From Chiloscyllium plagiosum (lineage: Eukaryota): a DNA stretch of 64,000 bases. How positions within the stretch are numbered: position 1 is the stretch's first letter; every line of letters begins with the position of its first letter. The translations under genes were made by a program, and so were the position numbers. The stretch is from positions 13,175,277 through 13,239,276 of the forward strand of contig NC_057719.1 in the NCBI RefSeq assembly GCF_004010195.1, given 5' to 3'. Below, one piece after another: positions 1 through 64,000 of this stretch. Below the pieces are notes generated by a model. The model did not search any database. It saw nothing but the letters and a program-made list of their open reading frames with translations, and had not been told where the DNA came from.

Positions 1-423
1 TTAGTAGCCACAGTAGCCACACGCAGACGACAAGCAACATGAATTCGACTGGGACAACACTACCATTATAGGGCAAGCCAAAGCCAGGGAATCAGACGAC
101 AAGCAACATGAATTCGACTGGGACAACACTACCATTATAGGGCAAGCCAAACAAAGAACAGCCAGGGAATTCCTAGAAGCATGGCACTCATCCACAAACT
201 CCATCAACAAACATATCGACCTGGACCCAATATACCGGCCACTACAGCGGACAGCTGAAACTGACAACCGGAAGCGGCAGGGACAGACCACTATAAACAC
301 CGAAGGAAACACCACAGAAGCGCTTCACAGGAGGCTCCCAAGCACTGAGGACGTCACCTAGACATAGACAGGGGACGAAACGTTTGCAACAAAAATTTCC
401 AGCTCGGCGAACAGAACCACAAC
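1..423 (+). mobile_element. Penelope-like element 3' end (GIY-YIG C-terminus plus pLTR), family A
   Basis: Encodes ...KQHEFDWDNTTIIGQAKQRTAREFLEAWHSSTNSINKHIDLDPIY; nearly identical to 19250-19594; carries an HHR. Confidence 0.9.
342..387 (+). ncRNA. Minimal type I hammerhead ribozyme motif (PLE family A)
   Basis: GCA-CUGAGGA-c-GUC...GAC-GAAA-CG-UU-UGC; stem I GCA/UGC, stem II closed by GUC/GAC. Confidence 0.75.
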
Positions 424-559
424 AGGGAATAGAGGGGTACAGAGCACATAGAAGCAAATAGATTTTAGTTTACAAATGCATCATGTGTTAGCACAGACTT
501 GGTGAGCCCAGGGGCCTGTATCTGTGTTATTCGCTCTTAAATGAACTGTAACAATTAAA

Positions 560-1975
560 GAATGCAGCTGAACTCTGCCTCCTTTGTTCAAGAAAGGGGT
601 AAAGGATAACCCAAGAAAATACAATTTGATGTCAATAGTGAAAAAACTGGCGGAGACTATAATGCGGGAGGAGATAAATATGCACTTAGATATAAAAAAA
701 TTAAGTCAACATGGCTTGGTCAAAGCAAGTCATGTCTCACAAATTTAACTGAGCTCTTTGTTGAGATGGCACAAGTGGGTGAGGGTAGTGCTGTAGATGT
801 TGCATATTTGAACTTGCAGAAAGCATTTGATATGGTGCCATATTGGTTAGCAAATTAGATACATTTTAGATTGATGGGTCCTTGCCAGCATGGACTAACA
901 GTTGGCAAAATGATAGCAAACAGAGGATCGATATAAATGGGCATTTCTCAAACTGGAGACAAGTTGAAAGTGATGTTCCCCAGGGATCGGTGTAGGGACT
1001 CTTGCTTTTTGATTTAGATAGCTGATTTTGAGATGGGTCTGAGGTTAAAATCTCTAAATTTGCAGATGGCACTAAGCCCAGGAGAATAAGAATTGTGAGG
1101 ATGAAGCTGAGTGACTGTAGAAGGACATTGACAAGTCAGACAAATGGGCAGACACCTTGCAGATGAATTTTAATCCAGAGAAATGTGAGGTAATGCATTT
1201 TGGTAGAAGAAACATGAGAGACAATACAGGCTCAATGGTACAACCCTGAGGGGAGTACAGGAGCAGATGGACCACAAAGTTCATCTGCGTAATTCTCCAG
1301 AGGAATGCCAGGCAATTTGAAGCAGTTGTTAAGAAGACTTATACTACCCTTGAGTTTATGAGTAGAGGCATAGAGTATAAAAACAAGGAAAGGAGGCTTC
1401 ACCTCTATAAATCATTGGTCAGATCACATTTGGAGCATTGTGTTCAGTTCTGTGCACCTTGATTAAAGAAGACTTTAAAGTTCTGGATAGAGTGCAAAGG
1501 AGATTTACTGGAATGATACCAAGAATGAAGGATTTTCAATGCAAGGTAAGGATAGAGAAATTGGGCTTATTTTCCTTGGAGCAGAGAAGATTAAGATCTT
1601 ATTGAGGTGTTCAAAATTATGAACAACTTTGACAGGTAAAGAAGGATATTCTGTTTCCACTAGTTGGTATGTCAGTAATCAGGGGGTCACAATTTCAAGA
1701 TTATCAGCAAACGAGCTAGGAATAAGATGAGGAGAATCAGCTTTATGCAGAGAGTTGTCAAAATTTGGAATGTGTTCATTGGAACAGTGATGGAAGTAGA
1801 GTCCATGGGAGATTTCAGAAAAGAGCTGGATATATATTTGAAAGTGATGATGTTAGGGGCTACAGCGATAAGGCTGGAGAGTGGGACTAACTGGGGAGCT
1901 CTTTCAGGAGCTGGTACAGACGTGATCAGTGAATGGCTTCCTTCTGTGTTGTAACACTCTATGTTTCTAAGATTC
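560..1975 (+). mobile_element. Old CR1-clade LINE fragment (RT to 3' UTR), degenerate
   Basis: Degraded KAFD, VPQGSV and KFAD motifs; CR1-type C-terminus (ORF 1727-1954); many stops. Confidence 0.85.
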
Positions 1976-2271
1976 TGAAGGGCAATCTGGAATGGGCATT
2001 AAATGCTAGTCCAACTGTTGATGGTCACATCCCATGAATGAATAAAAGAAGGAACCCAAAGGACTGGGCATCTCTCAATGGCATGTACAGATGGGAGGTG
2101 GGTAAACTACATTGCATTGACTTGAAAGGAATTTCACAGTGACTTGCATTCCAAGTTGTGGGTGTCACGAGGTGGTAATAGGACAGGTAGAGGAGGTGGT
2201 TAATTAGCTGAGGAAGAGGGTTTAAGTACAAGGAGTGTATGCGAGAAATGCATTAAAAGTTGGTTATACTA

Positions 2272-3738
2272 CAGGCAGCTGAGAGTGCAGTAGGTGGATA
2301 CAGGTGGAGGTAATGGTGATAGGTCGCAGGGGAGGTTGGGGTGGATAGGTGGGAAGAAAGATTGACAGATGGGACAGGTCATGAGGACAGTGCTGAGCTA
2401 GAAGGTTGGAACTGAGTTAAGGTGGGGGTAGGGGAAATGGGGAAACTGGTGAAATCCACATTGATGCCATGAGGTTGGAGGGTCCTGAGGCAAATGATGA
2501 GGCATTCTTCCTCCAGGCGTCGGGTGGTAACTTCACCAACACATTCCAAGCCAACCTTAAATTCACCTGGACCATCTCCGACACCTCCCACCCCTTCCTG
2601 GACCTCTCCATCTCCATCAATGGTGACCGAGTCAACACTGACATTTTCTACATAACCCACTGACTCCCACAGCTACCTGGATTACACCTCGTCCTGCAAA
2701 AATGCTATCACTTATTCCCTATTCCTCCGCCTCGGCCGCATCTGCTCCTAGGAGGACCAGATCCATCACAGAACACACCAGATGGCCTCCTTCTTTAAAG
2801 ACTGCAATTTCCCCTCCCACGTGGTTGATGATGCTCTCCATCGCATCTCATCCACATTCCGCACATCTGCCCTCAAACCGCACCACTCCAACCGCAACAA
2901 GGATAGAACCCCCCTCGTCCTCACTTTCCACCCTACCAACCTCTGCACGCATCATCCTCCACCATTTCCGCCACCTACAAACGGATCTCACCACCACAGA
3001 TATATTTCCCTCCCCACCCCTACCTGCTTTCCGTAAAGACTGTCAGTTCATGCCGCTTAACAACCCACCCTCTCCTCCTGGCACCTTCCCCTGCAGGAAT
3101 TGCAAAACCTGCGCCCCCTCACCACCATCCAAGGCCCCAAGGAAGCCTTCCACATCCGTCAAAGTTTCACCTGCACTTCCACACGTCATTTATTGTATCT
3201 GTTGCTCCTGATGTGGTCTCCTCTACATTGGGGAGACTGGACGCCTACTCACAGAGCACTTTAGAGAACATCTCTGGGACACCCACACCAACCAACCTCT
3301 CTGCCCCATGACCGAACACTTCAACTCCCCCTCCAACTCTGCCAAGGACATATAGGTCATGGGCCTCCTCTATCGCCATTCCCTAACTACCCAATGCCTG
3401 GAGGAAGAACACCTCATCTTCCACCTCGGGACCCTCCAACACCAGGGCATCAATGTGGATTTCACCAGTTTCCACATTTCCTCTCCTCCCACCTCACCCC
3501 AATTCCAACCTTCCAGTTCAGCACCGTCCTCATGACCTGTCCCACCTTTCCATCTTGCTTCCCATCTATCCGTTCCACACTCCCCTCCGACCTATCACCT
3601 TTACCCCCACCTCCATCCACCCATTGTACTCTCAGGTACCTTCCCCCCAACCCCATTCCCCTCCCATTTATCTCTCCACCCCCAAGGCTCCCAGCCTCAT
3701 TCCTGATGAAGGCCTTTTGCCCAAAACGTCAGTTTTTC
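2272..3738 (+). mobile_element. Penelope-like element (family B) with inverted 5' segment
   Basis: 2530-3738 encodes an RT C-terminal part (PFLDLSISI) and GIY-YIG (VIYCICCS*CGLLYIGETG), ending in a decayed HHR at 3699-3734; 2272-2530 is the reverse complement of about 3385-3640. Confidence 0.9.
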
Positions 3739-4767
3739 TGATCCAAGGCTATGGGCCAATTGCTGGAAAAAGGGGAAGGAATAGTTAGTTGTTTTGTTTT
3801 GACTGGCGCAGACTCAATGGACTGAAGGGCCTTTCTTCTGTGCTGCCGATCTCAATGACCCAGTACAGCCTAAGGTTGTGTTAGTGAAAAACCATTGCTC
3901 TTCAGTCCAGTTGCAAATCCAGTCCCTGCCTATGGTCCTTCAATACATTCTGATTGCTCCCAAGTGAAACAGATTTTAACAGAAACACAATAAGCATGTA
4001 AAATGTTACGAGGTCAATAATAAGCAGATACCAAGTAAAATAATTTATGGTGAGTACACGTCTCTGCGAACTGCGTGAAATGAAAAGAAAATTACAAGGA
4101 GGACTGGGTGATCTATAAACAGCTCTGGAAATGTCAATATCAACTGTTGTATGTAATACGTCTTTATAGAAATTAAAGTACACTTTCCATTTATAATCCT
4201 GTTGAGTCATCGCAACATAACAATAAATTCAAGTAAAGTATCCCTGTAAATGGAATTCAGGTAATAGTGTATGTCCAAAAGCTTTTCTGGTTATACCATC
4301 CAAATCCTCTAATTCACTGAGGGATCGTGTGAACGAGCAAATGAGCTACTTCATGTATTGCGGAGCGCAAATGCGCTTAAAGAAATATAACGGCGTGATT
4401 AAATCATTTTGCCAAATCAAGACTTATTGCCTACTCTGAACATCAACTCACCCGCAATGTCCATTTATTTTTTTATTTACTCCTGTGTCTTCCCCACCCT
4501 ATTAGTCTGTTAAAGACGCATGCTCTGTTTATGCCTCCTGTCCTTGAACTGATGCATAATTGACTGAGGCTAGAGTGAGCGTAGAGCGCTGAGGAGTTCT
4601 GAAAAGGTTTGAATTGATACAGCTGCGGCTTGTTCATCTCCGCTCATGATGTGTTAACACAATAACAAAAGCCCGGATGCTTGCATCGTAAAATAGAGAG
4701 TGAAGCTGCAGGGGTTGCTTTCATGACAATAGCAGAAGTGACAGCGTTGACAACAAGCAGAAATAAA

Positions 4768-5047
4768 AAAACCGAGAGAACTGAGGTTGCTGCAAATCAG
4801 AAACAAAAACAGAAATTGCTGGAAAAGCTCTGCAGATCTGGCAGCATCTGTGAAGACAAATCTTGGCAGAGCAGACTCGCATGGTCTAATTTTGCCCCCA
4901 TATCTTATGATTTTATGAAAATCAGAGTTAACATTTTGCATGCGGTGACCCTTCCTCAGAACTCTGTGTTTTGAGAAAGAGTCACTGGATCTGAAGTGCT
5001 AATTCTGATTTCTCTTCACAGACGCTGCCAGATCTGCTGAGCTTTTC
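4768..5047. mobile_element. Foldback PLE-derived pLTR element (family C), old
   Basis: Inverted arms (ctggaaaagctctgcagatctggcagcatctgtg / cacagacgctgccagatctgctgagcttttccag); flanking repeat cagaaataaa at 4758-4767 and 5048-5057. Confidence 0.7.
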
Positions 5048-5484
5048 CAGAAATAAACAGGAATTTGGGTGAAGAGCTGGGAGCTGGTTTAAATGAGGTG
5101 AGAGCTGGTCAGTCACAGAGCCTGGTAGATTGTGAGCTTACAATGTTCGGAACTGACGATGAAGTTGACATTCTGAAAAGGGGAGCAACTGGAGGTCATG
5201 TTATAATCAAATATTGGAAAGGTGATTAGCTGCAACTTTGGAGGGTTGCCACAACGAAACAGAACAAGTATCAACGGACAGGACAGACCAGTCCCAATTT
5301 CACTTTCCTTACACTAGTTAGTTTTACTCAAAGATTTGCAAGCTTTTATAGACAGCCTTTATTTGGGGTTGCCATCTTGCTGTACCTGGGAAAGGAACAC
5401 ATGATGTCCATTGAAAATCTACCCAGACCAGGAGGCACTGGAGGACATAGCAGAAAATAATGACCACTATTTGGTCACTTCCCT

Positions 5485-7015
5485 TTTATTTATTCACGGG
5501 GCATGGGTATCACTGGCTAGAATAGCATTCATTGCCCAACCCAAATTGTCCAGAGGGCAGTTAAGAGTCAGCCACACTGCTATGGCCTGGAGTCACATAT
5601 AGGCCAGACCGGGTGAGGATAGCAGTTTCCTTCCTTCAAATACATTGATAGGACAAGATATTGATAGATTATGTGAATGGGCAAAGCTGTGGCAGATGGA
5701 TGTTAATATAAGTAAGTGTGAGGTTATCCATTTTGGACTGACAGAGTATAGTTCAGGGTATTTTTTAAACTAAGGAATCCAACAAAGTTTAAGGTTCAGA
5801 TGCTGAAATCTTTAAAATGCCAAGAATTAGTGCAGAAAATGGTCAAGAAAGTGAATGGGAATTCTGGCCTTCTTACTGATTAGGAATGATTAGCCATGAT
5901 CATGTTGAATGGTGGTGCAGGCTCGAAGGGCTGAATGGCCTACTCCTGCACCTATTCTCTATTGTCTATTGTCTTATCTAAAGGGCTGGAATAGAGGGAT
6001 GTAGACGTTAAGCTGAGGTTATACAAGACCCTTTTTAGACCCCATTTAGAGTAATGTGAGCAGATCTGAGCACCACACCTTGTGTTTTGCCCCTGGAGGG
6101 AGTTACAAGGATGATATCTGCACTTCAGGGGTTGAGTTGTGAGGAGAGATCAGACAAATTAGGCCTTTCTTTTCCTCGAGAAATTAGAGGGTTAAGGAGT
6201 GATCGAATCAGGATATTAACAGGGAAAGACAGGGTAGATAAAGATAAAGATTTCCACTGTTTGAAGATTCTAAAACTGTCTAAGAAGTAGGGCTAGGCTT
6301 CTCAGGAAAGATGTTAGAAAGCACTTGTACACACAAAGAGAAGTGAATGTTTGGAACTCTCTTCCTCAAATGGCGATTGGTGCTGTTTCAGTTGTTAGAT
6401 TTAAACCTGAGATAGGCAACTTTTTACTAAGCAAGGGGTATCAAGTTATATGGGCCTAAGGCAAGCATGAGATTAGGCCACAGATCAGCCAATATCCTAT
6501 TGAAAGGCAGAGCAGGCGAAAGAGACTGAATGGCATACTCCTGTTCCTATGTTCCAATGGCATTAGTGAACTCGGTAATTTGTTTCCCCAATAATTCACA
6601 GCAGTTTCATGCTCATCATTAAACACTTAATTCCAGACTTTTACTGAATACAAATGCCACTATCTGGCATGGTGGCATTCAAACTGGAGACCCCACAACA
6701 TTACGTGGGGTTTTTGGTTAATTCATTCAAGGACTAGGCCAGCATTAACTGCCCACCTCTAAGTGTTAAGCATCAACCCTAAGAGTCACAAGTAGGCCAG
6801 ACCACATAATGATAGCAGATTTCCTCCCCTAAAGGATATTAGTGAACCAGATGAGTTTTTCCCGACACTCGACAATGGTTTCACTGTCACCATTTGACCC
6901 ATATTTCAATTTTTAAAACTTTAATTCAAATTGCACCATCTGCCATGGTAGGATTTGATCCCATGACCCCAGAACATTATCTGGGTCTCTGGATTAATAT
7001 TACCATCATCTTCCC
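5485..7015 (-). mobile_element. Two tRNA-headed SINE-like copies (family of 63493), the first split by a + strand CR1 3' fragment (about 5648-6556)
   Basis: Shared body tgactccagaccc / aactgccctctg on the minus strand; CR1 C-terminus (ORF 6087-6290) and cctatgtt tail. Confidence 0.7.
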
Positions 7016-7037
7016 AAATGACATTATTATTCATATT

Positions 7038-7299
7038 TCATAGAATCTCTACAGTACGGAAGAAGGCCATTCAGCCCATCAAAGCCACACTGACCTGTTG
7101 AAGAGCATCCCACCCAATCTCCTGTAACCCTGCAGTTATACATGGTCGATCCACCTAACCTGCATATCTTTTGACTGGGGGAGGAAAGCCACGCAGAAAC
7201 GGGGATAATGTGCAACTTCTACACAGATGGTTGTTCAGGGGTGGAAGCGAACCCATGTCCCTGATGCTGTGACACAGCCACTGAGCCAGCATGCCACCC
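7038..7299 (-). mobile_element. HE1/V-type SINE, degenerate
   Basis: Reverse complement similar to the 23794-24108 copy. Confidence 0.75.
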
Positions 7300-8174
7300 C
7301 TTGCTTCCATCAGGCTTGTGGGTAAGTCCTTTATTAGCTCTGTCCATGTGGATGGGAATGGTGAGACTGGGGCAATCCAGTGACCCTTTCCTCAGGTTAA
7401 AAGAAGTTAATACCATGGTTGCCTCATTTGAGTGCACAATCTAATGGTGTTTGAGATTGCGAGACCTTGTGTGTTGTTACAAAGCCTGGAATAAGTTGAC
7501 CACTGCTTTAAGACATTAGTGGCCCATGGGGACAGAAATCTAATTCCTCATCCATCTAGCACTTCAATATAGGTCACAGAGCTCCAGCTTTGAAAGCCCA
7601 GACATTGAACAAACAGCCACAACAGACTACGAGCAACATCCTTTCGAATTTCATATCATTGATTCATTCCAAAAGTAGTTTAGATCCCTATGGGGACGGA
7701 CAGGCCAACTAGCTAACAGGTGTTGTTTATGGATACAAGTTTTACTGTCAAATGACGTGCGCTAGTTTTGAACAGAACAGCAGCTTCTCATTATGGTTTT
7801 GATCAGTGAGCTGGAGGGAACACTAAGGAGTAACAAAACCCCCCTCTTTGAACAGGAATGTGGTCTATTCCGAGTTGAATAAAATGGAATGAGGTGGTAA
7901 TGGGAGGAGGCTGGTGCGGAGGGAGGGCTAGTCAACATCAGATCCGATTAAAAACTAAATACTGTGGATGCTAGAAATTGAAATCAAAGCAAAAAGAGGC
8001 TGGAGAATGCTTAGCAACTTAGGTCACATGTGTGGAGTAGTCACTTTGATTTATTACAGTCGCGTGCACCAAGATAGAGTGAAAAGTGTTGTCTTACGTG
8101 CTCTACAGGCAGATTGTACTATGCAAGTGCATCACTTGTTCTGTGCATTCGGTCAACTTGTTTTGAAACCAGAC

Positions 8175-8990
8175 TTTCAGATTTAGATTTTATTGTCACG
8201 TTTGCTCAAGTACAGGCGTACACTGAAAACAGTATAATGCTACAACACGTGGTGCCATCTTAGGTGAAAGTGAGGACTGCAGATGGGCTGAAGCAGGGCT
8301 TATGCCCGAAACGTCGATTCTCCTGCTCCTTGGATGCTGCCTGATCTGCTGCGCTTTTCCAGCAACACATTTTTCAGCCATCTTAGGTACCAAAGTGCGA
8401 AAAAACGTAGTTACAAAATAGTAAAAGAAACAAAGTTAAAAACGTTAAGCATTACCTTCATAGAATAAAGTAGAAAAGTAAAGAAATAAGGCCTTAGTTC
8501 ACTTTAAAGCCCTTCTTAATATAAACCGGAAAAACAAAGGAATACATTTAAAATCTAGCAATCTTTGATGAGTCCGCCGCATAGCTCGCTGTCCAGGAGA
8601 CTTCAGCTGCCTGTTCTTGATGCCACCACCACAGATAGTGGAGGAGCCTTCCTCACCACTCACTCTCCCCATGTCAGGCCGCGATGCCATTGTTGCTGCC
8701 AGCCCAATGACCCCCTGCTGCCTCCGGAACATTGCCGGGCAGAACCCACTCACACGCCAAGAGATCGCCATGTGCCGCTGAGAGAACGGGTCGACAGAGG
8801 GAGGTGGGGGGTTTGGGGGAGCTGCTGAGAGGATGCCCCACCAGGCGTCTGTGCTGAGGCTGGGAGTAAAGGAAAGAAGGAAAGAAACAACAAAAGAGAG
8901 AATAAAAAGGGAAAACGAGAGAGAGAAACGAGACAGAAACAAGGAAGCTGAGGCTGAAATCTCCTGCTCTGTCAGCCTGCCATCTTGGAT
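8175..8990 (-). mobile_element. Non-coding retroelement with CAAGATGGC at its 5' end and a LINE-like 3' tail
   Basis: Minus strand starts ccaagatggc (8979-8988), has a GC-rich body, ends gtgacaataaaatctaaatctgaa; related 3' ends at about 21915-22060 and 29390-29520. Confidence 0.5.
8266..8376 (+). mobile_element. 111-bp PLE-derived insertion (inverted 20-nt tail plus HHR arm)
   Basis: 12-bp TSD gccatcttaggt (8254-8265, 8377-8388); HHR ctgaagcagggcttatgcccgaaacgtcga with one core substitution. Confidence 0.85.
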
Positions 8991-9011
8991 ACATGGTTAG
9001 CCTCTAAAAGG

Positions 9012-9530
9012 GGGCCTACCTGCTATAGGAAGGATATTGTGAAACTTGAAACAATTCAGAAAGGATGTTGCCCGGGTTGGAGGGTTTGAGCTATAGGGAG
9101 AGGCTGAACAGGCTGGGGCTGTTTTCCCTGGAGCATCGGAGGCTGAGGGGTGACCTTAGAGAGATGTATAAAATCATGAGGGGCACGGATAGGATAAATA
9201 GACAAAGTCTCTTCCCTGGGGTGGGGGAGTCCAGAACTAGAGGCCATTGGTTTAGGCTGAGAGGAGAAAGATCTCAAAGGAACCTAAAGGCAACTTTTTC
9301 ACTCAGAGGGCGGTGCGCGTATGAAATGAGCTGCCAGAGGATGTGGTGGAGGCTGGTACAATTGCAACATTTAAAAGGCATCTGAATGGGTATATGAATA
9401 GGAAGGGTTTGGAGGGATATGAGCCAAGTGCTGGCAAATGGGACTAGATTAGTTTAGGATATCTGGTCAGCATGGACGAGTTGGACCAAAGGGTCTGCTT
9501 CAGCACTGTACATTTCTATGACTCTATGAC
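9012..9530 (+). mobile_element. CR1 LINE 3' fragment (HER1-like)
   Basis: MLPGLEGLSYRERLNRLGLFSLEHRRLRGDL; ends ctatgactctatgac. Confidence 0.92.
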
Positions 9531-10424
9531 TGGAGAGGGGGGGGCTGCAGATCCAGATGAAATTCTGGAGGCTGTCTATCCTTCCTCCAGAGTGTCAGTG
9601 GAACCTCATTAAGTATATTTAAGGCAGAGGTCAATAGAGATCAATCTAGATACTCTTAAAATCAAGGGGTATGATCTAGAGTTGGTTCGAATGGTGTAAT
9701 TCCTATGTTGCTACGTTCCTATGTGTCAGTCACTGGGTTTGGCTTCTGAGCCTATAAACTTCAAGCAAGACTACTCCCATAGAACTGTACCCTCACCTTT
9801 GTCCCAATGTCTTCAGCAGGAGATGCTTAGAGGGATACAGACTGGGTTCAATATCTCTGTCCTCCCAGTAAAGATCTCACAAAGACAGGAATATAGAGCA
9901 GGCTTCTCTTACCTATTGAGTGGGACTTTCTGGGAAACCAGGGCCACAATCTACAGGGAAGGCAGGAAAGGACATTTTTGATCCTTGATGAGATTTTGAA
10001 GCATTCTCCGGCAATGATATGGAGAGTGAGTCAGTGGGAGTTAGGTGTGCTGTTTGAAAAACAGACTAACTGTTCCCAATGCCAGTGATAGTCAAAGAGC
10101 CCACATATGCACAGGTGGCTCCCGTGAAGTCAGGCAGCTAGAACAGGACTTGTGTTGCCAGGCTACAGCTGTGCTACACTAAATGATGCCAGTCTGCCAT
10201 TGTTTAAATGGGCCTGCATACAATGGTGTGGTGCTTGGTTGTTCCTCGCGATGATGCAGATACACAAACGCACCATCAACTCCCCAGTCTCAGAGGGCAG
10301 CAACATGACTCTCAAGTATTAGCTATGAATTAAAGATAAAACAGCTGGCTGACAAATATTTGTTCTCAGAATGTTTCCCCACATTGTTAGACAGTAGAGT
10401 TGTTTCTTAGAATTCTACTTTCAT

Positions 10425-10745
10425 AGGCCTAGATCGGGTGGACAGTGAGACCCTTTTTCCTTGAATGGTGATGGATAGCACGAGGGAGCATAGCTTTAAA
10501 TTGAGGGACAATAAATATAGGACAGATGTTCAGAGGTAGCTTCTTTACTCAGAGAGTAGTAGGGGCATGGAACGCACTGCCTGCAACAGTGGTAGTCTCG
10601 TCAACTTTAAGGGCATTTAAATGGTCATTGGCTACGCGTATGGGGTGAGAATGGAATAGTGTAGGTTAGATGGGCTTCAGATTGGTTTCACAGGGTGGCG
10701 CAACATCGAGGGCTGGAGGGCCTGTACTACTCTGTTATACTCTAA
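10425..10745 (+). mobile_element. CR1 LINE 3' fragment
   Basis: Highly similar to 14620-14946. Confidence 0.85.
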
Positions 10746-11829
10746 AAAAAGATATAGAGATGAAAACTGTGTTGAATATGTGTAATCTCACCAAACTCCA
10801 CACATGCCTTGTAAGACTCCACACTCAAACACACATGAAGTAAAATATAGGCACTTTCCAGCCTTTTAAACTGTGTCCTGTAGTTGTTACTTGTACCAGT
10901 GTGAGCATACGGGACAGTGCCATCTTTGTGCCAGGCAAACTGTTGTTCTGCCACTTGGCAGCCAAGAGGCACAGCAATGCTGTGGTTTCTACGAACAATG
11001 TCATATAACTGCGGCGTTCCTGGTAAACACCGCCATTGGGAAACTGGGATCAGAAAGTCATGGTAGAGTTGATCCATGCAACTGGCCAGAAATCTGTGTG
11101 TTCCCTTTGATGAAGATGGCTTCTGAGTCTTTGTGATGGACAATGCCCTCACTCCCTGTTTGGGAGCTGTAACATTAACAGTTACACAATGCGGCAATGC
11201 TACAGAAGAACATCACTGACGAAGAGTGACCCTTTCATTTCTCAACACACGCTTGGCAGGTAGGGTTCCTCTGCTAGTTGGGATTCTTGTCCAGTACTCC
11301 ACAAGTGCAACCCCACTCAATAGGCATGGCAATCCTGTCCAGCAAGGTCCGACAGTCCTGCCTCGATTTCCGCTGGGTGAACACAGCCACCATAGTCACT
11401 CTCCTGAAGATGCCAATTTAGGATAAATATGGAAATTAATTTCCACACAGGTTTTCCAGCTTGTCTCTTCTAATCACAGCACAGAAACCAATGGCTACTC
11501 CATAAAATGGACGGGAAGTCATAGAGGGGTGGTGAGGGAATTGTAGAACATCATTACAACTGCCCCCCACTCACCTAACCACTGCCCCACAACCCTTCCC
11601 ACACTGTGCCCCATCTACACAAAACCCAGAGTCTTTGGGTAATGCCTAGGGCCTAAGTCTGGCTTTGAAATATCCAGTGTTCAGAAGAGCGAGGACACAC
11701 AGTCACCCCATAATCCCATTTAGCATGGCCAATCCAGCTAACTTGCACATCTTTGGACGGTCGGAGTTACCAGGGGAAAGCAGTGGGGTACAGGGCTCTG
11801 GCACAGAGTCTGTCCCTCCTGCTCAGAAG

Positions 11830-12350
11830 GGAAAGGGGAAGAGGAGCAGAGCAGTAGTCATTGGGGACTCCATAGTTAGGGGGACAGATAGGAGGTTCTG
11901 TGGGGATGAGAGAGACTCATGGTTGGTGTGTTGCCTCCCAGGTACCAGGGTTCGTGATGTCTTTGATCGTGTTTCTGGGATCCTTAAGAGAGGAGGGGGA
12001 GCCCCAAGTCGTGGTCCACATAGGCACCAACGACATTGGTAGGAAGAGAGATAGGAATTTAAGGCAGAAATTCAGGGAGGTAGGGTGGAAGCATAGTGTT
12101 AGAATGAACAGAGTTGTTGTCTCTGGTTTGTTGCCCGTGCCACATGCTAGCGAGATGAGGAATAGGGAAAGAGAGGAGTTGAACACATGGCTACAGGGAT
12201 GGTGCAGGAGGGAGGGTTTTGGAATCTTGGATAATTGTGGCTCTTTCTGGGGTAGGTGGGACCTCTACAAGCAGGATGGTCTTCATCTGAACCAGAGGGG
12301 CACCAATTTCCTGGGGGGGGAAATTCGCTAAGGCTATTGGGGTGAGTTTA
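11830..12350 (+). pseudogene. CR1 ORF1 SGNH/GDSL esterase domain, frameshifted
   Basis: GDS block in ORF 11665-12042; GTND and DxxH blocks in ORF 11900-12331. Confidence 0.9.
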
Positions 12351-12977
12351 AACTAATCCAGCAGGTGGATGGGAACCAAAATTGTTGTTCGAGTATAGAA
12401 AAGATTGAGAGTAGGGACGTCCAAAATCAAGTTTCAGGGACGCAAGATGGCACCAGCAAGCAAGAAGTTGGTTTGAAGTGTGTCTACTTCAACACCAGGA
12501 GCATCCGGAATAAGGTGGGTGAACTTGCAGCATTGGTTGGTACCTGGGACTTCGATATTGTGGCCACTTCGAAGACATGGTTAGAGCAGGGACAGGAATG
12601 GCTGTTTCAGGTTCCAGGATTTAGATATTTCAGTAAGAACAGAGAAGATGGTAAAAGAGGGGGAGATGTGGCATTATTGGTCAAGGACAGTATTACAGTT
12701 GCAGCAAGGATGTTTGGGGACTCGTCAACTGAGGTAGTATGGGCTGAAGTAGAAATAGGAAAGGAGAGGTCACCCTGTTGGGAGTTTTCTATAGGCTGCC
12801 GAATAGTTCCAGAGATGTAGAGGAAAGGATAGCAAAGATGATTCCCGATAGGAGTGAGAGAGACAGGGTAGTTTTCATGGGGACTTCAACTTTCCAAATA
12901 TTGACTGGGAACACTATAGTATGAGTACTATAGATGGGTCAGTTTTTGTCCAGTGTGTGCAGGAGGGCTTCCTGACA

Positions 12978-13138
12978 NNNNNNNNNNNNNNNNNNNNNNN
13001 NNNNNNNNNNNNNNNNNNNNNNNNNNNNNNNNNNNNNNNNNNNNNNNNNNNNNNNNNNNNNNNNNNNNNNNNNNNNNNNNNNNNNNNNNNNNNNNNNNNN
13101 NNNNNNNNNNNNNNNNNNNNNNNNNNNNNNNNNNNNNN
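12978..13138. other. Assembly gap (N run)
   Basis: 161 N. Confidence 1.
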
Positions 13139-13794
13139 CCAGGAAAGACCTAAAGAGAGAGCTCAGAAGAGCCAGGAGGAGACATGAGAAGTTGTTGGCG
13201 ATAGGATCAGGGAAAACCCTAAGACTTTCTATCGGTATTTAAGGAATAAAAGAATGACAAGAGAAGATTAGGGCCAATCAAGGATAGTAGTGGGAAGATG
13301 TGTGTGGAGTCAGAGGAGATGGGGAAGCACCAAATGAATATTTTTCAACTCTATTCTGTCTAGAAAATGACAATGTTGTGGAGGATAATACTGAGATACA
13401 GGCTACTAGACTGGGTGGGATTGAGGTTCACAAGGAAGAGGTATTAGAAATCCTGCAGAGTGTGAAAATAGATAAGTCCCCTGGGCCGGATGGGATTTAT
13501 CGTAGGATCCTCTGGGTAGCCAGGGTGGAGATTGCCGAGCCTTTGGCATTGATCTTTAAATCATCATTGTCTACAGGAATAGTGCCAGAAGACTGGAGCA
13601 TAGCAAATGTGGTTCCCCTGTTCAAGAAGGGGAGTACAGACAGTCCTGGTAATTATAGACCAGTGAGCTTTACTTCAGTTGTTGGTAAAGTGTTGGAAAA
13701 GGTTATAAGAGATAGGATTTATAATCATCTAGAAAAGAATAATTTGATTAGGGATAGTCAGCACGGTTTTGTGAAGGGTAGATCGTGCCTCACA

Positions 13795-13926
13795 AAAGGT
13801 TTGGAGGGATATGGGCAGGATGCTGGCAGGTGGGACTAGATTGGGTTGGGAAATCTGGTCGGCATGGACAGGTTGGACCGCAGGGTCTGTTTCCATGCTG
13901 TACTTCCCTATAACTCTATGACTCTA
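13795..13926 (+). mobile_element. CR1 3' UTR fragment inserted in the RT of the host CR1
   Basis: Interrupts GRSCLT/NLIEFFE; matches the 3' end at about 9403-9530. Confidence 0.85.
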
Positions 13927-15728
13927 AACCTTATTGAGTTCTTTGAGAAGGTGACCAAACAGGTAGATGAGAGTAAACCGGTTGGTGTGGTGTATATGGA
14001 TTTCAGCAAGGCGTTCAATAAGGTTCCCCACAGTAGGCTATTGTACAAAATGCGGAGGAATGGGATTGTGGGAGATATAGCAGTTTGGATCAGTAATTGG
14101 CTTGCTGAAAGAAGACAGAGGGTGGTGGTTGATGGGAAATGTTCATCCTGGAGTCCAGTTACCAGTGGTGTACCGCAAGGGTCGGTGTTGGGTCCACTGC
14201 TGTTCGTCATTTTTATAAACGACCTGGATGAGGGTGTAGATGGGTGGGTTAGTAAATTTACAGACGACACTGAGGTCGGTGGAGTTGTGGATAGTGACAA
14301 AGGATGTTGTAGGTTACAAAGAGACATAGATAAGCTGCAGAGCTGGGCTGAGAGGTGGCAAATGGAGTTTAATGCAGACAAGTGTGAGGTGATTCACTTT
14401 GGCCGGAGTAGCCGGAATGCAAAGTACTGGGCTAATGGTAAGATTCCTGGTAGTGTAGATGAGCAGAGAGATCTCGGTGTCCAGGTACACAGATCCTTGA
14501 AAGTTGCCACCAGGTTGACAGGGTTGTTAAGAAGGCATACAGTGTTTTAGCTTTTATTAATAGAGGGATCGAGGAGAGAAGAAGGTTGAGAGGTGACTTA
14601 ATAGAGACATATAAGATAATCAGAGGGTTAGATAGGGTGGACAGGGAGAGCCTTTTTCCAAGTATGATGACGGTGAGCATGAGGGGACATAGCTTTAAAT
14701 TGAGGGGTGATAGGTATAGGACAGATGTCAGAGGTAGTTTCTTTACTCAGAGAGTAGTAAGGGTATAGAATGCTTTGCCTGCAACAATAGTAGATTCGCC
14801 AACTTTAAGTACATTTAAGTCGTCTTTGCACAAGTATATGGACGTACATGGAATAGTGTGGGTTAGATGGGCTTCAGATTGGTATGATAGGTTGGCGCAA
14901 CATCGAGGGCCGAAGGGCCTGTACTGCACTGTAATATTCTATGTTCCAAAACTGGAGCACCCAGAGGAAACCCACACAGACACAGGGAGAATGTGCCAAC
15001 TCCACACAGACAGTTGCCCGAGGGTGGAATCAAACCCAGGTCCCTGGCGATGTTAGGCATCAGTGCTAACCAGTGTACCACCATGCCACCCTTAACAGAA
15101 ACCAGGAAGCTTGTTCAGGTCTCATTAATATCAAAGCTGACAGGGTCATTCCCAGGTGGATGACACCCTGCATTGCCTCAGGTTAGCTGCTGACTTTGGG
15201 ATGATATCACAGCTTCTTATTGTTGGTGTTGAGTAAAGTCACATTGTTCCAAAGGACTAATAGTAAAGTAAAATCAAACCTGATGTACTGGACACATGTT
15301 GTTGGAAGGATTTATTCTGTATAAATTCCCAACCCATGGTCTACATCAGATGAGATTCAATGATGACTGCCTGTTCACTGAGTGATGTTTGAGAAATATA
15401 AAAATGAATGCCTCTAATTTCCAGATAGGTTCCGTCTGTGTTAACATTTGCTCTCTTTGTTTTTTGTTGTGGATCCAGGTTACCAAATGTAAGAAGTGAA
15501 ATGAGTTTGATGAGTGTCAGCCTTGTTCTTGGTTCAAAGTTCTGCAACGCCTCATCAACATGTCCTCGGGGTTTAAAGCAATGTTCCTTTGCTCAAGATC
15601 ACCCAGTCTCTGAGAAGCACCCACCCTGGCAAGAGATACTGTAACTGGGGCACTCCCAACAACCACCGCAGTGGCCTGGCTACAGAATCCCTTCTTAATT
15701 GGGAGAGACTGTGGTGCCATTTCTCATC

Positions 15729-16359
15729 TGTGACAAGGCTTTAAGAGGTGCATTTTGCCCATTATAATGAAGAAAGGTTGAGACAGAGGTGGCCGAGCAG
15801 TCTGCTCCAAAGGCAATAAAGTAAACAACTTGTTAGTCCTTGGGGTTTTTTTAAAAGTTGGAAGAATAGAAACAGCCTGAATGGGTGGGGTCAAGCTCCC
15901 ACAGCATCAGGATTTCCCGTTCTAGTTTTCAATAGGAGTTGCTGCTGGGGTCTGGAAGCTGGATGTGGAAGCTGTTTGCCCTCTCTCTGTTACAGCTAAA
16001 AGCCGGAACTTCTCTTCCTGCTGCGAGAATTGCATTTCAGACAATCTAATTTACTGAATTTGCCTTTGCCAAGGGTGTGTTTATGTGATATTATTATACT
16101 GGAACAATTACTGTTTAATAGATAAGTAATCTATTACTCAGTTAAGTTTTTCAATGGAGTTAAGTTATTCCAATTCTTTCTTTTCTTGTGTTTTAGCTAT
16201 AGTGTACGAATAAAATGTGTTTTGCTTCAAGACTGGTAGTTTGACCAATTGAATTGCATCTGGAACACAGCGCCTGGCACTTGCCTTTAAAATAAGAAAA
16301 TTTTAGGGTCTAGGATATCTTCTCATGTATCTTCAGAGGATTTGGTCTGGTCCATAGCA
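15729..16359 (+). mobile_element. Solo LTR
   Basis: TG...CA termini (tgtgaca...ggtccatagca), AATAAA near 16209, 4-bp flanks catc/catt; related to 60083-60620. Confidence 0.7.
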
Positions 16360-16364
16360 CATTG

Positions 16365-17045
16365 ATCTGCTGTTTGTGTGACTGGAGACCATGCTAGGTT
16401 CCACATTGTTTGTGATATATATAAATGATGTAGATGCAATTGGGGGGGGGCGAGTGGGGGACGATGGTGACATGAAGATTGGCTGTGTGGCTGACAGTGA
16501 GGGAGAAGGTCTTAGGTTACAGGAGGATATAGACCAAGTGGTGAGATGGGCAGATCAGTGACAGATGGAATTGAACTTTGACAAAGCGTGAGATGATGCA
16601 CGTTGGAAGAAGTAACAAGACAAGGGCGTACTCGATGACTGCAGGAGACAATGAAACTTAGGGGTACATAGAGATCTTGGGTACTTGTCTTTAGATCCCT
16701 GAAGCCAGTAGTACAGGCTAGTTAAGAAGGCATCCTTGCCTTTATGATGTGTGCCAAAGAGTATAAAACCAGGGAAATTAACTTGGAGTTGTACAAAACT
16801 TTGAAGAAGTGCAATATCCTGGAAAATGGGAAAAAGTGAGGACTGCAGATGCTGGAGATCAGAGTTGAGAGTGTGGTGCTGGAAAAACACAGCAGGTCAG
16901 GCAGCATTGGAGAAGCAGGAGAATTGATGTTTCAGGGATAAGCCCTTCATCAGGAGAGTGGACTAGTGTTGATTTAGGGATTAGTTTGGACTTCTCAGTG
17001 CAGACTCAATGGGATGAAGTGCCTCTTAATACTGTATGATTCTAA
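16365..17045 (+). mobile_element. Degraded CR1 RT/3' fragments with a minus-strand PLE pLTR at about 16830-16955
   Basis: INDVD and WQMEL-like relics; pLTR gaaaaagtgaggactgcagatgctgg...gcccttcatcagg with a decayed HHR. Confidence 0.7.
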
Positions 17046-18331
17046 GCCCACTGCAGTTTCCAGACTGATTGGCTATGAGTTGCCCCAGAAGGAGAATCGA
17101 GTTAAACTTTTGAATAATGCATAAAGTATCACTGTTTCTTAACTGGTTCTTCCTCTTAGGTTCCTGCCCAGCCCCATTCTCGGTCTAATAGCAATCCCAT
17201 CCTCTGGCCGATAACTAGCCCTTGTGGCGTAACTCATATTGAGTGACTGTAATAAACAGTGTGATGTTGGGTGGCCTCGGGACCTCATTGAACTTAGCAA
17301 TGGAGTTCAGGACCTTGGAGAGAAGATCCTACTTGAGATGGACAAGCTCGAAGACGATCATCCTGGTTGTTGAATTGAACTTGAAATCTAGGTCCAAGAG
17401 CATGAGAGGCCAGCATGGTAACTCCCCAAAGCAGCTGCCATTTACCACTCAGCCTGTTGTGTAGTTTATTTATAAAAACTTATTTTCTTCTGGATGAAAG
17501 TGAATAACAACTTATTGATGACCTATGCCTCGAACAAACAATTTTTGATTTCTCCAGCATTTTCTCTGATGTTTTATCCTGCTGTCTCCCTCTTTGCAAA
17601 CTAAAAAGAAATAGGGTTCAAGCTTTCCATTGTCAATTTTGCTGGCAATAATCTGACAAGTCTTTTCGTCGAACGCTGTCAGAGGCATTTCTGATCAGTC
17701 GGAGTATTGTAGCGAAATGCTGCCAAGTTAATCTTGCAAGGCTTAATGGAAAGACTTGGGTGAGATGTTGTACTGCAGGAGTCACCTCAACTGAAGTTAC
17801 CTTCAGTGAATCTGAATCACTGTTACCTGCTGAGTATCAGAGTCAGACAGTCATTCCAACACAATAAGCAATTTCCATTTAAATCCATAAGGATTTGGCC
17901 CCATATATATCATATTCCCAATGTATAAACATTGACAAATTCCAGCACACATAGAGTGAAAAAGCACTAAATATTGAATTATTTTATTTCTGTATTCAAG
18001 CCAACTTTAATTTGACAAACTGGTCTGTTTCTGCTGTCTTGTCAGTCAATCCATTAGGGAGGCTAATTGGTGCACAAGTGAAAGAACAGAAAACAAGATG
18101 AAGGACATGTTATGCAAATAAACAGCCCACAAATATATTTCTTGCATCACCTTGTATTTGTCTATAAATGAGCAGCATTTGAGGGTACTCAGCTGCAGTC
18201 AATGTGGCCATGTGATCTCCTGATGGTACCAAGGCCACCCTGCTACGCTGTGTGACTAAAACTCATTATGTAATGGCAGTCATGTGACAAAAGGTGGCAA
18301 CAATGATCCTCACTGAAAGGTTACATGAAAA

Positions 18332-19594
18332 AGTTTGTGAGAAGATTTGTAGCTCGGGTGCTCGTTGTTGTGGTTCTGTTCGCCGAGCTGGGAGTTTGTG
18401 TTGCAGATGTTTTGTCCCCTGTCTAGGTGACATCCTCAGTGCTTGGGAGTCTCCTGTGAAGCGCTTCTGTGATCTTTCCTCCGGCATTTGTAGTGGTTTG
18501 AATCTGCCGCTTCCGGTTGTCAGTTCCAGCTGTCCGCTGCAGTGGTCAGTATATTGGGTCCAGGTCGATGTGCTTATTGATTGAATCTGTGGATGAGTGC
18601 CATGCCTCTAGGAATTCCCTGGCTGTTCTCTGTTTGGCTTGTCCTATAATAGTAGTATTGTCCCAGTCGAACTCATGTTGCTTGTCATCTGCGTGTGTGG
18701 CTACTAAGGATAGCTGGTCGTGTCGTTTCGTGGCTAGTTGGTGTTCATGGATCCGGATCGTTAGCTGTCTTCCTGTTTGTCCTATGTAGTGTTTTGTGCA
18801 GTCCTTGCATGGGATTTTGTACACTACATTGGTTTTGCTCATGCTGAGTATCAGGTCCTTCGTTCTGGTGAGTTGTTGTCTGAGAGTGGCTGTTGGTTTG
18901 TGTGCTGTTATGAGTCCTAGTGGTCGCAGTAGTCTGGCTGTCAGTTCGGAAATGCTCTTGATGTATGGTAGTGTGGCTAGTCCTTTGGGTTGCGGCATGT
19001 CCTCGTTCCGTTGTCTTTCTCTTAGGCATCTGTTGATGAAATTAGACTCATAACAGCACACAAACCAACAGCCACTCTCAGACAACAACTCACCAGAACG
19101 AAGGACCCGATACCCAGCATGAGCAAAACCAATGTAGTGTACAAAATCCCATGCAAGGACTGCACAAAACACTACATAGGACAAACAGGAAGATAGCTAA
19201 AGATCCGCATCCATGAACACCAATTAGCCACAAAATGACACGACCAGCTATCCTTAGTAGCCACACACGCAGACGACAAGCAACATGAATTTGACTGGGA
19301 CAACACTACTATTATAGGACAAGCCAAACAGAGAACAGCCAGGGAATTCCTAGAGGCATGGCACCCATCCACAGATTCAATAAATAAGCAAATCGACCTG
19401 GACCCAATATATCGGCCACTGCAACAGACAACTGGAACTGACAACCGGAAGCGGCAGATTCGAACCACTATAAATGCCGGAGGAAAGATCACAGAAGCGC
19501 TTCGCAGGAGGCTCCCAAGCACTGAGGATGTCACCTAGACAGGGGACGAAACATCTGCAACACCAACTCCCAGCTCGGCGAACACAACTGCAAC
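18332..19594. mobile_element. Tail-out foldback Penelope-like element (family A) with GIY-YIG arms
   Basis: Minus arm encodes LPYIKSISE...VVYKIPCKDCTKHYIGQTGR; plus arm 19042-19594 is its inverted copy; 14-bp TSD aggttacatgaaaa (18318-18331, 19595-19608). Confidence 0.95.
19519..19558 (+). ncRNA. Minimal type I hammerhead ribozyme motif (family A), stem III CpG-decayed
   Basis: GCA-CUGAGGA-u-GUCaCCU-AGAC-AGGgGAC-GAAA-CA-UC-UGC. Confidence 0.7.
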
Positions 19595-19724
19595 AGGTTA
19601 CATGAAAAGATATCACAGGCATTCTATAACCATGGGCTCTTATGTGCATCTTACCCCATGCCCACTATTATTGTTATTGCTATGTGCATTGCAACGTGTT
19701 GGCGAGTAGCGAGTTTTATCAGTA

Positions 19725-21365
19725 GAGGACTGGCAGCTAAATATTCCAGGATACAAATGCTATAGGAATGATAGAAAGGGAGGCAAGAGCAGAGGGGGAG
19801 TGGCGTTTCTGATAAAGGATAGCATTACAGCTGTACTGAGGGAGGATATCCCTGGAAATGCATCAAAGGAAATTATTTGGGTGGAACTGAGAAATAAGAA
19901 AGGGATGATCACCTTATTGGGATTGTATTATAGACCCCCTAATAGTCAGAGAGAAATTGAGAATCAAATTTGTAAGGAGATTTCAGTTATCTGTAAGAAT
20001 AATAGGGTGGTATGGTAGGGGATTTTGACTTTGCAAACATAGACTGGGAGTACCATAGTGTTAAGAGTTTAGATGGAGAGGAATTTGTTTAAGAGTGTAC
20101 AAAACTTGATTGAGTCTTTTGAAGAAGTAACAAAGAGGATTGATGAGGGCAGAACGATTGACATGATCTATATAGACTTCAGTAAGACATTCGACAAGGT
20201 TCCCCATGGGAGACTGGTGAGCAAGGTTAGATTTTATGAAATACAGGGGGATTTGGATTTCATAGCCATTTGGATACAGAACTGGCTCAAAGGTAGAAGA
20301 CAGAGGGTGGTGGTTGAGGGTTGTTTTTCAGACTGGAGGCCGGTGACGAGTGGAGTGCCACAAGGATCGGTGCTGGGTCCACTACTTTTCACCATTTATA
20401 TAAATGATTTGGATGTGAGCATAAGAGGTATAGTTAGTAAGTTTGCAGATGACATCAAAATTGGAGGTGCAGTGGACAGCAAAGAAGATTATCCTCCCTC
20501 AGGTTACAACAGGATCTGGACCAGATGGGCCAATGGGCTGAGGAGCGGCAGATGGAGTTTAATTCAGTTAAATGTGAGGTGCTGCATTTTGGGAAAGCAA
20601 ATCTTAGCAGGACTTATACACTTAATGGTAAGACCCTAGGGAGTGTTGCTGAACAAAGAGACCTTGGAGTGCAGATTCATAGCTCCTTGAAAGTGGAGTC
20701 GCAGATAGATAGGATAGTGAACGCGGCATTTTGTATGCTTTCCTTTATTGGTCAGTGTTTTGAGTACAGGATTTGGGAGGTCATGTTGTGGCTGTACAGG
20801 ACATTGGTTAGGCCACTGTTGGAATATTGCGTGAATTCTGGTCTCCTTCTTATCGGAAAGGTGTTGCGAAACTTGAAAGTGTTCAGAAAAGATTTACAAG
20901 GATGTTGCCACGATTGGAGGATCTGAGCTATAGGGAGAGGCTGAACAGGCCGGGGCTGTTTTCCCTGGAGTGTCGGAGGCTGAGGGGTGACCTTATAGAG
21001 ATTTATAAAATCATAAGGGTCATGGATAGGATAAACAGACAAGATCTGTTGCCTGGAGTAGGGGAGTCCAGAAGTAGAGGGCATAGATTTATGGTGAGAG
21101 GGGAGAGATCCAAAAGGGACCTAAGGGACAACCTTTTCAAGTAGACGGTGGTGAGTGTATGGACTGAGCTGCCAGAGGAAGTGGCGGAGGCTGGTACAAT
21201 TGTAACAGTTAAAAAGCATCTGAATGAGTATATGAATAGGAAGGGTTTAGAGGGATATGGGCCAAGTGCTGGCAAATGGGACTAGATTAGGTTGGGATAT
21301 CTGGTCAGCATGGATGGGTTGGACCAAAGGGTCTGTTTCTGTGCTGTACATCTCTGTGACTCTAT
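19725..21365 (+). mobile_element. CR1 LINE ORF2 relic with a large internal deletion at about 20102
   Basis: APE GLYYRPP joined to [10 protein letters not shown]...[10 protein letters not shown]...KFADD and the 3' UTR. Confidence 0.95.
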
Positions 21366-21524
21366 CTGCGGGCTAGGTTGATCAACAATATGAAATGCAG
21401 AGATAGGGTGGGCTGCTCTTTAGAGCATTGGTATGGCTCACTTCCACAATATTGGGATTGCTTCCACAATATTCTATGATCAGCTTCTGTGGGAATATTG
21501 ATCACATTATCCTAGCTGCTATCA

Positions 21525-21645
21525 GTTCTGATGAAGAACCACCAGACTCAAAATGCTAACTTTGCTTTCTCGCCGCAGATGCTGCTAGACCTGCTGAGTT
21601 TCGCCAGCAATTTCTGTTTTGTTTCAGATCTCCAGCACCTCATTT
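21525..21645 (+). mobile_element. PLE pLTR fragment (family C-like) with decayed HHR
   Basis: ttctgatgaag...cagatgctgctagacctgctgagtttcgccagcaatttctg. Confidence 0.65.
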
Positions 21646-22129
21646 TATTTGGATCTCAGGTAGTTTTTCAATCAGCCTTGCACATGGTTTTCCCTCAGAT
21701 AATGTCAGGCCATATCAGATAATTTGTGATGATTTGATTTTAGCAGATCGAAGTAGAGCTGTGCCTGAACCAATTGTAGCCAATCAATCAGTCTGGTTCC
21801 TACCACAATAGAGTAAGAATGAGCTCCCTCTTTAAAATTACTAGGGCTTTGGTTCCACCATCATGAATCCATGTTTTGTCAATGGTCCTATAGAGCAAGC
21901 AATTGTTTTAAAATTTGATTTGATTTATTTATTGCCACATGCATTTTATTACAAAATACAGTGAAAAGTGTTGTGTGGCGCCGTCATTGCCTGGTGCTAC
22001 CTGAAAACACAAAAATAAACTGAAACATAGAATATAAAGGCAGAAGAATAAAGAAAAAAAATCCTATCTTCTATTGAAAGGTGTAAATGATCCTCTTGGT
22101 CAAACCTGAGTAGATATACACTAAATGAT

Positions 22130-22405
22130 GTTAAGGAGGGATTTCCAGGATTTTGACCCAGCGACAGTTAAGGAATGGTGATAAGTTTTGAATTCAGGGT
22201 GGTGAGAGGCTGGCAGGTGGTGGTTTTCCCATGAATTTGCTGTCCTTGTTCTTCGAGATGGTACTGGTTTGGAAGGTGCTGGCTAAGGAGCCGTGGTGAA
22301 TGTTTGCAGCACATCTTGCGTATGGTACTCCACCCGAAGCGCACCATCATCTTGTCATCAGTGATGGAGGGAGTGAATACTTTTGAGCATGGTTCCAATC
22401 GAATT
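22130..22405 (-). mobile_element. LINE 3' fragment, family of 37790-39460
   Basis: Reverse complement of about 39200-39460. Confidence 0.7.
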
Positions 22406-22407
22406 AG

Positions 22408-22697
22408 GTGGCACTGTGGCTCAGTGGTTAGCACTGCTGCCTGACAGACCTGGGTTTGACACCAGCCTCAGGATGTGGAGTTTCCTGTATCTGTGTGGGT
22501 TTCCTCCAGGTGCTCCAGTTTCCTCCCACAGTCCAAAGAATGTGCAGGTTAGGTGGATTGGCTGTGGTAAATTGCCCATAGTGCCCAGGGAAATGCAGGA
22601 TTACAGGGATGGCATGGGTCTGGTGGGATGCTCTTGACAGAGTCAGTGTGGGGGTGATGGGCCGAATAGCCTGCGTCCACACTGTAGAGGATTCTAT
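22408..22697 (+). mobile_element. HE1/V-type SINE
   Basis: A box tggctcagtgg, V-domain core gggtttcctccaggtgctccagtttcctcccacagtccaaa. Confidence 0.85.
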
Positions 22698-23075
22698 GAA
22701 TGGGCTGCTTTGCCCTGGCCGATGTCAAGCTTCTTGAATATAACACTGTTAGTCCAGTGCAATGTTTGACCCTTTTCAAAACGAAAGTGTCAGTGACTGT
22801 GAAAACAATAATGAAAGGAGATCTATGCACAGTGAATGGAAAGGGTGCTATCCTGTCTGTATAGTTTGGATGAAGTGGAGAATTCTATTTTCTGTTAGTA
22901 TCACCGTATTCCTAATCTTTGGAAGGAACTGCTCCCTCAGTGGAACATTTTCATTATCCACATGAGCTATGCTGCCTGAGAGTACAAAATATGCCCAACC
23001 ATTACATTCAATGGAACCATAGCTGTTATCCCACCCAGAATAATAATAGATTGGAAAATCTCAGCTTGGGGCTGG

Positions 23076-23759
23076 TGATATGACAAACCTTTGCACTCCT
23101 GTATTAAGAAGGTGAATTGGTTCGCCATCCAACCCCTCTCTGTTGGTCTTAAGAAGGTTAATTTCAAAAAGGATTCCTTCCCTCAGCAATACCTTTTGCC
23201 CCCAAATGAAATAAACTTATGTCTTCAAAGGAAACACTTTAACTAACCTTTCTTGAATTAAGTAAAAAAAGAGAGTTTATTAATTATTAAACGTGAGAGA
23301 AAGTAACAACAACACACACAAAAATTGGAAATAAGAGGTGAGTCTATCAAGATAATAGTTAAACAAAACTCTACAGATCGCCGACCCTACCCCAGATTAT
23401 GAAGAGTAGATATTTGAACGTTGTGGCCATTGCAGTAGAGGTAACTGTATGTGGATGTAGGTCACTGATCAGTTTTGGATTGCTGGCTTTGGGGTTGATT
23501 GAGACTTTTGCCCTGATTTCTCTCAGTGTGTAGCAGTCAGTGACAGAGTCTTTTACCTCTTTTCACTTCCAGAGTAAGGGAATTTCAATGGCTTCTCTCA
23601 GAGCTGCCACCCTCAGAGCACACATTAGTCCACACACAAGTTGCTAACGCACAAAATGAGTGTTGCAGTCAGCTTGTAATCCCTTGTTCATATATCCTCA
23701 GAAGATCAAAACCTGAAAATAGTGTAAGAGGTAGCTAAAGTTCCATTCTGATCATGACA
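23076..23759 (-). mobile_element. Possible solo LTR
   Basis: tgatatga...tcatgaca imperfect inverted termini and a minus-strand AATAAA; no TSD found. Confidence 0.35.
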
Positions 23760-23793
23760 CCATGCTGAGCACTTGAACTGGATGAAGAACACA

Positions 23794-24108
23794 GTGGCAC
23801 GGTGGCACAGTGGTTAGCACTGCTGCCTCACAGCACCAGAGACCCGGGTTCAATTCCTGCCTCAGGCGACTGACTGTGTGGAGTTTGCACGTTCTCCCCG
23901 TGTCTGCGTGGGTTTCCTCCGGGTGCTCCGGTTTCCTCCCACAGTCCAAAGACGTGCAGATTAGGTGAATTGGCCATGCTAAATTGTCCATAGTGTTAGG
24001 TAAGGGGTAAATGTAGGGGTGTGGGTGGGTTACGCTTCGGCGGGTCGGTGTGGACTTGTTGGGCCGAAGGGCCTGTTTCCACGCTGTAATGTAATCTAAT
24101 CTAATCTA
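23794..24108 (+). mobile_element. HE1/V-type SINE, young full-length copy
   Basis: A box 23803-23813, B box ggttcaattcc 23847-23857, V-domain, CR1-like 3' end, (taatc)n tail. Confidence 0.95.
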
Positions 24109-24429
24109 AAAGAATAATGCAGCTCTTCCAAACCACTGGAGTGGGGAATCTCGAATCCCACTGTACTGTTCCTGTTTAATTCATTACCTATTAACATGGT
24201 GCTCTGTCCATATTATATCCAACAGGAAATGCATTGGGATAATTTTCACTTCAATCCTCGCTGTCAGCTGTTAGCAAATAAAAGTTCTGAAAGTCCTCAA
24301 GGTGGGAATTCATTTTTCTCTCTCTATCCATTGGGAAGTTGACATTACTGATGTTATTTCCAACTCTCCCTGACTGCCCTTGAACTGAGTGGCTTGATAA
24401 GGCCATTTCACAGGACAATTAAATAGTTA

Positions 24430-25392
24430 TGTAGAATATCAAACATTATAAAGCAGTACAGGCCCTTCTGCCCTCAACGTTGCGCTGACCTGTGAAACCA
24501 ACCTGAAGCCTACCTAACCTCCACTATTCCATTTTCATCCATATGTCTATCCAGTGATCATTTAAATGCCCTTAAAGTTGGTGAGTCTACTACTGTTGCA
24601 GGCAGGCCGTTCCACACCCCTACTATTCTCGGAGTGAAGAAACTACCTCTGACATCTGTCCTACATCTACCACCCCTCAATTTAAAACTATGTCCCCTCG
24701 TGCTAGCCATCACCATCCAAGAAAAAAGGCTTGCACTGTCCACCCTATCCAACCCTCGGATTATCCTATACATCTCAAGTAAGTCACCTCTCAACCTTCT
24801 TCTCTTGAATGAAAACAGCCTCAAGTCCCTCAACCTTTCCTCATAAGGCCTTCCCTCCATACTGGGCAACATCTAGTAAATCTCCTCTGAATGCTTTCTA
24901 AAGCTTCCACTTCCTTCCTATAATGCGATGACCAGAATTGTGGTGACATCAATACTCCAAGTGCGGCCGCACCAGAGTTTTGCACAGCTACAGCATGATC
25001 TCATGGCTCTGAAAATCAATCCCTCTACTAATAAAAGCTAACACACCATATGCCTTCTTTGCAACCCTATCTACCTGGGTGGCAACTTTCAGGGATCTAT
25101 GTACAGGGACGCTAAGATCTCCCTGCTCATCTACACTACTAAGAATTTTACCATTTGCCCAGTATTCATTATTCCTGTTACTCCTTCCAAAGTGAAACAC
25201 CTCACACTTGTCCGCATTATTCTCCATTTGCCACCTCTCAGCCCAGCTCTGCAGCTTATCCATGTCCCTCTGTAACCTACAACATCCTTCGTCACTATCC
25301 ACAACTCTACCAACCTTAATGTCAGCTGCAAATTTACTAACCCCTTTTACTACACCCTTATCCAGATCATTTAGAAAAATGACAAACAGCAG
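24430..25392 (-). mobile_element. CR1 LINE 3' part (subfamily of 11759-14946)
   Basis: KFAAD...LQRDMDKLQSWAERWQM...RRLRGDL. Confidence 0.93.
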
Positions 25393-25777
25393 TTATTCAT
25401 ATGAGGGGTCACATCTAAACCAGACCATGTAAAAAATCAGGTCTGCTTTTGGAATAATTAATAGTTGTCATGCTCACTATGTTATAAGGAGATTCATGTA
25501 AATCAAACTGATCACTTGACCCTGATGTCAATAAGAGAGAATGCATGCCAGTCTAGAATGAGTATGTGAAGATAGAGGTCTTAGATTTTGCACTGGAGAG
25601 CTGCATTGAATCAGATACCATGAAATGATGGAAATAAAGAGGTGAGACAGTACTTCAGGAGTGGAACAGCCTTCAGTAATGGTAAGGAAAAAGCAGTTTC
25701 AGGGATAATGCGGACACCCACAGCCCAAGATATGACTGGTTTCTCAGTGCAGCAGAATTGGACTGAAAGCGAAAGCC

Positions 25778-26104
25778 AAATCCCTACAGTGTGGGAGCTG
25801 GCTGTTTGGCCCATCGACTCCACACCGACCTCCGATGAGTACACTACTCAGACCCACCCTATCCCTGTAACCCCACCTTTCCCATGGCTAATCCACCTAA
25901 CCTACACATCTCTGGGCAATCTATCAGGGCCACTCCACCTAACCTGCACATCTTTGGACTGTGAGAGGAAACCGGAGCACCCAGAGGAAACCCACACAGA
26001 CGCAGGCAGAATATGCAAACTCCACACAAACAGTCAACTGAGGCTGGAATCAAACCTGGGTCCTTGATGCTATGAGGCAGCAGTGCTAACAATTGAGCCA
26101 CCAC
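25778..26104 (-). mobile_element. HE1/V-type SINE
   Basis: Reverse-complement V-domain and tRNA head. Confidence 0.88.
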
Positions 26105-26212
26105 AGCTTCCAGGTAGCTGTTTAGACAGCAGTATTTTTGATTGCATTTAAATTCCACCAGCTCTGATGGTTGGATTCAAACCTCAAGTGTCAAGCTGGG
26201 ACGCTATGAGAT

Positions 26213-26521
26213 GAGATTCCTTACAGTGTGGAAACAGGCCCTTCAGCCCAACCAGTCCACTCCGACCCTCCAAAGAGTAACCCACCCAGACCCATTTCCC
26301 TCTGACTAATGCACCTAACACTACAGGCAATTTAGCATGACAAATTCACCAGACCTGCACATCTTTGGACTGTGGGAGGAAACCGGAGCACCCAGAGGAA
26401 CCCCATACAGACACAGGGAGAATGTGCAAACTCCACACAGACAGTCGCCTGAGACTGGAATCGAACCTGGGACTCTGGTGCTGTGAGGCAGCAGTGCTAA
26501 CCACTGAGCCACCATGTCGCC
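26213..26521 (-). mobile_element. HE1/V-type SINE
   Basis: Reverse-complement full copy with B box ggttcgattcc. Confidence 0.92.
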
Positions 26522-28019
26522 TTAGCAATGACACTACCATTACACCACTGTCTCCCCCTCAAAACTCATGTCCCATTCAGCACTGTAGTTTAAAATGTAC
26601 AGTTTAAATTGAAATGTCAGCTCAAGCTTGTGTCACAAACATTAACTGGTGCACGAGATACACGGCAGGAGCGAAGTTCAATGCTGTGCTGACTTCATGG
26701 TGTAGGAGGGAGGTGGTGAATGGTGAGTGAGTAATCTACTCTCCACATGAAAGGTGGATAATCAGAGAAGCTGGTCATCATATACCCACGTTCTCATGAA
26801 TGCTAGTCACTACACGAAGGGCAGTGGAGGCTTAGGTAACATTGTACACTCCGACTGAGAACATCACCGTGGAAACATGTCGTTTGTACATCCCTCGAGA
26901 TTTTAAAGACCTCAGCGTTTGTTTCTAAGAGTTCATGGGGGAAGGAGGCAGCAGTGGGTCTAAGTGTCTGACCACCATTCAGAAAGGAAAGGCCTCCATT
27001 CCTTTCCCAATTTTGAAGACACTCCCCCAGACTTTAACAGAGCAGACCGAACAACATCACGGGAGGATAACAAAAGCTAACAATTCAGAACCCTCAATGT
27101 GACATGTTCAAATCAGGGACAGGTTCTTGATGTGGAACTGCTCGTGAGCCAGTTTTCCAGGCTTGTGAGCTGAGCCCATTTTGCAAACTCAGTTTCCCCA
27201 CCCAGTTCCCCTAATGGTTCTGATGATATAGTCAGGCTGGCAATTCATCCTGCTCCTAACCTGGATTAGTTTTGTAAGGCCGCACTGTTCCTTCTCACTG
27301 AGACTGTGAGCGAGCAGACATTCATCACGCTGGACACCTAGCCTTACCTTTCATTCCATCTGGGAACAATTCTGTCGGCAGCAAGTTTATTTTAAGAAGG
27401 AGAATAAGGTCACAAGCCAGCAAGTAAGAGAGACAAAATATACCTCATCTAAAATAGTGCTGATAATTACCATCCTTATACAATTTCTTAATGGTTAATT
27501 AGTCTGAAAAGCTCCAGGTGTGTGGTTAAAGCAGATTAAAGCGTTATTTATTCGCCATTAGTAGTTCACACAGAACTCTCCGAATCCATTAACAGATTAT
27601 AGTGCCCACTCTCAGTTTATAGCTCTGCTGATCCTTTCAAAATTTTCTTTTCACCAGGGCCTGCCTATTACTGCAAGTTCCTTTTGCTTTGCAGTGCAGT
27701 CTCCTTAGCAACTTCTCAATGCTGCAATCTGCTTCTTATTTATTCAGTGCTCTGATGCTCTTAGCAAGACCCTTCAATCAGTTTCCAGTCACTTATAGGT
27801 TCCAGCTGCTCTCTCTTCTGTTCAGTGTACCTTTGTGGTGGTGCCCTGAATTGGACGGGTGTTGGGCTAACTGTCAGTCTGCAGCAGGTTGGGTTCCACA
27901 GAGCTGGCCAATTTCCCTTGCTTCTTCTCTGCGCTCCACCACCCCGCTCCCATTCTCCACCACCTCGCCCCCTCCTCCATCATCACCCCTGAGACCCCAG
28001 CAGCAAGTTCTGGGACACA

Positions 28020-28268
28020 TAGAAATAGAGAACTATAGAATACAGGTGCATTCAGCCCCGCACCACCATTCAGTATGATCATGCCATCCCAGTATCCCGT
28101 TCCCACTTTCTTTCCAATATCCCTTGATTCCTTTAGCCAAATTGAGCTCCCTCTTGAATATAACAAACTGGCCCCAACAGCTTTCTGGGGGAGAGAATTC
28201 CACAGCTTCACATCTCTGGGAGTGAAGAAATTCTTCCTCATCTTAGTCCTAAATGCTTTACCCCTTAT
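28020..28268 (-). mobile_element. CR1 3' fragment
   Basis: FRTKMRKNFFTPRDVKLWNSLPQKAV. Confidence 0.8.
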
Positions 28269-28574
28269 TGACACAGTGGGAGTTCAGCTGCAGTATAAGG
28301 TCATGTGCTGAAGGGGTTAATAATTATAGTATTTTGGCTCCACCAACTCTGAGAAAGGTTACACACAAGCATTTGATTTGAGGTTTTTGGTTAGAGAGCA
28401 CTTGTACCAGCTCCCTACGGTCCCAGTAATTATGCCTGACCAAATTTAGTTGTAGTTATTTTATTATGTAATTACATGCTCGAGAACCTAACCAATCACC
28501 TTCCCTTCAGTTTAAGGTCAGAAATTGGGATCTTCACTGGGGCTCAAATGTTCAGTGCCATTCGCAACTCCTTG

Positions 28575-29090
28575 GATACTCAAGCAGTCCATGCCCCATG
28601 CAGCAAGACTGAGGCAATATCTAGGTTTGGGCCAAATGAGAAGTAGCATTCACACTACCAGAGTGCTGGGCAATGACCTTCTCCAGCAAGAGAGACCTTC
28701 TTCAACCATTGCCTCAAGATATTCATTTGTATTATCATCACTAAATCTCTCACTATCAACATCCCGGGGGGCTAGCATTGACCAGAAACTGAACTTGACT
28801 TGCCAAGTTAGCACAATAGCTACAAGAGCAGTTGACAGGAAATGGTGCAGGCAGGTGGCTCAACTCCTGACTCCTCAAAACTATCGACAAGGCACAGGTG
28901 AGGAGTGTAATGGAATACTCCCCACTTACCTGGATGGGTGCAGCTTCCATGCCAGAAATAAAATGTGTTTGGCCCAGCATTCAGATGCATTCACCCCCTC
29001 TACCACTGATGCTCAGGAGCAGCAGTGTTTACCACCTACAAGATATGCAGCAGAAATTCAATGAAACTCCCTCTCCTCTATCCTCTGGTG
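28575..29090 (+). mobile_element. LINE fragment, family of 37790-39460
   Basis: IDQKLN and RSVMEYSPLTWMGA match 38800-39300. Confidence 0.75.
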
Positions 29091-29104
29091 AGAAAAGATG
29101 TAGA

Positions 29105-29281
29105 CAGAGGTACTTTGATTATCCAGCACTCGATTATCCAGCACTCGATTATCTGAATTTCGAATTATCCGGCAAGATCGCAAGGTCCCAATGCTTGGCC
29201 AAACTATTTGGTTATCCAGAATTCGATTCACCGAATGAAATACTCCCTGCCCATGTCCTTCAGATAATCGAGGTTCCTCTG
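29105..29281. mobile_element. Tigger/pogo-like MITE
   Basis: TIRs cagaggtactttgattatc / gataatcgaggttcctctg followed by TA; internal 15-bp repeats. Confidence 0.85.
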
Positions 29282-29521
29282 TAAACAAAGCCTGTGCCTT
29301 GGGCCTGCTGGCAGCAATAATAGGTGGGTTAGTTCCACTTCCACTTACCAATGCTCTCCATTATTCACCTCAGGTCAAATCAAAATATGGCTTTCCTTTG
29401 ACTATTCTATTTTCCTAAGAATTTGTACTTAGGTACCTTTGTATTTAAGATGGTGCTGTAAGTGGCAACTTGTAAATTTTTCACTCATTTGAGTACATTT
29501 GACAATAAAGCTAATTATAAA

Positions 29522-29732
29522 CAGGCATCCCCCACTTTTTGAAAGCTCGCTTTACGCCACTATGAAAGACCTACATTAGTACCTGTTTTCGTGAATCCAA
29601 AGAGGATTTCCGCCTTTATGATAAAAGGTGAAATTTTTCCCAAATAAATGAATGCATCTTCGCTTTACATCATTTTGGCTTACAAAACGTTTCATAGGAA
29701 CGGCTGTACTTTTGGATAGTGGGGGATACTTG
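29522..29732. mobile_element. Tigger/pogo-like MITE, second family
   Basis: TIRs caggcatcccccact / agtgggggatacttg. Confidence 0.75.
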
Positions 29733-31464
29733 TTGTTAGCTCTTGACCAAGCCTTTATTTTCACATCTTCCACGCTGAGATTCTGAATTTCCTTTCAAGA
29801 TTACGGCCACCTATCGTTCTAGATTTCTGAAGCAGAGGATATCTGCAAAGTAAAATAGCCACTTGACAGGAGGTCAAATTGGACTTCTTTAGTTTTCAGA
29901 AGGTTTGAATTGGCCATAGTCTAGCTACACTGTCCTTTCTCTCTTGCGAAAGAATAAAAGTTCAAATTATCCATTTGTTAGCCGCCCAACCAATGTTTTG
30001 TCCCAGTTAATTGAGCTGGTGACTCATATTGTCTTTAGCTGGTGTCAAATCTAAGGCAAGTTTTATAATGGACTGCTTATATTTTGACAATCTCCTTCTA
30101 AGTGGTCTGTGGGCTGTTTTCCTTGATCTTTGTAATTCAAGCTGAACATACTTCATCTGTAAATCTAAGATGCTCTGAATCAGTATCAAATAATTTCCTT
30201 GTAACCCACAACAATGACGATGTCTGCACTTTCAATCATCAAAGGCCATTTTTAACAAGTTCCAGTGCTGTCATTAACTTCCTTATAATAGAAGTTCATT
30301 GCAGTTGGAACTAGGGGAAGCTAAAATCAAGGATATATTTACTCTTAACCCACACAATGCCAGAGACTCATAGACATTTACAGCACTGAAGGATGTCATT
30401 CAGCTAATCATCTCTGTGCGGGGCAACTAAAATCTGATATACTAGATTAGATACACTACTTCCATTTCAGATGTTTGGCCCATAGCCCTGGAGGCCATGT
30501 CCATGTGAGTGAATATCGAAACAATGCTTCAATATCCTGTAGCGTTCTGGGCCAACATGCCTTCAGGCAGAGGGTTGCAGACCGCCAAACATTGTCTGAA
30601 TGAAAATAAAAATCTCTCAACACTCCTCTAACTTCAAAGTGCAGCTCTCTGCACTTGGAGTGACCCTTTTCTGAGGAGAGAAGTCCATCCTCTGAATTGT
30701 CTTATTGAGGTTATCGGATGTTGGTCAACAGTTTGCATCAAATAAGCTGCTCTGCTATCTAATCAAGTTAATTGAGGGCATGTGTCTTTTGCCTTGAGTT
30801 GCCATTCTTGTTTGTATATCTCTAGCTGTCTTTTCACAACTTGTGACATGCTCCACCTTTCCGTTCATCTCCGCGTCCTCCGTGCATGTCAGTGGTACAG
30901 AGTTCCCTGTTATCTCCACAGAAAGAATCATCCACTTCTGATCATTGAGCTCTGTGCTCGCGACATCCATGAACTTCTGAGTGTAAAATGGGGAAGCTGT
31001 TCAGCTTGGAATTCTGCGGTTTTGCCAGTGGGTCTGCGAGCGATCTTTACTTTGTCACATGTTAAGTCATTTACTACTAGCGCTGCCTGCTGGGTTCACT
31101 GTCACAAGGCTAATTCTGTATTTGCTTCCAATTAGGTTAACCACGTTTCTCTGAGACTGATGATTGCACAGAATTAAACCGTCAGCTTCATGTCAATTTG
31201 CAGCAAATTGTAAGTATCTTGGTGCTGTGAACTTTCCCCTCCTGCTATGCAGTGGTTTGAAGTTGCCCAAAACTAAGCCGTTAACTTTCTCGGGGAACAA
31301 TCTTTAAACTTGCTCGAAACCAGATCTGAATCCGGCATCTCCCACCTTTTCCACATCACTAGCACTGATTTGACACCATTTTAGATAAGAGGTATATAGA
31401 CCCGCACACTGTTTTGTCACAAACACAGGAAATGCTGGAGAAGCTCAGCAGATCGGTAAGAATC

Positions 31465-32620
31465 TCGCAACATAAGACACAGGAGACAGAAGTAGGCCAT
31501 TCAGCCCATCAGGTGTGCTCTCATTTAATGAAATCATGGTTGATAATCTTCAACTCCACTTCCCCCATAATCTTTGATTCTATTACTGACTAAAATCAAG
31601 AGTCTGTTTCAACCTTGAAGTTACTTAATAAGCAAACCTCAACAGTGCTTTGCGGTAAAGAATTCCACAAATGCACTACATATTTGTCTTCATATTCATC
31701 TTAAATGTATGACCCATTATTCTGAGATGATGTCCTCTCGTCTGAGACTCTCCAACAAAGGGAAACAAACCCTTTACCTTGTCAAGTGCCCGAAAAACCA
31801 CATTTCAAAAAATGTTCACATCACATTCTTCTATATTCCAGTGAGAACAAGCTCAACTTACTCAACATCTCCTCATAAGACAGTACCACCATACCTGGGA
31901 ACATTTTGGGACTGCCTTCAATGCCAGTATATATTTCCTTGGATAAGGGGCCAAAACTGGTCACAATATTCCACATTTAGTGCCTTGGATAGTTTTAACA
32001 ATGCATCCCTACCTTTTTATTCCATTCCTTCGGGTGGCACGGTGGGTCAGTGGTTAGCACTGCTGCCTCACAGTGCCAGGAACTGGGTTCAATTCCCACC
32101 TTGGGCAACTGTCTGTGTGGAGTTCCCCCGAGTCTGTATGGGTTTCCTCCGGGTGCTCCGGTTTCCTCCCACAGTCCAAAGATGTGCAGGTCAGGTGAAT
32201 TGGCCATGCTAAATTGCCTGTAGAGATAGGTGCATTAGTTAGGGGGAATGTGTCTGGGTGGGTTACTCTTCAGAGGGTCGGGATGGGCCAAAGGGCCTGT
32301 TTCCCCACTGTAGGGAATCTAATCTAATCCTTTGAAAATAAAGGCCAATACTCCTTTTGACTCCTCTACTATCTACTGAACTTGGACGTTAACATGTTGT
32401 GGAATCCCAAATCTTTGTGTTCTGTAGCTGTCTGCAGTCTTTCTCCATTTAAATAATATTCAGCTCCTCTATTCTTCCTTCCAAAGTGCACAGCCCCTCA
32501 TTTTCCACATTACGTTCCATTTGTCAAGTTTTTGCGTACTCACTTAACCAGCCTATATTCCTCTGCAGACTCTTTGTCCCATCCTCGCCACTTGCTTTCT
32601 CATCTATTTTTGTGTCATCC
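31465..32620 (-). mobile_element. Degraded CR1 3' part interrupted by an HE1 SINE (+, 32032-32328)
   Basis: CR1 3' UTR and RT C-terminal relics on both sides of a clear SINE. Confidence 0.8.
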
Positions 32621-32621
32621 G

Positions 32622-33165
32622 CCCTGGCAGCATCTGGGGAGAGATAAGCAGAGTTAATGTTTTGAATCCTGTGTGGCTGTTCTTCAAAATAAGTGGCATT
32701 ATGGCTCGGTGGTTAGCACTGCTGCCTCACAGCCCCAGGGACCTGGGTTTGATCCCACCTTCAGGTGTCTGTGAAGTTTGTACATTCACCCTGTGTCTGT
32801 GTGGGTCTTCTCTGGGCTGCTCTGGTTTCTGCTTACAGTCCAAAGATACGCAGGTTAGGTGGATTGGCCATGCTAAATTGCCCAGTGTGCGCAGGCTAGG
32901 TGGACTAGCCATGGTAGGTGCATCATTACAGGGATGGGGTGGGTTTGTGTGGAATGCTGCCTAGAGGGTTGGTGTGGGCTTGATGGGCTGAAGGGCCTGC
33001 TTCCACACTGTAGCGTGAAAGTGTCTTCTGCTGAAGTAGAGTCTGACTGGACTCTAAATTGTATTTTTGGTTCTCTTTCCCCAGATGCTGACAGACTTGC
33101 TGACTTTCTCCAGCAATTTCTGTTCCTGTTGTAGATTTCCAGTATCCACAATATTTCACTTTTGC
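32622..33165. mobile_element. Old foldback PLE pLTR pair with an HE1 SINE (+, 32693-33013) in the middle
   Basis: ctggcagcatctggggagaga / tctctttccccagatgctgacag inverted arms. Confidence 0.6.
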
Positions 33166-35349
33166 CTTACTTTGACAGTCTGAGGCTGATTTGAACAGCG
33201 AGCTGTAGGCAGTGTGCAAACGCATTCATCAACCCAGGTTTCAAGCTCAGGGGTAATTTAATTCCTGGCCTCCAGTCCAACACCGGCATGTCCACATCAT
33301 GTTTGCTCTGCGAGAGCCTTTCTGTTAGACCCTCACGCACACTAGGCCCCTGAAGAAAATGCACGCAGTTTGAAGATATGGATGGCAGCACACATCACAA
33401 TCCTCAAGTCTAACTCAGAGATCAAGCAGTTGAGTCAAGATCTTGAAGAGTCGGAACAAAAGCCTCACTGGTGTTGTAATGATATTTTAATGTTTGATGT
33501 TTTTAACACGAACTGTAAACATAATGTCAATCAATATTTATTGAATGTGGTGGTAACATCCCCAGGTAGAACATAAATACTCAACCAATATTTTTCTCAC
33601 ATTGAGAGGACCAAAACTTGGAACAACTTCTGATCGTTTCTTTTCAGAGTACGATAAAAACGCTGAAGTAGTACGCTGAGTGAAGGCAATTAAATCTACC
33701 AGTGTGGGGCAGGAAAGCTCTTATTGATACAGTCTGACTGCTGGTGGGAAGTAACTGCATTGAAAATGATTGACTTATCACTAATTAGCAGTGATTTATT
33801 TTGAAATTCAGCCAGCATTGTGATGTAGGCAAAAAAAAAACAAACGAGCCATTACAGTGTAAAAAACTGCAGATCTGAGGAATGATTCATGGTATGGTTA
33901 GGTGAAGGAGCAACAGCCCACACATTTTAGGAATTCCCTACTATTCTTCGAAGGGGCTACTTCCAGTGTCCAGCTAAAGAGATGTAGCTTGCCTCAGTAA
34001 TTCACTTCGTCGAGGGCAATTCTGAAAATGCAGCACTTCCTTCTTATTGCGATGGATTGAGACTTGAGACTCTGAGCTTGATACCTCCTGTCACGCTGAA
34101 AACCACGCCATTTAGCCTCAGAGGAGAAGATACTATTAACTCAACCAAGAAGAGAGAGACGACTGCTTCCCATTTGCGAACCGATCTGCCTTGCAAGATT
34201 ATGAGGAGCTGGCGTAGGTCATCCAGCCCCTACACTATCATTCAATAAGGTCATGCTTGGTCTGATTGTATCCTTAGCTCCACTGTCCTACCTCCTTCCT
34301 CCCCAGAATAGTTGACTCCCTGTCAATCAAAGACACAGCTCATTTGCCATTAGCCCTGGGTCTCTGTTTGGATGGATTGAAAATTAAATGAGAATAAACA
34401 GGGGCTCAGCATCAATTATTGGTTGAAGAGGAGGTTTTCAGTGTAGCACCCTCACTGGGATGGCTCAGAGCATTGAGTGACAAAGACCAGGCATCCTGAA
34501 TGCTGCTTATTTTTAACTATCTTTGCCCTTCATAAATTTATGCATCTCAATCTTTTCCACTCCAAGGAAATGAGCTGAGCCTGTCTGACCTCTCTTCATA
34601 ATGAAAACCCATCGAGTGTGCTCCGCTGTAGCAGCTTCCATGCACTAAGGGGTATTGCACAAACCAGATGGGGTCATACAGTAATCAGGGACACATCAGG
34701 TCTAGTGAATAATGTATCTGTCAGCTTCGCCCTTTTTGATCCCAAGGATAATTTGTGGCAGTGATTTTGAGGCCTTGATTGCTGGAATGGCAGGCTTTAC
34801 AGAGGCGTTCCGTCGTCATAAAATGCAGCCCAGGAGGCCACATATACAGCCCGGTGGATCAGCGGAATACAGTGAATAAATATACACAATGCTAAGTACA
34901 GGATGCTGATGGAATACTGCAGGTGCTCACTGAAGGGTACATTGCATTTCTGAGTGGCAGATCTGATTGTAGCCTGCTGTGTTTCTATATCTGAGAACAG
35001 CTGTTTCTGACAGAAGTCTGTACACACAATACATTAATAAAGTGGATTTTGAATTTGAAAACTAATCTCATGCAATGAGGTTCAAAATAAAACAATAAAA
35101 ATCTGTTGTACTCTGCAGCTCCGAAAATGAGGAGCAATTATGTCTCGCAGAAACCTTGCAGTCAAACCGACACCATTTTTCTCCCACATTTATTTCTATC
35201 GGTTTTTCTAATCTTTTTCCTTCTTTTGGAGCTGTTGTTGTTGATGAGCTTAGCAGAGAAATTGGTTGGGAGGGTGTGAGTGAGGCTAACTCATGACAGC
35301 TCTGAGTTATGACTGAATGAGTGTGATTTATGCCTCTGCCTCTGTATTT

Positions 35350-35810
35350 TAATACGCCTTCCTACTCCCTTTCCAACATGACCCAGCTTTGGCCTCCTCC
35401 ATTGCCACAATGAACCAAACTGCAACTTGGAGGAACAATACCTCATCTTCCACCTGGGCATCCTACAGCCCGGAGGACTCAACAATGAGTTCTTCAGTTT
35501 CAAATAACCGCCCTTCCCAGCCCCTCCCCCTCCCTTCCACTCCTCCCTCTCACCTTCCGGATTCATTCCTCCCATTGACCAACCAGGTCGTATCCTCTAC
35601 CTGTCTTCACTTATCACCACTTCACCACCTTGCCGCCCCCCCACCCCCACCTTTATCTGCAGCTCCCCCCACACCCACCCTCAACCCTGAAGAAGAGTTA
35701 CATCCGAAATGTCGACTTCTCCACCTCCTGATGCTGCCTGGCTTGCTGTGCTCTTCCAGCCTCCTGCCCGTCTACTTTGGATTCCAGCATCTGCAGTTTT
35801 TCTTTTTGTC
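35350..35810 (+). mobile_element. PLE 3' fragment (family B-like) with decayed HHR
   Basis: LEEQYLIFHLGILQPGGLNNEF; ctgaagaagagttacatccgaaatgtcgac. Confidence 0.8.
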
Positions 35811-36415
35811 TCTGTCTCTTTATCTTCAGGTTGTGGGTTCATATCCACTCCATGTAATTCAGGAAGATAATTGACTGTAATCTAGGCCTACATTCCTGGG
35901 TGGGTGCAGAGCAAGAGTGCAGTACATTCCAAGCTGCCATTCTGTGTGAGTAAAGAGGGATAATGCTGTGTAATGCAGGCGACACTGGATCTTTAGGGGC
36001 ACAGTTATTGAATCATTAAACTGAGCATCTGCGTGCTCTCTCAGGTCGATGTTACAGACCCCAATGAAAGCAGTGGAGATTCATCACATGGCCTGGCTCA
36101 AACCTACCCCTCAAATCAAGAAGAAGGATTGGAAAGATTGATCTCACAAAAACCCAGATGTTGTTGGTAAGATCTTGCTGGGTGCTAACTTTCACACAAT
36201 ATAACAGTGACCTCTCATCTCATCAAAGCATCTGAGATTCTGCAGGGGTTTGACAGGATTTACATTGTAAGGATGTTACCCTGGCTGGGGAATTGAAAGT
36301 AGATCTCAGGTCAGAGAACCTTGGGTTGGGATGAAGAGAAATTTCATCAACTAAAGTTTTTAGCATCTTTGGAATTCCCTACCTTGTACGGTTATGAGTG
36401 CTGCACTGTTGATTA

Positions 36416-36560
36416 CAGAGGAATCTCGATTATCTGAAGGACACAGACTGGGAGTATTTTGTTCATTTAATCCAGTACCTGATAACATAGTTAGCCAAGC
36501 CTCTTGTTCGGATAATCCGCAATCCAGTTAATCGAATGCTGGATGATCAAGGTTCCTCTG
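36416..36560. mobile_element. Tigger/pogo-like MITE (family of 29105, opposite orientation) inside a CR1 3' relic
   Basis: TA-cagaggaatctcgattatc...gatgatcaaggttcctctg-TA. Confidence 0.88.
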
Positions 36561-37123
36561 TATATTTAAGACCGAGATGAGCAGGTTTTTGGTCTGTCAG
36601 GGAGGCCTGCTCCTATTTTGAATATCTGGGCTAACCACTGGCCCGGATTCTGCAGCCATTAGTTCTACACCCTCATCAAGCGAGACTCAATATTTCCTCC
36701 CTCCTCAGACAGAGCATTGACACTTATTGTTTAACTACATCTTTCCTTTTACATTAATGATCCACTGAAAGAGGTGTTTGAACAATCATTTCAATTCATA
36801 ACACTTCACACAGCACTTTATATATTGAGAAAGGGGGAAATCTTGGTTATGACAACAGCCACTTGAAGTTTGATCTTAATTTATCCCTCATTCCTGATAT
36901 CATTTTAATGTACTAGGTCTCCTGAGGACCTCCACTATTTATAGTTTATCCCCATTTAGAAAGTACTCTGGTTCTTCCTTATTATGCCCAAATTGGATGC
37001 CCCCACATAAACTGGCTGTAGAAATGAGGCACTTTTACAAGAAGATAGGTCACAGCTGGACAGAGCTTCAGATTGAGTTCCTTGTGGGCTCTTTCACCAG
37101 TGCTTTTGCAAGAATTCTTTTTT

Positions 37124-37373
37124 AAGATTAGATTCCCTACAGTGTGGAAACAGGCCCTTCAGCCCAACCAGTCCACACCGACTCTCCGAAGAGTAACCCA
37201 TCCAGACCATTTCCCTTTGACTAATGCACCTAACACTATGGGCAATTCAGCATGGCCAATTCACCTAACCTGAACAGCTTTGGATTGTGGGAGGAAACCC
37301 ACAGACACGGGGAGAACCTGGGACCCTGGTGCTGTGAGGCAGCAGTGCTAACCACTGAGCCATTGTGCCGCCC
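37124..37373 (-). mobile_element. HE1/V-type SINE with internal deletions
   Basis: Matches 26213-26521. Confidence 0.88.
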
Positions 37374-37789
37374 GTACCATGTTGCCACTATCAATATTAG
37401 AGAAGATCGCCAGAGTGCAGAAAATATTGGAGCCACCAGAGAGCTCTGTTCAGAGCACGGGAGTTGTGAATGTTAAAAGGTAATGTTGGAGTAAAGAAGA
37501 ACGTAATGAATTTGAAATTAGGTTTATTGTACATCTCTGTGAATACACAATGTAATTAATAAAGTAGGGAAGATTACAGGCACAGATTGCAATGTGAAAA
37601 TATGATGTTGTGGCTATAACACAGACCTGGCTCAATCAGTAAGGGGATCCAGGTGTTAGAGAGAAAAAGGAGGAAAGGATTATCAGATTAGTCATGATCT
37701 TATTGAAAGGTGGAGCAGACATGATAGCCAAATAAGTCTTTACTACTAGGACTACCAACATGCCAAACAGCGGAAGTCAAAAAGTAACA

Positions 37790-39460
37790 GAGCTAAGTAA
37801 TCCCACAACTAATGGATCAGATCTAAGCTCTACTGTTCTGCCAAATCCAGTTGTGAATGGTGGTGGACAATTGAAAAACTCAGTGGGGGAGGAGGCTTCA
37901 CAAATATCCCCATTAGGGCGGTCCAGACATTAGTGCGAAATATTTGCTGCAATCTTCAGCCAGAATCGTCAAAGGGATGATCCTTCTTGGCCTCCTCCAG
38001 TGGTCCCCAGCATCTCAGATACCAGTCTCCTGCCAATTTGATGCACTCTGCATGTATCAAGAAATAGATAAGGCAAAGGCTACGGGCCATGACAACATTC
38101 CAGCAATAGTACTGAAGGCTTGTGATCCAGAGTTTGCCATGCCCCTAGCTGAGCTGTTCCAGTACAGTTACAACACTGGCATTGACCTGATAATGTGGCA
38201 AATTGTCCAGGTACATCCTGTACAAAAGAAAACAGGACAAATCCAACTCGACCAACTACTGCCCCATCAGCCCACACCCGGTCATCAGTAAAGTAAGGGA
38301 ACATGTCATCAACAGTGCTATCAAGCAGCACCTGCTCAGCAATAACCTGCTCAGTGATGCCCAGTTTGGGTTCAGCCAGGTCCACTCAGCTCCTGACCTC
38401 ATTACAGCCTTGGTTCAAACAAAAAAGCTGAATTCCAGAAATGAAGTGAGAGTGACAGCCCTTGGCATTTAGCTGCATTCAACCGAGTGTGGTTGAATTA
38501 ACGAGTCCTAGCAAAACTGGAATCGATGACTTTTAGGGGCAAACTCTTTGCTGATCGGTGTCATATCTGGCTGATAGGAAGTTGGTTGTGGTTGTTGCAG
38601 TTCAGTCAGCTCTGCTCCAGGCCATCCCTGCAGGAGTTCCTCAGGATAGTGTCCTAGGCCCAGCCATCTTCAGCTGCTTCATCAATGACCTTCCCTCCAT
38701 CGCAATGTCAGAAGTGACAATTTTTGCCAATGATTGCACAATGCTCAGTACCATTTGTGACTCCTCAGATGTGGAAGCAGTCCATATTCAAATGGAACAA
38801 GAACTGGACAACATCCATGGTTGGAATAACAATTGGCAATTAGTATTCTCACCACCAGGTTCTGGTCATCTCCAACAAAAAAAATCTAACTATTGCTCCT
38901 TGATCTTCAATGACATTGGTGTCACTGAATCCCTCACAATCAACATCCTGGAGGTTATCAGTGACCAAAAACTGAACTAGACTCATCACATAAACACATT
39001 GGCTACAAGAGCAGGTCAGAAACCAGGAATATTGAAATGAACAACTCATTCCTGACTTCCCAAAGCTTGCCCACCATTTGCAAGGCACAACTGAGGAGTG
39101 TGATTGAATACCCTCCACTTGATGGGTGCAGTCCCAACAACACTCAAGAAGCTTGATACCATCCAGGACAAAGCAGCCTGCTCAATTGGCACCACATCCA
39201 CAAACGTGCAGTCCCTCCACCATCGACACTCAGTAGCAGCAACATGTACCATCTAAAAGGTGCACTGCAAAAATTCATCATGGCTCCTCAGACAGCATCT
39301 TCCAAAGCCATGACCACTTCCACCGAGAAGGACAAGGGTAGCAGAGAAAGGGAACACCACCACCTTCAAGTTCCCTTCCAAGCCGCTCACCATCCTGACT
39401 TGAAAATATCTGACCGTACTTTCAATGTCATTGGGACTTAAATCCTGGAATTTCTTCCCT
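37790..39460 (+). mobile_element. CR1/L2-clade LINE RT relic, distinct family
   Basis: KATGHDNIP, NYCPIS, AQFGF, GVPQDSVLGPAIFSCFINDLP, IFAND; frameshifted. Confidence 0.92.
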
Positions 39461-39779
39461 AATGGGAAGAGCAGAGTTTTGATGTTAGGGGATTTGCCAA
39501 CACTGTTACCTAACCATGCTGTTGACGATTTATAGCACTGTTCTGATAGTTTGTTGAGAAACTGTAGTTTAGAGATGATACATTGGTTAGTAGTCAAGAA
39601 AGGAAATATATAACCCATGACAGATGCTTCACTGATCCTGTATTTGTTCTGTAAAATGGAGACTTGGAGGCAGCACACTCCCGTGTGTCTTGCATCTTTT
39701 CATTGTCGCCTTTGGTGGCAGCTCAGTTTGATCTTCCCTTGGGCTGATGTAAGAGAACTCCTGGTCTTCTGTCAAGAAG

Positions 39780-40240
39780 ATAGTAGCTAGGCATAGCCTC
39801 AAAATAAGGGGGAGCAGATTCAGAACTGAGTTGAGGAGGAACTTCTTCACCCAAAGGGTTGTGAACCTGTGGAATTCCTTGCCCAGTGAAGCAGTTGAGG
39901 TTGCCTCGCTGAATGTCTTTAAGGCAAAGATAGATCTGTGAACAGTAAAGGAATTAAGTGTTACGGTGAGTGGGTGGGTAAGTGGAGCTGAGGCTACAAC
40001 AAAATCAGCCATGATTTTATTGAACGGTGGAGCAGACTCAAGGGGCCAGATGGCCTTCTCCTGCTCCTATGTTCTTATGTTCTCTTGCATTATGTTCTCT
40101 ACACATTCAAAGAACAAAGAACAATACAGCACAGGAATAGGCCCTTTAGCCCTCCAAGCCTGCGCCAACACATTTTGCCCTTCCATACTAAGACTGCCTT
40201 CACTTATAGAGTCCGTATCCCTCTATTCCCTTCCTGTTCA
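39780..40240. mobile_element. Two CR1 3' ends tail-to-tail (+ 39780-40085, - 40105-40240)
   Basis: RNFFTQRVVNLWNSLP; cctatgttcttatgtt and aaagaacaaagaac tails. Confidence 0.75.
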
Positions 40241-40393
40241 TGTCCCCTGTCTCTCCCCAGCTTTCCCTATTGATATACATTGTTTTGGGGGTTGGCTATC
40301 TCTGCTATGTCAATCATTTGTCTGACCCTCTCAGAGAATAACCAGAGCCATCTACTCACCACATTGTCCTCTTGCCGGCCCTCATCGGAAGGT

Positions 40394-42270
40394 TCAAGAT
40401 TAGAGTGGTGCTGGAAATGCACAGCAGGTCAGGCAGCATCTGAGGAGCAGGAAAATCGACGTTTCGGGTAGGAGCCCTACATCAGGAATGAGGCTGGAAG
40501 CCTCGGGGGTGGAGAGATAAATTGGAGGGGGTGCGGCTGGGGAGAAGGCAGCTTGGAGTGCAATAGATGGATGGAGGTGGGGGTAAAGGTGATAGGTCAG
40601 AGAGGAGGGTGGAGTGGATAGGTGGGAATGAGGATTGACAGGTAGGACAGGTGATGAGGACGGTGTTGAGCTGGAAGGTTGGAACTGGGGTAAGTGGGGG
40701 GAGGGGAAATGAGGAAGCTAGTGATGTCCACATTGATGCCCTGGGGTTGAAGGGTTCTGAGGGGGAAGATGAGGCGTTCTTCCTTCAGGTGTTGGGTGGT
40801 GAGGGAACAGCGATGGAGGAGGCCCAGGACCTGCATGTCCTCGGCGGATTGGGAGGGGGAATTAAAATGTTGGGCCACAGGGCGGTGGGGTCGATTGGTT
40901 CGGGTGTCATGGAGATGTTCCCTGAAGCGCTCTGCGAGAAGGCATCCAGATTCCCCAATGTAGAGGAGACCTTGCCAGGAGCAACAGATACAATAAATGA
41001 CATTGGTGGAAGTGCAGGTAAAACTTTGATGGATGTGGAAGACTCCTTTAGGGCCTTGGATGGAGGTGAGGGAGGAGGTGTGGGTGCAGACTTTAAATTC
41101 CTGCGGTGGCAGGGGAAGGTGCCAGGATGGGAGGGTGGGTTGTTGGGGGGGCGTGGATCTGACCAGGTAGTCACAGAGGGAACGGTCTTTGCAGAAAGTG
41201 GGAAGATGTGGGGAGGGAAATATATCCCTGGTGGTGGGGTCTGTTTGGAAGTGGCGGAAATGTCAGTGGATGATTTGGTGTTTGCGAAGGTTGGTAGGGT
41301 GGAATGTGAGCACCAGGGGCGTTCTGTCCTTGTTACGGTTGGAGGGGTGGGGTTTGAGGGCGGAGGTGTGGGATGTGGATGAGATGCATTGGAAGGCATC
41401 TTCAACCATGTGGGAGGTCAAATTACGGTCTTTAAAGAAAGAGGCTATCTGGTGTGTTCTGTGGTGGAACTGGTCCTCCTGGGAGCAGATACTGCAGAGG
41501 CGGAGGAATTGGGAATACGGGATGGCAGTTTTGCAGGAGGTAGGGTGGGAAGAGGTGTAATCCAGGTATCTGTGGGAATCGGTGGGTTTGTAAAAAATGT
41601 CAGTGTTGAGTCGGTCGTCATTAATGGAGATGGAGAGGTTCAGGAAGGGGAGGGAGGTGTCAGAGATGGTCCAGGTAAATTTAAGGTCTGGGTGGAATGT
41701 GTTGGTGAAGTTGATGAACTGCTCAACCTCCTCCCAGGAGCACGAGGTGGGGCCGATGCAGTCATCAATGTAGCGGAGGAAGTGGTGCCGGTGTAACTAC
41801 GGAAGATGGACTGTTCTACGTAGCCAACAAAGAGACAGGCATAGCTGGGGCCCATTCAGCTGCTCATAGTTACCCCTTTGGTCTGGAAGAAGTGGGAGGA
41901 TTCGAAGGAGAAATTGTTAAGGGTGAGGACCAGTTCGGCCAAACAGACGAGAGTGTCAGTGGAAGGGTACTGGTGGGGACATCGGGAGACGAAGAAACAA
42001 AGGGCTTGGAGGCTCTGGTCATGGCGGATGGAGGTGTAGAGGGATTGGATGTCCATGATGAAGATGAGCCATTTGGGGCTGGAGAAATGAATGTCTTGGA
42101 GGAGGTGGAGGGCGTGGGTGGTGTGCCAAACGTATGTGGGGGGTGTTCCTGGATTAGGAGGGATAGGACAGTATTGAGGTATGTGGAGATGAGTTCGGTG
42201 GGGCAGGAGCAGACTGAGACAATGGGTCGGCTGGGGTGGTCAGGCTTGTGGATCTTAGGAAGGAGGTATA
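40394..42270 (-). mobile_element. Penelope-like element (family B): RT, GIY-YIG and pLTR, 5'-truncated
   Basis: MDIQSLYTSI, QTKGVTM, GPSYACLFVG, RYIDD (41761-41775), VIYCICC...LLYIG; HHR at about 40454-40489 with CUGAUGU substitution. Confidence 0.95.
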
Positions 42271-42271
42271 C

Positions 42272-43380
42272 TCAATGCTCTGACCAAATGCCTTCTTCAC
42301 TATCCTATCTATCTGCGACTCTACTTTCAAGAAACTATGAACATGCACTCCAAGGTCTCTTTGTTCAGCACCACTCTCCAGGACCTTACCATTAAGTGTA
42401 TAAGTCCTGCTCTGACTTGCCTTCCCACCTCATATTTATCTAAATTAAACTCCATCTGCCACTCCTCAGCCCATTGGCCCATCTGATCAAGATCCCGTTG
42501 TACTCTGAGGTAGCCTTCTTCATTGTCCAGTGCACCTCTAATTTTGGTATCAATTGCAAACTTACTAACTATACCTCCATTAATCACATCCATATCATTT
42601 ATATAAATGATGAAAAGCAGTGGATCCAGCACCGATCCTTGTGGCACTCCACTGATCACATGCTTCCAGTCTGAAAAACAACCCTCCACCATGGCCTGCT
42701 TTTGCCCTTCAAATTCCTTTTTTAGGTTCTTTCCTACTTTCCTTATATACTTCAAGAGCTTCATCAGTTCCCATCCTCCTAGACCTTACATTTGCTTCCT
42801 TTTTCTTTTTGACCAAGGTTATAACATCCTTGGTCATCCACCGTTTACATAACATGCCATACCAATCCTTCATTCTCCTAGGAACATGCCGCTCCTGAAC
42901 TCTTATCAACTGCCATTTGAAAATGCTCCCACATGTCTGATGTCGATTTATCCTCAAACAGCCACATCCAATCAAAATTCTCCAGTTCCTGCCTAACATC
43001 GTTGTAATTTGCCTTCCTGCAATTTAACACCTTTGCCCAAGGAGTATCTCTATCCATAAATATCTTAAAATGCATGGTATTATGATCACTACTCCTGAAA
43101 TGTTCCTCCACTGAAATTTCACTCACCTGTTTGGACTCATTTCCCAAAACCAGGGCCAGTGTAACCCCTTACCTGATTGGGCTGCCCACAGACTGTGCCA
43201 AGAAACCTTCCTGAATGGCCCTTACAATTTCTGCCCCACTCATACACCTCGCAAGAAGTCGATCCCAGTCAATGTAGGGGAAGTTAAAATCACCCACATA
43301 ACAACCCGACTGTTCTTGTATCTTTCCAAAATCTGTCTTCGAATTGTCTCCTTCCGCAGGCTCTTGGGAGGCCTGTACTC
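42272..43380 (-). mobile_element. CR1 LINE relic (APE/RT with deletions)
   Basis: [23 protein letters not shown]. Confidence 0.88.
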
Positions 43381-43504
43381 ACCAGATGATCATGCTCCTG
43401 ACGCCGACGGAAGGTTGGATTGAAATTGGAAAGCTCCCAGTTTAGTTAGGAACTGAAGGCTGCAGGAGGTCAGAAGGCCTTGACATGTAGTTAAGAACAT
43501 TTCA

Positions 43505-43780
43505 TAAAATTAATTCACAGGATCTGGGTGTCACTGATTCGGCCAGCATTAATTGCACATCCCTAGTTGAGTTATTGTTGTGGATCTGGAGTCACATGTA
43601 CACCAGGCTGGTTAAGGATGGCAGTTCTGCAGAAGTGTCACTGGACTCAGATTGTAACTTTACTTGGTGTCCATAGGCACTGCCATGCCTTCTCCAGCAA
43701 TTCCTGCTTCTGTTCCCTAGAACATTACCTGGGTGTCTAAATTAATAGACTAGTGATAACATCACTAGGCTATTATCTCC
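43505..43780 (-). mobile_element. tRNA-headed SINE-like copy (family of 63493), rearranged
   Basis: ggagtcacatgta and agaacattacctgggtgtct...actaggc segments. Confidence 0.55.
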
Positions 43781-43880
43781 ATTACATCACCTGAGGCCAC
43801 ATTGATCAACTTGTAGAAGGCTTCCCTGTGAGCTAATGGCCCTAAATGAGGTGGCCATTCATTCTTACGCAGCACAGATC

Positions 43881-44195
43881 TCAGTTATATCCATCTCCCC
43901 CAGGGGACATGGCTCTGTCTCCCAGACTCAGTGGCATCCATCTCCCCCAGGGGACATGGCTCTGTCTCCCAGCCTCAGTGATATCCATCTCCCCCAAGGG
44001 ACATGGCTCTGTCCTCCAGCCTCAGTGATATCCACCTCCCCCAGGGAATATGCCTCAGCCTCCCTGTCTCAGTGATATCCATCTCCCCCAGGAGACATGC
44101 CTCTGTCTCCCAGACTCAATGATATCCATCTCTCCCCCAGGGGACATGGCTCTGTTTTCCCTCCTCAGTATACCCGACTCCCTCACAGGACATGT
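43881..44195. repeat. 47-bp minisatellite, about 6.5 copies
   Basis: Unit tcagtgatatccatctcccccaggggacatggctctgtctcccagcc starts at 43881, 43928, 43975, 44022, 44069, 44116, 44165. Confidence 0.95.
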
Positions 44196-45066
44196 CAATT
44201 GTCAATCCTCCAGTCCCTCCCATAGGGCCCTCAATGCCTCGCATTGCCCTACAATGAGAGTATAATTGAACAGTGAATGTACAGGTGGCCAAATAGGTGG
44301 CACCTCATGTCAAGTTGCACTGGTCAATGTGTATCTGACGTCTGGTCTAATGATCAGTGGAAATCTCACCCTCTTGTCTCCAAAACTCAAGTTAAAAATC
44401 TCAATTTCAATATGCTGGTCATGTATATGACACAGTACTTGATACGTGTAATGCTGGCTGTCCTATCAATTCCTGCTTTCTGTCAACCCCATTGCCATTT
44501 CTCTTCTTGAATCAGCGAAGAAAAAAATTTTCCCTCGTGAGTGTTGTGGCCTGATTTAGTTTGAGTTTCGCTCAGGGAATGTACACATCTCTATAAAGCT
44601 AAATGGGCTGGCAATCCATCTCACTTGGTGCTCTCATTAAATTTCATTCTGCTTCCCTGTAAGGTGCCAAGGTTGGGAGGGAGGCAAGAGCAGTGTTAAC
44701 AAATTGGAACTTGTAGCGAATCAGGCGGCCAGAATCCTTCCGAAGTACAGCCTTCCCAGATCTGTCCAATTAAAGGAACCTCGTTGCTATAGCAAGGCTT
44801 CTGCAAATCATTTACCTTGTGAACGACTTCATCAGCCTTTCAGATGGAAATGAGCACCGTCTCCCATCCTGTGGAGTGCTTTAACTTCACAGATCGCAAC
44901 CTTTTATTGCCAATCATTGGTTTTTAAAGTTAAATTGCTTTTCAGTTCCAATATTCCCAGTTTGAAGGAGGGACTAGATTGGAATGTCGCTTATACAGGG
45001 ATGCAGCCAGTTTATATGATGGTTCTGCTGGAATTCTGCCCCTCCTAATGCAGGCCTGATGGTATC

Positions 45067-45270
45067 CAGGTCATTCTGCTATAGTTCGCATTTCGTCAAC
45101 ACAAATTCACTGTAATGTGATCGACGAACTGGGGACGCTGTTTCTAAAGCACAAATTTTAAAGTGTATGTTGGCTGGAGCATGAGTGCATTGCCAACACT
45201 TTAAACACTGCTTCTAAAGTGTGCTTTTTCTACAACACAAGAGCACAACCATCATGTTATGGAAGAACTG
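45067..45270. mobile_element. Tigger-like MITE, third family
   Basis: caggtcattctgctatag ... gttatggaagaactg followed by TA. Confidence 0.6.
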
Positions 45271-45339
45271 TACATTATAGAATCCATGCTGGTGTTAGCG
45301 TGGCACCTGCAAACTTTGGCAGAAGGGAGACTGAAACCT

Positions 45340-46760
45340 GGAGTCATAGTCATACAGATCCTTAGGTCCAACTCATCCATGCTGACCAGATATCTTAAAT
45401 TAATCTAGTCCCATTTGCCAGCACTTGGCCCATATCCCTCTAAACTCTTTCTATTCATTTACCCATCCAGATGCCTTTTAAATGCTGCAATTGTACCAGC
45501 CTCCACCACTTCCTCTGGCAGTTCATTCCATACACGTACCACCATCTGTGTGAAAACGTTACCCCTTAAGTCCATTTTAAAACTGTTCCCTCTCACCTTA
45601 AACCTATGCCCTCTAGTTTTGGACTCCCCTGCCCTGGGAAAATGACTTCATGATTTTATAAACCTCGATAAAGGTCACTCCTTGGCCTCCAGGGAAAAAA
45701 GCCCCAACCTACTCAGCCGTTCCCATAAACCAAACCCACCAGCCCCAGCAACAAGCTTGTAAATCTTTTCTGCAAACTTTTAAGTTTAAAAAACATCTTT
45801 CCTATAGCAGGGCATTGAATGTAGTATTCTAAAAGTGGCCACAACCACAAAATGACGTGCCAACTTCTATACTCAGTGTTCTGACCAATGAAGGAAATCA
45901 TGCTAAGTGCCTTCTTCATCACACTTTCTACATGTGACTCCACTTTTAATGAACTTTGGACCTGCACCCCTAAGTCTCTTTGTTTGGCAACACCTCCCAG
46001 GACCCTACCATTAACTGTATAAGTTCTGCCCTGGATTGCCTTACCAAAATGCAACACCTTACATTTATCTAAATTAAACTCTTTCTGTCATTCCTTGGCT
46101 CATTGACCTACCTGATCAAGACCCTGTTGTACTCTGAGGTAACCATCTTCACTGTCCACTACACCAGCTATTTTGGTGTCACCTGCAAACTTACCAACCA
46201 TACCTCCTATATTCACATCCAAATCATTTACATAAGTGATGGAAAGCAGTGGACCCAGCACTGATTCTTGTGGCACTCAGCTGGTCACAGGCCTCCAGTC
46301 TGAAAACAACCCTCTACCATCACCTCCAGTCTCCTACCTTCAAGCCAGTTGACTAGCTTCCTCTGGATCCAATGTGATCCAACTTTACTAACCAGTCTAC
46401 TGTGCCTTACAGTGCCAGTCACCCAGGTTCGATTCCATCCTCGGGTGACTGTCTGCGTGGAGTTTGCACATTCTCCCCGTGTCTGTGTGGGTTTCCTCAG
46501 GGTGCTCCAGTTTCCTTCCACAGTCCAAAGATGTGCGGGTTAGGTGGGTTAGCCATGGCAAAGTTGTCCTTAGTGTCTGAGGATATGTAGGCTAGGTGGG
46601 TTAGCCATGGGAAATATGGGGTTACAGAGATTCTATGCAGAAACATGTTGAATGCTCTGCCCTCAGCAATCTTCTTTGTCACTTCTTCAAAAGATTCAAT
46701 CGAGTTAGTGAGATATAATTTCCCACACACAAAACCATGTTGACTATCCCTAATCAGTCT
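45340..46760 (-). mobile_element. CR1 LINE RT-3' part interrupted by an HE1 SINE (+, about 46381-46636)
   Basis: LTNSIESFEE, KFAGD, LHFGKA and the CR1 3' UTR. Confidence 0.9.
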
Positions 46761-47238
46761 TGATTGACAAAGCTAGTTTATTGCATAGTACTTAATAGCT
46801 AGTTACATTGCAACAAAGTAACATGATAGTCTCTTGTGATAAATCAGACTGGCTACATTACTATAAGTTACATGAAAAATAGAACTGGAACAACTCAAAA
46901 CTGAACTGAGAAGAGGTAGACTGGTTAGCTCCTTCCAAGGACAGACCTCTATATCCTGATGAGCAGAGCCTATCTCCTAATGTCAGTTAACCATTTCAGG
47001 TTACTGATGGAAATGTGTTGCTGGAAAAGCGCAGCAGGTCAGGCAGCATCTAGGGAACAGGAGAATCGACGTTTCGGGCATTAGCCCTTCTTCTAATGCC
47101 CGAAACGTCGATTCTCCTGTTCCCTAGATGCTGCCTGACCTGCTGCGCTTTTCCAGCAACACATTTCCATCTCTGATCTCCAGCATCTGCAGACCTCACT
47201 TTCTCCTCATTTCAGGTTACTAGCCTCCTTACACAACA
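46761..47238 (-). mobile_element. Probable LTR hosting the 47006 hairpin
   Basis: Minus strand starts TGTTGTGT and has AATAAA near its end (46777-46782); no TSD seen. Confidence 0.4.
47006..47207. mobile_element. 202-bp PLE-derived perfect foldback insertion
   Basis: 78-bp perfect inverted arms (47006-47083 / 47094-47171), 36-nt tail, 14-bp TSD catttcaggttact (46992-47005, 47208-47221). Confidence 0.95.
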
Positions 47239-47552
47239 CCTCATTTTAATCAGTCTACCATTGCTGGCCAGGCTTTCAGCTGCCTGGATTCAAGGGCCTG
47301 GAGTTTTTCCCAAGATAGTCTGCCTCCCTACACTTTCTTTCTTGAAGACCACTCTTCAAAGATTATCCTGATAACTCTTCCATGATTAAGTGTCAGGTTT
47401 TACCCAATTAGCCTCCTGTGAAGCCCCTTGGAGTGTTGTATGACGTTAAGGAATCTATAGGAGAAAGTGAGGTCTGCAGATGCTGGAGATCAAAGTTGAA
47501 ACTTTATTGCTGGAACAGCACAGCAGGTCAGGCAGCATCCAGGGAACAGGAG

Positions 47553-47588
47553 ATTCGACGTTTCAGGCACAGGCCCTTCTTCAGGAAT
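47553..47588 (-). ncRNA. Minimal type I hammerhead ribozyme (family B), intact core
   Basis: AUUC-CUGAAGA-a-GGGC-cugu-GCCU-GAAA-CG-UC-GAAU. Confidence 0.85.
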
Positions 47589-47855
47589 GAGCAGAGAGTG
47601 TTCAGCAGGAGAAGATAAAAGGTAGGGAGGAGGGACTTGGAGGAGGGGAGTTGGAAGTGGAGGAGATGCGGTGGAGGGCACCGTCGACCACGTCGCCTTC
47701 CTGACCTGCAGTCTTCTTGTTGACCTCTCCGCCTCCATCCTACTCCGACCTATCACCCTCACCTTGACCTCTTTCCACCTATCACATTTCCAACTCCCCT
47801 CCTCCAAGTCCCTCCTCCCTACCTTTTATCTTCTCCTGCTGAACACTCTCTGCTC

Positions 47856-47891
47856 ATTCCTGAAGAAGGGCCTGTGCCCGAAACGTCGAAT
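47856..47891 (+). ncRNA. Minimal type I hammerhead ribozyme (family B), intact core
   Basis: AUUC-CUGAAGA-a-GGGC-cugu-GCCC-GAAA-CG-UC-GAAU; predicted cleavage after C47887. Confidence 0.88.
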
Positions 47892-48672
47892 CTCCTGTTC
47901 CCTGGATGCTGCCTGACCTGCTGTGCTGTTCCAGCAATAAAGTTTCAACGTTAAGGAATCTATAGAATTACAAGCTGATAATGTCGTGAAATGCAGCAAT
48001 GGAATTTCTGCCCACTTCCAAAGAGCACAGAGGGAATGACTTCCATGCTGTGTCCATATGCAAATGACAGAGTTAGGACAGGACAGTCTTACTGCTGTCC
48101 TGGTGAGGATGTGAAACCTACTTAGCAGCTGCTAGGAGGAATCCCCAATTCCCTATTGAACCAGCATTGCTTTGTACATCTAACCCCAGCCTGACCTCCT
48201 TTAAATTGCAGACAGCAAGCTCTCCACACTAACGTTCTTAAACAGGATGTTCAGGGCTTTTTTAGCTGGGCTTCTAACTCCCATCTGTTCTTCCTGTTTG
48301 GATGGTGCTGCTTTTCCACAATACTAACATTCCTGTTGGTGTCAACACTAATTAAGAGCCAAACCTTGCTTCTGATTCCCCTTTTTAGCAGACCAAGACT
48401 GACTAGCTTGTACAGACAGAACAACAAATGAGGACATACTGCTTTTTTTAATGAGTTGTGCACTGTTGGAGGGCTATTAAGGATTGCAATGCCAAAAAGC
48501 ACATGGAATATTTCCATATTGCAGCAAATACAGAATGTTCTTCACAGTAAATCTCCCCACGGAGATGACATTGTTGGATTCTATGATGTCCCTTTCAAGC
48601 TCCCCAGGAACTGAGGTCCATGGGAAATCTCCTAAAAGCTGTAATGAAGCTGTTGTAATGGATGGCATCCTT

Positions 48673-48986
48673 GATTAGATTAGATTATTTACAGTGTGGA
48701 AACAGGCCTTTCGGCCCAACAAGTCCACACCGCCCCGCCGAAGCGCAACCCACCCATACCCCTACATTTACCCCTTACCTAACACTACGGGCAATTTAGC
48801 ATGGCCAATTCACCTGACCTGCACATCTTTGGACTGTGGGAGGAAACCGGAGCACCCGGAGGAAACCCACACAGACACGGGGGGAACGTGCAAACTCCAC
48901 ACAGTCAATCGCCTGAGGCGGGAATTGAACCCGGGTCTCTGGTGCTGTGAGGCAGCAGTGCTAACCACTGTGCCACCGTGCCGCCC
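48673..48986 (-). mobile_element. HE1/V-type SINE, young full-length copy
   Basis: Reverse complement close to 23794-24108. Confidence 0.95.
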
Positions 48987-49024
48987 ACTCTCTTGAGTCG
49001 AGAGGAATCCTGTATTTTCGAGGG

Positions 49025-49330
49025 AGAGGGTGGCATAGTGGTAATGTTGCTTTATTAGTTAACCAGATGGCCATGCCAATGCTGTCGGAAATTGAAAGCT
49101 AGTTTCAGCAATGGAGAACGATGACAATTTACAAGGATAGTTGTTAACACCCATGTAATTCACTAACGTCTGTTAGGGAAGGAAACTTGCCGTCATTACC
49201 TGGTCTGGCCTCAATGTGACTCCAGATCCACAGATTGCTTCTTAGCAGCCCAGTGAAACAGCTGAGCAAGCCACTCTGATCAAGGGGAAGTTGGGATGGG
49301 TAATAAATTCTGGCTTTGTCAATAGTGCTC
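49025..49330 (+). mobile_element. tRNA-headed SINE-like copy (family of 63493)
   Basis: tggcatagtgg A box, tgactccagatccacag body, gggatgggtaataaa 3' part. Confidence 0.65.
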
Positions 49331-49377
49331 ACCTTCTGGTTGCTGAATGGATGGAACTGATTGAACTCACGATGAAC

Positions 49378-49510
49378 TTCCTCATGAAGAGCTTTTGCCC
49401 GAAACATTGATTTTCCTGCTCCTCGGATGCTGCCTGACCTGCTGTGCTTTTCCAGCGCCACTCTAATCTAGACTCTGGTTTCCAGCATCTGCAGCCCTTG
49501 TTTTTACCTT
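49378..49510 (+). mobile_element. PLE pLTR fragment with decayed HHR and tail
   Basis: ctcatgaagagcttttgcccgaaacattga...ccagcatctgcagcccttgtttttacct. Confidence 0.8.
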
Positions 49511-50239
49511 CAAGCCTATAATAGGACATCATCATTTCCCTTGCAGCAGTCAGCAATACCCTAAAACATCGAAGAGAAAATTAAAAATCTAAACGCAACC
49601 TTGAGAGAAAAAGTGGCAGCAGCACTAATGACTGATCATCATCATGATGCCAATAATTTTAAGATTAGATACAGTGTAATGAGATGTATTTCCTGCTGGC
49701 ACCATACAGAACTCATTATAGACTGCCCTAATGGAGTGTCAGGCCCTTAACAGATCCTCTGTACTGCAATATGATATAATGATTGTTTTGCATTCCACCC
49801 CACAAGTACTGGTGTTAGCCCAGATCTTCAATGTACTGAGCAAACCCAATACAAAAGAACTTTGTGTTCCACAGGGCTTTAAATTGAAAGGATTTCTTGG
49901 AATTACAATTCATGAAAAAAAAACTTGTCATGGAGTGTTGTTCAAGAGAGGCATCAAAATGTGCTTCGCATCATCAGAAGTATTAGAATGACAAAAGGAT
50001 GTTTTTAAAAAGTCGAAATGATAAATGAGATGAGAAAGAGATGGAAGACTCAGTGGGGAAGAATCCAGCTGTTTGTCACATTTCAGCAACTTGCTATTTC
50101 CATTAAAAAGCACCTGGAATCATGGCAAGGACCAGGAAATGGGGATGCAACAACAGGGAGGAAACGAAACCAAATTTTGAGAGCGAGAATACCACTGGAG
50201 TAAGAAGTAGTAAGATATTAGGCAGGATTGGAGTAAAAG

Positions 50240-51270
50240 AGAATGCAATATGATCTAAATTAGACTCACAATGCATACATGACATCTGGTAACGAAGTTT
50301 GGTGAGCTTCAGGCACAGATCATCAGTAGAAATGTGATGGTTTGGCAATAGTGGAGATCTAGCTCAAAAACTGCAGGACTGCGTAGTGAATACTACTTGG
50401 TCCAGGAATTATTGAGCTGTAAAGAGTGGGAAAGAGGAGACAGCATTGATGATAGAGAATGGGTAGTTGCAGAAAAAGGATTTCCTGACTGCATCAAGGA
50501 TCTAATTAGTTAAAACAAGAAAAAAATGGTACCGTTCCACCACTGGGTACATTCTATCGATCACCGACCAGTGGGGAAGTTACAGGAGAACAAATTGAGA
50601 TGGAAAGTACAAAGATACAAACATAAACAGTAGTCATATGGTGGATCTCAGGCCAGAATAGTAACTGTGTAAAGGCAGAAACAAAGAGGTTTCAACAGTG
50701 TGGAGGAGAAATAGTTTGGCCCATAGGTTTCTGGCCCTGATAAGGGAGGCTTCGTTATTAGGTCAGTATGAAACCATTTAAATAGAGGCGTGGAGAATGA
50801 GGTTATGGTGAAATTTCATCAATAAAAAATATGTGGTTTCACCTCATTTGGAGCATTGTATTCAATTCTAGGTGCCACACTTTGGGAGGGAAAGAAAGAT
50901 AATAATTAGAGAGTTCGCTGAAAAGATTCATGTGAATGGGTCCAAGTTTGAGTGAATGTAGTTTTTTGGGTAGATGAGAGAAGCTTAGGCTCTTGTCCTT
51001 AGAGAAGATACAGTTTTGATAGAGGTTTTTAGTCATGAGATGTTTGGGCAGAGTGAATAGAGAGATTCTGTTCCCATGGGTGAGATACTTGAGAGTGAGA
51101 GGACATTGATTACTTCAAGATACAAAGGCAACATGAAAAAAGCCTTTTTCCAGCAGCGAATGACTAGAACGCACTGTCTGAGAGTCTGTGGAAGGAGCTT
51201 CAATGGTCACTTTCAAAACAGACTTGGATCATTATTGAATAGGAAAGAAATCACCAGGGTCTGGGACACG
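50240..51270 (+). mobile_element. Heavily degraded CR1 relic (APE and 3' parts)
   Basis: Residual GTFYRSP, EHCIQF and KAFFQQR motifs. Confidence 0.6.
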
Positions 51271-51278
51271 GTTGAATG

Positions 51279-51482
51279 TGGAGAAAGTGAGGACTGCAGA
51301 TTCTGGAGTTCAGAGTCGAGAGTGTGGTGCTGGAAAAGCACAGCAGGTCAGGCAGCATAGGAGCAGGAGAGTCAACGTTTTGGGCTCTTCATGATGAAGG
51401 GCTTCTGCCTGAAACTTCAATTCTCCTACTCCTCAGCTGCTGCCTGACTGGCTGTGCTTTTCCAGCACCACATTCTCGAAAA
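51279..51482. mobile_element. Foldback PLE-derived insertion, older
   Basis: Inverted arms, about 37-nt tail on the left, TSD ggttgaatg (51270-51278, 51483-51491). Confidence 0.85.
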
Positions 51483-51647
51483 GGTTGAATGCATCATATA
51501 TTCTCCATACTTCCAAACCTTTAACATTCAAGATTAGAATGGCTGAACATGACAATGTGCAGTTTTGGTCTCTTTATTTAAGGTAGGTGGATATTCATTG
51601 AGTGGCAAGCTGTTCTAGGAATGGAGCCTCACAGCATTTTATTAAAA

Positions 51648-51981
51648 TCATAGAACCCTTACAGTGTGGAAGTAGGTCATTCGGCCCAACAGGGCCACAC
51701 CGACCCTCTGAACAACATCCCACCCAGATTCACCCTACATTTCCTATGGCTAATCCACCTAACCTACACATCTCTGCACACAATGGACAATTTAGCATGG
51801 CCAATCCACCTAACCAGCACATCTTTGGACTGTGGGAGGAAACTGGAGCACCCCGGTGGAAACCCACACAGTCACGGGGAGAATGTGCAAACTCCAAATA
51901 GACAGTCACCTGAGGCTGGAATTGAATCCAGTCCCTGGTGCTGTGAGGCAGCAGTGCTAACCACTGAGGCACTGTGCTGCC
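51648..51981 (-). mobile_element. HE1/V-type SINE
   Basis: Reverse-complement V-domain and tRNA head. Confidence 0.88.
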
Positions 51982-52133
51982 ACAAGTCTGGTAAGATGGG
52001 GCCTGATTCAGGGAGGAGGGATGCTAGAGGGGTGGAATAAGTAATTAATGATGTGTTTGGTAAGAGGTGTTGAGAAATCTCATTGGGCCTTAGGGCAAGA
52101 TCTTTCCAAAAACCTTAATGCAGCTTACACTTA

Positions 52134-52225
52134 CAGCATTCCTGAAGAAGGGCCTGTGCCCGAAACGTCGAATCTCCTGTTCCCTGGATGCTGCCTGACC
52201 TGCTGTGCTGTTCCAGCAATAAAGT
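52134..52225 (+). mobile_element. 92-bp HHR-only PLE-derived insertion
   Basis: 15-bp TSD tgcagcttacactta (52119-52133, 52226-52240); matches about 47855-47944. Confidence 0.93.
52138..52173 (+). ncRNA. Minimal type I hammerhead ribozyme (family B), intact core
   Basis: Same motif as 47856-47891; predicted cleavage after C52169. Confidence 0.88.
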
Positions 52226-52274
52226 TGCAGCTTACACTTAGCCATACTAATGCAGGATTCTGCTTGATCATTTG

Positions 52275-53040
52275 GCTCTGTGGTTAGCAGTGCTGCCTCA
52301 CAGCATCAGGTACCGGGGTCTGATTGCAGCCTCAGGCAACTGTCTGTGTGGAATTTGTATGTTCTCCCCGTGTCTGTGAAGTTCCTCTGGGTGGTCTGGA
52401 TTCCTGTCTAAAGATGTGCAGGTTAGGATTGACAGTGGGAAATGCAGGGTTAGGGTAGGTCTGGGCGCGCTCTCTTAGGAGGGTTGGTATGGACTTGATG
52501 GGCCAAATGGCCTTCTTTCACACTGTAGTGATTCTATGTAGGGAGTCCAGAGTTAAGGGACATTGTTTAATATGAGGCCACAGTGAATTTCTTGTTTCTA
52601 TATTTCTTGTCTTGAGTGGCCCTGGAGAAGGTTCAGAAAGGATTGACAATGATGATGATGCTGGAAATGGGATATGATAATATTTAAGAGTACTGAACCA
52701 CCTGGAGTTTTTATCTCTGGAAGAGAAGGCTGCAGAGATATTTAAAATTATGAAATGGTTTGATGGAGGGGGACACAGAGAAAATAGCTGTGGAGGCATT
52801 CAATACTGGCAGCTGTAAACATAGAATAGTCACAAATGAATTCAACAAGAAACTCAGCAGAAACCTCAGTATCTGGAGAGTAGCTGCTTATAAGAAGCAG
52901 CTGATTGAATAACATAGGTACATTTAAGGAGCAGTTAGACAAGTACAGGATAAAGGAATAGAAGGATATGCTGGTAGAATTAAACAAAGTTGGATATGAA
53001 GGGACAGATATGGAGTTGGGTTAAATGGCCTGTTTCATTG
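52275..53040 (+). mobile_element. HE1 SINE (52275-52537) followed by a degraded CR1 3' relic
   Basis: SINE head ggttagcagtgctgcctcacag; CR1-like LSLEEK relic. Confidence 0.7.
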
Positions 53041-53042
53041 CT

Positions 53043-53235
53043 AAAATAAAAGTAAATTACTGCGGATGCTGGAATCTGAAACCAAAAGAGAAAATGCTGG
53101 AAAATCTCAGCAGGTCTGACAGCATCTGTAAGGAGAGAAAAGAGCTGACGTTTCGAGTCTAACTGACCCTTTGTCAAAGCTAAAAAAAGGGCAGAAATAG
53201 GGAGGTATTTATACGAGGCTGAGAGAAGGTGAGCA
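53043..53235 (-). mobile_element. PLE pLTR (family C-like) with variant HHR core
   Basis: Minus strand gct-ttgacaa-agggtcagttagactc-gaaacgtc-agc. Confidence 0.7.
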
Positions 53236-53982
53236 TAGCAATAAAGAGATGATAATGACAGTGCATAGAGGGTTTTATTGCTATGCTTGCAACATGCAAG
53301 TTATCTATTGAGATTGCAGGGAGAACTGAACATGTTACATTTTGCACTACAATCCTTATACAATCTTGCCATTTACTGTACTTCACCTTTATACTGGACA
53401 AGAGTCAATTGTTGAAAACTGAATATATCTTTAATTTATGATGTATTCCAGTGGGAACATTGTTCCCATTTATTGAATTAACAACAATGTGAATTAGGGA
53501 ATACAATGCATGCTAGTTAATGACGATTTTGCTCATTTAAAAAAAAAACTGTATTTTTCAAATGTGGAATTCATTATTTCACTATCTGTGAATTAAAAGT
53601 ATGTAGTTCACTTGCTGTTTCATTTTAATTTTAAATGAAGGAGCATGGAATCCTAATTAGATTTCTCTGCCTGAGACTGAAATTGAGAATGAATTCCAAT
53701 GAGATATCTTGTAACACAGAGGCAATGATTGGCAGCTGGAATAAGCCAGGACCTGATCAGGAGCTGCCACCAGGGAGATTGGTTTTGAACTTATCCCAAC
53801 TGATTGCACCATCCCAGTTCAGAAGCACAAAACCTTGCAGAGTAGAGAGGTTTGTGGGTTAGCAAAGGGAATGGAGAGTGAATCTCATCAGATGACTTGT
53901 TCTGTTGGGCTAGGAAATAAAAGCCTGTTCTAAAAAGCCTCTCTCTCTCTCTCTCTCCCATTGACATCTTGATTACTCGACG

Positions 53983-54410
53983 GAAGTGGGTACTGCAGAG
54001 GCTGGAGATCAGAGTGGTGCTGGAAAAGCACAGCAGGTCAGGCAGCAGCCGAGGAGCAGGAAAATCGACGTTTCGGGCAAAAGCCTTTCATCAGGAATAG
54101 AGGCAGGGAGCCTCTGGCGTGGAGAGATAAATGGGAGGGGGGTGGGGCTGGGCAGAAGGTAGGTGAGAGTGCGATAGGTGGATGGAGGAAGGGGTAAAGG
54201 TGATAGGTCGGAGAGGAGGGTGGAGCAGATAGGTGGGAAGGAAGATTGACAGGTGGGACAGGTCATGAGGATGGTGCTGAGCTGGAAGGTTGGAACTGGG
54301 TAAGATGGGGGGGAGGGGAAATGAGGAAACTGGTGAAGTCCACACTGATGCCCTGGGGTTGAAGTGTTCCGGGGCAGAAGATGAGGCGTTCTTCCGCCAG
54401 GGTAGTGAGG
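53983..54410 (-). mobile_element. PLE 3' fragment (family B) with HHR at 54063-54098
   Basis: Minus strand attc-ctgatga-aaggcttttgccc-gaaacgtc-gatt. Confidence 0.9.
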
Positions 54411-55074
54411 GATTCTTTCCCATTGCAGCATAGGTCTGGACCCTGAATGAGGGGTGTTTTAGTTTCACTTTTGATTTTGAAATCCTGTGAAGTCCTTGGA
54501 ACAATGTTGTTGAGAAGGGAATGATAGATATCGTGAATTGGATTACCTCAGTAACCTCGAACACCAGGCTGACCCATCACAAGTACGGTTTGTTTGTCTG
54601 CAGGTCTCACTGCAGTGCTAAGTACTTTCTTTTACCCTGGAAATGCTTTGTTCACTTGCCATTGCCTTCAGTCAGAAGGACAAAAGCAACATCAATGTGG
54701 AAACACCATTATCTCCAATGTTCCCTCCAATTTCACAACTCCAAACCCCCTTATGTGGACAGTATTCCTTCCCCATGTCTGATTCGTAATCTTTCCCTAA
54801 TCCCAATATGGAAGAACTCTCAGCACAAGCACTGAGGGGAATGGGGAAGGTGAACATTTTCACCCTGTTTCCACTGTTATGATCTCAGCTGATACTATTA
54901 CCAAACAAGTCAGATCCCAGTCAGGAACCTGGCCTGAGAGATCATATTTTAATTCATGTTGGTTTTGACAAAGAGGTCTTTCACTGAAACATAAGTATGC
55001 AATGCTGCAAAGTTTGCTTCTTTTTGATTCATTCATGGGAGAAGAGCATCGCTGACTAGGCCAGCATTTACTGC

Positions 55075-55985
55075 CCATAAGACCATAAGATATAGGAGCA
55101 GACATTGGGCCATTCAGCCCATCAAATCTGCTCCACCATTCAATCATGGCTGGTAAGTTCATCAACCCCATTCTCCTGCTTTGTCCCTGTAATCCTTGAT
55201 TCCCTTGAAATCTCTCTCAGTCTTAAATATACTAAATGACCTGGCCTCCACAGCCTTCTATGGCATTGATTTCCATAGACTCACCAGTCTCTGGCTGAAT
55301 CTCCATTTTAAAGTGTCTTCCCTTTACTCTAAGGCTATGTCCTCGGGTCCGAGTCTCTCCTACCGATTGAAGCATCTTCCCAACATCTACTCTGTCAAGG
55401 CCATTCAGTATTTTGTATGTTTCAATTAGATTCCATCTCATCCTTCTAAACTCCATCTAGTGGAAACCCAGAGTCCTCAAATGTTCCTTACTTTTCATTC
55501 CTGGGACCATTCTCGTGAACCTCCTTTGAACCCACTCCAAGGCCAGTACTTTGTGAGATATGGGGCCCAAAACTGGGCACAATATTCTGAATGTAGTCTG
55601 ACCAGAGCCTTAAAGAACCTCAGAGGTACATCCCTGCTTTTATATCTAAGTCCTCTCAATAAATGCCATCACTGCATTTGCCTTAACCACTGACTCAACC
55701 TGCAAGTTTATCTTGAGAGAATTCTGGACAAGAATGCCCAAGTCTCTTTGCACTTCTGAATTTTCTTCCTATTTAGAAAATAATCCATGCTTTTATTCTT
55801 CCACTCAAAGTGCATGACCTGACACTTTCCCACGTTATACTCCATCTGCCACTTCTTTGCCGACTCTCCTAGCCTGTCCAAATCCTTCTGCAGCCTCCCC
55901 AACTCCTCAATGCTACCTGTCCCTCTACCTAACTTTGGATCATTTGCAAACATGGCCAGAATGCCCTCAGTTCCTTCATTGTCCA
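55075..55985 (-). mobile_element. CR1 3' part nested in a tRNA-headed SINE-like copy (about 55020-55075 and 55985-56520)
   Basis: FANDPKLG...WQMEYNVGKC; the SINE continues on both sides. Confidence 0.85.
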
Positions 55986-56227
55986 TTCCTAATTGCCCAG
56001 GGAGTTGTCAAGAGTTAACCACATTGCTGTATGGCTCGAGTCATTAGTAGGTCTGACTGGGTAAGGATGGCAGTTTCCGTCCCTAAAGGACTTTAATGAA
56101 CCAGATGGGTTTTTCCAACAATTTCCAATGGATTAATGGTCATTATTAGACTCAATTCCAAATTTTTATTGAATTCGAATTCCACCATCTGCTGTGGTAG
56201 GATTTGAACCAAGAACCGCGGAACATT

Positions 56228-56482
56228 GTAACAACCGAGAGAAATGTGGATGCTGTAAATCAGAAACAAAATCAGAAAGTGTTTGAAAAGCTCAGCAAGT
56301 CTGTAAGCATCTATGGAGAGAAATCCGAGTTAATGTTTCGGGTCGAGTGACCCAATTTCTGAACTCTGAACTCCTCAGAACTGAGGTTCTGAGGAAAGGC
56401 CACTCGACTGAAATGTTAACACTGATTTCTCTCAACAGATGCTGCCAGACCTGCTGAATGTTTCCAGCAATTTCTGTTTTTG
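56228..56482. mobile_element. Foldback PLE-derived insertion (family C) inside a SINE
   Basis: Inverted arms, about 39-nt tail on the left, TSD gaacatt (56221-56227, 56489-56495); HHR relic gttctgaggaaaggccactcgactgaaatgttaac. Confidence 0.8.
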
Positions 56483-57713
56483 CCCCCAGAACATTATTCT
56501 GGATTAACAGTCTAGTGATAAAGACAATAACACTGAATTTTATTATAAAAGGAATGATGGTAAAATAGAATAATCCAAACTACCTACCTATAAACACAAA
56601 TTCAAAGTATAATTAAACTCCAGTTAATCCCAAATTCTCCTTTATAAATAGAAAGAAAAAGACGGCTTTTTTATAGTGCACAAAACGCACCCCTGGTATA
56701 GTTCCCAGCACACCACTTGTATAATGCTTACACCAGAGACTCTTGGTTGGTCTGGGGGACTTGTGCTGCAACCTTTGGAAATGCTGGAGCTACCACATGC
56801 ACTGGAGCTTTACTGTACTCAGAGTTATGTATCCACATCATGGTGTTTTAACCCAACATTTCCAGGCTGAGGCTAATACTAACTTCTCATGCCAAGGAAA
56901 TTTTATTCACTATATCTATCATTCCCTCCTCTGGAGCACTACTCTACACAGCTATCTTTTCCAATGACTTCGCAGGACTGCCTCACTTAAAGTCAAAAGT
57001 GAAATTAACAGTCTCTCTCTCAGCTTAAGTTTTTTATAAAAAAGGAGACTCCAGAGCACTCCAACAAATCTTTGAGGTCCTAATATTTACCATGCTGGAT
57101 TTCCAAACAACTCAAAGTCCAATAACAATCCATAAGTACATGAAATCCATTCACTCTACAGCCAGGCTTTGAGAGCAGTTTTAAAAGTAATCACCATAGT
57201 TACAAAAATATTTACACACCTATTATTAACTTTCAACATATCTAAAAACCCACCAGTTACTAATTTAAAAACCAGCAACTCCAACTCACAACAAGTCAAA
57301 TTAGAATATGTAAATCCCACATTTTTACAACATACCAGGAGCAGTGCTATACCCATGTCTCTCCCAAGTTGCATTTCTATTGCTCCCACTAACAGATGGG
57401 CAGATATGGAGCCAGTAAACACTACAGAGAAACCCATAAAATAAAATCTTAGCTCTTTGTTTAAGGATTCATTCCTCAGTGGGTTTGTTTTTTTCTGTAT
57501 GTACATAGTATGTTAAACAATTGTGCTGCTGTGCAGTAAATGCCACACTCAGTCAGAAAAAATAAAGTCAGGACTCTATTACAAACATACAGGAGAAACT
57601 CAAACTCCTAATTCTCTCTCTTTCTCAAAGTCTCTGTCTTCCTTTCTGTCACTGAAAGTCTCTCAAAGCTGCTCACTAAATCCCTAAACCTCTGTTTTGT
57701 TCGCCGATTCGGA

Positions 57714-57750
57714 CTCTCTCTCTCTGTCTGTCTGTCTGTCTGTCTGTCTC
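57714..57750. repeat. (CT)n(CTGT)n microsatellite
   Basis: Direct reading. Confidence 0.9.
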
Positions 57751-57916
57751 CACTTCCTTGCTGTAAGATCAGGCAGAACAAGCAAGGTTTATTTATATCA
57801 AAACTCTCAGAAAAAAAATCGTTGATCTAGGGGTATGATTCTCGCTTTGTGTGTTTGGCTAGGTGGATGTGTGAGAGATTCTGGGTTCAAATCGCGGGCG
57901 AGCCAGTGTTTCTTGT

Positions 57917-58219
57917 GGGCGGCAAGATGGCACAGTGGTTAGCACTGCTGCCTCTCAGTGCCAGAGACCTGGGTTCAATCCCCACCTCAGGCAACTGTCT
58001 GTGTGGAGTTTGCACGTTCTTCCTGTGTCTGTGCAGGTTTCCTCTGGGTGCTCCGGTTTCTTCCCACAGTCCAAAAATGTGCAGGTTAGGTGAATTGGCC
58101 ATGCTAAATTGCCTGTAGTGGTAGATGTAAGGGAATGGGTCTTGGTGGGGTTGCTCTTTGGAGTGTTGGTGTGGACTTGTTGGGCCGAGGGGCCTGTTTC
58201 CACACTGTAGGTAATCTAA
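57917..58219 (+). mobile_element. HE1/V-type SINE
   Basis: A and B boxes, V-domain, taatct tail. Confidence 0.92.
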
Positions 58220-58479
58220 CACTGGCTTTAAAATATTCTAATATTATCCACCTGGCTCTCTCAGTCTTGGCAATTTCTTCTGAAATGCGTATCCAATCAG
58301 TTCTCACAGACAAGTAGACTTAACAAAGCTACAGAAGTGAATAAAAGAGAAAAATGCTCAAACTTCTGAACTACAGTAACTTCATCCCTAGTCACTCTAT
58401 TAACATAATTCTTTGTGCCATGCTCTCTGATGTCTGCATTGTCCTCCAGCTGTCTGCAGCCTTTGAAATGGTTGACCAT

Positions 58480-59222
58480 GGATGTTGGTGAATTCTCTTC
58501 TGGAGTACTGTGTGCAGTTCTGGTGACATTGTTACAGGAAGGTTATTATTAAACTGGAGAGGCTTCAGAAAAGACATTACCAGAATGTTGCCAGGAATGG
58601 AAGGCCTGAATTATAAAAATAGACCAGAAAGGCTGGGATTCTTTTCGTTGAGGTTGTACGAGGTTGAGGGGTAACCTTATTGAGGTTTTCAAAGTCACCT
58701 TTTTCCTACGGTGGGGGAGTTCAAAACCACTGGGCATTTTTTAAGGCGATATCATTGAAAAGCCCAGCACTGGTTTCTTCCATGTATGTGCTGACGCCTG
58801 CAGATTAATGAATATTCAGCAGAATGAATAATGTTGGTAAGTTGTAGTAATGTTGGTGTCATACTATGTTTATGGGGTGACATTGTGGGTCAGTGGGTAG
58901 CACTGCTGCCTCACAGTGGCAGAGACCTGGGTCCGATACCACCCTTGGGAGTGAGTCTGTATGCAGTTTACACATTGTCCCTGTCTCTGCATGGTTTTAC
59001 TCTGTGTGCTCAGGTTTCCTCCCACAGTACAAGGATATGCAGGTTCAGTGGATTGGCCATGGCAAATTGCCCATAGTGTTCGGGGATATGTACTTTAGAG
59101 GGATAAGCTATGGGAAGTATACAGTAGTGGGGGTGGGTGTGAGTGGAAGCTCCTCAGAGGGTCAGTGTAGACTCGCTGAGCCAAATAGTCTGCTTCCACA
59201 CTGCACGGGTTCTGTGAGTCTA
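58480..59222 (+). mobile_element. CR1 fragment (58480-58745) and HE1 SINE (58874-59222)
   Basis: LEYCVQFW...RMLPGMEGLNY relic; degenerate SINE. Confidence 0.75.
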
Positions 59223-59678
59223 TGCAGAGTAGGGTTCAGTGACCTCAGTTGGTTGGTTTGCAGAATGATGCCACCAGTGGGGGTTTCAATTCCTGCATTG
59301 GCTGAGGTTACCATGGAGGACTCTCTTCTCACCTGAGGCATGGTGACCCTCAGGTTAAACCTTCACCAGTTATCTCTGTATCTCCTGGGAGAACAGCATC
59401 ATGGCTACCTCATCTGTCAGCGATGAGTGAACTGGAAGGGAGAAGAAGCTTTATCAGCATGTTGAGACAATGTGCGCATGTATTAAGCTGCAAATAAAAA
59501 GATCTTGCAGAAAGCACCATTTTGGTAGATTAGAAATTCAGTCCCATGCACACGATACAACTGGCTGGCAGTGCGGATGGCAATGGAAAATTATGGGATA
59601 TAAGGGGCATTGAATGCAGCAATTATACTGAACCTCGCAGTCAAGAAGAAAAGGAGAAAGCTTTCCATGACTCACCGG

Positions 59679-59983
59679 GATGTGGAGTGGCACAGTGGTT
59701 AGCCCTGCTGTCTCACAACACCTGGAACCCAGGTTCGATCCCAGCCTCAGGTGAAATTTGAAGTTCGCCCCTTGTCTGTGTGGGTCCCCTTTGGGTGATC
59801 CAGGTTCCTCCCAAAGATGTGCAGGTAGGTGGATTGGCTATGCTAAATTGCCCATTATGTGCAGGTAGGTGGGTTACCATGGGAAAATGTAGGCTGACAG
59901 GGGTGGGTCAGGATGGGTTGCTGTTTGAAAGGTTGGTGTGGACTCGATGGGCTGAGTGGCCTGCTTCCACACCGTAGGGATTC
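59679..59983 (+). mobile_element. HE1/V-type SINE, degenerate
   Basis: tggcacagtgg and ggttcgatcc boxes. Confidence 0.8.
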
Positions 59984-60082
59984 TCCGTTGGGTAATGTTG
60001 CATGGAGGCTGGGAAGCAGAGCCAGAGTCTGAGCTGCAGTGAGTACTGACTGGAAGCTATAGGCACGGAGACAAATGCAGTC

Positions 60083-60620
60083 TGTTATGGACCAGGCCAG
60101 ACCCCCTGAAAAGGCAGATCTGAAGTGGATGTTCCAGGTGTGATGCAGCTGGGTCAAACCACTCCACTTTCAGCAAAACAGAACTTATTTAAACACAGCA
60201 GATGAAATATGGACAAAGGAAAGCAGTATTTAGAATAACTTAATTATTGGAAAACCTAACCCAATACAGAAACTAATACGAATTAACTGTTCCAATATAG
60301 CAACATTCTATAGACACATCCTTTGGCAAAAGCTAAATTCAATCACAGGTTCATACAGGCTGGAGGGAACAACATTCAAAGAGAGTTTTCAGAAGCAATT
60401 CAGAGGAATTCTTTGCTGAAGCTTGCAACTCCCCTGGGCTCTCACATCTTGTGACTGCTACAGCTAAAAACAAGCTCAAAGAAACCTAACTGGGAGAACT
60501 GGCCACCCCCCTCCCCCCTTCCATTGTTAAACTAGACCCTTCAGCCCCTCTGCCTTTACAACCTCTCTTGAAAAAAAAACAAGGACAAAATAAACTCTTT
60601 AATTTGACAGCATCATCATA
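60083..60620 (-). mobile_element. Solo LTR
   Basis: Starts tgttatggaccaggccagacc (inverse of the 16359 end); perfect 4-bp TSD agtc (60079-60082, 60621-60624). Confidence 0.75.
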
Positions 60621-60709
60621 AGTCACAGGTGAAGGAGTGGAACAATAGCACAGGCTGATCCCAGACTGGTCCAGGTGATGGACAAACCACACCGGACCCC
60701 AGGATGGGC

Positions 60710-61908
60710 ATAGAACCATAGAGTCATAGAGATGTACAGCATGAAAACAGACTCTTCGGTCCAACCCATCCATGCCGACCAGATATCCCAACCCAATCTA
60801 GTCCCACCTGCCAGCACCTAGCCCATATCCCTCCAAACCCTTCCTATTCATATACCCATCCAAACGCCTCTTAAATGTTGTAATTGTACCGGCCTCCACC
60901 ACATCCTCTGGCAGCTCATTCCATACACGTACCACCCTCTGCATGAAAAAGTTGCCCCTTAGGTCTCTTTTATATCTTTCCCCTCTCACCCTAAACCTAT
61001 GCCCTCTAGTTCTGGACTCCCCNNNNNNNNNNNNNNNNNNNNNNNNNNNNNNNNNNNNNNNNNNNNNNNNNNNNNNNNNNNNNNNNNNNNNNNNNNNNNN
61101 NNNNNNNNNNNNNNNNNNNNNNNNNNNNNNNNNNNNNNNNNNNNNNNNNNNNNNNNNNNNNNNNNNNNNNNNNNNNNNNNNNNNNNNNNNNNNNNNNNNN
61201 NNNNNNNNNNNNNNNNNNNNNNNNNNNNNNNNNNNNNNNNNNNNNNNNNNNNNNNNNNNNNNNNNNNNNNNNNNNNNNNNNNNNNNNNNNNNNNNNNNNN
61301 NNNNNNNNNNNNNNNNNNNNNNNNNNNNNNNNNNNNNNNNNNNNNNNNNNNNNNNNNNNNNNNNNNNNNNNNNNNNNNNNNNNNNNNNNNNNNNNNNNNN
61401 NNNNNNNNNNNNNNNNNNNNNNNNNNNNNNNNNNNNNNNNNNNNNNNNNNNNNNNNNNNNNNNNNNNNNNNNNNNNNNNNNNNNNNNNNNNNNNNNNNNN
61501 NNNNNNNNNNNNNNNNNNNNNNNNNNNNNNNNNNNNNNNNNNNNNNNNNNNNNNNNNNNNNNNNNNNNNNNNNNNNNNNNNNNNNNNNNNNNNNNNNNNN
61601 NNNNNNNNNNNNNNNNNNNNNNNNNNNNNNNNNNNNNNNNNNNNNNNNNNNNNNNNNNNNNNNNNNNNNNNNNNNNNNNNNNNNNNNNNNNNNNNNNNNN
61701 NNNNNNNTGTGAGACATGGTTTCCCAAGCACAAAGCCATGTTGACTATCCCTAATCAGTCCTTGCCTTTCCAAATACATGTACATCCTGTCCCTCAGGAT
61801 TCCCTCCAATAACTTGCCCACCACCGAGGTCAGGCTCACTGGTCTATAGTTCCCTGGCTTGTCTTTACTGCCCTTCTTAAACAATGGCACCACGTTAGCC
61901 AACCTCCA
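60710..61908 (-). mobile_element. Young CR1 LINE (RT to 3' end) spanning an N gap
   Basis: VVPLFKKGSKDKPGNYRPVSLTS...QHGF and the CR1 3' UTR. Confidence 0.93.
61023..61707. other. Assembly gap (N run)
   Basis: 685 N. Confidence 1.
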
Positions 61909-62489
61909 ATGAGGTGCCAGAAGACTGGAGGTTCAGACATGAGAGTTTCCAGGTTGCAGAACAGCTTCAGGCTCCCACAACAAAGGGCCAAAGAACTACC
62001 ACAAACATTCTAATTACACAACAGAATATTGATGTAAATGTGGCACCATATGAAGACTTATTAAGTCCATTCATTTCACATTTCAGCATGTCGAGAAATT
62101 TAACACAAGAAGGTATGAAATTTAATCAAAGGAGACACGGCTTCATTCATAATTAATGTCTACTGGCTGGCAGATGGGAGAACTGAAGGTGGGAAGAATT
62201 CACAAACAGATCTTTGAGATTCTGATGCGGTTTTGTCAAGCTTTTGTCAAGCCAGAGATGACTTGATGCCAGAAAGAGCACTACAAACTAATCACTGCAA
62301 ATTAATTACTGCAAACTAATCACTAGGCAAACCAAACTAAAAAAAACATGGTGTTTGCTTAAGGGGAACATAAGGTTCTATTGTTATGACGATGAGTCAC
62401 AGCCGCAGAATATTCCAGGCATTTTTTAACTTTCAATTCTAAACTGTGTTTTTAAAAGAAGACTCCTTCAGAGAACTTAGGAAAACCAA

Positions 62490-62860
62490 CCAGCTAGCTA
62501 ACTTGCTCCTAACTGTGCTAACCGGCCTCCTAACTCAGCTAACAAACTCTCTGACTCAGCTTAATGACCGTCAAACTGAACTAACTGGTCTCCTAACTGA
62601 ACTAACCAACTCTCTGAGCTAACTGACCCTCTAACTGAAGTGATTGATCTCCTAACTGAACTAACCAACTCTGTAATTGAGCTAACTAACCCTCTATCTG
62701 AGCAAACTATTCTTTTAATTGAGCTGACTCTCTAGCTCAGCTAATAATGTCTCTAATTTTGCTCACTGACCCTCTAGTTGAGCTCACTGACCCTCTAACT
62801 GAGCTAACTGACCTTTTAACTGAAATAACCTACCATCTAACTGAGATAACCGACCCCTAC
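62490..62860. repeat. Degenerate 21-bp minisatellite (ctaactgagctaactgaccct)
   Basis: Period 21 at 62761, 62782, 62803; built from ctaactga subunits. Confidence 0.85.
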
Positions 62861-63492
62861 CAGATGACACCACCACAAAGTTCCCACCTTCTCGATCTCA
62901 CCCATATGGTGATCCTCAGGTGAAACCACCATCTCTCTCTAATGAGAGAGCAAACCTATGGTCCTCTGGTTCTATGATGACTTTGCTCTTTACTACAGAG
63001 GCAAAGTAATTGCTGGTCTAAATTTAGTGACTTCAAAACTTCTGTGCGGGACTGATGGGAATGTAACACCTCGAGGGGTCAAAGAACCTTCAAGTAGACT
63101 TGGGTTATGATCTCTTGTGACTACAAAGACAACAAGTCACCAATGACTCCTATACAGTAACAAGGAACTCCCAATTGCAGATATTTTGATCTTTTTCCCT
63201 CCTCGAAGAATACTAAAGGATTGTAGTTTAAACCCAGTCTCATCACAACTGGTGTGTACTAGTGGGATTGAATGTTCTCCTGAAGGTTGGTATTCCGTAA
63301 CAAGTAACTGACCTCCCGAGTGCCTGTCCACCATCTTTTAGACACACATTTGGAATGTGATGGAATTACCCTCTGTTGCCTGGATGGGTGCAGCTCCAAA
63401 AACACTCAAGAAGCTTGACACCCACAAAAGGAAAAGATATTGACACCAGATGCACAAACATTGACCCCTTCTACAACCATCGCTCAGTAAGG

Positions 63493-63966
63493 AGGAGGCA
63501 GCGGCCTAGTAGTATTATCGCTAGACAATTAATCCAGAAACTCAGCTAAGGTTCTGGGGACCTGGGTTAGAATCCCACCACAACAGATGATGGAATTTGA
63601 ATTCTATATAAAATAATTTGGAATTATGAATCTATTGATGACCATGAAGCCATTGTCAAATGTCAAGGGAAAATCCTATCTGGCTTACTAATGTCCTTTT
63701 AGGAAAGAAACCTGTCATTCTTACCTTGGGCTACTTGTGACTCCAGACCCACAGCAATGTGATTGACTCTCAATTGCCCTCTGAAAAGGCCTAGCAAGCT
63801 ATTCAGTTTTACCAATAGTTACAAAGTCTCAAAGAAATGAAACCGGCTGGATCACCTGACATGGACCTAAGCACCCAGAAAAGGCAATGGCAGAAACAGC
63901 CCTGTCAATCCTGCAAAGTTCTCCTCACTAACATCTGGGGGCTATTGCCAAAACTGGGAGAGCTCA
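63493..63966 (+). mobile_element. tRNA-like head plus SINE body running into an APE N-terminus
   Basis: A-box-like 63502-63512, B-box-like ggttagaatcc 63565-63575; LTNIWGLLPKLGEL at 63924-63965. Confidence 0.7.
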
Positions 63967-64000
63967 ACATCAGCATTACCGACCGAGCTGATCAGGTCCT

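Follow-up and report, generated by a model that had tools for sequence, protein, structure and literature searches.

Seven insertions in a 64,000-nucleotide stretch of Chiloscyllium plagiosum DNA (the window) are head-to-head ends of Penelope-like elements (PLEs), from one Penelope/Poseidon-type family (B) and two families (A and C) that are probably Neptune-type. Across our genome sample, and in both clades, such pairs follow a near-strict rule that exactly one of the two arms carries the tail. They were probably made by double priming on the same pLTR RNA, which leaves one tailed arm in each pair. The ~35-nt difference between the arms has already been published as the PLE 'tail', the distance between two reverse transcriptase (RT) start sites. 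Most of what we observed is accounted for in the literature, and one twist is new.

All seven insertions and their exact target site duplications (TSDs) were found again where the original prediction had placed them, and each contains two PLE 3' ends pointing outward. Together with related features they are as follows.

4768-5047 (TSDs of 10 nt, 4758-4767 and 5048-5057): family C foldback; tailed arm on the left, minus strand, split near 4863-4918 by ~55 nt of other sequence; tail-less arm on the right, truncated within the conserved box.
8266-8376 (8254..8388 with TSDs of 12 nt): family A insertion; 20-nt tail-only stub, 8266-8285, minus strand, facing a tail-less arm, 8288-8376, plus strand.
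18332-19594 (18318..19608 with TSDs of 14 nt): family B (Penelope/Poseidon-type) foldback; tailed arm 18332-19042, minus strand; tail-less arm 19045-19594, plus strand.
18549..19031, minus strand: piece of a family B GIY-YIG endonuclease (EN); its Pfam GIY-YIG match, with E 0.03, does not reach the curated cut-off.
19518..19560, plus strand: minimal type I hammerhead core within 18332 (tail-less arm).
47006-47207 (46992..47221 with TSDs of 14 nt): family A foldback; tail-less arm 47006-47093, minus strand; tailed arm 47093-47207, plus strand; arms 100% complementary across 79 nt.
47172..47207, plus strand: 36-nt tail of 47006.
47461-47947 (47443..47965 with TSDs of 18 nt, which include short matches to both element ends): family A foldback; tailed arm on the left, minus strand; tail-less arm on the right, plus strand.
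47630..47709, plus strand: compound centre of 47461, made of antisense 3'-UTR, an antisense ORF fragment (47647-47695) and sense 3'-UTR of the right arm.
51279-51482 (51270..51491 with TSDs of 9 nt): family A foldback, an older copy with a decayed hammerhead; tailed left, tail-less right.
52134-52225 (52119..52240 with TSDs of 15 nt), plus strand: solo tail-less family A copy with a full hammerhead core.
56228-56488 (56221..56495 with an exact but weak 7-nt TSD): old family C foldback, arms 78% complementary; tailed left, tail-less right.

The three families had been described as differing in sequence, but A and C have box and tail sequence in common. In EN+ PLEs the RT precedes a C-terminal GIY-YIG endonuclease that has two cysteines in its core. 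Long copies of family A agree with this arrangement, with RT motifs ahead of a GIY-YIG (Pfam E 2.4e-4, just under the cut-off), and a decayed EN lies upstream in family C (L023, L139). The Neptune and Nematis clades are described as marked by CX2-5CxxC between RT and EN (PMC8557442). The family A linker contains CX4CxxC in L046, L053 and L253, which places the family in Neptune/Nematis. We take it to be Neptune rather than Nematis. Copies of family C are too decayed for this linker to be read. In the 161-aa piece of family B no linker zinc finger was found before the EN, which fits the Penelope/Poseidon clade. EN+ PLEs also have a pLTR with a minimal hammerhead, a tail at the ORF start and a partial tandem structure. 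In agreement with this, hammerhead cores are present in 47461, 18332 and 52134, and the pLTR, tail and ORF are continuous in L271 and L283. Calling the seven 'ribozyme insertions' was an overstatement. Of the seven, 47461 has a full minimal hammerhead core in each arm and 18332 has one in a single arm, the core of 56228 is doubtful, and a core search of the arms found no full core in 4768, 8266, 47006 or 51279. The Rfam search gave no hammerhead, only weak microRNA-model hairpin matches under the gathering score. Arm ends did not pile up at the hammerhead cleavage site: only 6 of 108 lay 15-19 nt upstream of the box, no more than at neighbouring positions. Copies do have an accumulation of 5' ends at the 5' edge of the hammerhead, which may mark a transcription start.

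An asymmetry of 34-39 nt had been claimed for five of the insertions, and the TSD-based values come close to it: 36 nt for 47006 and 47461, 34 nt for 18332 and 51279, and 33 nt for 56228. The value for 51279 becomes 36-37 nt if three untemplated A on its tail-less arm are excluded, and that for 56228 is 34-39 nt according to the placement of its decayed ends. The remaining two likewise bear a tail on one arm only, with a geometry unlike the five: at 4768 the tail-less arm is trimmed into the box (53 nt), and at 8266 a tail stub lies opposite a tail-less arm. Arm endpoints were then tabulated in the window plus 160 stretches of 10 kb (1.66 Mb). Among 48 TSD-confirmed head-to-head pairs, 39 asymmetries fell within 31-40 nt, and exactly one tail was found in all 48 (44/44 outside the window). 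For pairs at most 600 nt apart the figure was 54/60, against a chance expectation of 50% calculated from unpaired copies (102 tailed, 108 tail-less); the six exceptions were 2 two-tailed and 4 tail-less pairs, none with a TSD score of at least 9. Where neighbouring pLTR boxes lay no more than 600 nt apart, the head-to-head arrangement was counted 60 times and the other orientations 9, 7 and 6 times, and a reversed-sequence control gave 0 hits. Another set of 50 chromosome-1 loci was chosen by the centre alone, and 49 were scored (L211 was unparsed). One arm ended at the tail tip in 47 of them, none was two-tailed, and the second arm was 31-40 nt short in 40. In family B, one tail was observed in 11/11 pairs with both ends visible (TSDs unscored).

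Three of the insertions were also compared with related species, where empty sites matching the TSDs had been expected. In each case exactly one TSD copy was present: 47006 in organism B (X5; skip 216 = 202+14), 47461 in organism B (X5; skip 505 = 487+18) and also in organism C (X14), and 18332 in organism B (X5 and X8; skip 1277 = 1263+14). Two contigs from another individual span insertion edges by just 27 and 22 nt, where the bar was 31 nt, as might be the case if the pairs were assembly artefacts or independent insertions neighbouring by chance. Such an origin is nevertheless extremely improbable, given that a single TSD pair encloses every two-armed unit, that the empty sites are exact, that the orientation bias is so marked, and that 1105 such centres were found for one subfamily versus 0 in the control.

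The original prediction assigned one priming event to each target strand, which we retain, and took the tailed end for the RNA terminus, which we do not. The tail continues into the ORF in the long copies L271 and L283, so the outer start site is internal and not an RNA end. Tailed ends extend 3-8 nt into the ORF start in L291, L293 and L296, and no sequence common to copies was found beyond the tail tip in a random sample. The inner site alone can form an insertion end, because the solo tail-less copy at 52134 has its own TSDs. At the inner site 1-4 nt of target/RNA match were found in 30/40 cases versus 30% expected. The two start sites appear to flank a short stem, with equal spacing in both clades. 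In 47006 this stem has 7-9 bp and is formed between the first half of the tail and the beginning of the conserved box (47127-47158). The stem is paired in 92-99% at 7 positions (137 A/C copies), and one compensatory change separates B subfamilies; the A/C stem is nearly invariant and therefore shows no covariation. Predicted folds contained the stem in 72/111, and isolated arms folded with z-scores of only -0.7 and -1.9.

To see how the arms arise, junctions were mapped against 43 long copies, since hidden foldbacks among unpaired copies confuse the mapping. At loci with a complete tail the tail-less arm extended further 5' in 30/47 (the tailed arm in 13, with 4 ties), and in a second set in 23/48 (tailed 14, ties 11). 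Because the arms are staggered, neither was copied from the other. Minor alleles were common to both arms in 10/14 cases versus 3.7% after shuffling, and microhomology of at least 2 nt was present at the centre in 21 of 30 clean joins versus 20% for random joins (17 of 47 loci with inserted or mutated centres were left out of this count). Allele sharing could also arise by gene conversion from arm to arm, or if two RNAs came from a single locus. Staggered arms, shared source alleles and 2-3-nt microhomology joins favour two primings on one RNA over self-copying. In the latter, a tail-primed cDNA would fold back and copy itself outward until stopped or cut by the endonuclease ~35 nt short, with later deletions skewing the centre; self-priming and 'EN-mediated resolution' have been suggested (PMC3846280, PMC8557442). 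Self-copying agrees with the shared alleles and with the microhomology at the centre and inner end, and also with the finding that the tailed arm is nearly always complete and outer-end shortening nearly always affects the tail-less arm (8 to 9 of 49). Yet it requires the tail-less arm to be nested in the tailed one, contrary to the 30/47 loci above. The tail-less arm exceeds the tailed one by hundreds of bases in L012, L109 and L120, L292 and L294 combine a short tailed arm with a long tail-less arm of unique content, solo tail-less copies have their own TSDs, and 8266 has nothing but a tail stub opposite its tail-less arm. We therefore regard self-copying as unlikely. A second arm extending outward and halting early would likewise explain the shortening of tail-less arms.

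The two primings could instead have used two RNAs from one source locus, with an asymmetric protein dimer holding both. This would account equally well for staggering and allele sharing, and a dimer was predicted in PMC11167929. Such an arrangement needs an extra asymmetry to bar tail-tail and inner-inner pairs (0/48), whereas on a single RNA that carries each site once, one-tail pairs follow without it; we consider two RNAs about as doubtful as self-copying. In double priming on one RNA, the element's protein would cut both target strands ~13-15 nt apart, and each cut strand would prime a separate cDNA on that one pLTR RNA, with starts at the tail tip and ~35 nt inward. The start sites would lie on either side of the 7-9-bp RNA stem, the inner site ~9 nt before the 3' strand of the stem and the tail tip ~19 nt after that strand. 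A protein dimer may sit on this stem, which would set the spacing, and the two cDNA 3' ends would then be united by end-joining.

Much of this scheme has a precedent in PAc, a Poseidon element of the green anole. In vitro, both strands are cut and extended, and two internal RT start sites bound the tail as the intervening sequence (PMC11167929). PAc has an AC-rich stem-loop, as family B has at its inner site, and its system does not need the hammerhead. According to the same source the start sites showed no between-strand difference, the pairing of sites within one event was not tested, and the steps following first priming are yet to be validated; its account, so far as it bears on our question, does not discuss inverted insertions or site pairing, and Neptune-type elements lie outside its tests. 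PAc is described as priming with no homology, in contrast to the 1-4 nt matches at our inner ends. Inverted-pLTR insertions of EN+ PLEs with a 30-40-bp 'tail' are known (PMC3846280, PMC8557442, PMC2377424), and they resemble ours in the inverted 5'-truncated copy, the TSD around the whole unit, the tail at one end, and the pLTR with its tail over the ORF start. In the descriptions given there the tail is optional or frequent, whereas here the one-tail rule is near-strict and the arms are staggered; unlike the published insertions, most of our units are just 150-250 bp.

In LINE-1 twin priming the second target strand primes cDNA on the same RNA, which gives a 5' inversion, one TSD and a microhomology join. 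The second LINE-1 priming occurs at a variable upstream site, which leaves the two parts without overlap. In the PLE pairs the distance between the start sites is fixed at 35 nt, and the arms consequently overlap as a hairpin. No paper on the one-tail rule, PLE twin priming or an inherited PLE hairpin lineage was found in a search conducted mostly outside subscription journals and Repbase.

Identical junctions at several loci had been proposed as a sign of remobilisation. This reasoning does not hold for simple junctions, since these arise repeatedly where microhomology makes hot spots: the 47006 junction is exact at 8 loci genome-wide, and another class has 188 loci. The 18332 junction is unique among 40 scored candidates. 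A lineage defined by the 47006 junction was rejected, as its copies are 8 of ~1105 centres without private alleles and one is tailed on the other arm. The same orientation was seen in 11/12 copies with this junction, which a lineage would also give.

Remobilisation did hold for the hairpin centre of 47461, but not for short hairpins as units with fixed ends. This centre is 100% identical across 80 nt at 40/40 scored loci, and 309 loci share its exact inversion breakpoint. The tail is on the right in 106 and on the left in 23; because the inherited centre occurs with the tail on either side, the centre is copied and the ends are re-made. The window copy, L291, L292, L293, L294, L296 and L297 have their own TSDs; none were found in L289 and L290, and L290 has two tail-less ends. 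The TSD-flanked inserts in L292, L294 and L297 are 800-811 bp, tailed at one outer end and tail-less at the other. In L292 and L294, the two informative loci, allele tracing matched the extra outer arm to the opposite arm and not the adjacent pLTR at 4/4 sites, a fifth site being left out as mis-registered. For short copies the same pattern might come from several masters that differ in their alleles. The template spans at least 130-150 nt of ORF start past the left arm and is longer than the hairpin. The 47461 lineage is a remobilised foldback, whose multi-breakpoint centre recurs at many loci that differ in their flanks and TSDs. On a template that already contains an inversion, the first cDNA would traverse the existing junction and the second would anneal to it. 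The centre would in this way be inherited and the ends newly made.

The recurrence of identical centres (8, 188 and 309 loci) is also what MITE-like or retrozyme-like units moving whole, each family from a master with fixed ends, would produce. This is very unlikely. Copies with one and the same centre are tailed on one arm or the other (two classes gave 3:3 and 2:3, besides the 47461 lineage), one minor haplotype occurs across 5 junctions while two junction classes contain both haplotypes, and TSD length ranges from 11 to 18 nt; moreover, a full hammerhead is missing from most arms, the 18332 junction is unique, and the 47461 template exceeds the hairpin. Fixed-end hairpin units are refuted by the tail on either side and the variable TSDs. 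MITEs are short, terminally inverted, TSD-flanked and present in high copy number. The insertions here have unequal ends, long variable TSDs, variable centres and a retroelement source in place of symmetric fixed termini and a fixed short TSD. Non-LTR retrozymes are described as non-autonomous PLE derivatives (bioRxiv 10.64898/2026.07.22.740005; PMC4209133), and pairs of minimal hammerheads on opposite strands, separated by 100-700 bp, are reported (PMC4209133). Like our units, they are non-coding pLTR derivatives with minimal type I hammerheads. The retrozymes described form direct tandem arrays with a complete hammerhead per unit, whereas ours are inverted pairs with mostly broken hammerheads (2/7 with a clear full core; 13 direct neighbours versus 60 head-to-head).

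The one-tail rule bears on how PLEs complete integration and on why inverted repeats with a one-sided tail remain. Extrapolation from the 60 pairs in 1.58 Mb gives on the order of 100,000 such events in the genome, which suffices for a sharp rule: each insertion has a tail-tip start and an inner start, on the same template, with staggered arms. Only tentatively do we extend our reading to PLE integration as an obligatory double priming by a stem-clamped dimer, in Neptune and Poseidon alike, which would propagate ORF-less foldback RNAs (~300 copies in the 47461 lineage) as a new non-autonomous element whose centre is inherited and whose tail and ends are rebuilt at each insertion. For annotators, our results are a caution that retrotransposition can yield MITE-looking hairpins and identical junctions, and 47461 provides a foldback centre that is inherited.

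The original prediction of seven TSD-flanked Penelope-like element (PLE) insertions with outward-pointing 3' ends was confirmed in the window for all seven, together with their TSDs. Their starts and families are:

8266, 47006, 47461 and 51279: family A, whose parent elements carry RT, a CX4CxxC linker and GIY-YIG
4768 and 56228: family C, which has a 32-nt box and the tail (a ~35-nt end sequence) in common with family A
18332: family B, which holds the end of a GIY-YIG ORF, with the linker zinc finger absent

The RT, CX4CxxC linker and GIY-YIG make family A probably Neptune-type. Open frames of 967-1248 codons were seen in family A copies of the same genome (G000 C19:68501213, C17:2721617 and C19:724457). 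A zinc-finger-free linker is given as a Penelope/Poseidon criterion in a passage of PMC8557442, and the features of 18332, judged from its sequence, appear as in Penelope/Poseidon. Among the seven insertions, the full minimal hammerhead core was found only in 47461 and in one arm of 18332, and was doubtful in 56228. The near-constant arm asymmetry claimed for five insertions also held, at 33-36 nt measured from the TSDs; in 4768 and 8266, too, a tailed arm faces a tail-less one, with a geometry unlike that of the other five. The tailed arm of 4768 is interrupted by ~55 nt of unrelated sequence (window ~4863-4918), which we take to resemble a SINE/LINE tail piece. Two further PLE pieces were noticed: an older Neptune-type copy at 2273-3750 (RT thumb, linker, EN and hammerhead) with a 256-nt inverted piece on its 5' side, both outer ends of which stop short of the box, and a tail-less family B end at 1-424 with a ~80-nt internal duplication, whose other end lies beyond the window.

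Empty sites were sought in related species. Three insertions were absent there, with exactly one TSD copy kept: 47006 in contigs of X5, 47461 in contigs of X5 and X14, and 18332 in contigs of X5 and X8 (X5 and X8 are runs of related organism B, X14 of organism C). X14 contig 3, which aligns to window 47153-47442 without 47461, stops within sequence like the tailed arm of 47006 (23 differences, 12 gaps); this end may be a separate nearby insertion in organism C or a loose alignment.

A 1.66-Mb sample, made of the window and 160 stretches of 10 kb, gave 343 retained A/C boxes. Neighbouring boxes at most 600 nt apart were head-to-head in 60 cases, and in the other orientations in 9, 7 and 6. Exactly one tail was present in 54 of the 60 close head-to-head pairs, the remaining six being without a TSD score of at least 9, and in 48/48 pairs with such a score (44/44 outside the window). 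Since 102 unpaired A/C copies were tailed and 108 tail-less, 50% one-tail pairs would be expected. The asymmetry was 31-40 nt in 39 of these 48 pairs, and all 11 family B pairs with both ends seen had one tail. Genome-wide, the centre pattern of one young subfamily was found at 1105 centres (control, 0). When the first 50 of the 1105 were scored and 49 parsed, one arm reached the tail tip in 47/49 and the other ended 31-40 nt short in 40/49; two tails were seen in none, and the TSDs were mostly 14-15 nt. The observation is real.

Inverted PLE insertions with a 30-40-bp tail at one end are described in passages of PMC3846280, PMC8557442 and PMC2377424. According to the available sections of PMC11167929, both target strands are cut and extended in vitro, and two internal RT start sites, without strand preference, lie in or near an AC-rich stem-loop; the tail is the stretch between them, and inverted insertions are outside the treatment in these sections. 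Opposite-strand hammerhead pairs 100-700 bp apart are reported in part of PMC4209133. The core observation was therefore already known: what makes the arms unequal is the published tail, and a two-start-site chemistry has been published as well. No paper in the literature searched was found to describe strict pairing of one tailed with one tail-less arm, the two staggered and from the same template, a stem geometry common to both clades, or an inherited foldback centre with rebuilt ends.

Our best explanation is two primings on the same RNA, one at the tail tip and one at an inner site ~35 nt in. The tail-less arm reached further 5' in 30 of 47 loci and the tailed arm in 13 (4 ties); in the 48 pairs of the 1.66-Mb sample these numbers were 23, 14 and 11. 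Each arm therefore often has sequence absent from the other, which counts against one arm having been copied from the other, unless later deletions were very common. Minor alleles were common to both arms in 10/14 cases versus 3.7% when shuffled, so the arms share a source, or else underwent later conversion. Centre microhomology of at least 2 nt was present in 21/30 clean joins (versus 20%), inner ends matched the target over 1-4 nt in 30/40 (versus 30%), and solo tail-less copies, such as 52134, are flanked by their own TSDs. The idea that one cDNA starts at the RNA terminus was not borne out: rather than marking that terminus, the tail continues into the ORF at two other loci (L271, L283), and tailed ends enter the ORF by 3-8 nt at three more (L291, L293, L296). 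Two points count against the two primings: outer-end shortening was nearly confined to the tail-less arm in the 49 centre-picked loci, and the start sites had no strand preference in vitro. Tail-only stubs of 20-37 nt were seen opposite tail-less arms (window 8266-8285, L128:7899, L129:1671); the 8266 stub ends within the 3' strand of the stem described below, as if a tail-primed cDNA had stalled there. In a single case (L268:564 versus L271:613) an element body starts 2-3 nt past the tail tip, which would fit a unit-length copy spanning tail tip to tail tip.

In A/C the box start pairs with the tail, seven positions being paired in 92-99% of 137 copies with hardly any variation. Family B has a different 7-bp stem that closes an AC-rich loop and shows a single compensatory change between its subfamilies. 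The two clades agree in spacing, with the inner end ~9 nt before the 3' strand of the stem and the tail tip ~19 nt after it. Folding gives the predicted stem modest support. An ATG in the box (window 47127-47207 and the sample) has a frame open through the tail in 108/133 tailed A copies, the counts for the other two frames being 47 and 8; the long ORF of L271 and L283 is in a frame other than this one. Family A 5' ends cluster at the hammerhead's 5' edge, 41-55 nt upstream of the box (51/108 paired arms and 46/121 unpaired copies of the 1.66-Mb sample; e.g. 52134). This cluster may reflect transcription initiation or a strong stop for the RT. A D. virilis intron ends at the corresponding point, according to part of PMC4209133. 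No shared upstream exon was seen in family A copies of the 1.66-Mb sample.

Identical junctions had been proposed to mean remobilisation as a unit, which failed for simple junctions; for 47461 it was the compound centre, whose two breakpoints are shared and identical, that proved to be remobilised. The 47006 junction recurs exactly at just 8 loci genome-wide and another class at 188, and the 18332 junction was unique among 40 scored candidates. The recurring simple classes lie on microhomologies, may carry their tail on one arm or the other (3:3, 2:3) and show no haplotype link; they are therefore most likely independent events, as read from these sequences. The 11:1 orientation skew of the 47006 class is not fully accounted for by this reading.

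The 47461 centre comprises two breakpoints and an ORF fragment, and its 80 nt were 100% identical in 40/40 scored loci. The inversion breakpoint recurs exactly at 309 loci; C1-C3 carry 41 of these, of which 37 were also found by the 80-nt centre search. Not all 309 are hairpins, because L119 has the breakpoint without the left pLTR (the PLE terminal repeat unit). Exact patterns placed the tail left in 23 and right in 106, and ~180 matched neither; L297 was in both lists, among the matches listed (100 of 106 for tail-right). The TSD-flanked inserts L292, L294 and L297 (800-811 bp) each have a tailed outer end and a tail-less one; beyond the left pLTR they continue into 130-150 nt of the ORF start, and from there into a further arm. 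In L292 and L294 this further, outer arm agrees at 4/4 sites with the right arm and not with the adjoining left pLTR. At 47540 the right-arm letter was present in 19/23 tail-left copies and absent from both readable copies without a left tail. The outer-arm match, the 47540 letters and the long inserts are the pattern expected if two primings took place on the right-hand pLTR of a single long RNA that was already inverted. Alternatively, there may have been several masters that differed in their alleles. Sub-lineages are marked by common changes immediately to the right of the junction, two variants numbering ~30 and ~13 among the 100 tail-right matches listed, which points to several successive masters, and no master copy was found among the loci examined. 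At L289 the tail-less left end of the hairpin adjoins ~400 nt of same-family ORF in sense orientation, and L290 has two tail-less ends next to an assembly gap; no TSD was found at either. In conclusion, the 47461 lineage is one in which the foldback centre is inherited and the ends are rebuilt.

What the first reader, a model, noticed from the sequence alone, without database searches (positions are those of the whole stretch)
47443..47965. Ambisense double-hammerhead element: an intact HHR on each strand within 490 bp
Seen: intact cores at 47553-47588 (-) and 47856-47891 (+), about 160-bp near-perfect inverted arms, a 16-18 bp TSD and no coding capacity. Inference: a transcript from either strand carries one ribozyme plus its antisense copy, so it folds either into a long dsRNA rod (ribozyme off, Dicer/ADAR substrate) or into an active HHR. 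The layout recalls ambisense ribozyme pairs in viroid-like RNAs but derives from a PLE.
Basis: partly seen in the sequence, partly recalled or inferred. Interest (0 to 1): 0.7.

Follow-up and report, generated by a model that had tools for sequence, protein, structure and literature searches.

The report
Heritable hairpin Penelope passenger in shark
This mirror-image stretch is one of at least 310 near-identical copies of a non-coding hitch-hiker of a Penelope-type jumping gene; its two tiny ribozyme motifs are predicted to stay locked in a long hairpin rather than cut, so it is not viroid-like, but the family likely shows how these elements copy two RNAs into one DNA break.

Summary
The anatomy is real: 168-nt arms (98%), a target duplication, a hammerhead motif on each strand. 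Corrections: the minus-strand motif has lost its G10.1-C11.1 pair; both are minimal, dimer-only Penelope-element (PLE) hammerheads; forcing either out of the rod costs about 65 kcal/mol and its complement is always transcribed first, so a rod/ribozyme switch is unlikely. Opposite-strand pairs of such hammerheads and inverted PLE ends are published. The element is the 3' end of a young RT/GIY-YIG PLE (19,590 exact end-motif matches; 24 of 48 resolved insertions are two-ended). Not found in print: the inversion joint is inherited (310 exact copies). Sampled copies derive from plus-strand RNA read through the uncut ribozyme, show no A-to-G excess, and often carry up to 3.1 kb of captured DNA. All 57 two-ended insertions pair one 'tail' end with one tail-less end, and in 8 the second arm came from another RNA: twin priming on two RNAs. 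This copy likely arose when the two cDNAs annealed through the inverted arm. The scan noted twin priming before on other shark DNA; its notes showed no fixed-joint family. No cleavage or locus-specific transcription was shown.

The parts
47443..47460 (+). Left target-site duplication (14-nt core 47445-47458; the outer 2 nt at each end also match the element)
   Evidence: D7; family TSD mode 14 nt
47459..47494 (-). 36-nt PLE 'tail' (between the two inferred RT start sites), present only at this end
   Evidence: map; same tail follows the right end in 35 of 90 family copies
47495..47659 (-). Inverted pLTR arm, 165 nt (parent reference positions 2666-2502)
47553..47588 (-). Minimal type I hammerhead, helix I 4 bp, helix II 4 bp with G-U instead of G10.1-C11.1 (change at 47565), no helix III; cut would be after C47557
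47647..47695 (-). 49-nt piece of the parent's RT ORF (parent 1659-1707), joined to the arm by microhomology (joint A, in 82 of 90 sampled copies)
47683..47706 (+). Fixed inversion joint (joint B): 310 exact genomic copies, reversed-pattern control 0
47694..47949 (+). Forward 3' end of the parent PLE: last codons, stop at 47702-47704, 3' UTR/pLTR, ending at priming site 1 (47949)
   Evidence: 98.8% identical to the 3' end of the RT/GIY-YIG ORF in L103
47854..47859 (+). Initiator-like hexamer; its A (47856) is also the first base of hammerhead helix I and the modal 5' end of short family insertions (likely transcription start; inferred)
   Evidence: 52 of 90 arms end 88-96 nt before site 1; 8 of 12 other window hits start within 4 nt; Inr consensus recalled
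47856..47891 (+). Minimal type I hammerhead with all core residues, extra A between positions 9 and 10.1, ACGU palindrome in place of helix III; predicted cut after C47887
   Evidence: definition from PMC4209133
47948..47965 (+). Right target-site duplication (core 47950-47963)

Best explanation
The element is a very young copy of a non-coding family built from the 3' end of an RT/GIY-YIG Penelope-like element, likely mobilised in trans by that element's protein, and its two hammerhead motifs are predicted to be passengers held shut in a 165-bp rod. Steps: (1, shown) a source RNA of plus polarity carries captured DNA, an inverted pLTR arm, a fixed loop and a forward pLTR with tail. (2, inferred) The helper protein nicks both target strands 14 nt apart and primes both 3' ends, one at site 1 and one about 35 nt further 3' at the tail end; the tail/no-tail pairing is shown (57 of 57). 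(3, shown for 8 copies) The two cDNAs can come from different RNAs. (4, shown) The first cDNA runs through the uncut ribozyme, the loop and the inverted arm. (5, inferred) Here the second cDNA (tail plus arm) annealed to the complementary copy of the inverted arm in the first, which gave a seamless 487-bp hairpin between 14-nt duplications. The ordinary 150-230-bp mirror stumps of the same subfamily arise the same way from the helper's own 5' end, joined end to end.
For: Parent ORF with RT and GIY-YIG, 3' end 98.8% identical. 310 exact copies of the joint; 82 of 90 sampled copies share both joints; 14 private changes in 35,626 bases. 88 of 90 end at site 1 (53) or the tail end (35), with no shared right flanks. 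Two-ended insertions: 33 of 33 in the family and 24 of 24 in a sample taken in genome order pair tail with no-tail; none pair like with like. Second arm unlike the copy's own first strand: L070, L001, L008, L199, L205, L209, L211, L213. Left ends of window-type copies vary from tail position 36 to 45, like fresh priming, and this copy lacks the SNPs of the one lineage whose left arm carries a full tail. Folding energetics. In vitro, a PLE protein nicks and extends both strands, starts at two internal sites that bound the tail, is predicted to be a dimer and does not need hammerhead cleavage (PMC11167929).
Against: No intermediate was observed; the annealing step rests on 6 seamless plus 2 near-seamless of 33 two-ended copies (5 more join in a second inverted arm), and most first strands read on into the flank, so the splint is not required. 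The source loci were not found. The family is reticulate (one loop with three left flanks; one left flank with eight loops) and I could not order these events. Several long second arms (L019, L055, L058, L065) adjoin a forward helper segment and fit fold-back equally well. PMC11167929 saw no difference in start site between the two strands in vitro and did not report the pairing. About 40% of family copies have no resolved TSD, many because of N runs.
Confidence: 0.8

Rival explanations
1. Fold-back self-priming: the inverted arm is copied from the same molecule, for instance by self-priming on an antisense template, as proposed for Adineta PLEs.
For: PMC3846280 (passages) reads palindromic joints this way. 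Some loops are near-perfect palindrome centres (2 of 30 at 2454/2454, 2 of 30 at 2480/2485). Arms of short mirror stumps are identical or differ by 1-2 bases.
Against: In 8 copies the second arm carries sequence or SNPs absent from the copy's own first strand. Fold-back does not explain a tail on the inverted end when the forward end lacks it (25 family cases).
Confidence: 0.08
2. One reading: an ambisense, viroid-like RNA that switches between rod and active ribozyme on either strand.
For: Both cores are strict in 70 of 73 family copies that cover them and 30 of 30 cargo-anchored copies. A PLE hammerhead can be protein-assisted (PMC11167929).
Against: The copies are too young for conservation to mean selection. 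About 65 kcal/mol penalty, complement transcribed first. Dimer-only motif; minus motif mutated here; one lineage amplified with a dead minus core (5 copies). All resolved right ends fit plus-strand templates. Only 2 of 90 arms end near the cut site. Viroid-like agents are circular RNAs without a DNA counterpart (PMC10162972).
Confidence: 0.04
3. The copies spread at the DNA level (MITE-like transposition, gene conversion or segmental duplication), and the loop variants are DNA palindrome-centre deletions.
For: Long inverted arms with a TSD look MITE-like; eight loop types on one flank fit central deletion of a long palindrome.
Against: Ends are asymmetric and fall at RT start sites, 5' ends are ragged, TSDs are 11-18 nt and differ per copy, 19 of 90 copies have a helper ORF piece jumped onto the 5' side (read by eye). 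DNA-level deletion stays open for the loop variants only.
Confidence: 0.08

Closest known systems
Minimal hammerheads of metazoan PLE pLTRs, including opposite-strand pairs 100-700 bp apart (Cervera & De la Pena 2014, PMC4209133; parts 1-2 of 4 read)
   Same: Core boxes, extra base between 9 and 10.1, short helix I, palindrome instead of helix III; two motifs on opposite strands about 300 bp apart.
   Different: Helix II is 4 bp (7-8 in Schistosoma). The paper treats opposite-strand pairs as truncated PLEs; no inherited family with a fixed joint in the parts read.
EN+ PLE insertions with inverted pLTR, one-sided tail and TSD (PMC3846280, PMC8557442, PMC2377424; passages)
   Same: Head-to-head pLTRs, 30-40-nt tail at one end, TSD, capture of host DNA between pLTRs and mobilisation in trans.
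   Different: There the inversion belongs to single insertions; here it has become part of the template. The strict tail/no-tail pairing and two-RNA origin are not in the passages read (they say 'often' or 'optionally').
Poseidon PLE of Anolis in vitro (PMC11167929; parts 1-2 of 4 and passages)
   Same: Two internal RT start sites bounding the tail; both strands nicked and extended; uncut RNA is the template.
   Different: Parent here has the CX2-5CXXC linker that Poseidon lacks; pairing of the two sites with the two nicks was not reported.
Non-LTR retrozymes and non-autonomous Chlamys such as MRC1 (10.64898/2026.07.22.740005, part 1 of 5; PMC8557442 passages)
   Same: Non-coding, PLE-derived, multi-copy, share the 3' end of an autonomous family.
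   Different: Those are head-to-tail repeats; this family ends in an inverted hairpin and carries up to 3.1 kb of captured DNA.
Viroid-like RNAs with paired ambisense ribozymes (PMC10162972; passages)
   Same: One ribozyme motif on each polarity; rod fold.
   Different: Chromosomal with TSD, exact mirror copies, dimer-only motifs, one polarity copied, no evidence of circles.

Membership tests
PLE minimal hammerhead (PMC4209133) | Core boxes, extra nucleotide between 9 and 10.1, palindromic 15.2-16.2, helix I of 4-5 bp | tested here: met
   both strands
PLE minimal hammerhead (PMC4209133) | G10.1-C11.1 pair, plus-strand motif | tested here: met
PLE minimal hammerhead (PMC4209133) | G10.1-C11.1 pair, minus-strand motif of this copy | tested here: not met
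   G-U wobble, private change at 47565; met in 70 of 73 family copies
PLE minimal hammerhead (PMC4209133) | Self-cleavage as dimer | not testable with these tools
   cofold of two 36-mers gave a different duplex; no bench data
EN+ Penelope-like element derivative | Parent with single ORF, RT followed by GIY-YIG, sharing the pLTR | tested here: met
   L103: RVT_1 33.2 bits (cut-off 29.6), GIY-YIG 21.4 bits (just under cut-off 22.6); 3' end 98.8% identical
EN+ Penelope-like element derivative | Inverted pLTR, one-sided 30-40-nt tail, TSD | tested here: met
Neptune/Nematis clades | CX2-5CXXC linker before GIY-YIG | tested here: met
   CX4CX2C in the parent ORF; definition in PMC8557442
Neptune clade | Phylogenetic placement with named Neptune elements | not tested
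   no named Neptune sequence among the 120 hits listed; no tree built
Non-autonomous retrotransposon family | Many dispersed copies with shared internal structure, separate TSDs, no enzyme of their own | tested here: met
Non-LTR retrozyme | At least two head-to-tail units with same-strand hammerheads | tested here: not met
   one sense motif per strand in this element; tandem forms occur in L037, L171, L203
Non-LTR retrozyme | Circular RNA intermediate | not testable with these tools
   no suitable reads
Viroid-like ambisense RNA | RNA-only replication, both polarities used as template | tested here: not met
   genomic with TSD; 88 of 90 right ends at plus-strand priming sites
MITE (DNA transposon) | Fixed symmetric terminal repeats and fixed TSD length | tested here: not met
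   asymmetric, variable ends; TSD 11-18 nt

The most novel reading that the evidence does not exclude
A class of non-autonomous PLE passengers in which the terminal hairpin is the selected device: the antisense arm keeps the hammerhead shut, can pair with the helper's pLTR, and gives the two cDNAs of a dimeric, asymmetric RT (one subunit at site 1, one at the tail end, each on its own RNA) a built-in complementary splint. That would let any transcript ending in such a hairpin, with kilobases of host cargo, be inserted, and would settle how PLE inverted ends and one-sided tails form.
Probability: 0.3. Interest if true: 0.62.

Novelty: new variant of a known kind. Interest (0 to 1): 0.36.

Why it matters
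The double hammerhead itself is ordinary: thousands of mirror-image PLE ends are expected in this genome. The family is useful because it is young, numerous and marked by SNPs and joints, so it records the steps of PLE integration, which the papers read call undefined: two nicks 14 nt apart, two start sites used in strict opposition, two RNAs, template jumps to the helper, read-through of a 165-bp duplex and of an uncut ribozyme. It gives ready substrates for the existing in vitro PLE assay, and it warns that paired-ribozyme screens for viroid-like RNAs will pick up such elements in shark data.

Tried and rejected
Rfam at gathering thresholds: no hit. Sequencing-run search: no RNA holder listed. 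Reads on 46700-48700: in X21 (about 2 in 100 of the run read) 2,269 reads lay on the repeats and none on the unique flanks; X22 gave none (no test); the DNA-like run X15 also lacks most flank bins, so the runs may be another individual or species; transitions were balanced (A>G 20, T>C 27, C>T 19, G>A 20) but multi-copy mapping makes this uninformative. Expression and editing of this locus and of the cargo-bearing source RNA remain untested. DNA search with the 62 nt after the cut site was blank because common words are skipped. Search for the source locus: 11 + 20 longer stretches showed shared DNA back to a (GT)n run 3.1 kb upstream but no copy with the founding TSD. Hammerhead-cut RNA as template: rejected, 2 of 90 arms end at 60-64 nt and none at 62. 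Hammerhead dimer as a required pairing device: weakened, since Naiad PLEs form inverted ends without canonical hammerheads (PMC8557442). Literature searches for a fixed-joint hairpin family or twin priming in PLEs gave none that describes it; most subscription papers are not held, Lunse et al. 2017 (PMC5785218) could not be read, Repbase was not available and no supplements were opened. In one search the rows L057, L053, L043 and L052 were misregistered by indels and were not counted. L053's local inversion was left out of the private-change count.

Full report
Observation. The window holds inverted arms at 47492-47659 and 47785-47952 (168 nt, 98%) and an 18-nt direct repeat at 47443-47460 / 47948-47965. 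The plus strand folds into one rod (-392 kcal/mol, z = -32.8). Hammerhead core boxes lie at 47860-47887 (+) and 47557-47584 (-). The minus motif has U for C11.1, a change seen in only this copy of 90. Both motifs lack helix III and carry the ACGU palindrome and the extra base between positions 9 and 10.1 that define the minimal PLE hammerhead (PMC4209133, parts 1-2 of 4 read). That paper also reports pairs of such motifs 100-700 bp apart on opposite strands, no cleavage by a single motif and low cleavage by dimers. Rfam has no hit.

Parent. The forward half (47694-47949) is 98.8% identical to the 3' end of an ORF in L103 that has RT, a CX4CX2C linker and GIY-YIG; the parent's stop is at 47702-47704. 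The nearest named proteins are from carpet sharks (83% to a Chiloscyllium protein), so the genome is likely a shark's. The linker places it with Neptune/Nematis rather than Poseidon (PMC8557442, passages); no tree was built. The spacer's left half is a 49-nt inverted piece of the parent's RT region. The left end carries a 36-nt tail that the right end lacks, the known PLE signature (PMC8557442; PMC3846280, passages).

Base rate. A 22-mer at the subfamily's 3' end occurs 19,590 times. I analysed 90 of the first 100 matches. Of 48 insertions with a resolved TSD (24 arms had none), 24 have an inverted second end and 4 have strict cores on both strands. 52 of 90 arms stop 88-96 nt before site 1, at the first strand of helix I; only 2 stop at 60-64 nt and none at the cut site (62). 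Eight of 12 other hits in the window start within 4 nt of the same base. That base is the A of an initiator-like hexamer (consensus recalled; PLE promoters with initiator motifs are described in PMC2377424 and PMC3846280, passages). I infer that the helper RNA starts at the hammerhead and is often primed near its own 5' end, which gives the short stumps. A double hammerhead is therefore routine here.

What is special. The 136-nt spacer had 40 of 40 scored hits at 100%, and the 24-nt inversion joint occurs 310 times (control 0). Of 90 copies mapped (89 fetched plus the window's), 82 share both joints and 8 have the older form with a contiguous inverted ORF. Private changes are 14 in 35,626 bases (the sample is selected for an exact joint, so it leans young). 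Right ends fall at site 1 (53) or the tail end (35) in 88 of 90, and no two right flanks match; left sides are ragged. So the templates were plus-strand RNAs, copied through the uncut sense hammerhead and through a 165-bp duplex. About a third carry the same captured DNA, shared for up to 3.1 kb and including a further sense hammerhead that was also read through. The cargo/arm joint occurs 303 times; all of the first 30 end in a hairpin with both cores, with six loop types (12, 10, 3, 2, 2, 1), and adds two more types (14 of 20 cargo-anchored loci had the hairpin, 6 ended at an older pLTR inside the cargo). The window's loop also occurs with two other left flanks. The history is reticulate and I could not order it or find the source loci.

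Mechanism. In the family, 33 insertions have an inverted second end: 25 pair a site-1 right end with a tailed left end and 8 the reverse. With the 24 above this is 57 of 57 (p about 1e-17 against an even split). TSDs centre on 14 nt (22 of 50). In 8 copies the second arm has sequence or SNPs that the copy's own first strand lacks (L070, L001; L008; L199, L205, L209, L211, L213), so it came from another RNA; 19 of 90 copies have a forward piece of the helper ORF jumped onto the 5' side (by eye). This fits the in vitro work on an Anolis PLE: both strands nicked and extended, two internal start sites that bound the tail, a predicted dimer, cleavage not needed (PMC11167929, parts 1-2 of 4 and passages). 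For the window copy, the left end sits at tail position 36, in the range of freshly primed ends, and the copy lacks the SNPs of the lineage whose left arm has a full tail. Five other copies have the same seamless form and two a nearly seamless one. A cDNA of the forward arm is complementary to the cDNA of the inverted arm, so annealing of the two explains the seamless joint. This step is inferred.

Forcing the hammerhead costs 64.9 (plus) and 67.4 (minus) kcal/mol, and because the arms point outwards the complement is transcribed first on both strands. No switch is expected. A>G changes are 5 in 6,066 arm positions against 3 T>C in 6,086, so copied RNAs were not hyper-edited; other transcripts could still be edited or diced, which I could not test. 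Five copies spread with a dead minus core. Viroid-like agents are circular, RNA-only and use both polarities (PMC10162972, passages); none of this is shown here. Reads gave no locus-specific evidence (see Tried and rejected).

Novelty. Parts and layout are published. I found no description of an inherited fixed-joint hairpin family, of strict end pairing or of two-RNA origin, with the limits of the library, no Repbase and no supplements. Earlier scan notes already propose twin priming for shark mirror stumps (I had that reading); look-ups by sequence, place and family words were blank. Other papers seen: 10.64898/2026.07.22.740005 (part 1 of 5), PMC6765202 (passages). Verdict: new variant of a known kind, interest 0.36.

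Noticed in passing
window 46992-47221: A second, independent mirror insertion 220 bp upstream: 79-nt perfect arms, turn inside the hammerhead, 14-nt TSD, tail on the right and site-1 end on the left, no complete core.
   Followed up: partly
window 52137-52233: A 97-nt stump of the same young subfamily (98.9%), starting 1 nt before helix I, with an intact plus-strand core at 52142-52169.
   Followed up: partly
window 8288-8373, 16826-16955, 35680-35796, 40409-41796, 49378-49498, 51280-51467, 53984-54229, 2291-3730: Older PLE ends (70-86% identical), some with ORF remnants; most short ones start at helix I.
   Followed up: partly
window 47936-47941: AATAAA lies 8 nt before priming site 1; polyadenylation would fall inside the tail. 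Not tested.
   Followed up: no
L015, L041, L043, L062, L068, L203; forward form in L037, L171: Tandem unit of pLTR + tail + first 142 nt after it; inverted in these copies it gives three or more hammerheads per insertion, retrozyme-like.
   Followed up: partly
L114 (G000:C3:74654012-74657625); also G000:C2:130798331-130800787: Two family copies 3.6 kb and 2.4 kb apart in opposite orientation; in L114 they are the two ends of one insertion with a 13-nt TSD.
   Followed up: partly
L195, L196, L198, L200, L201, L210: Copies of the captured DNA that end at an older pLTR inside it, most with a tail that the long form lacks there: an earlier source or a template switch.
   Followed up: partly
L204, L207, L208, L211, L213: Cargo 5' ends stop at one (GT)n run 3.1 kb upstream, perhaps the source RNA's start.
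   Followed up: no
window 46403-46562 and 48795-48954: Inverted 160-nt repeats (84%) on either side of the element, SINE-like by recall.
   Followed up: no
window 13291-14547, 20073-20923, 42330-42785, 60802-61932: LINE-like RT remnants (CR1/L2-like by recalled motifs, not searched); an N run lies near 61.0-61.7 kb. No host exon was identified.
   Followed up: no
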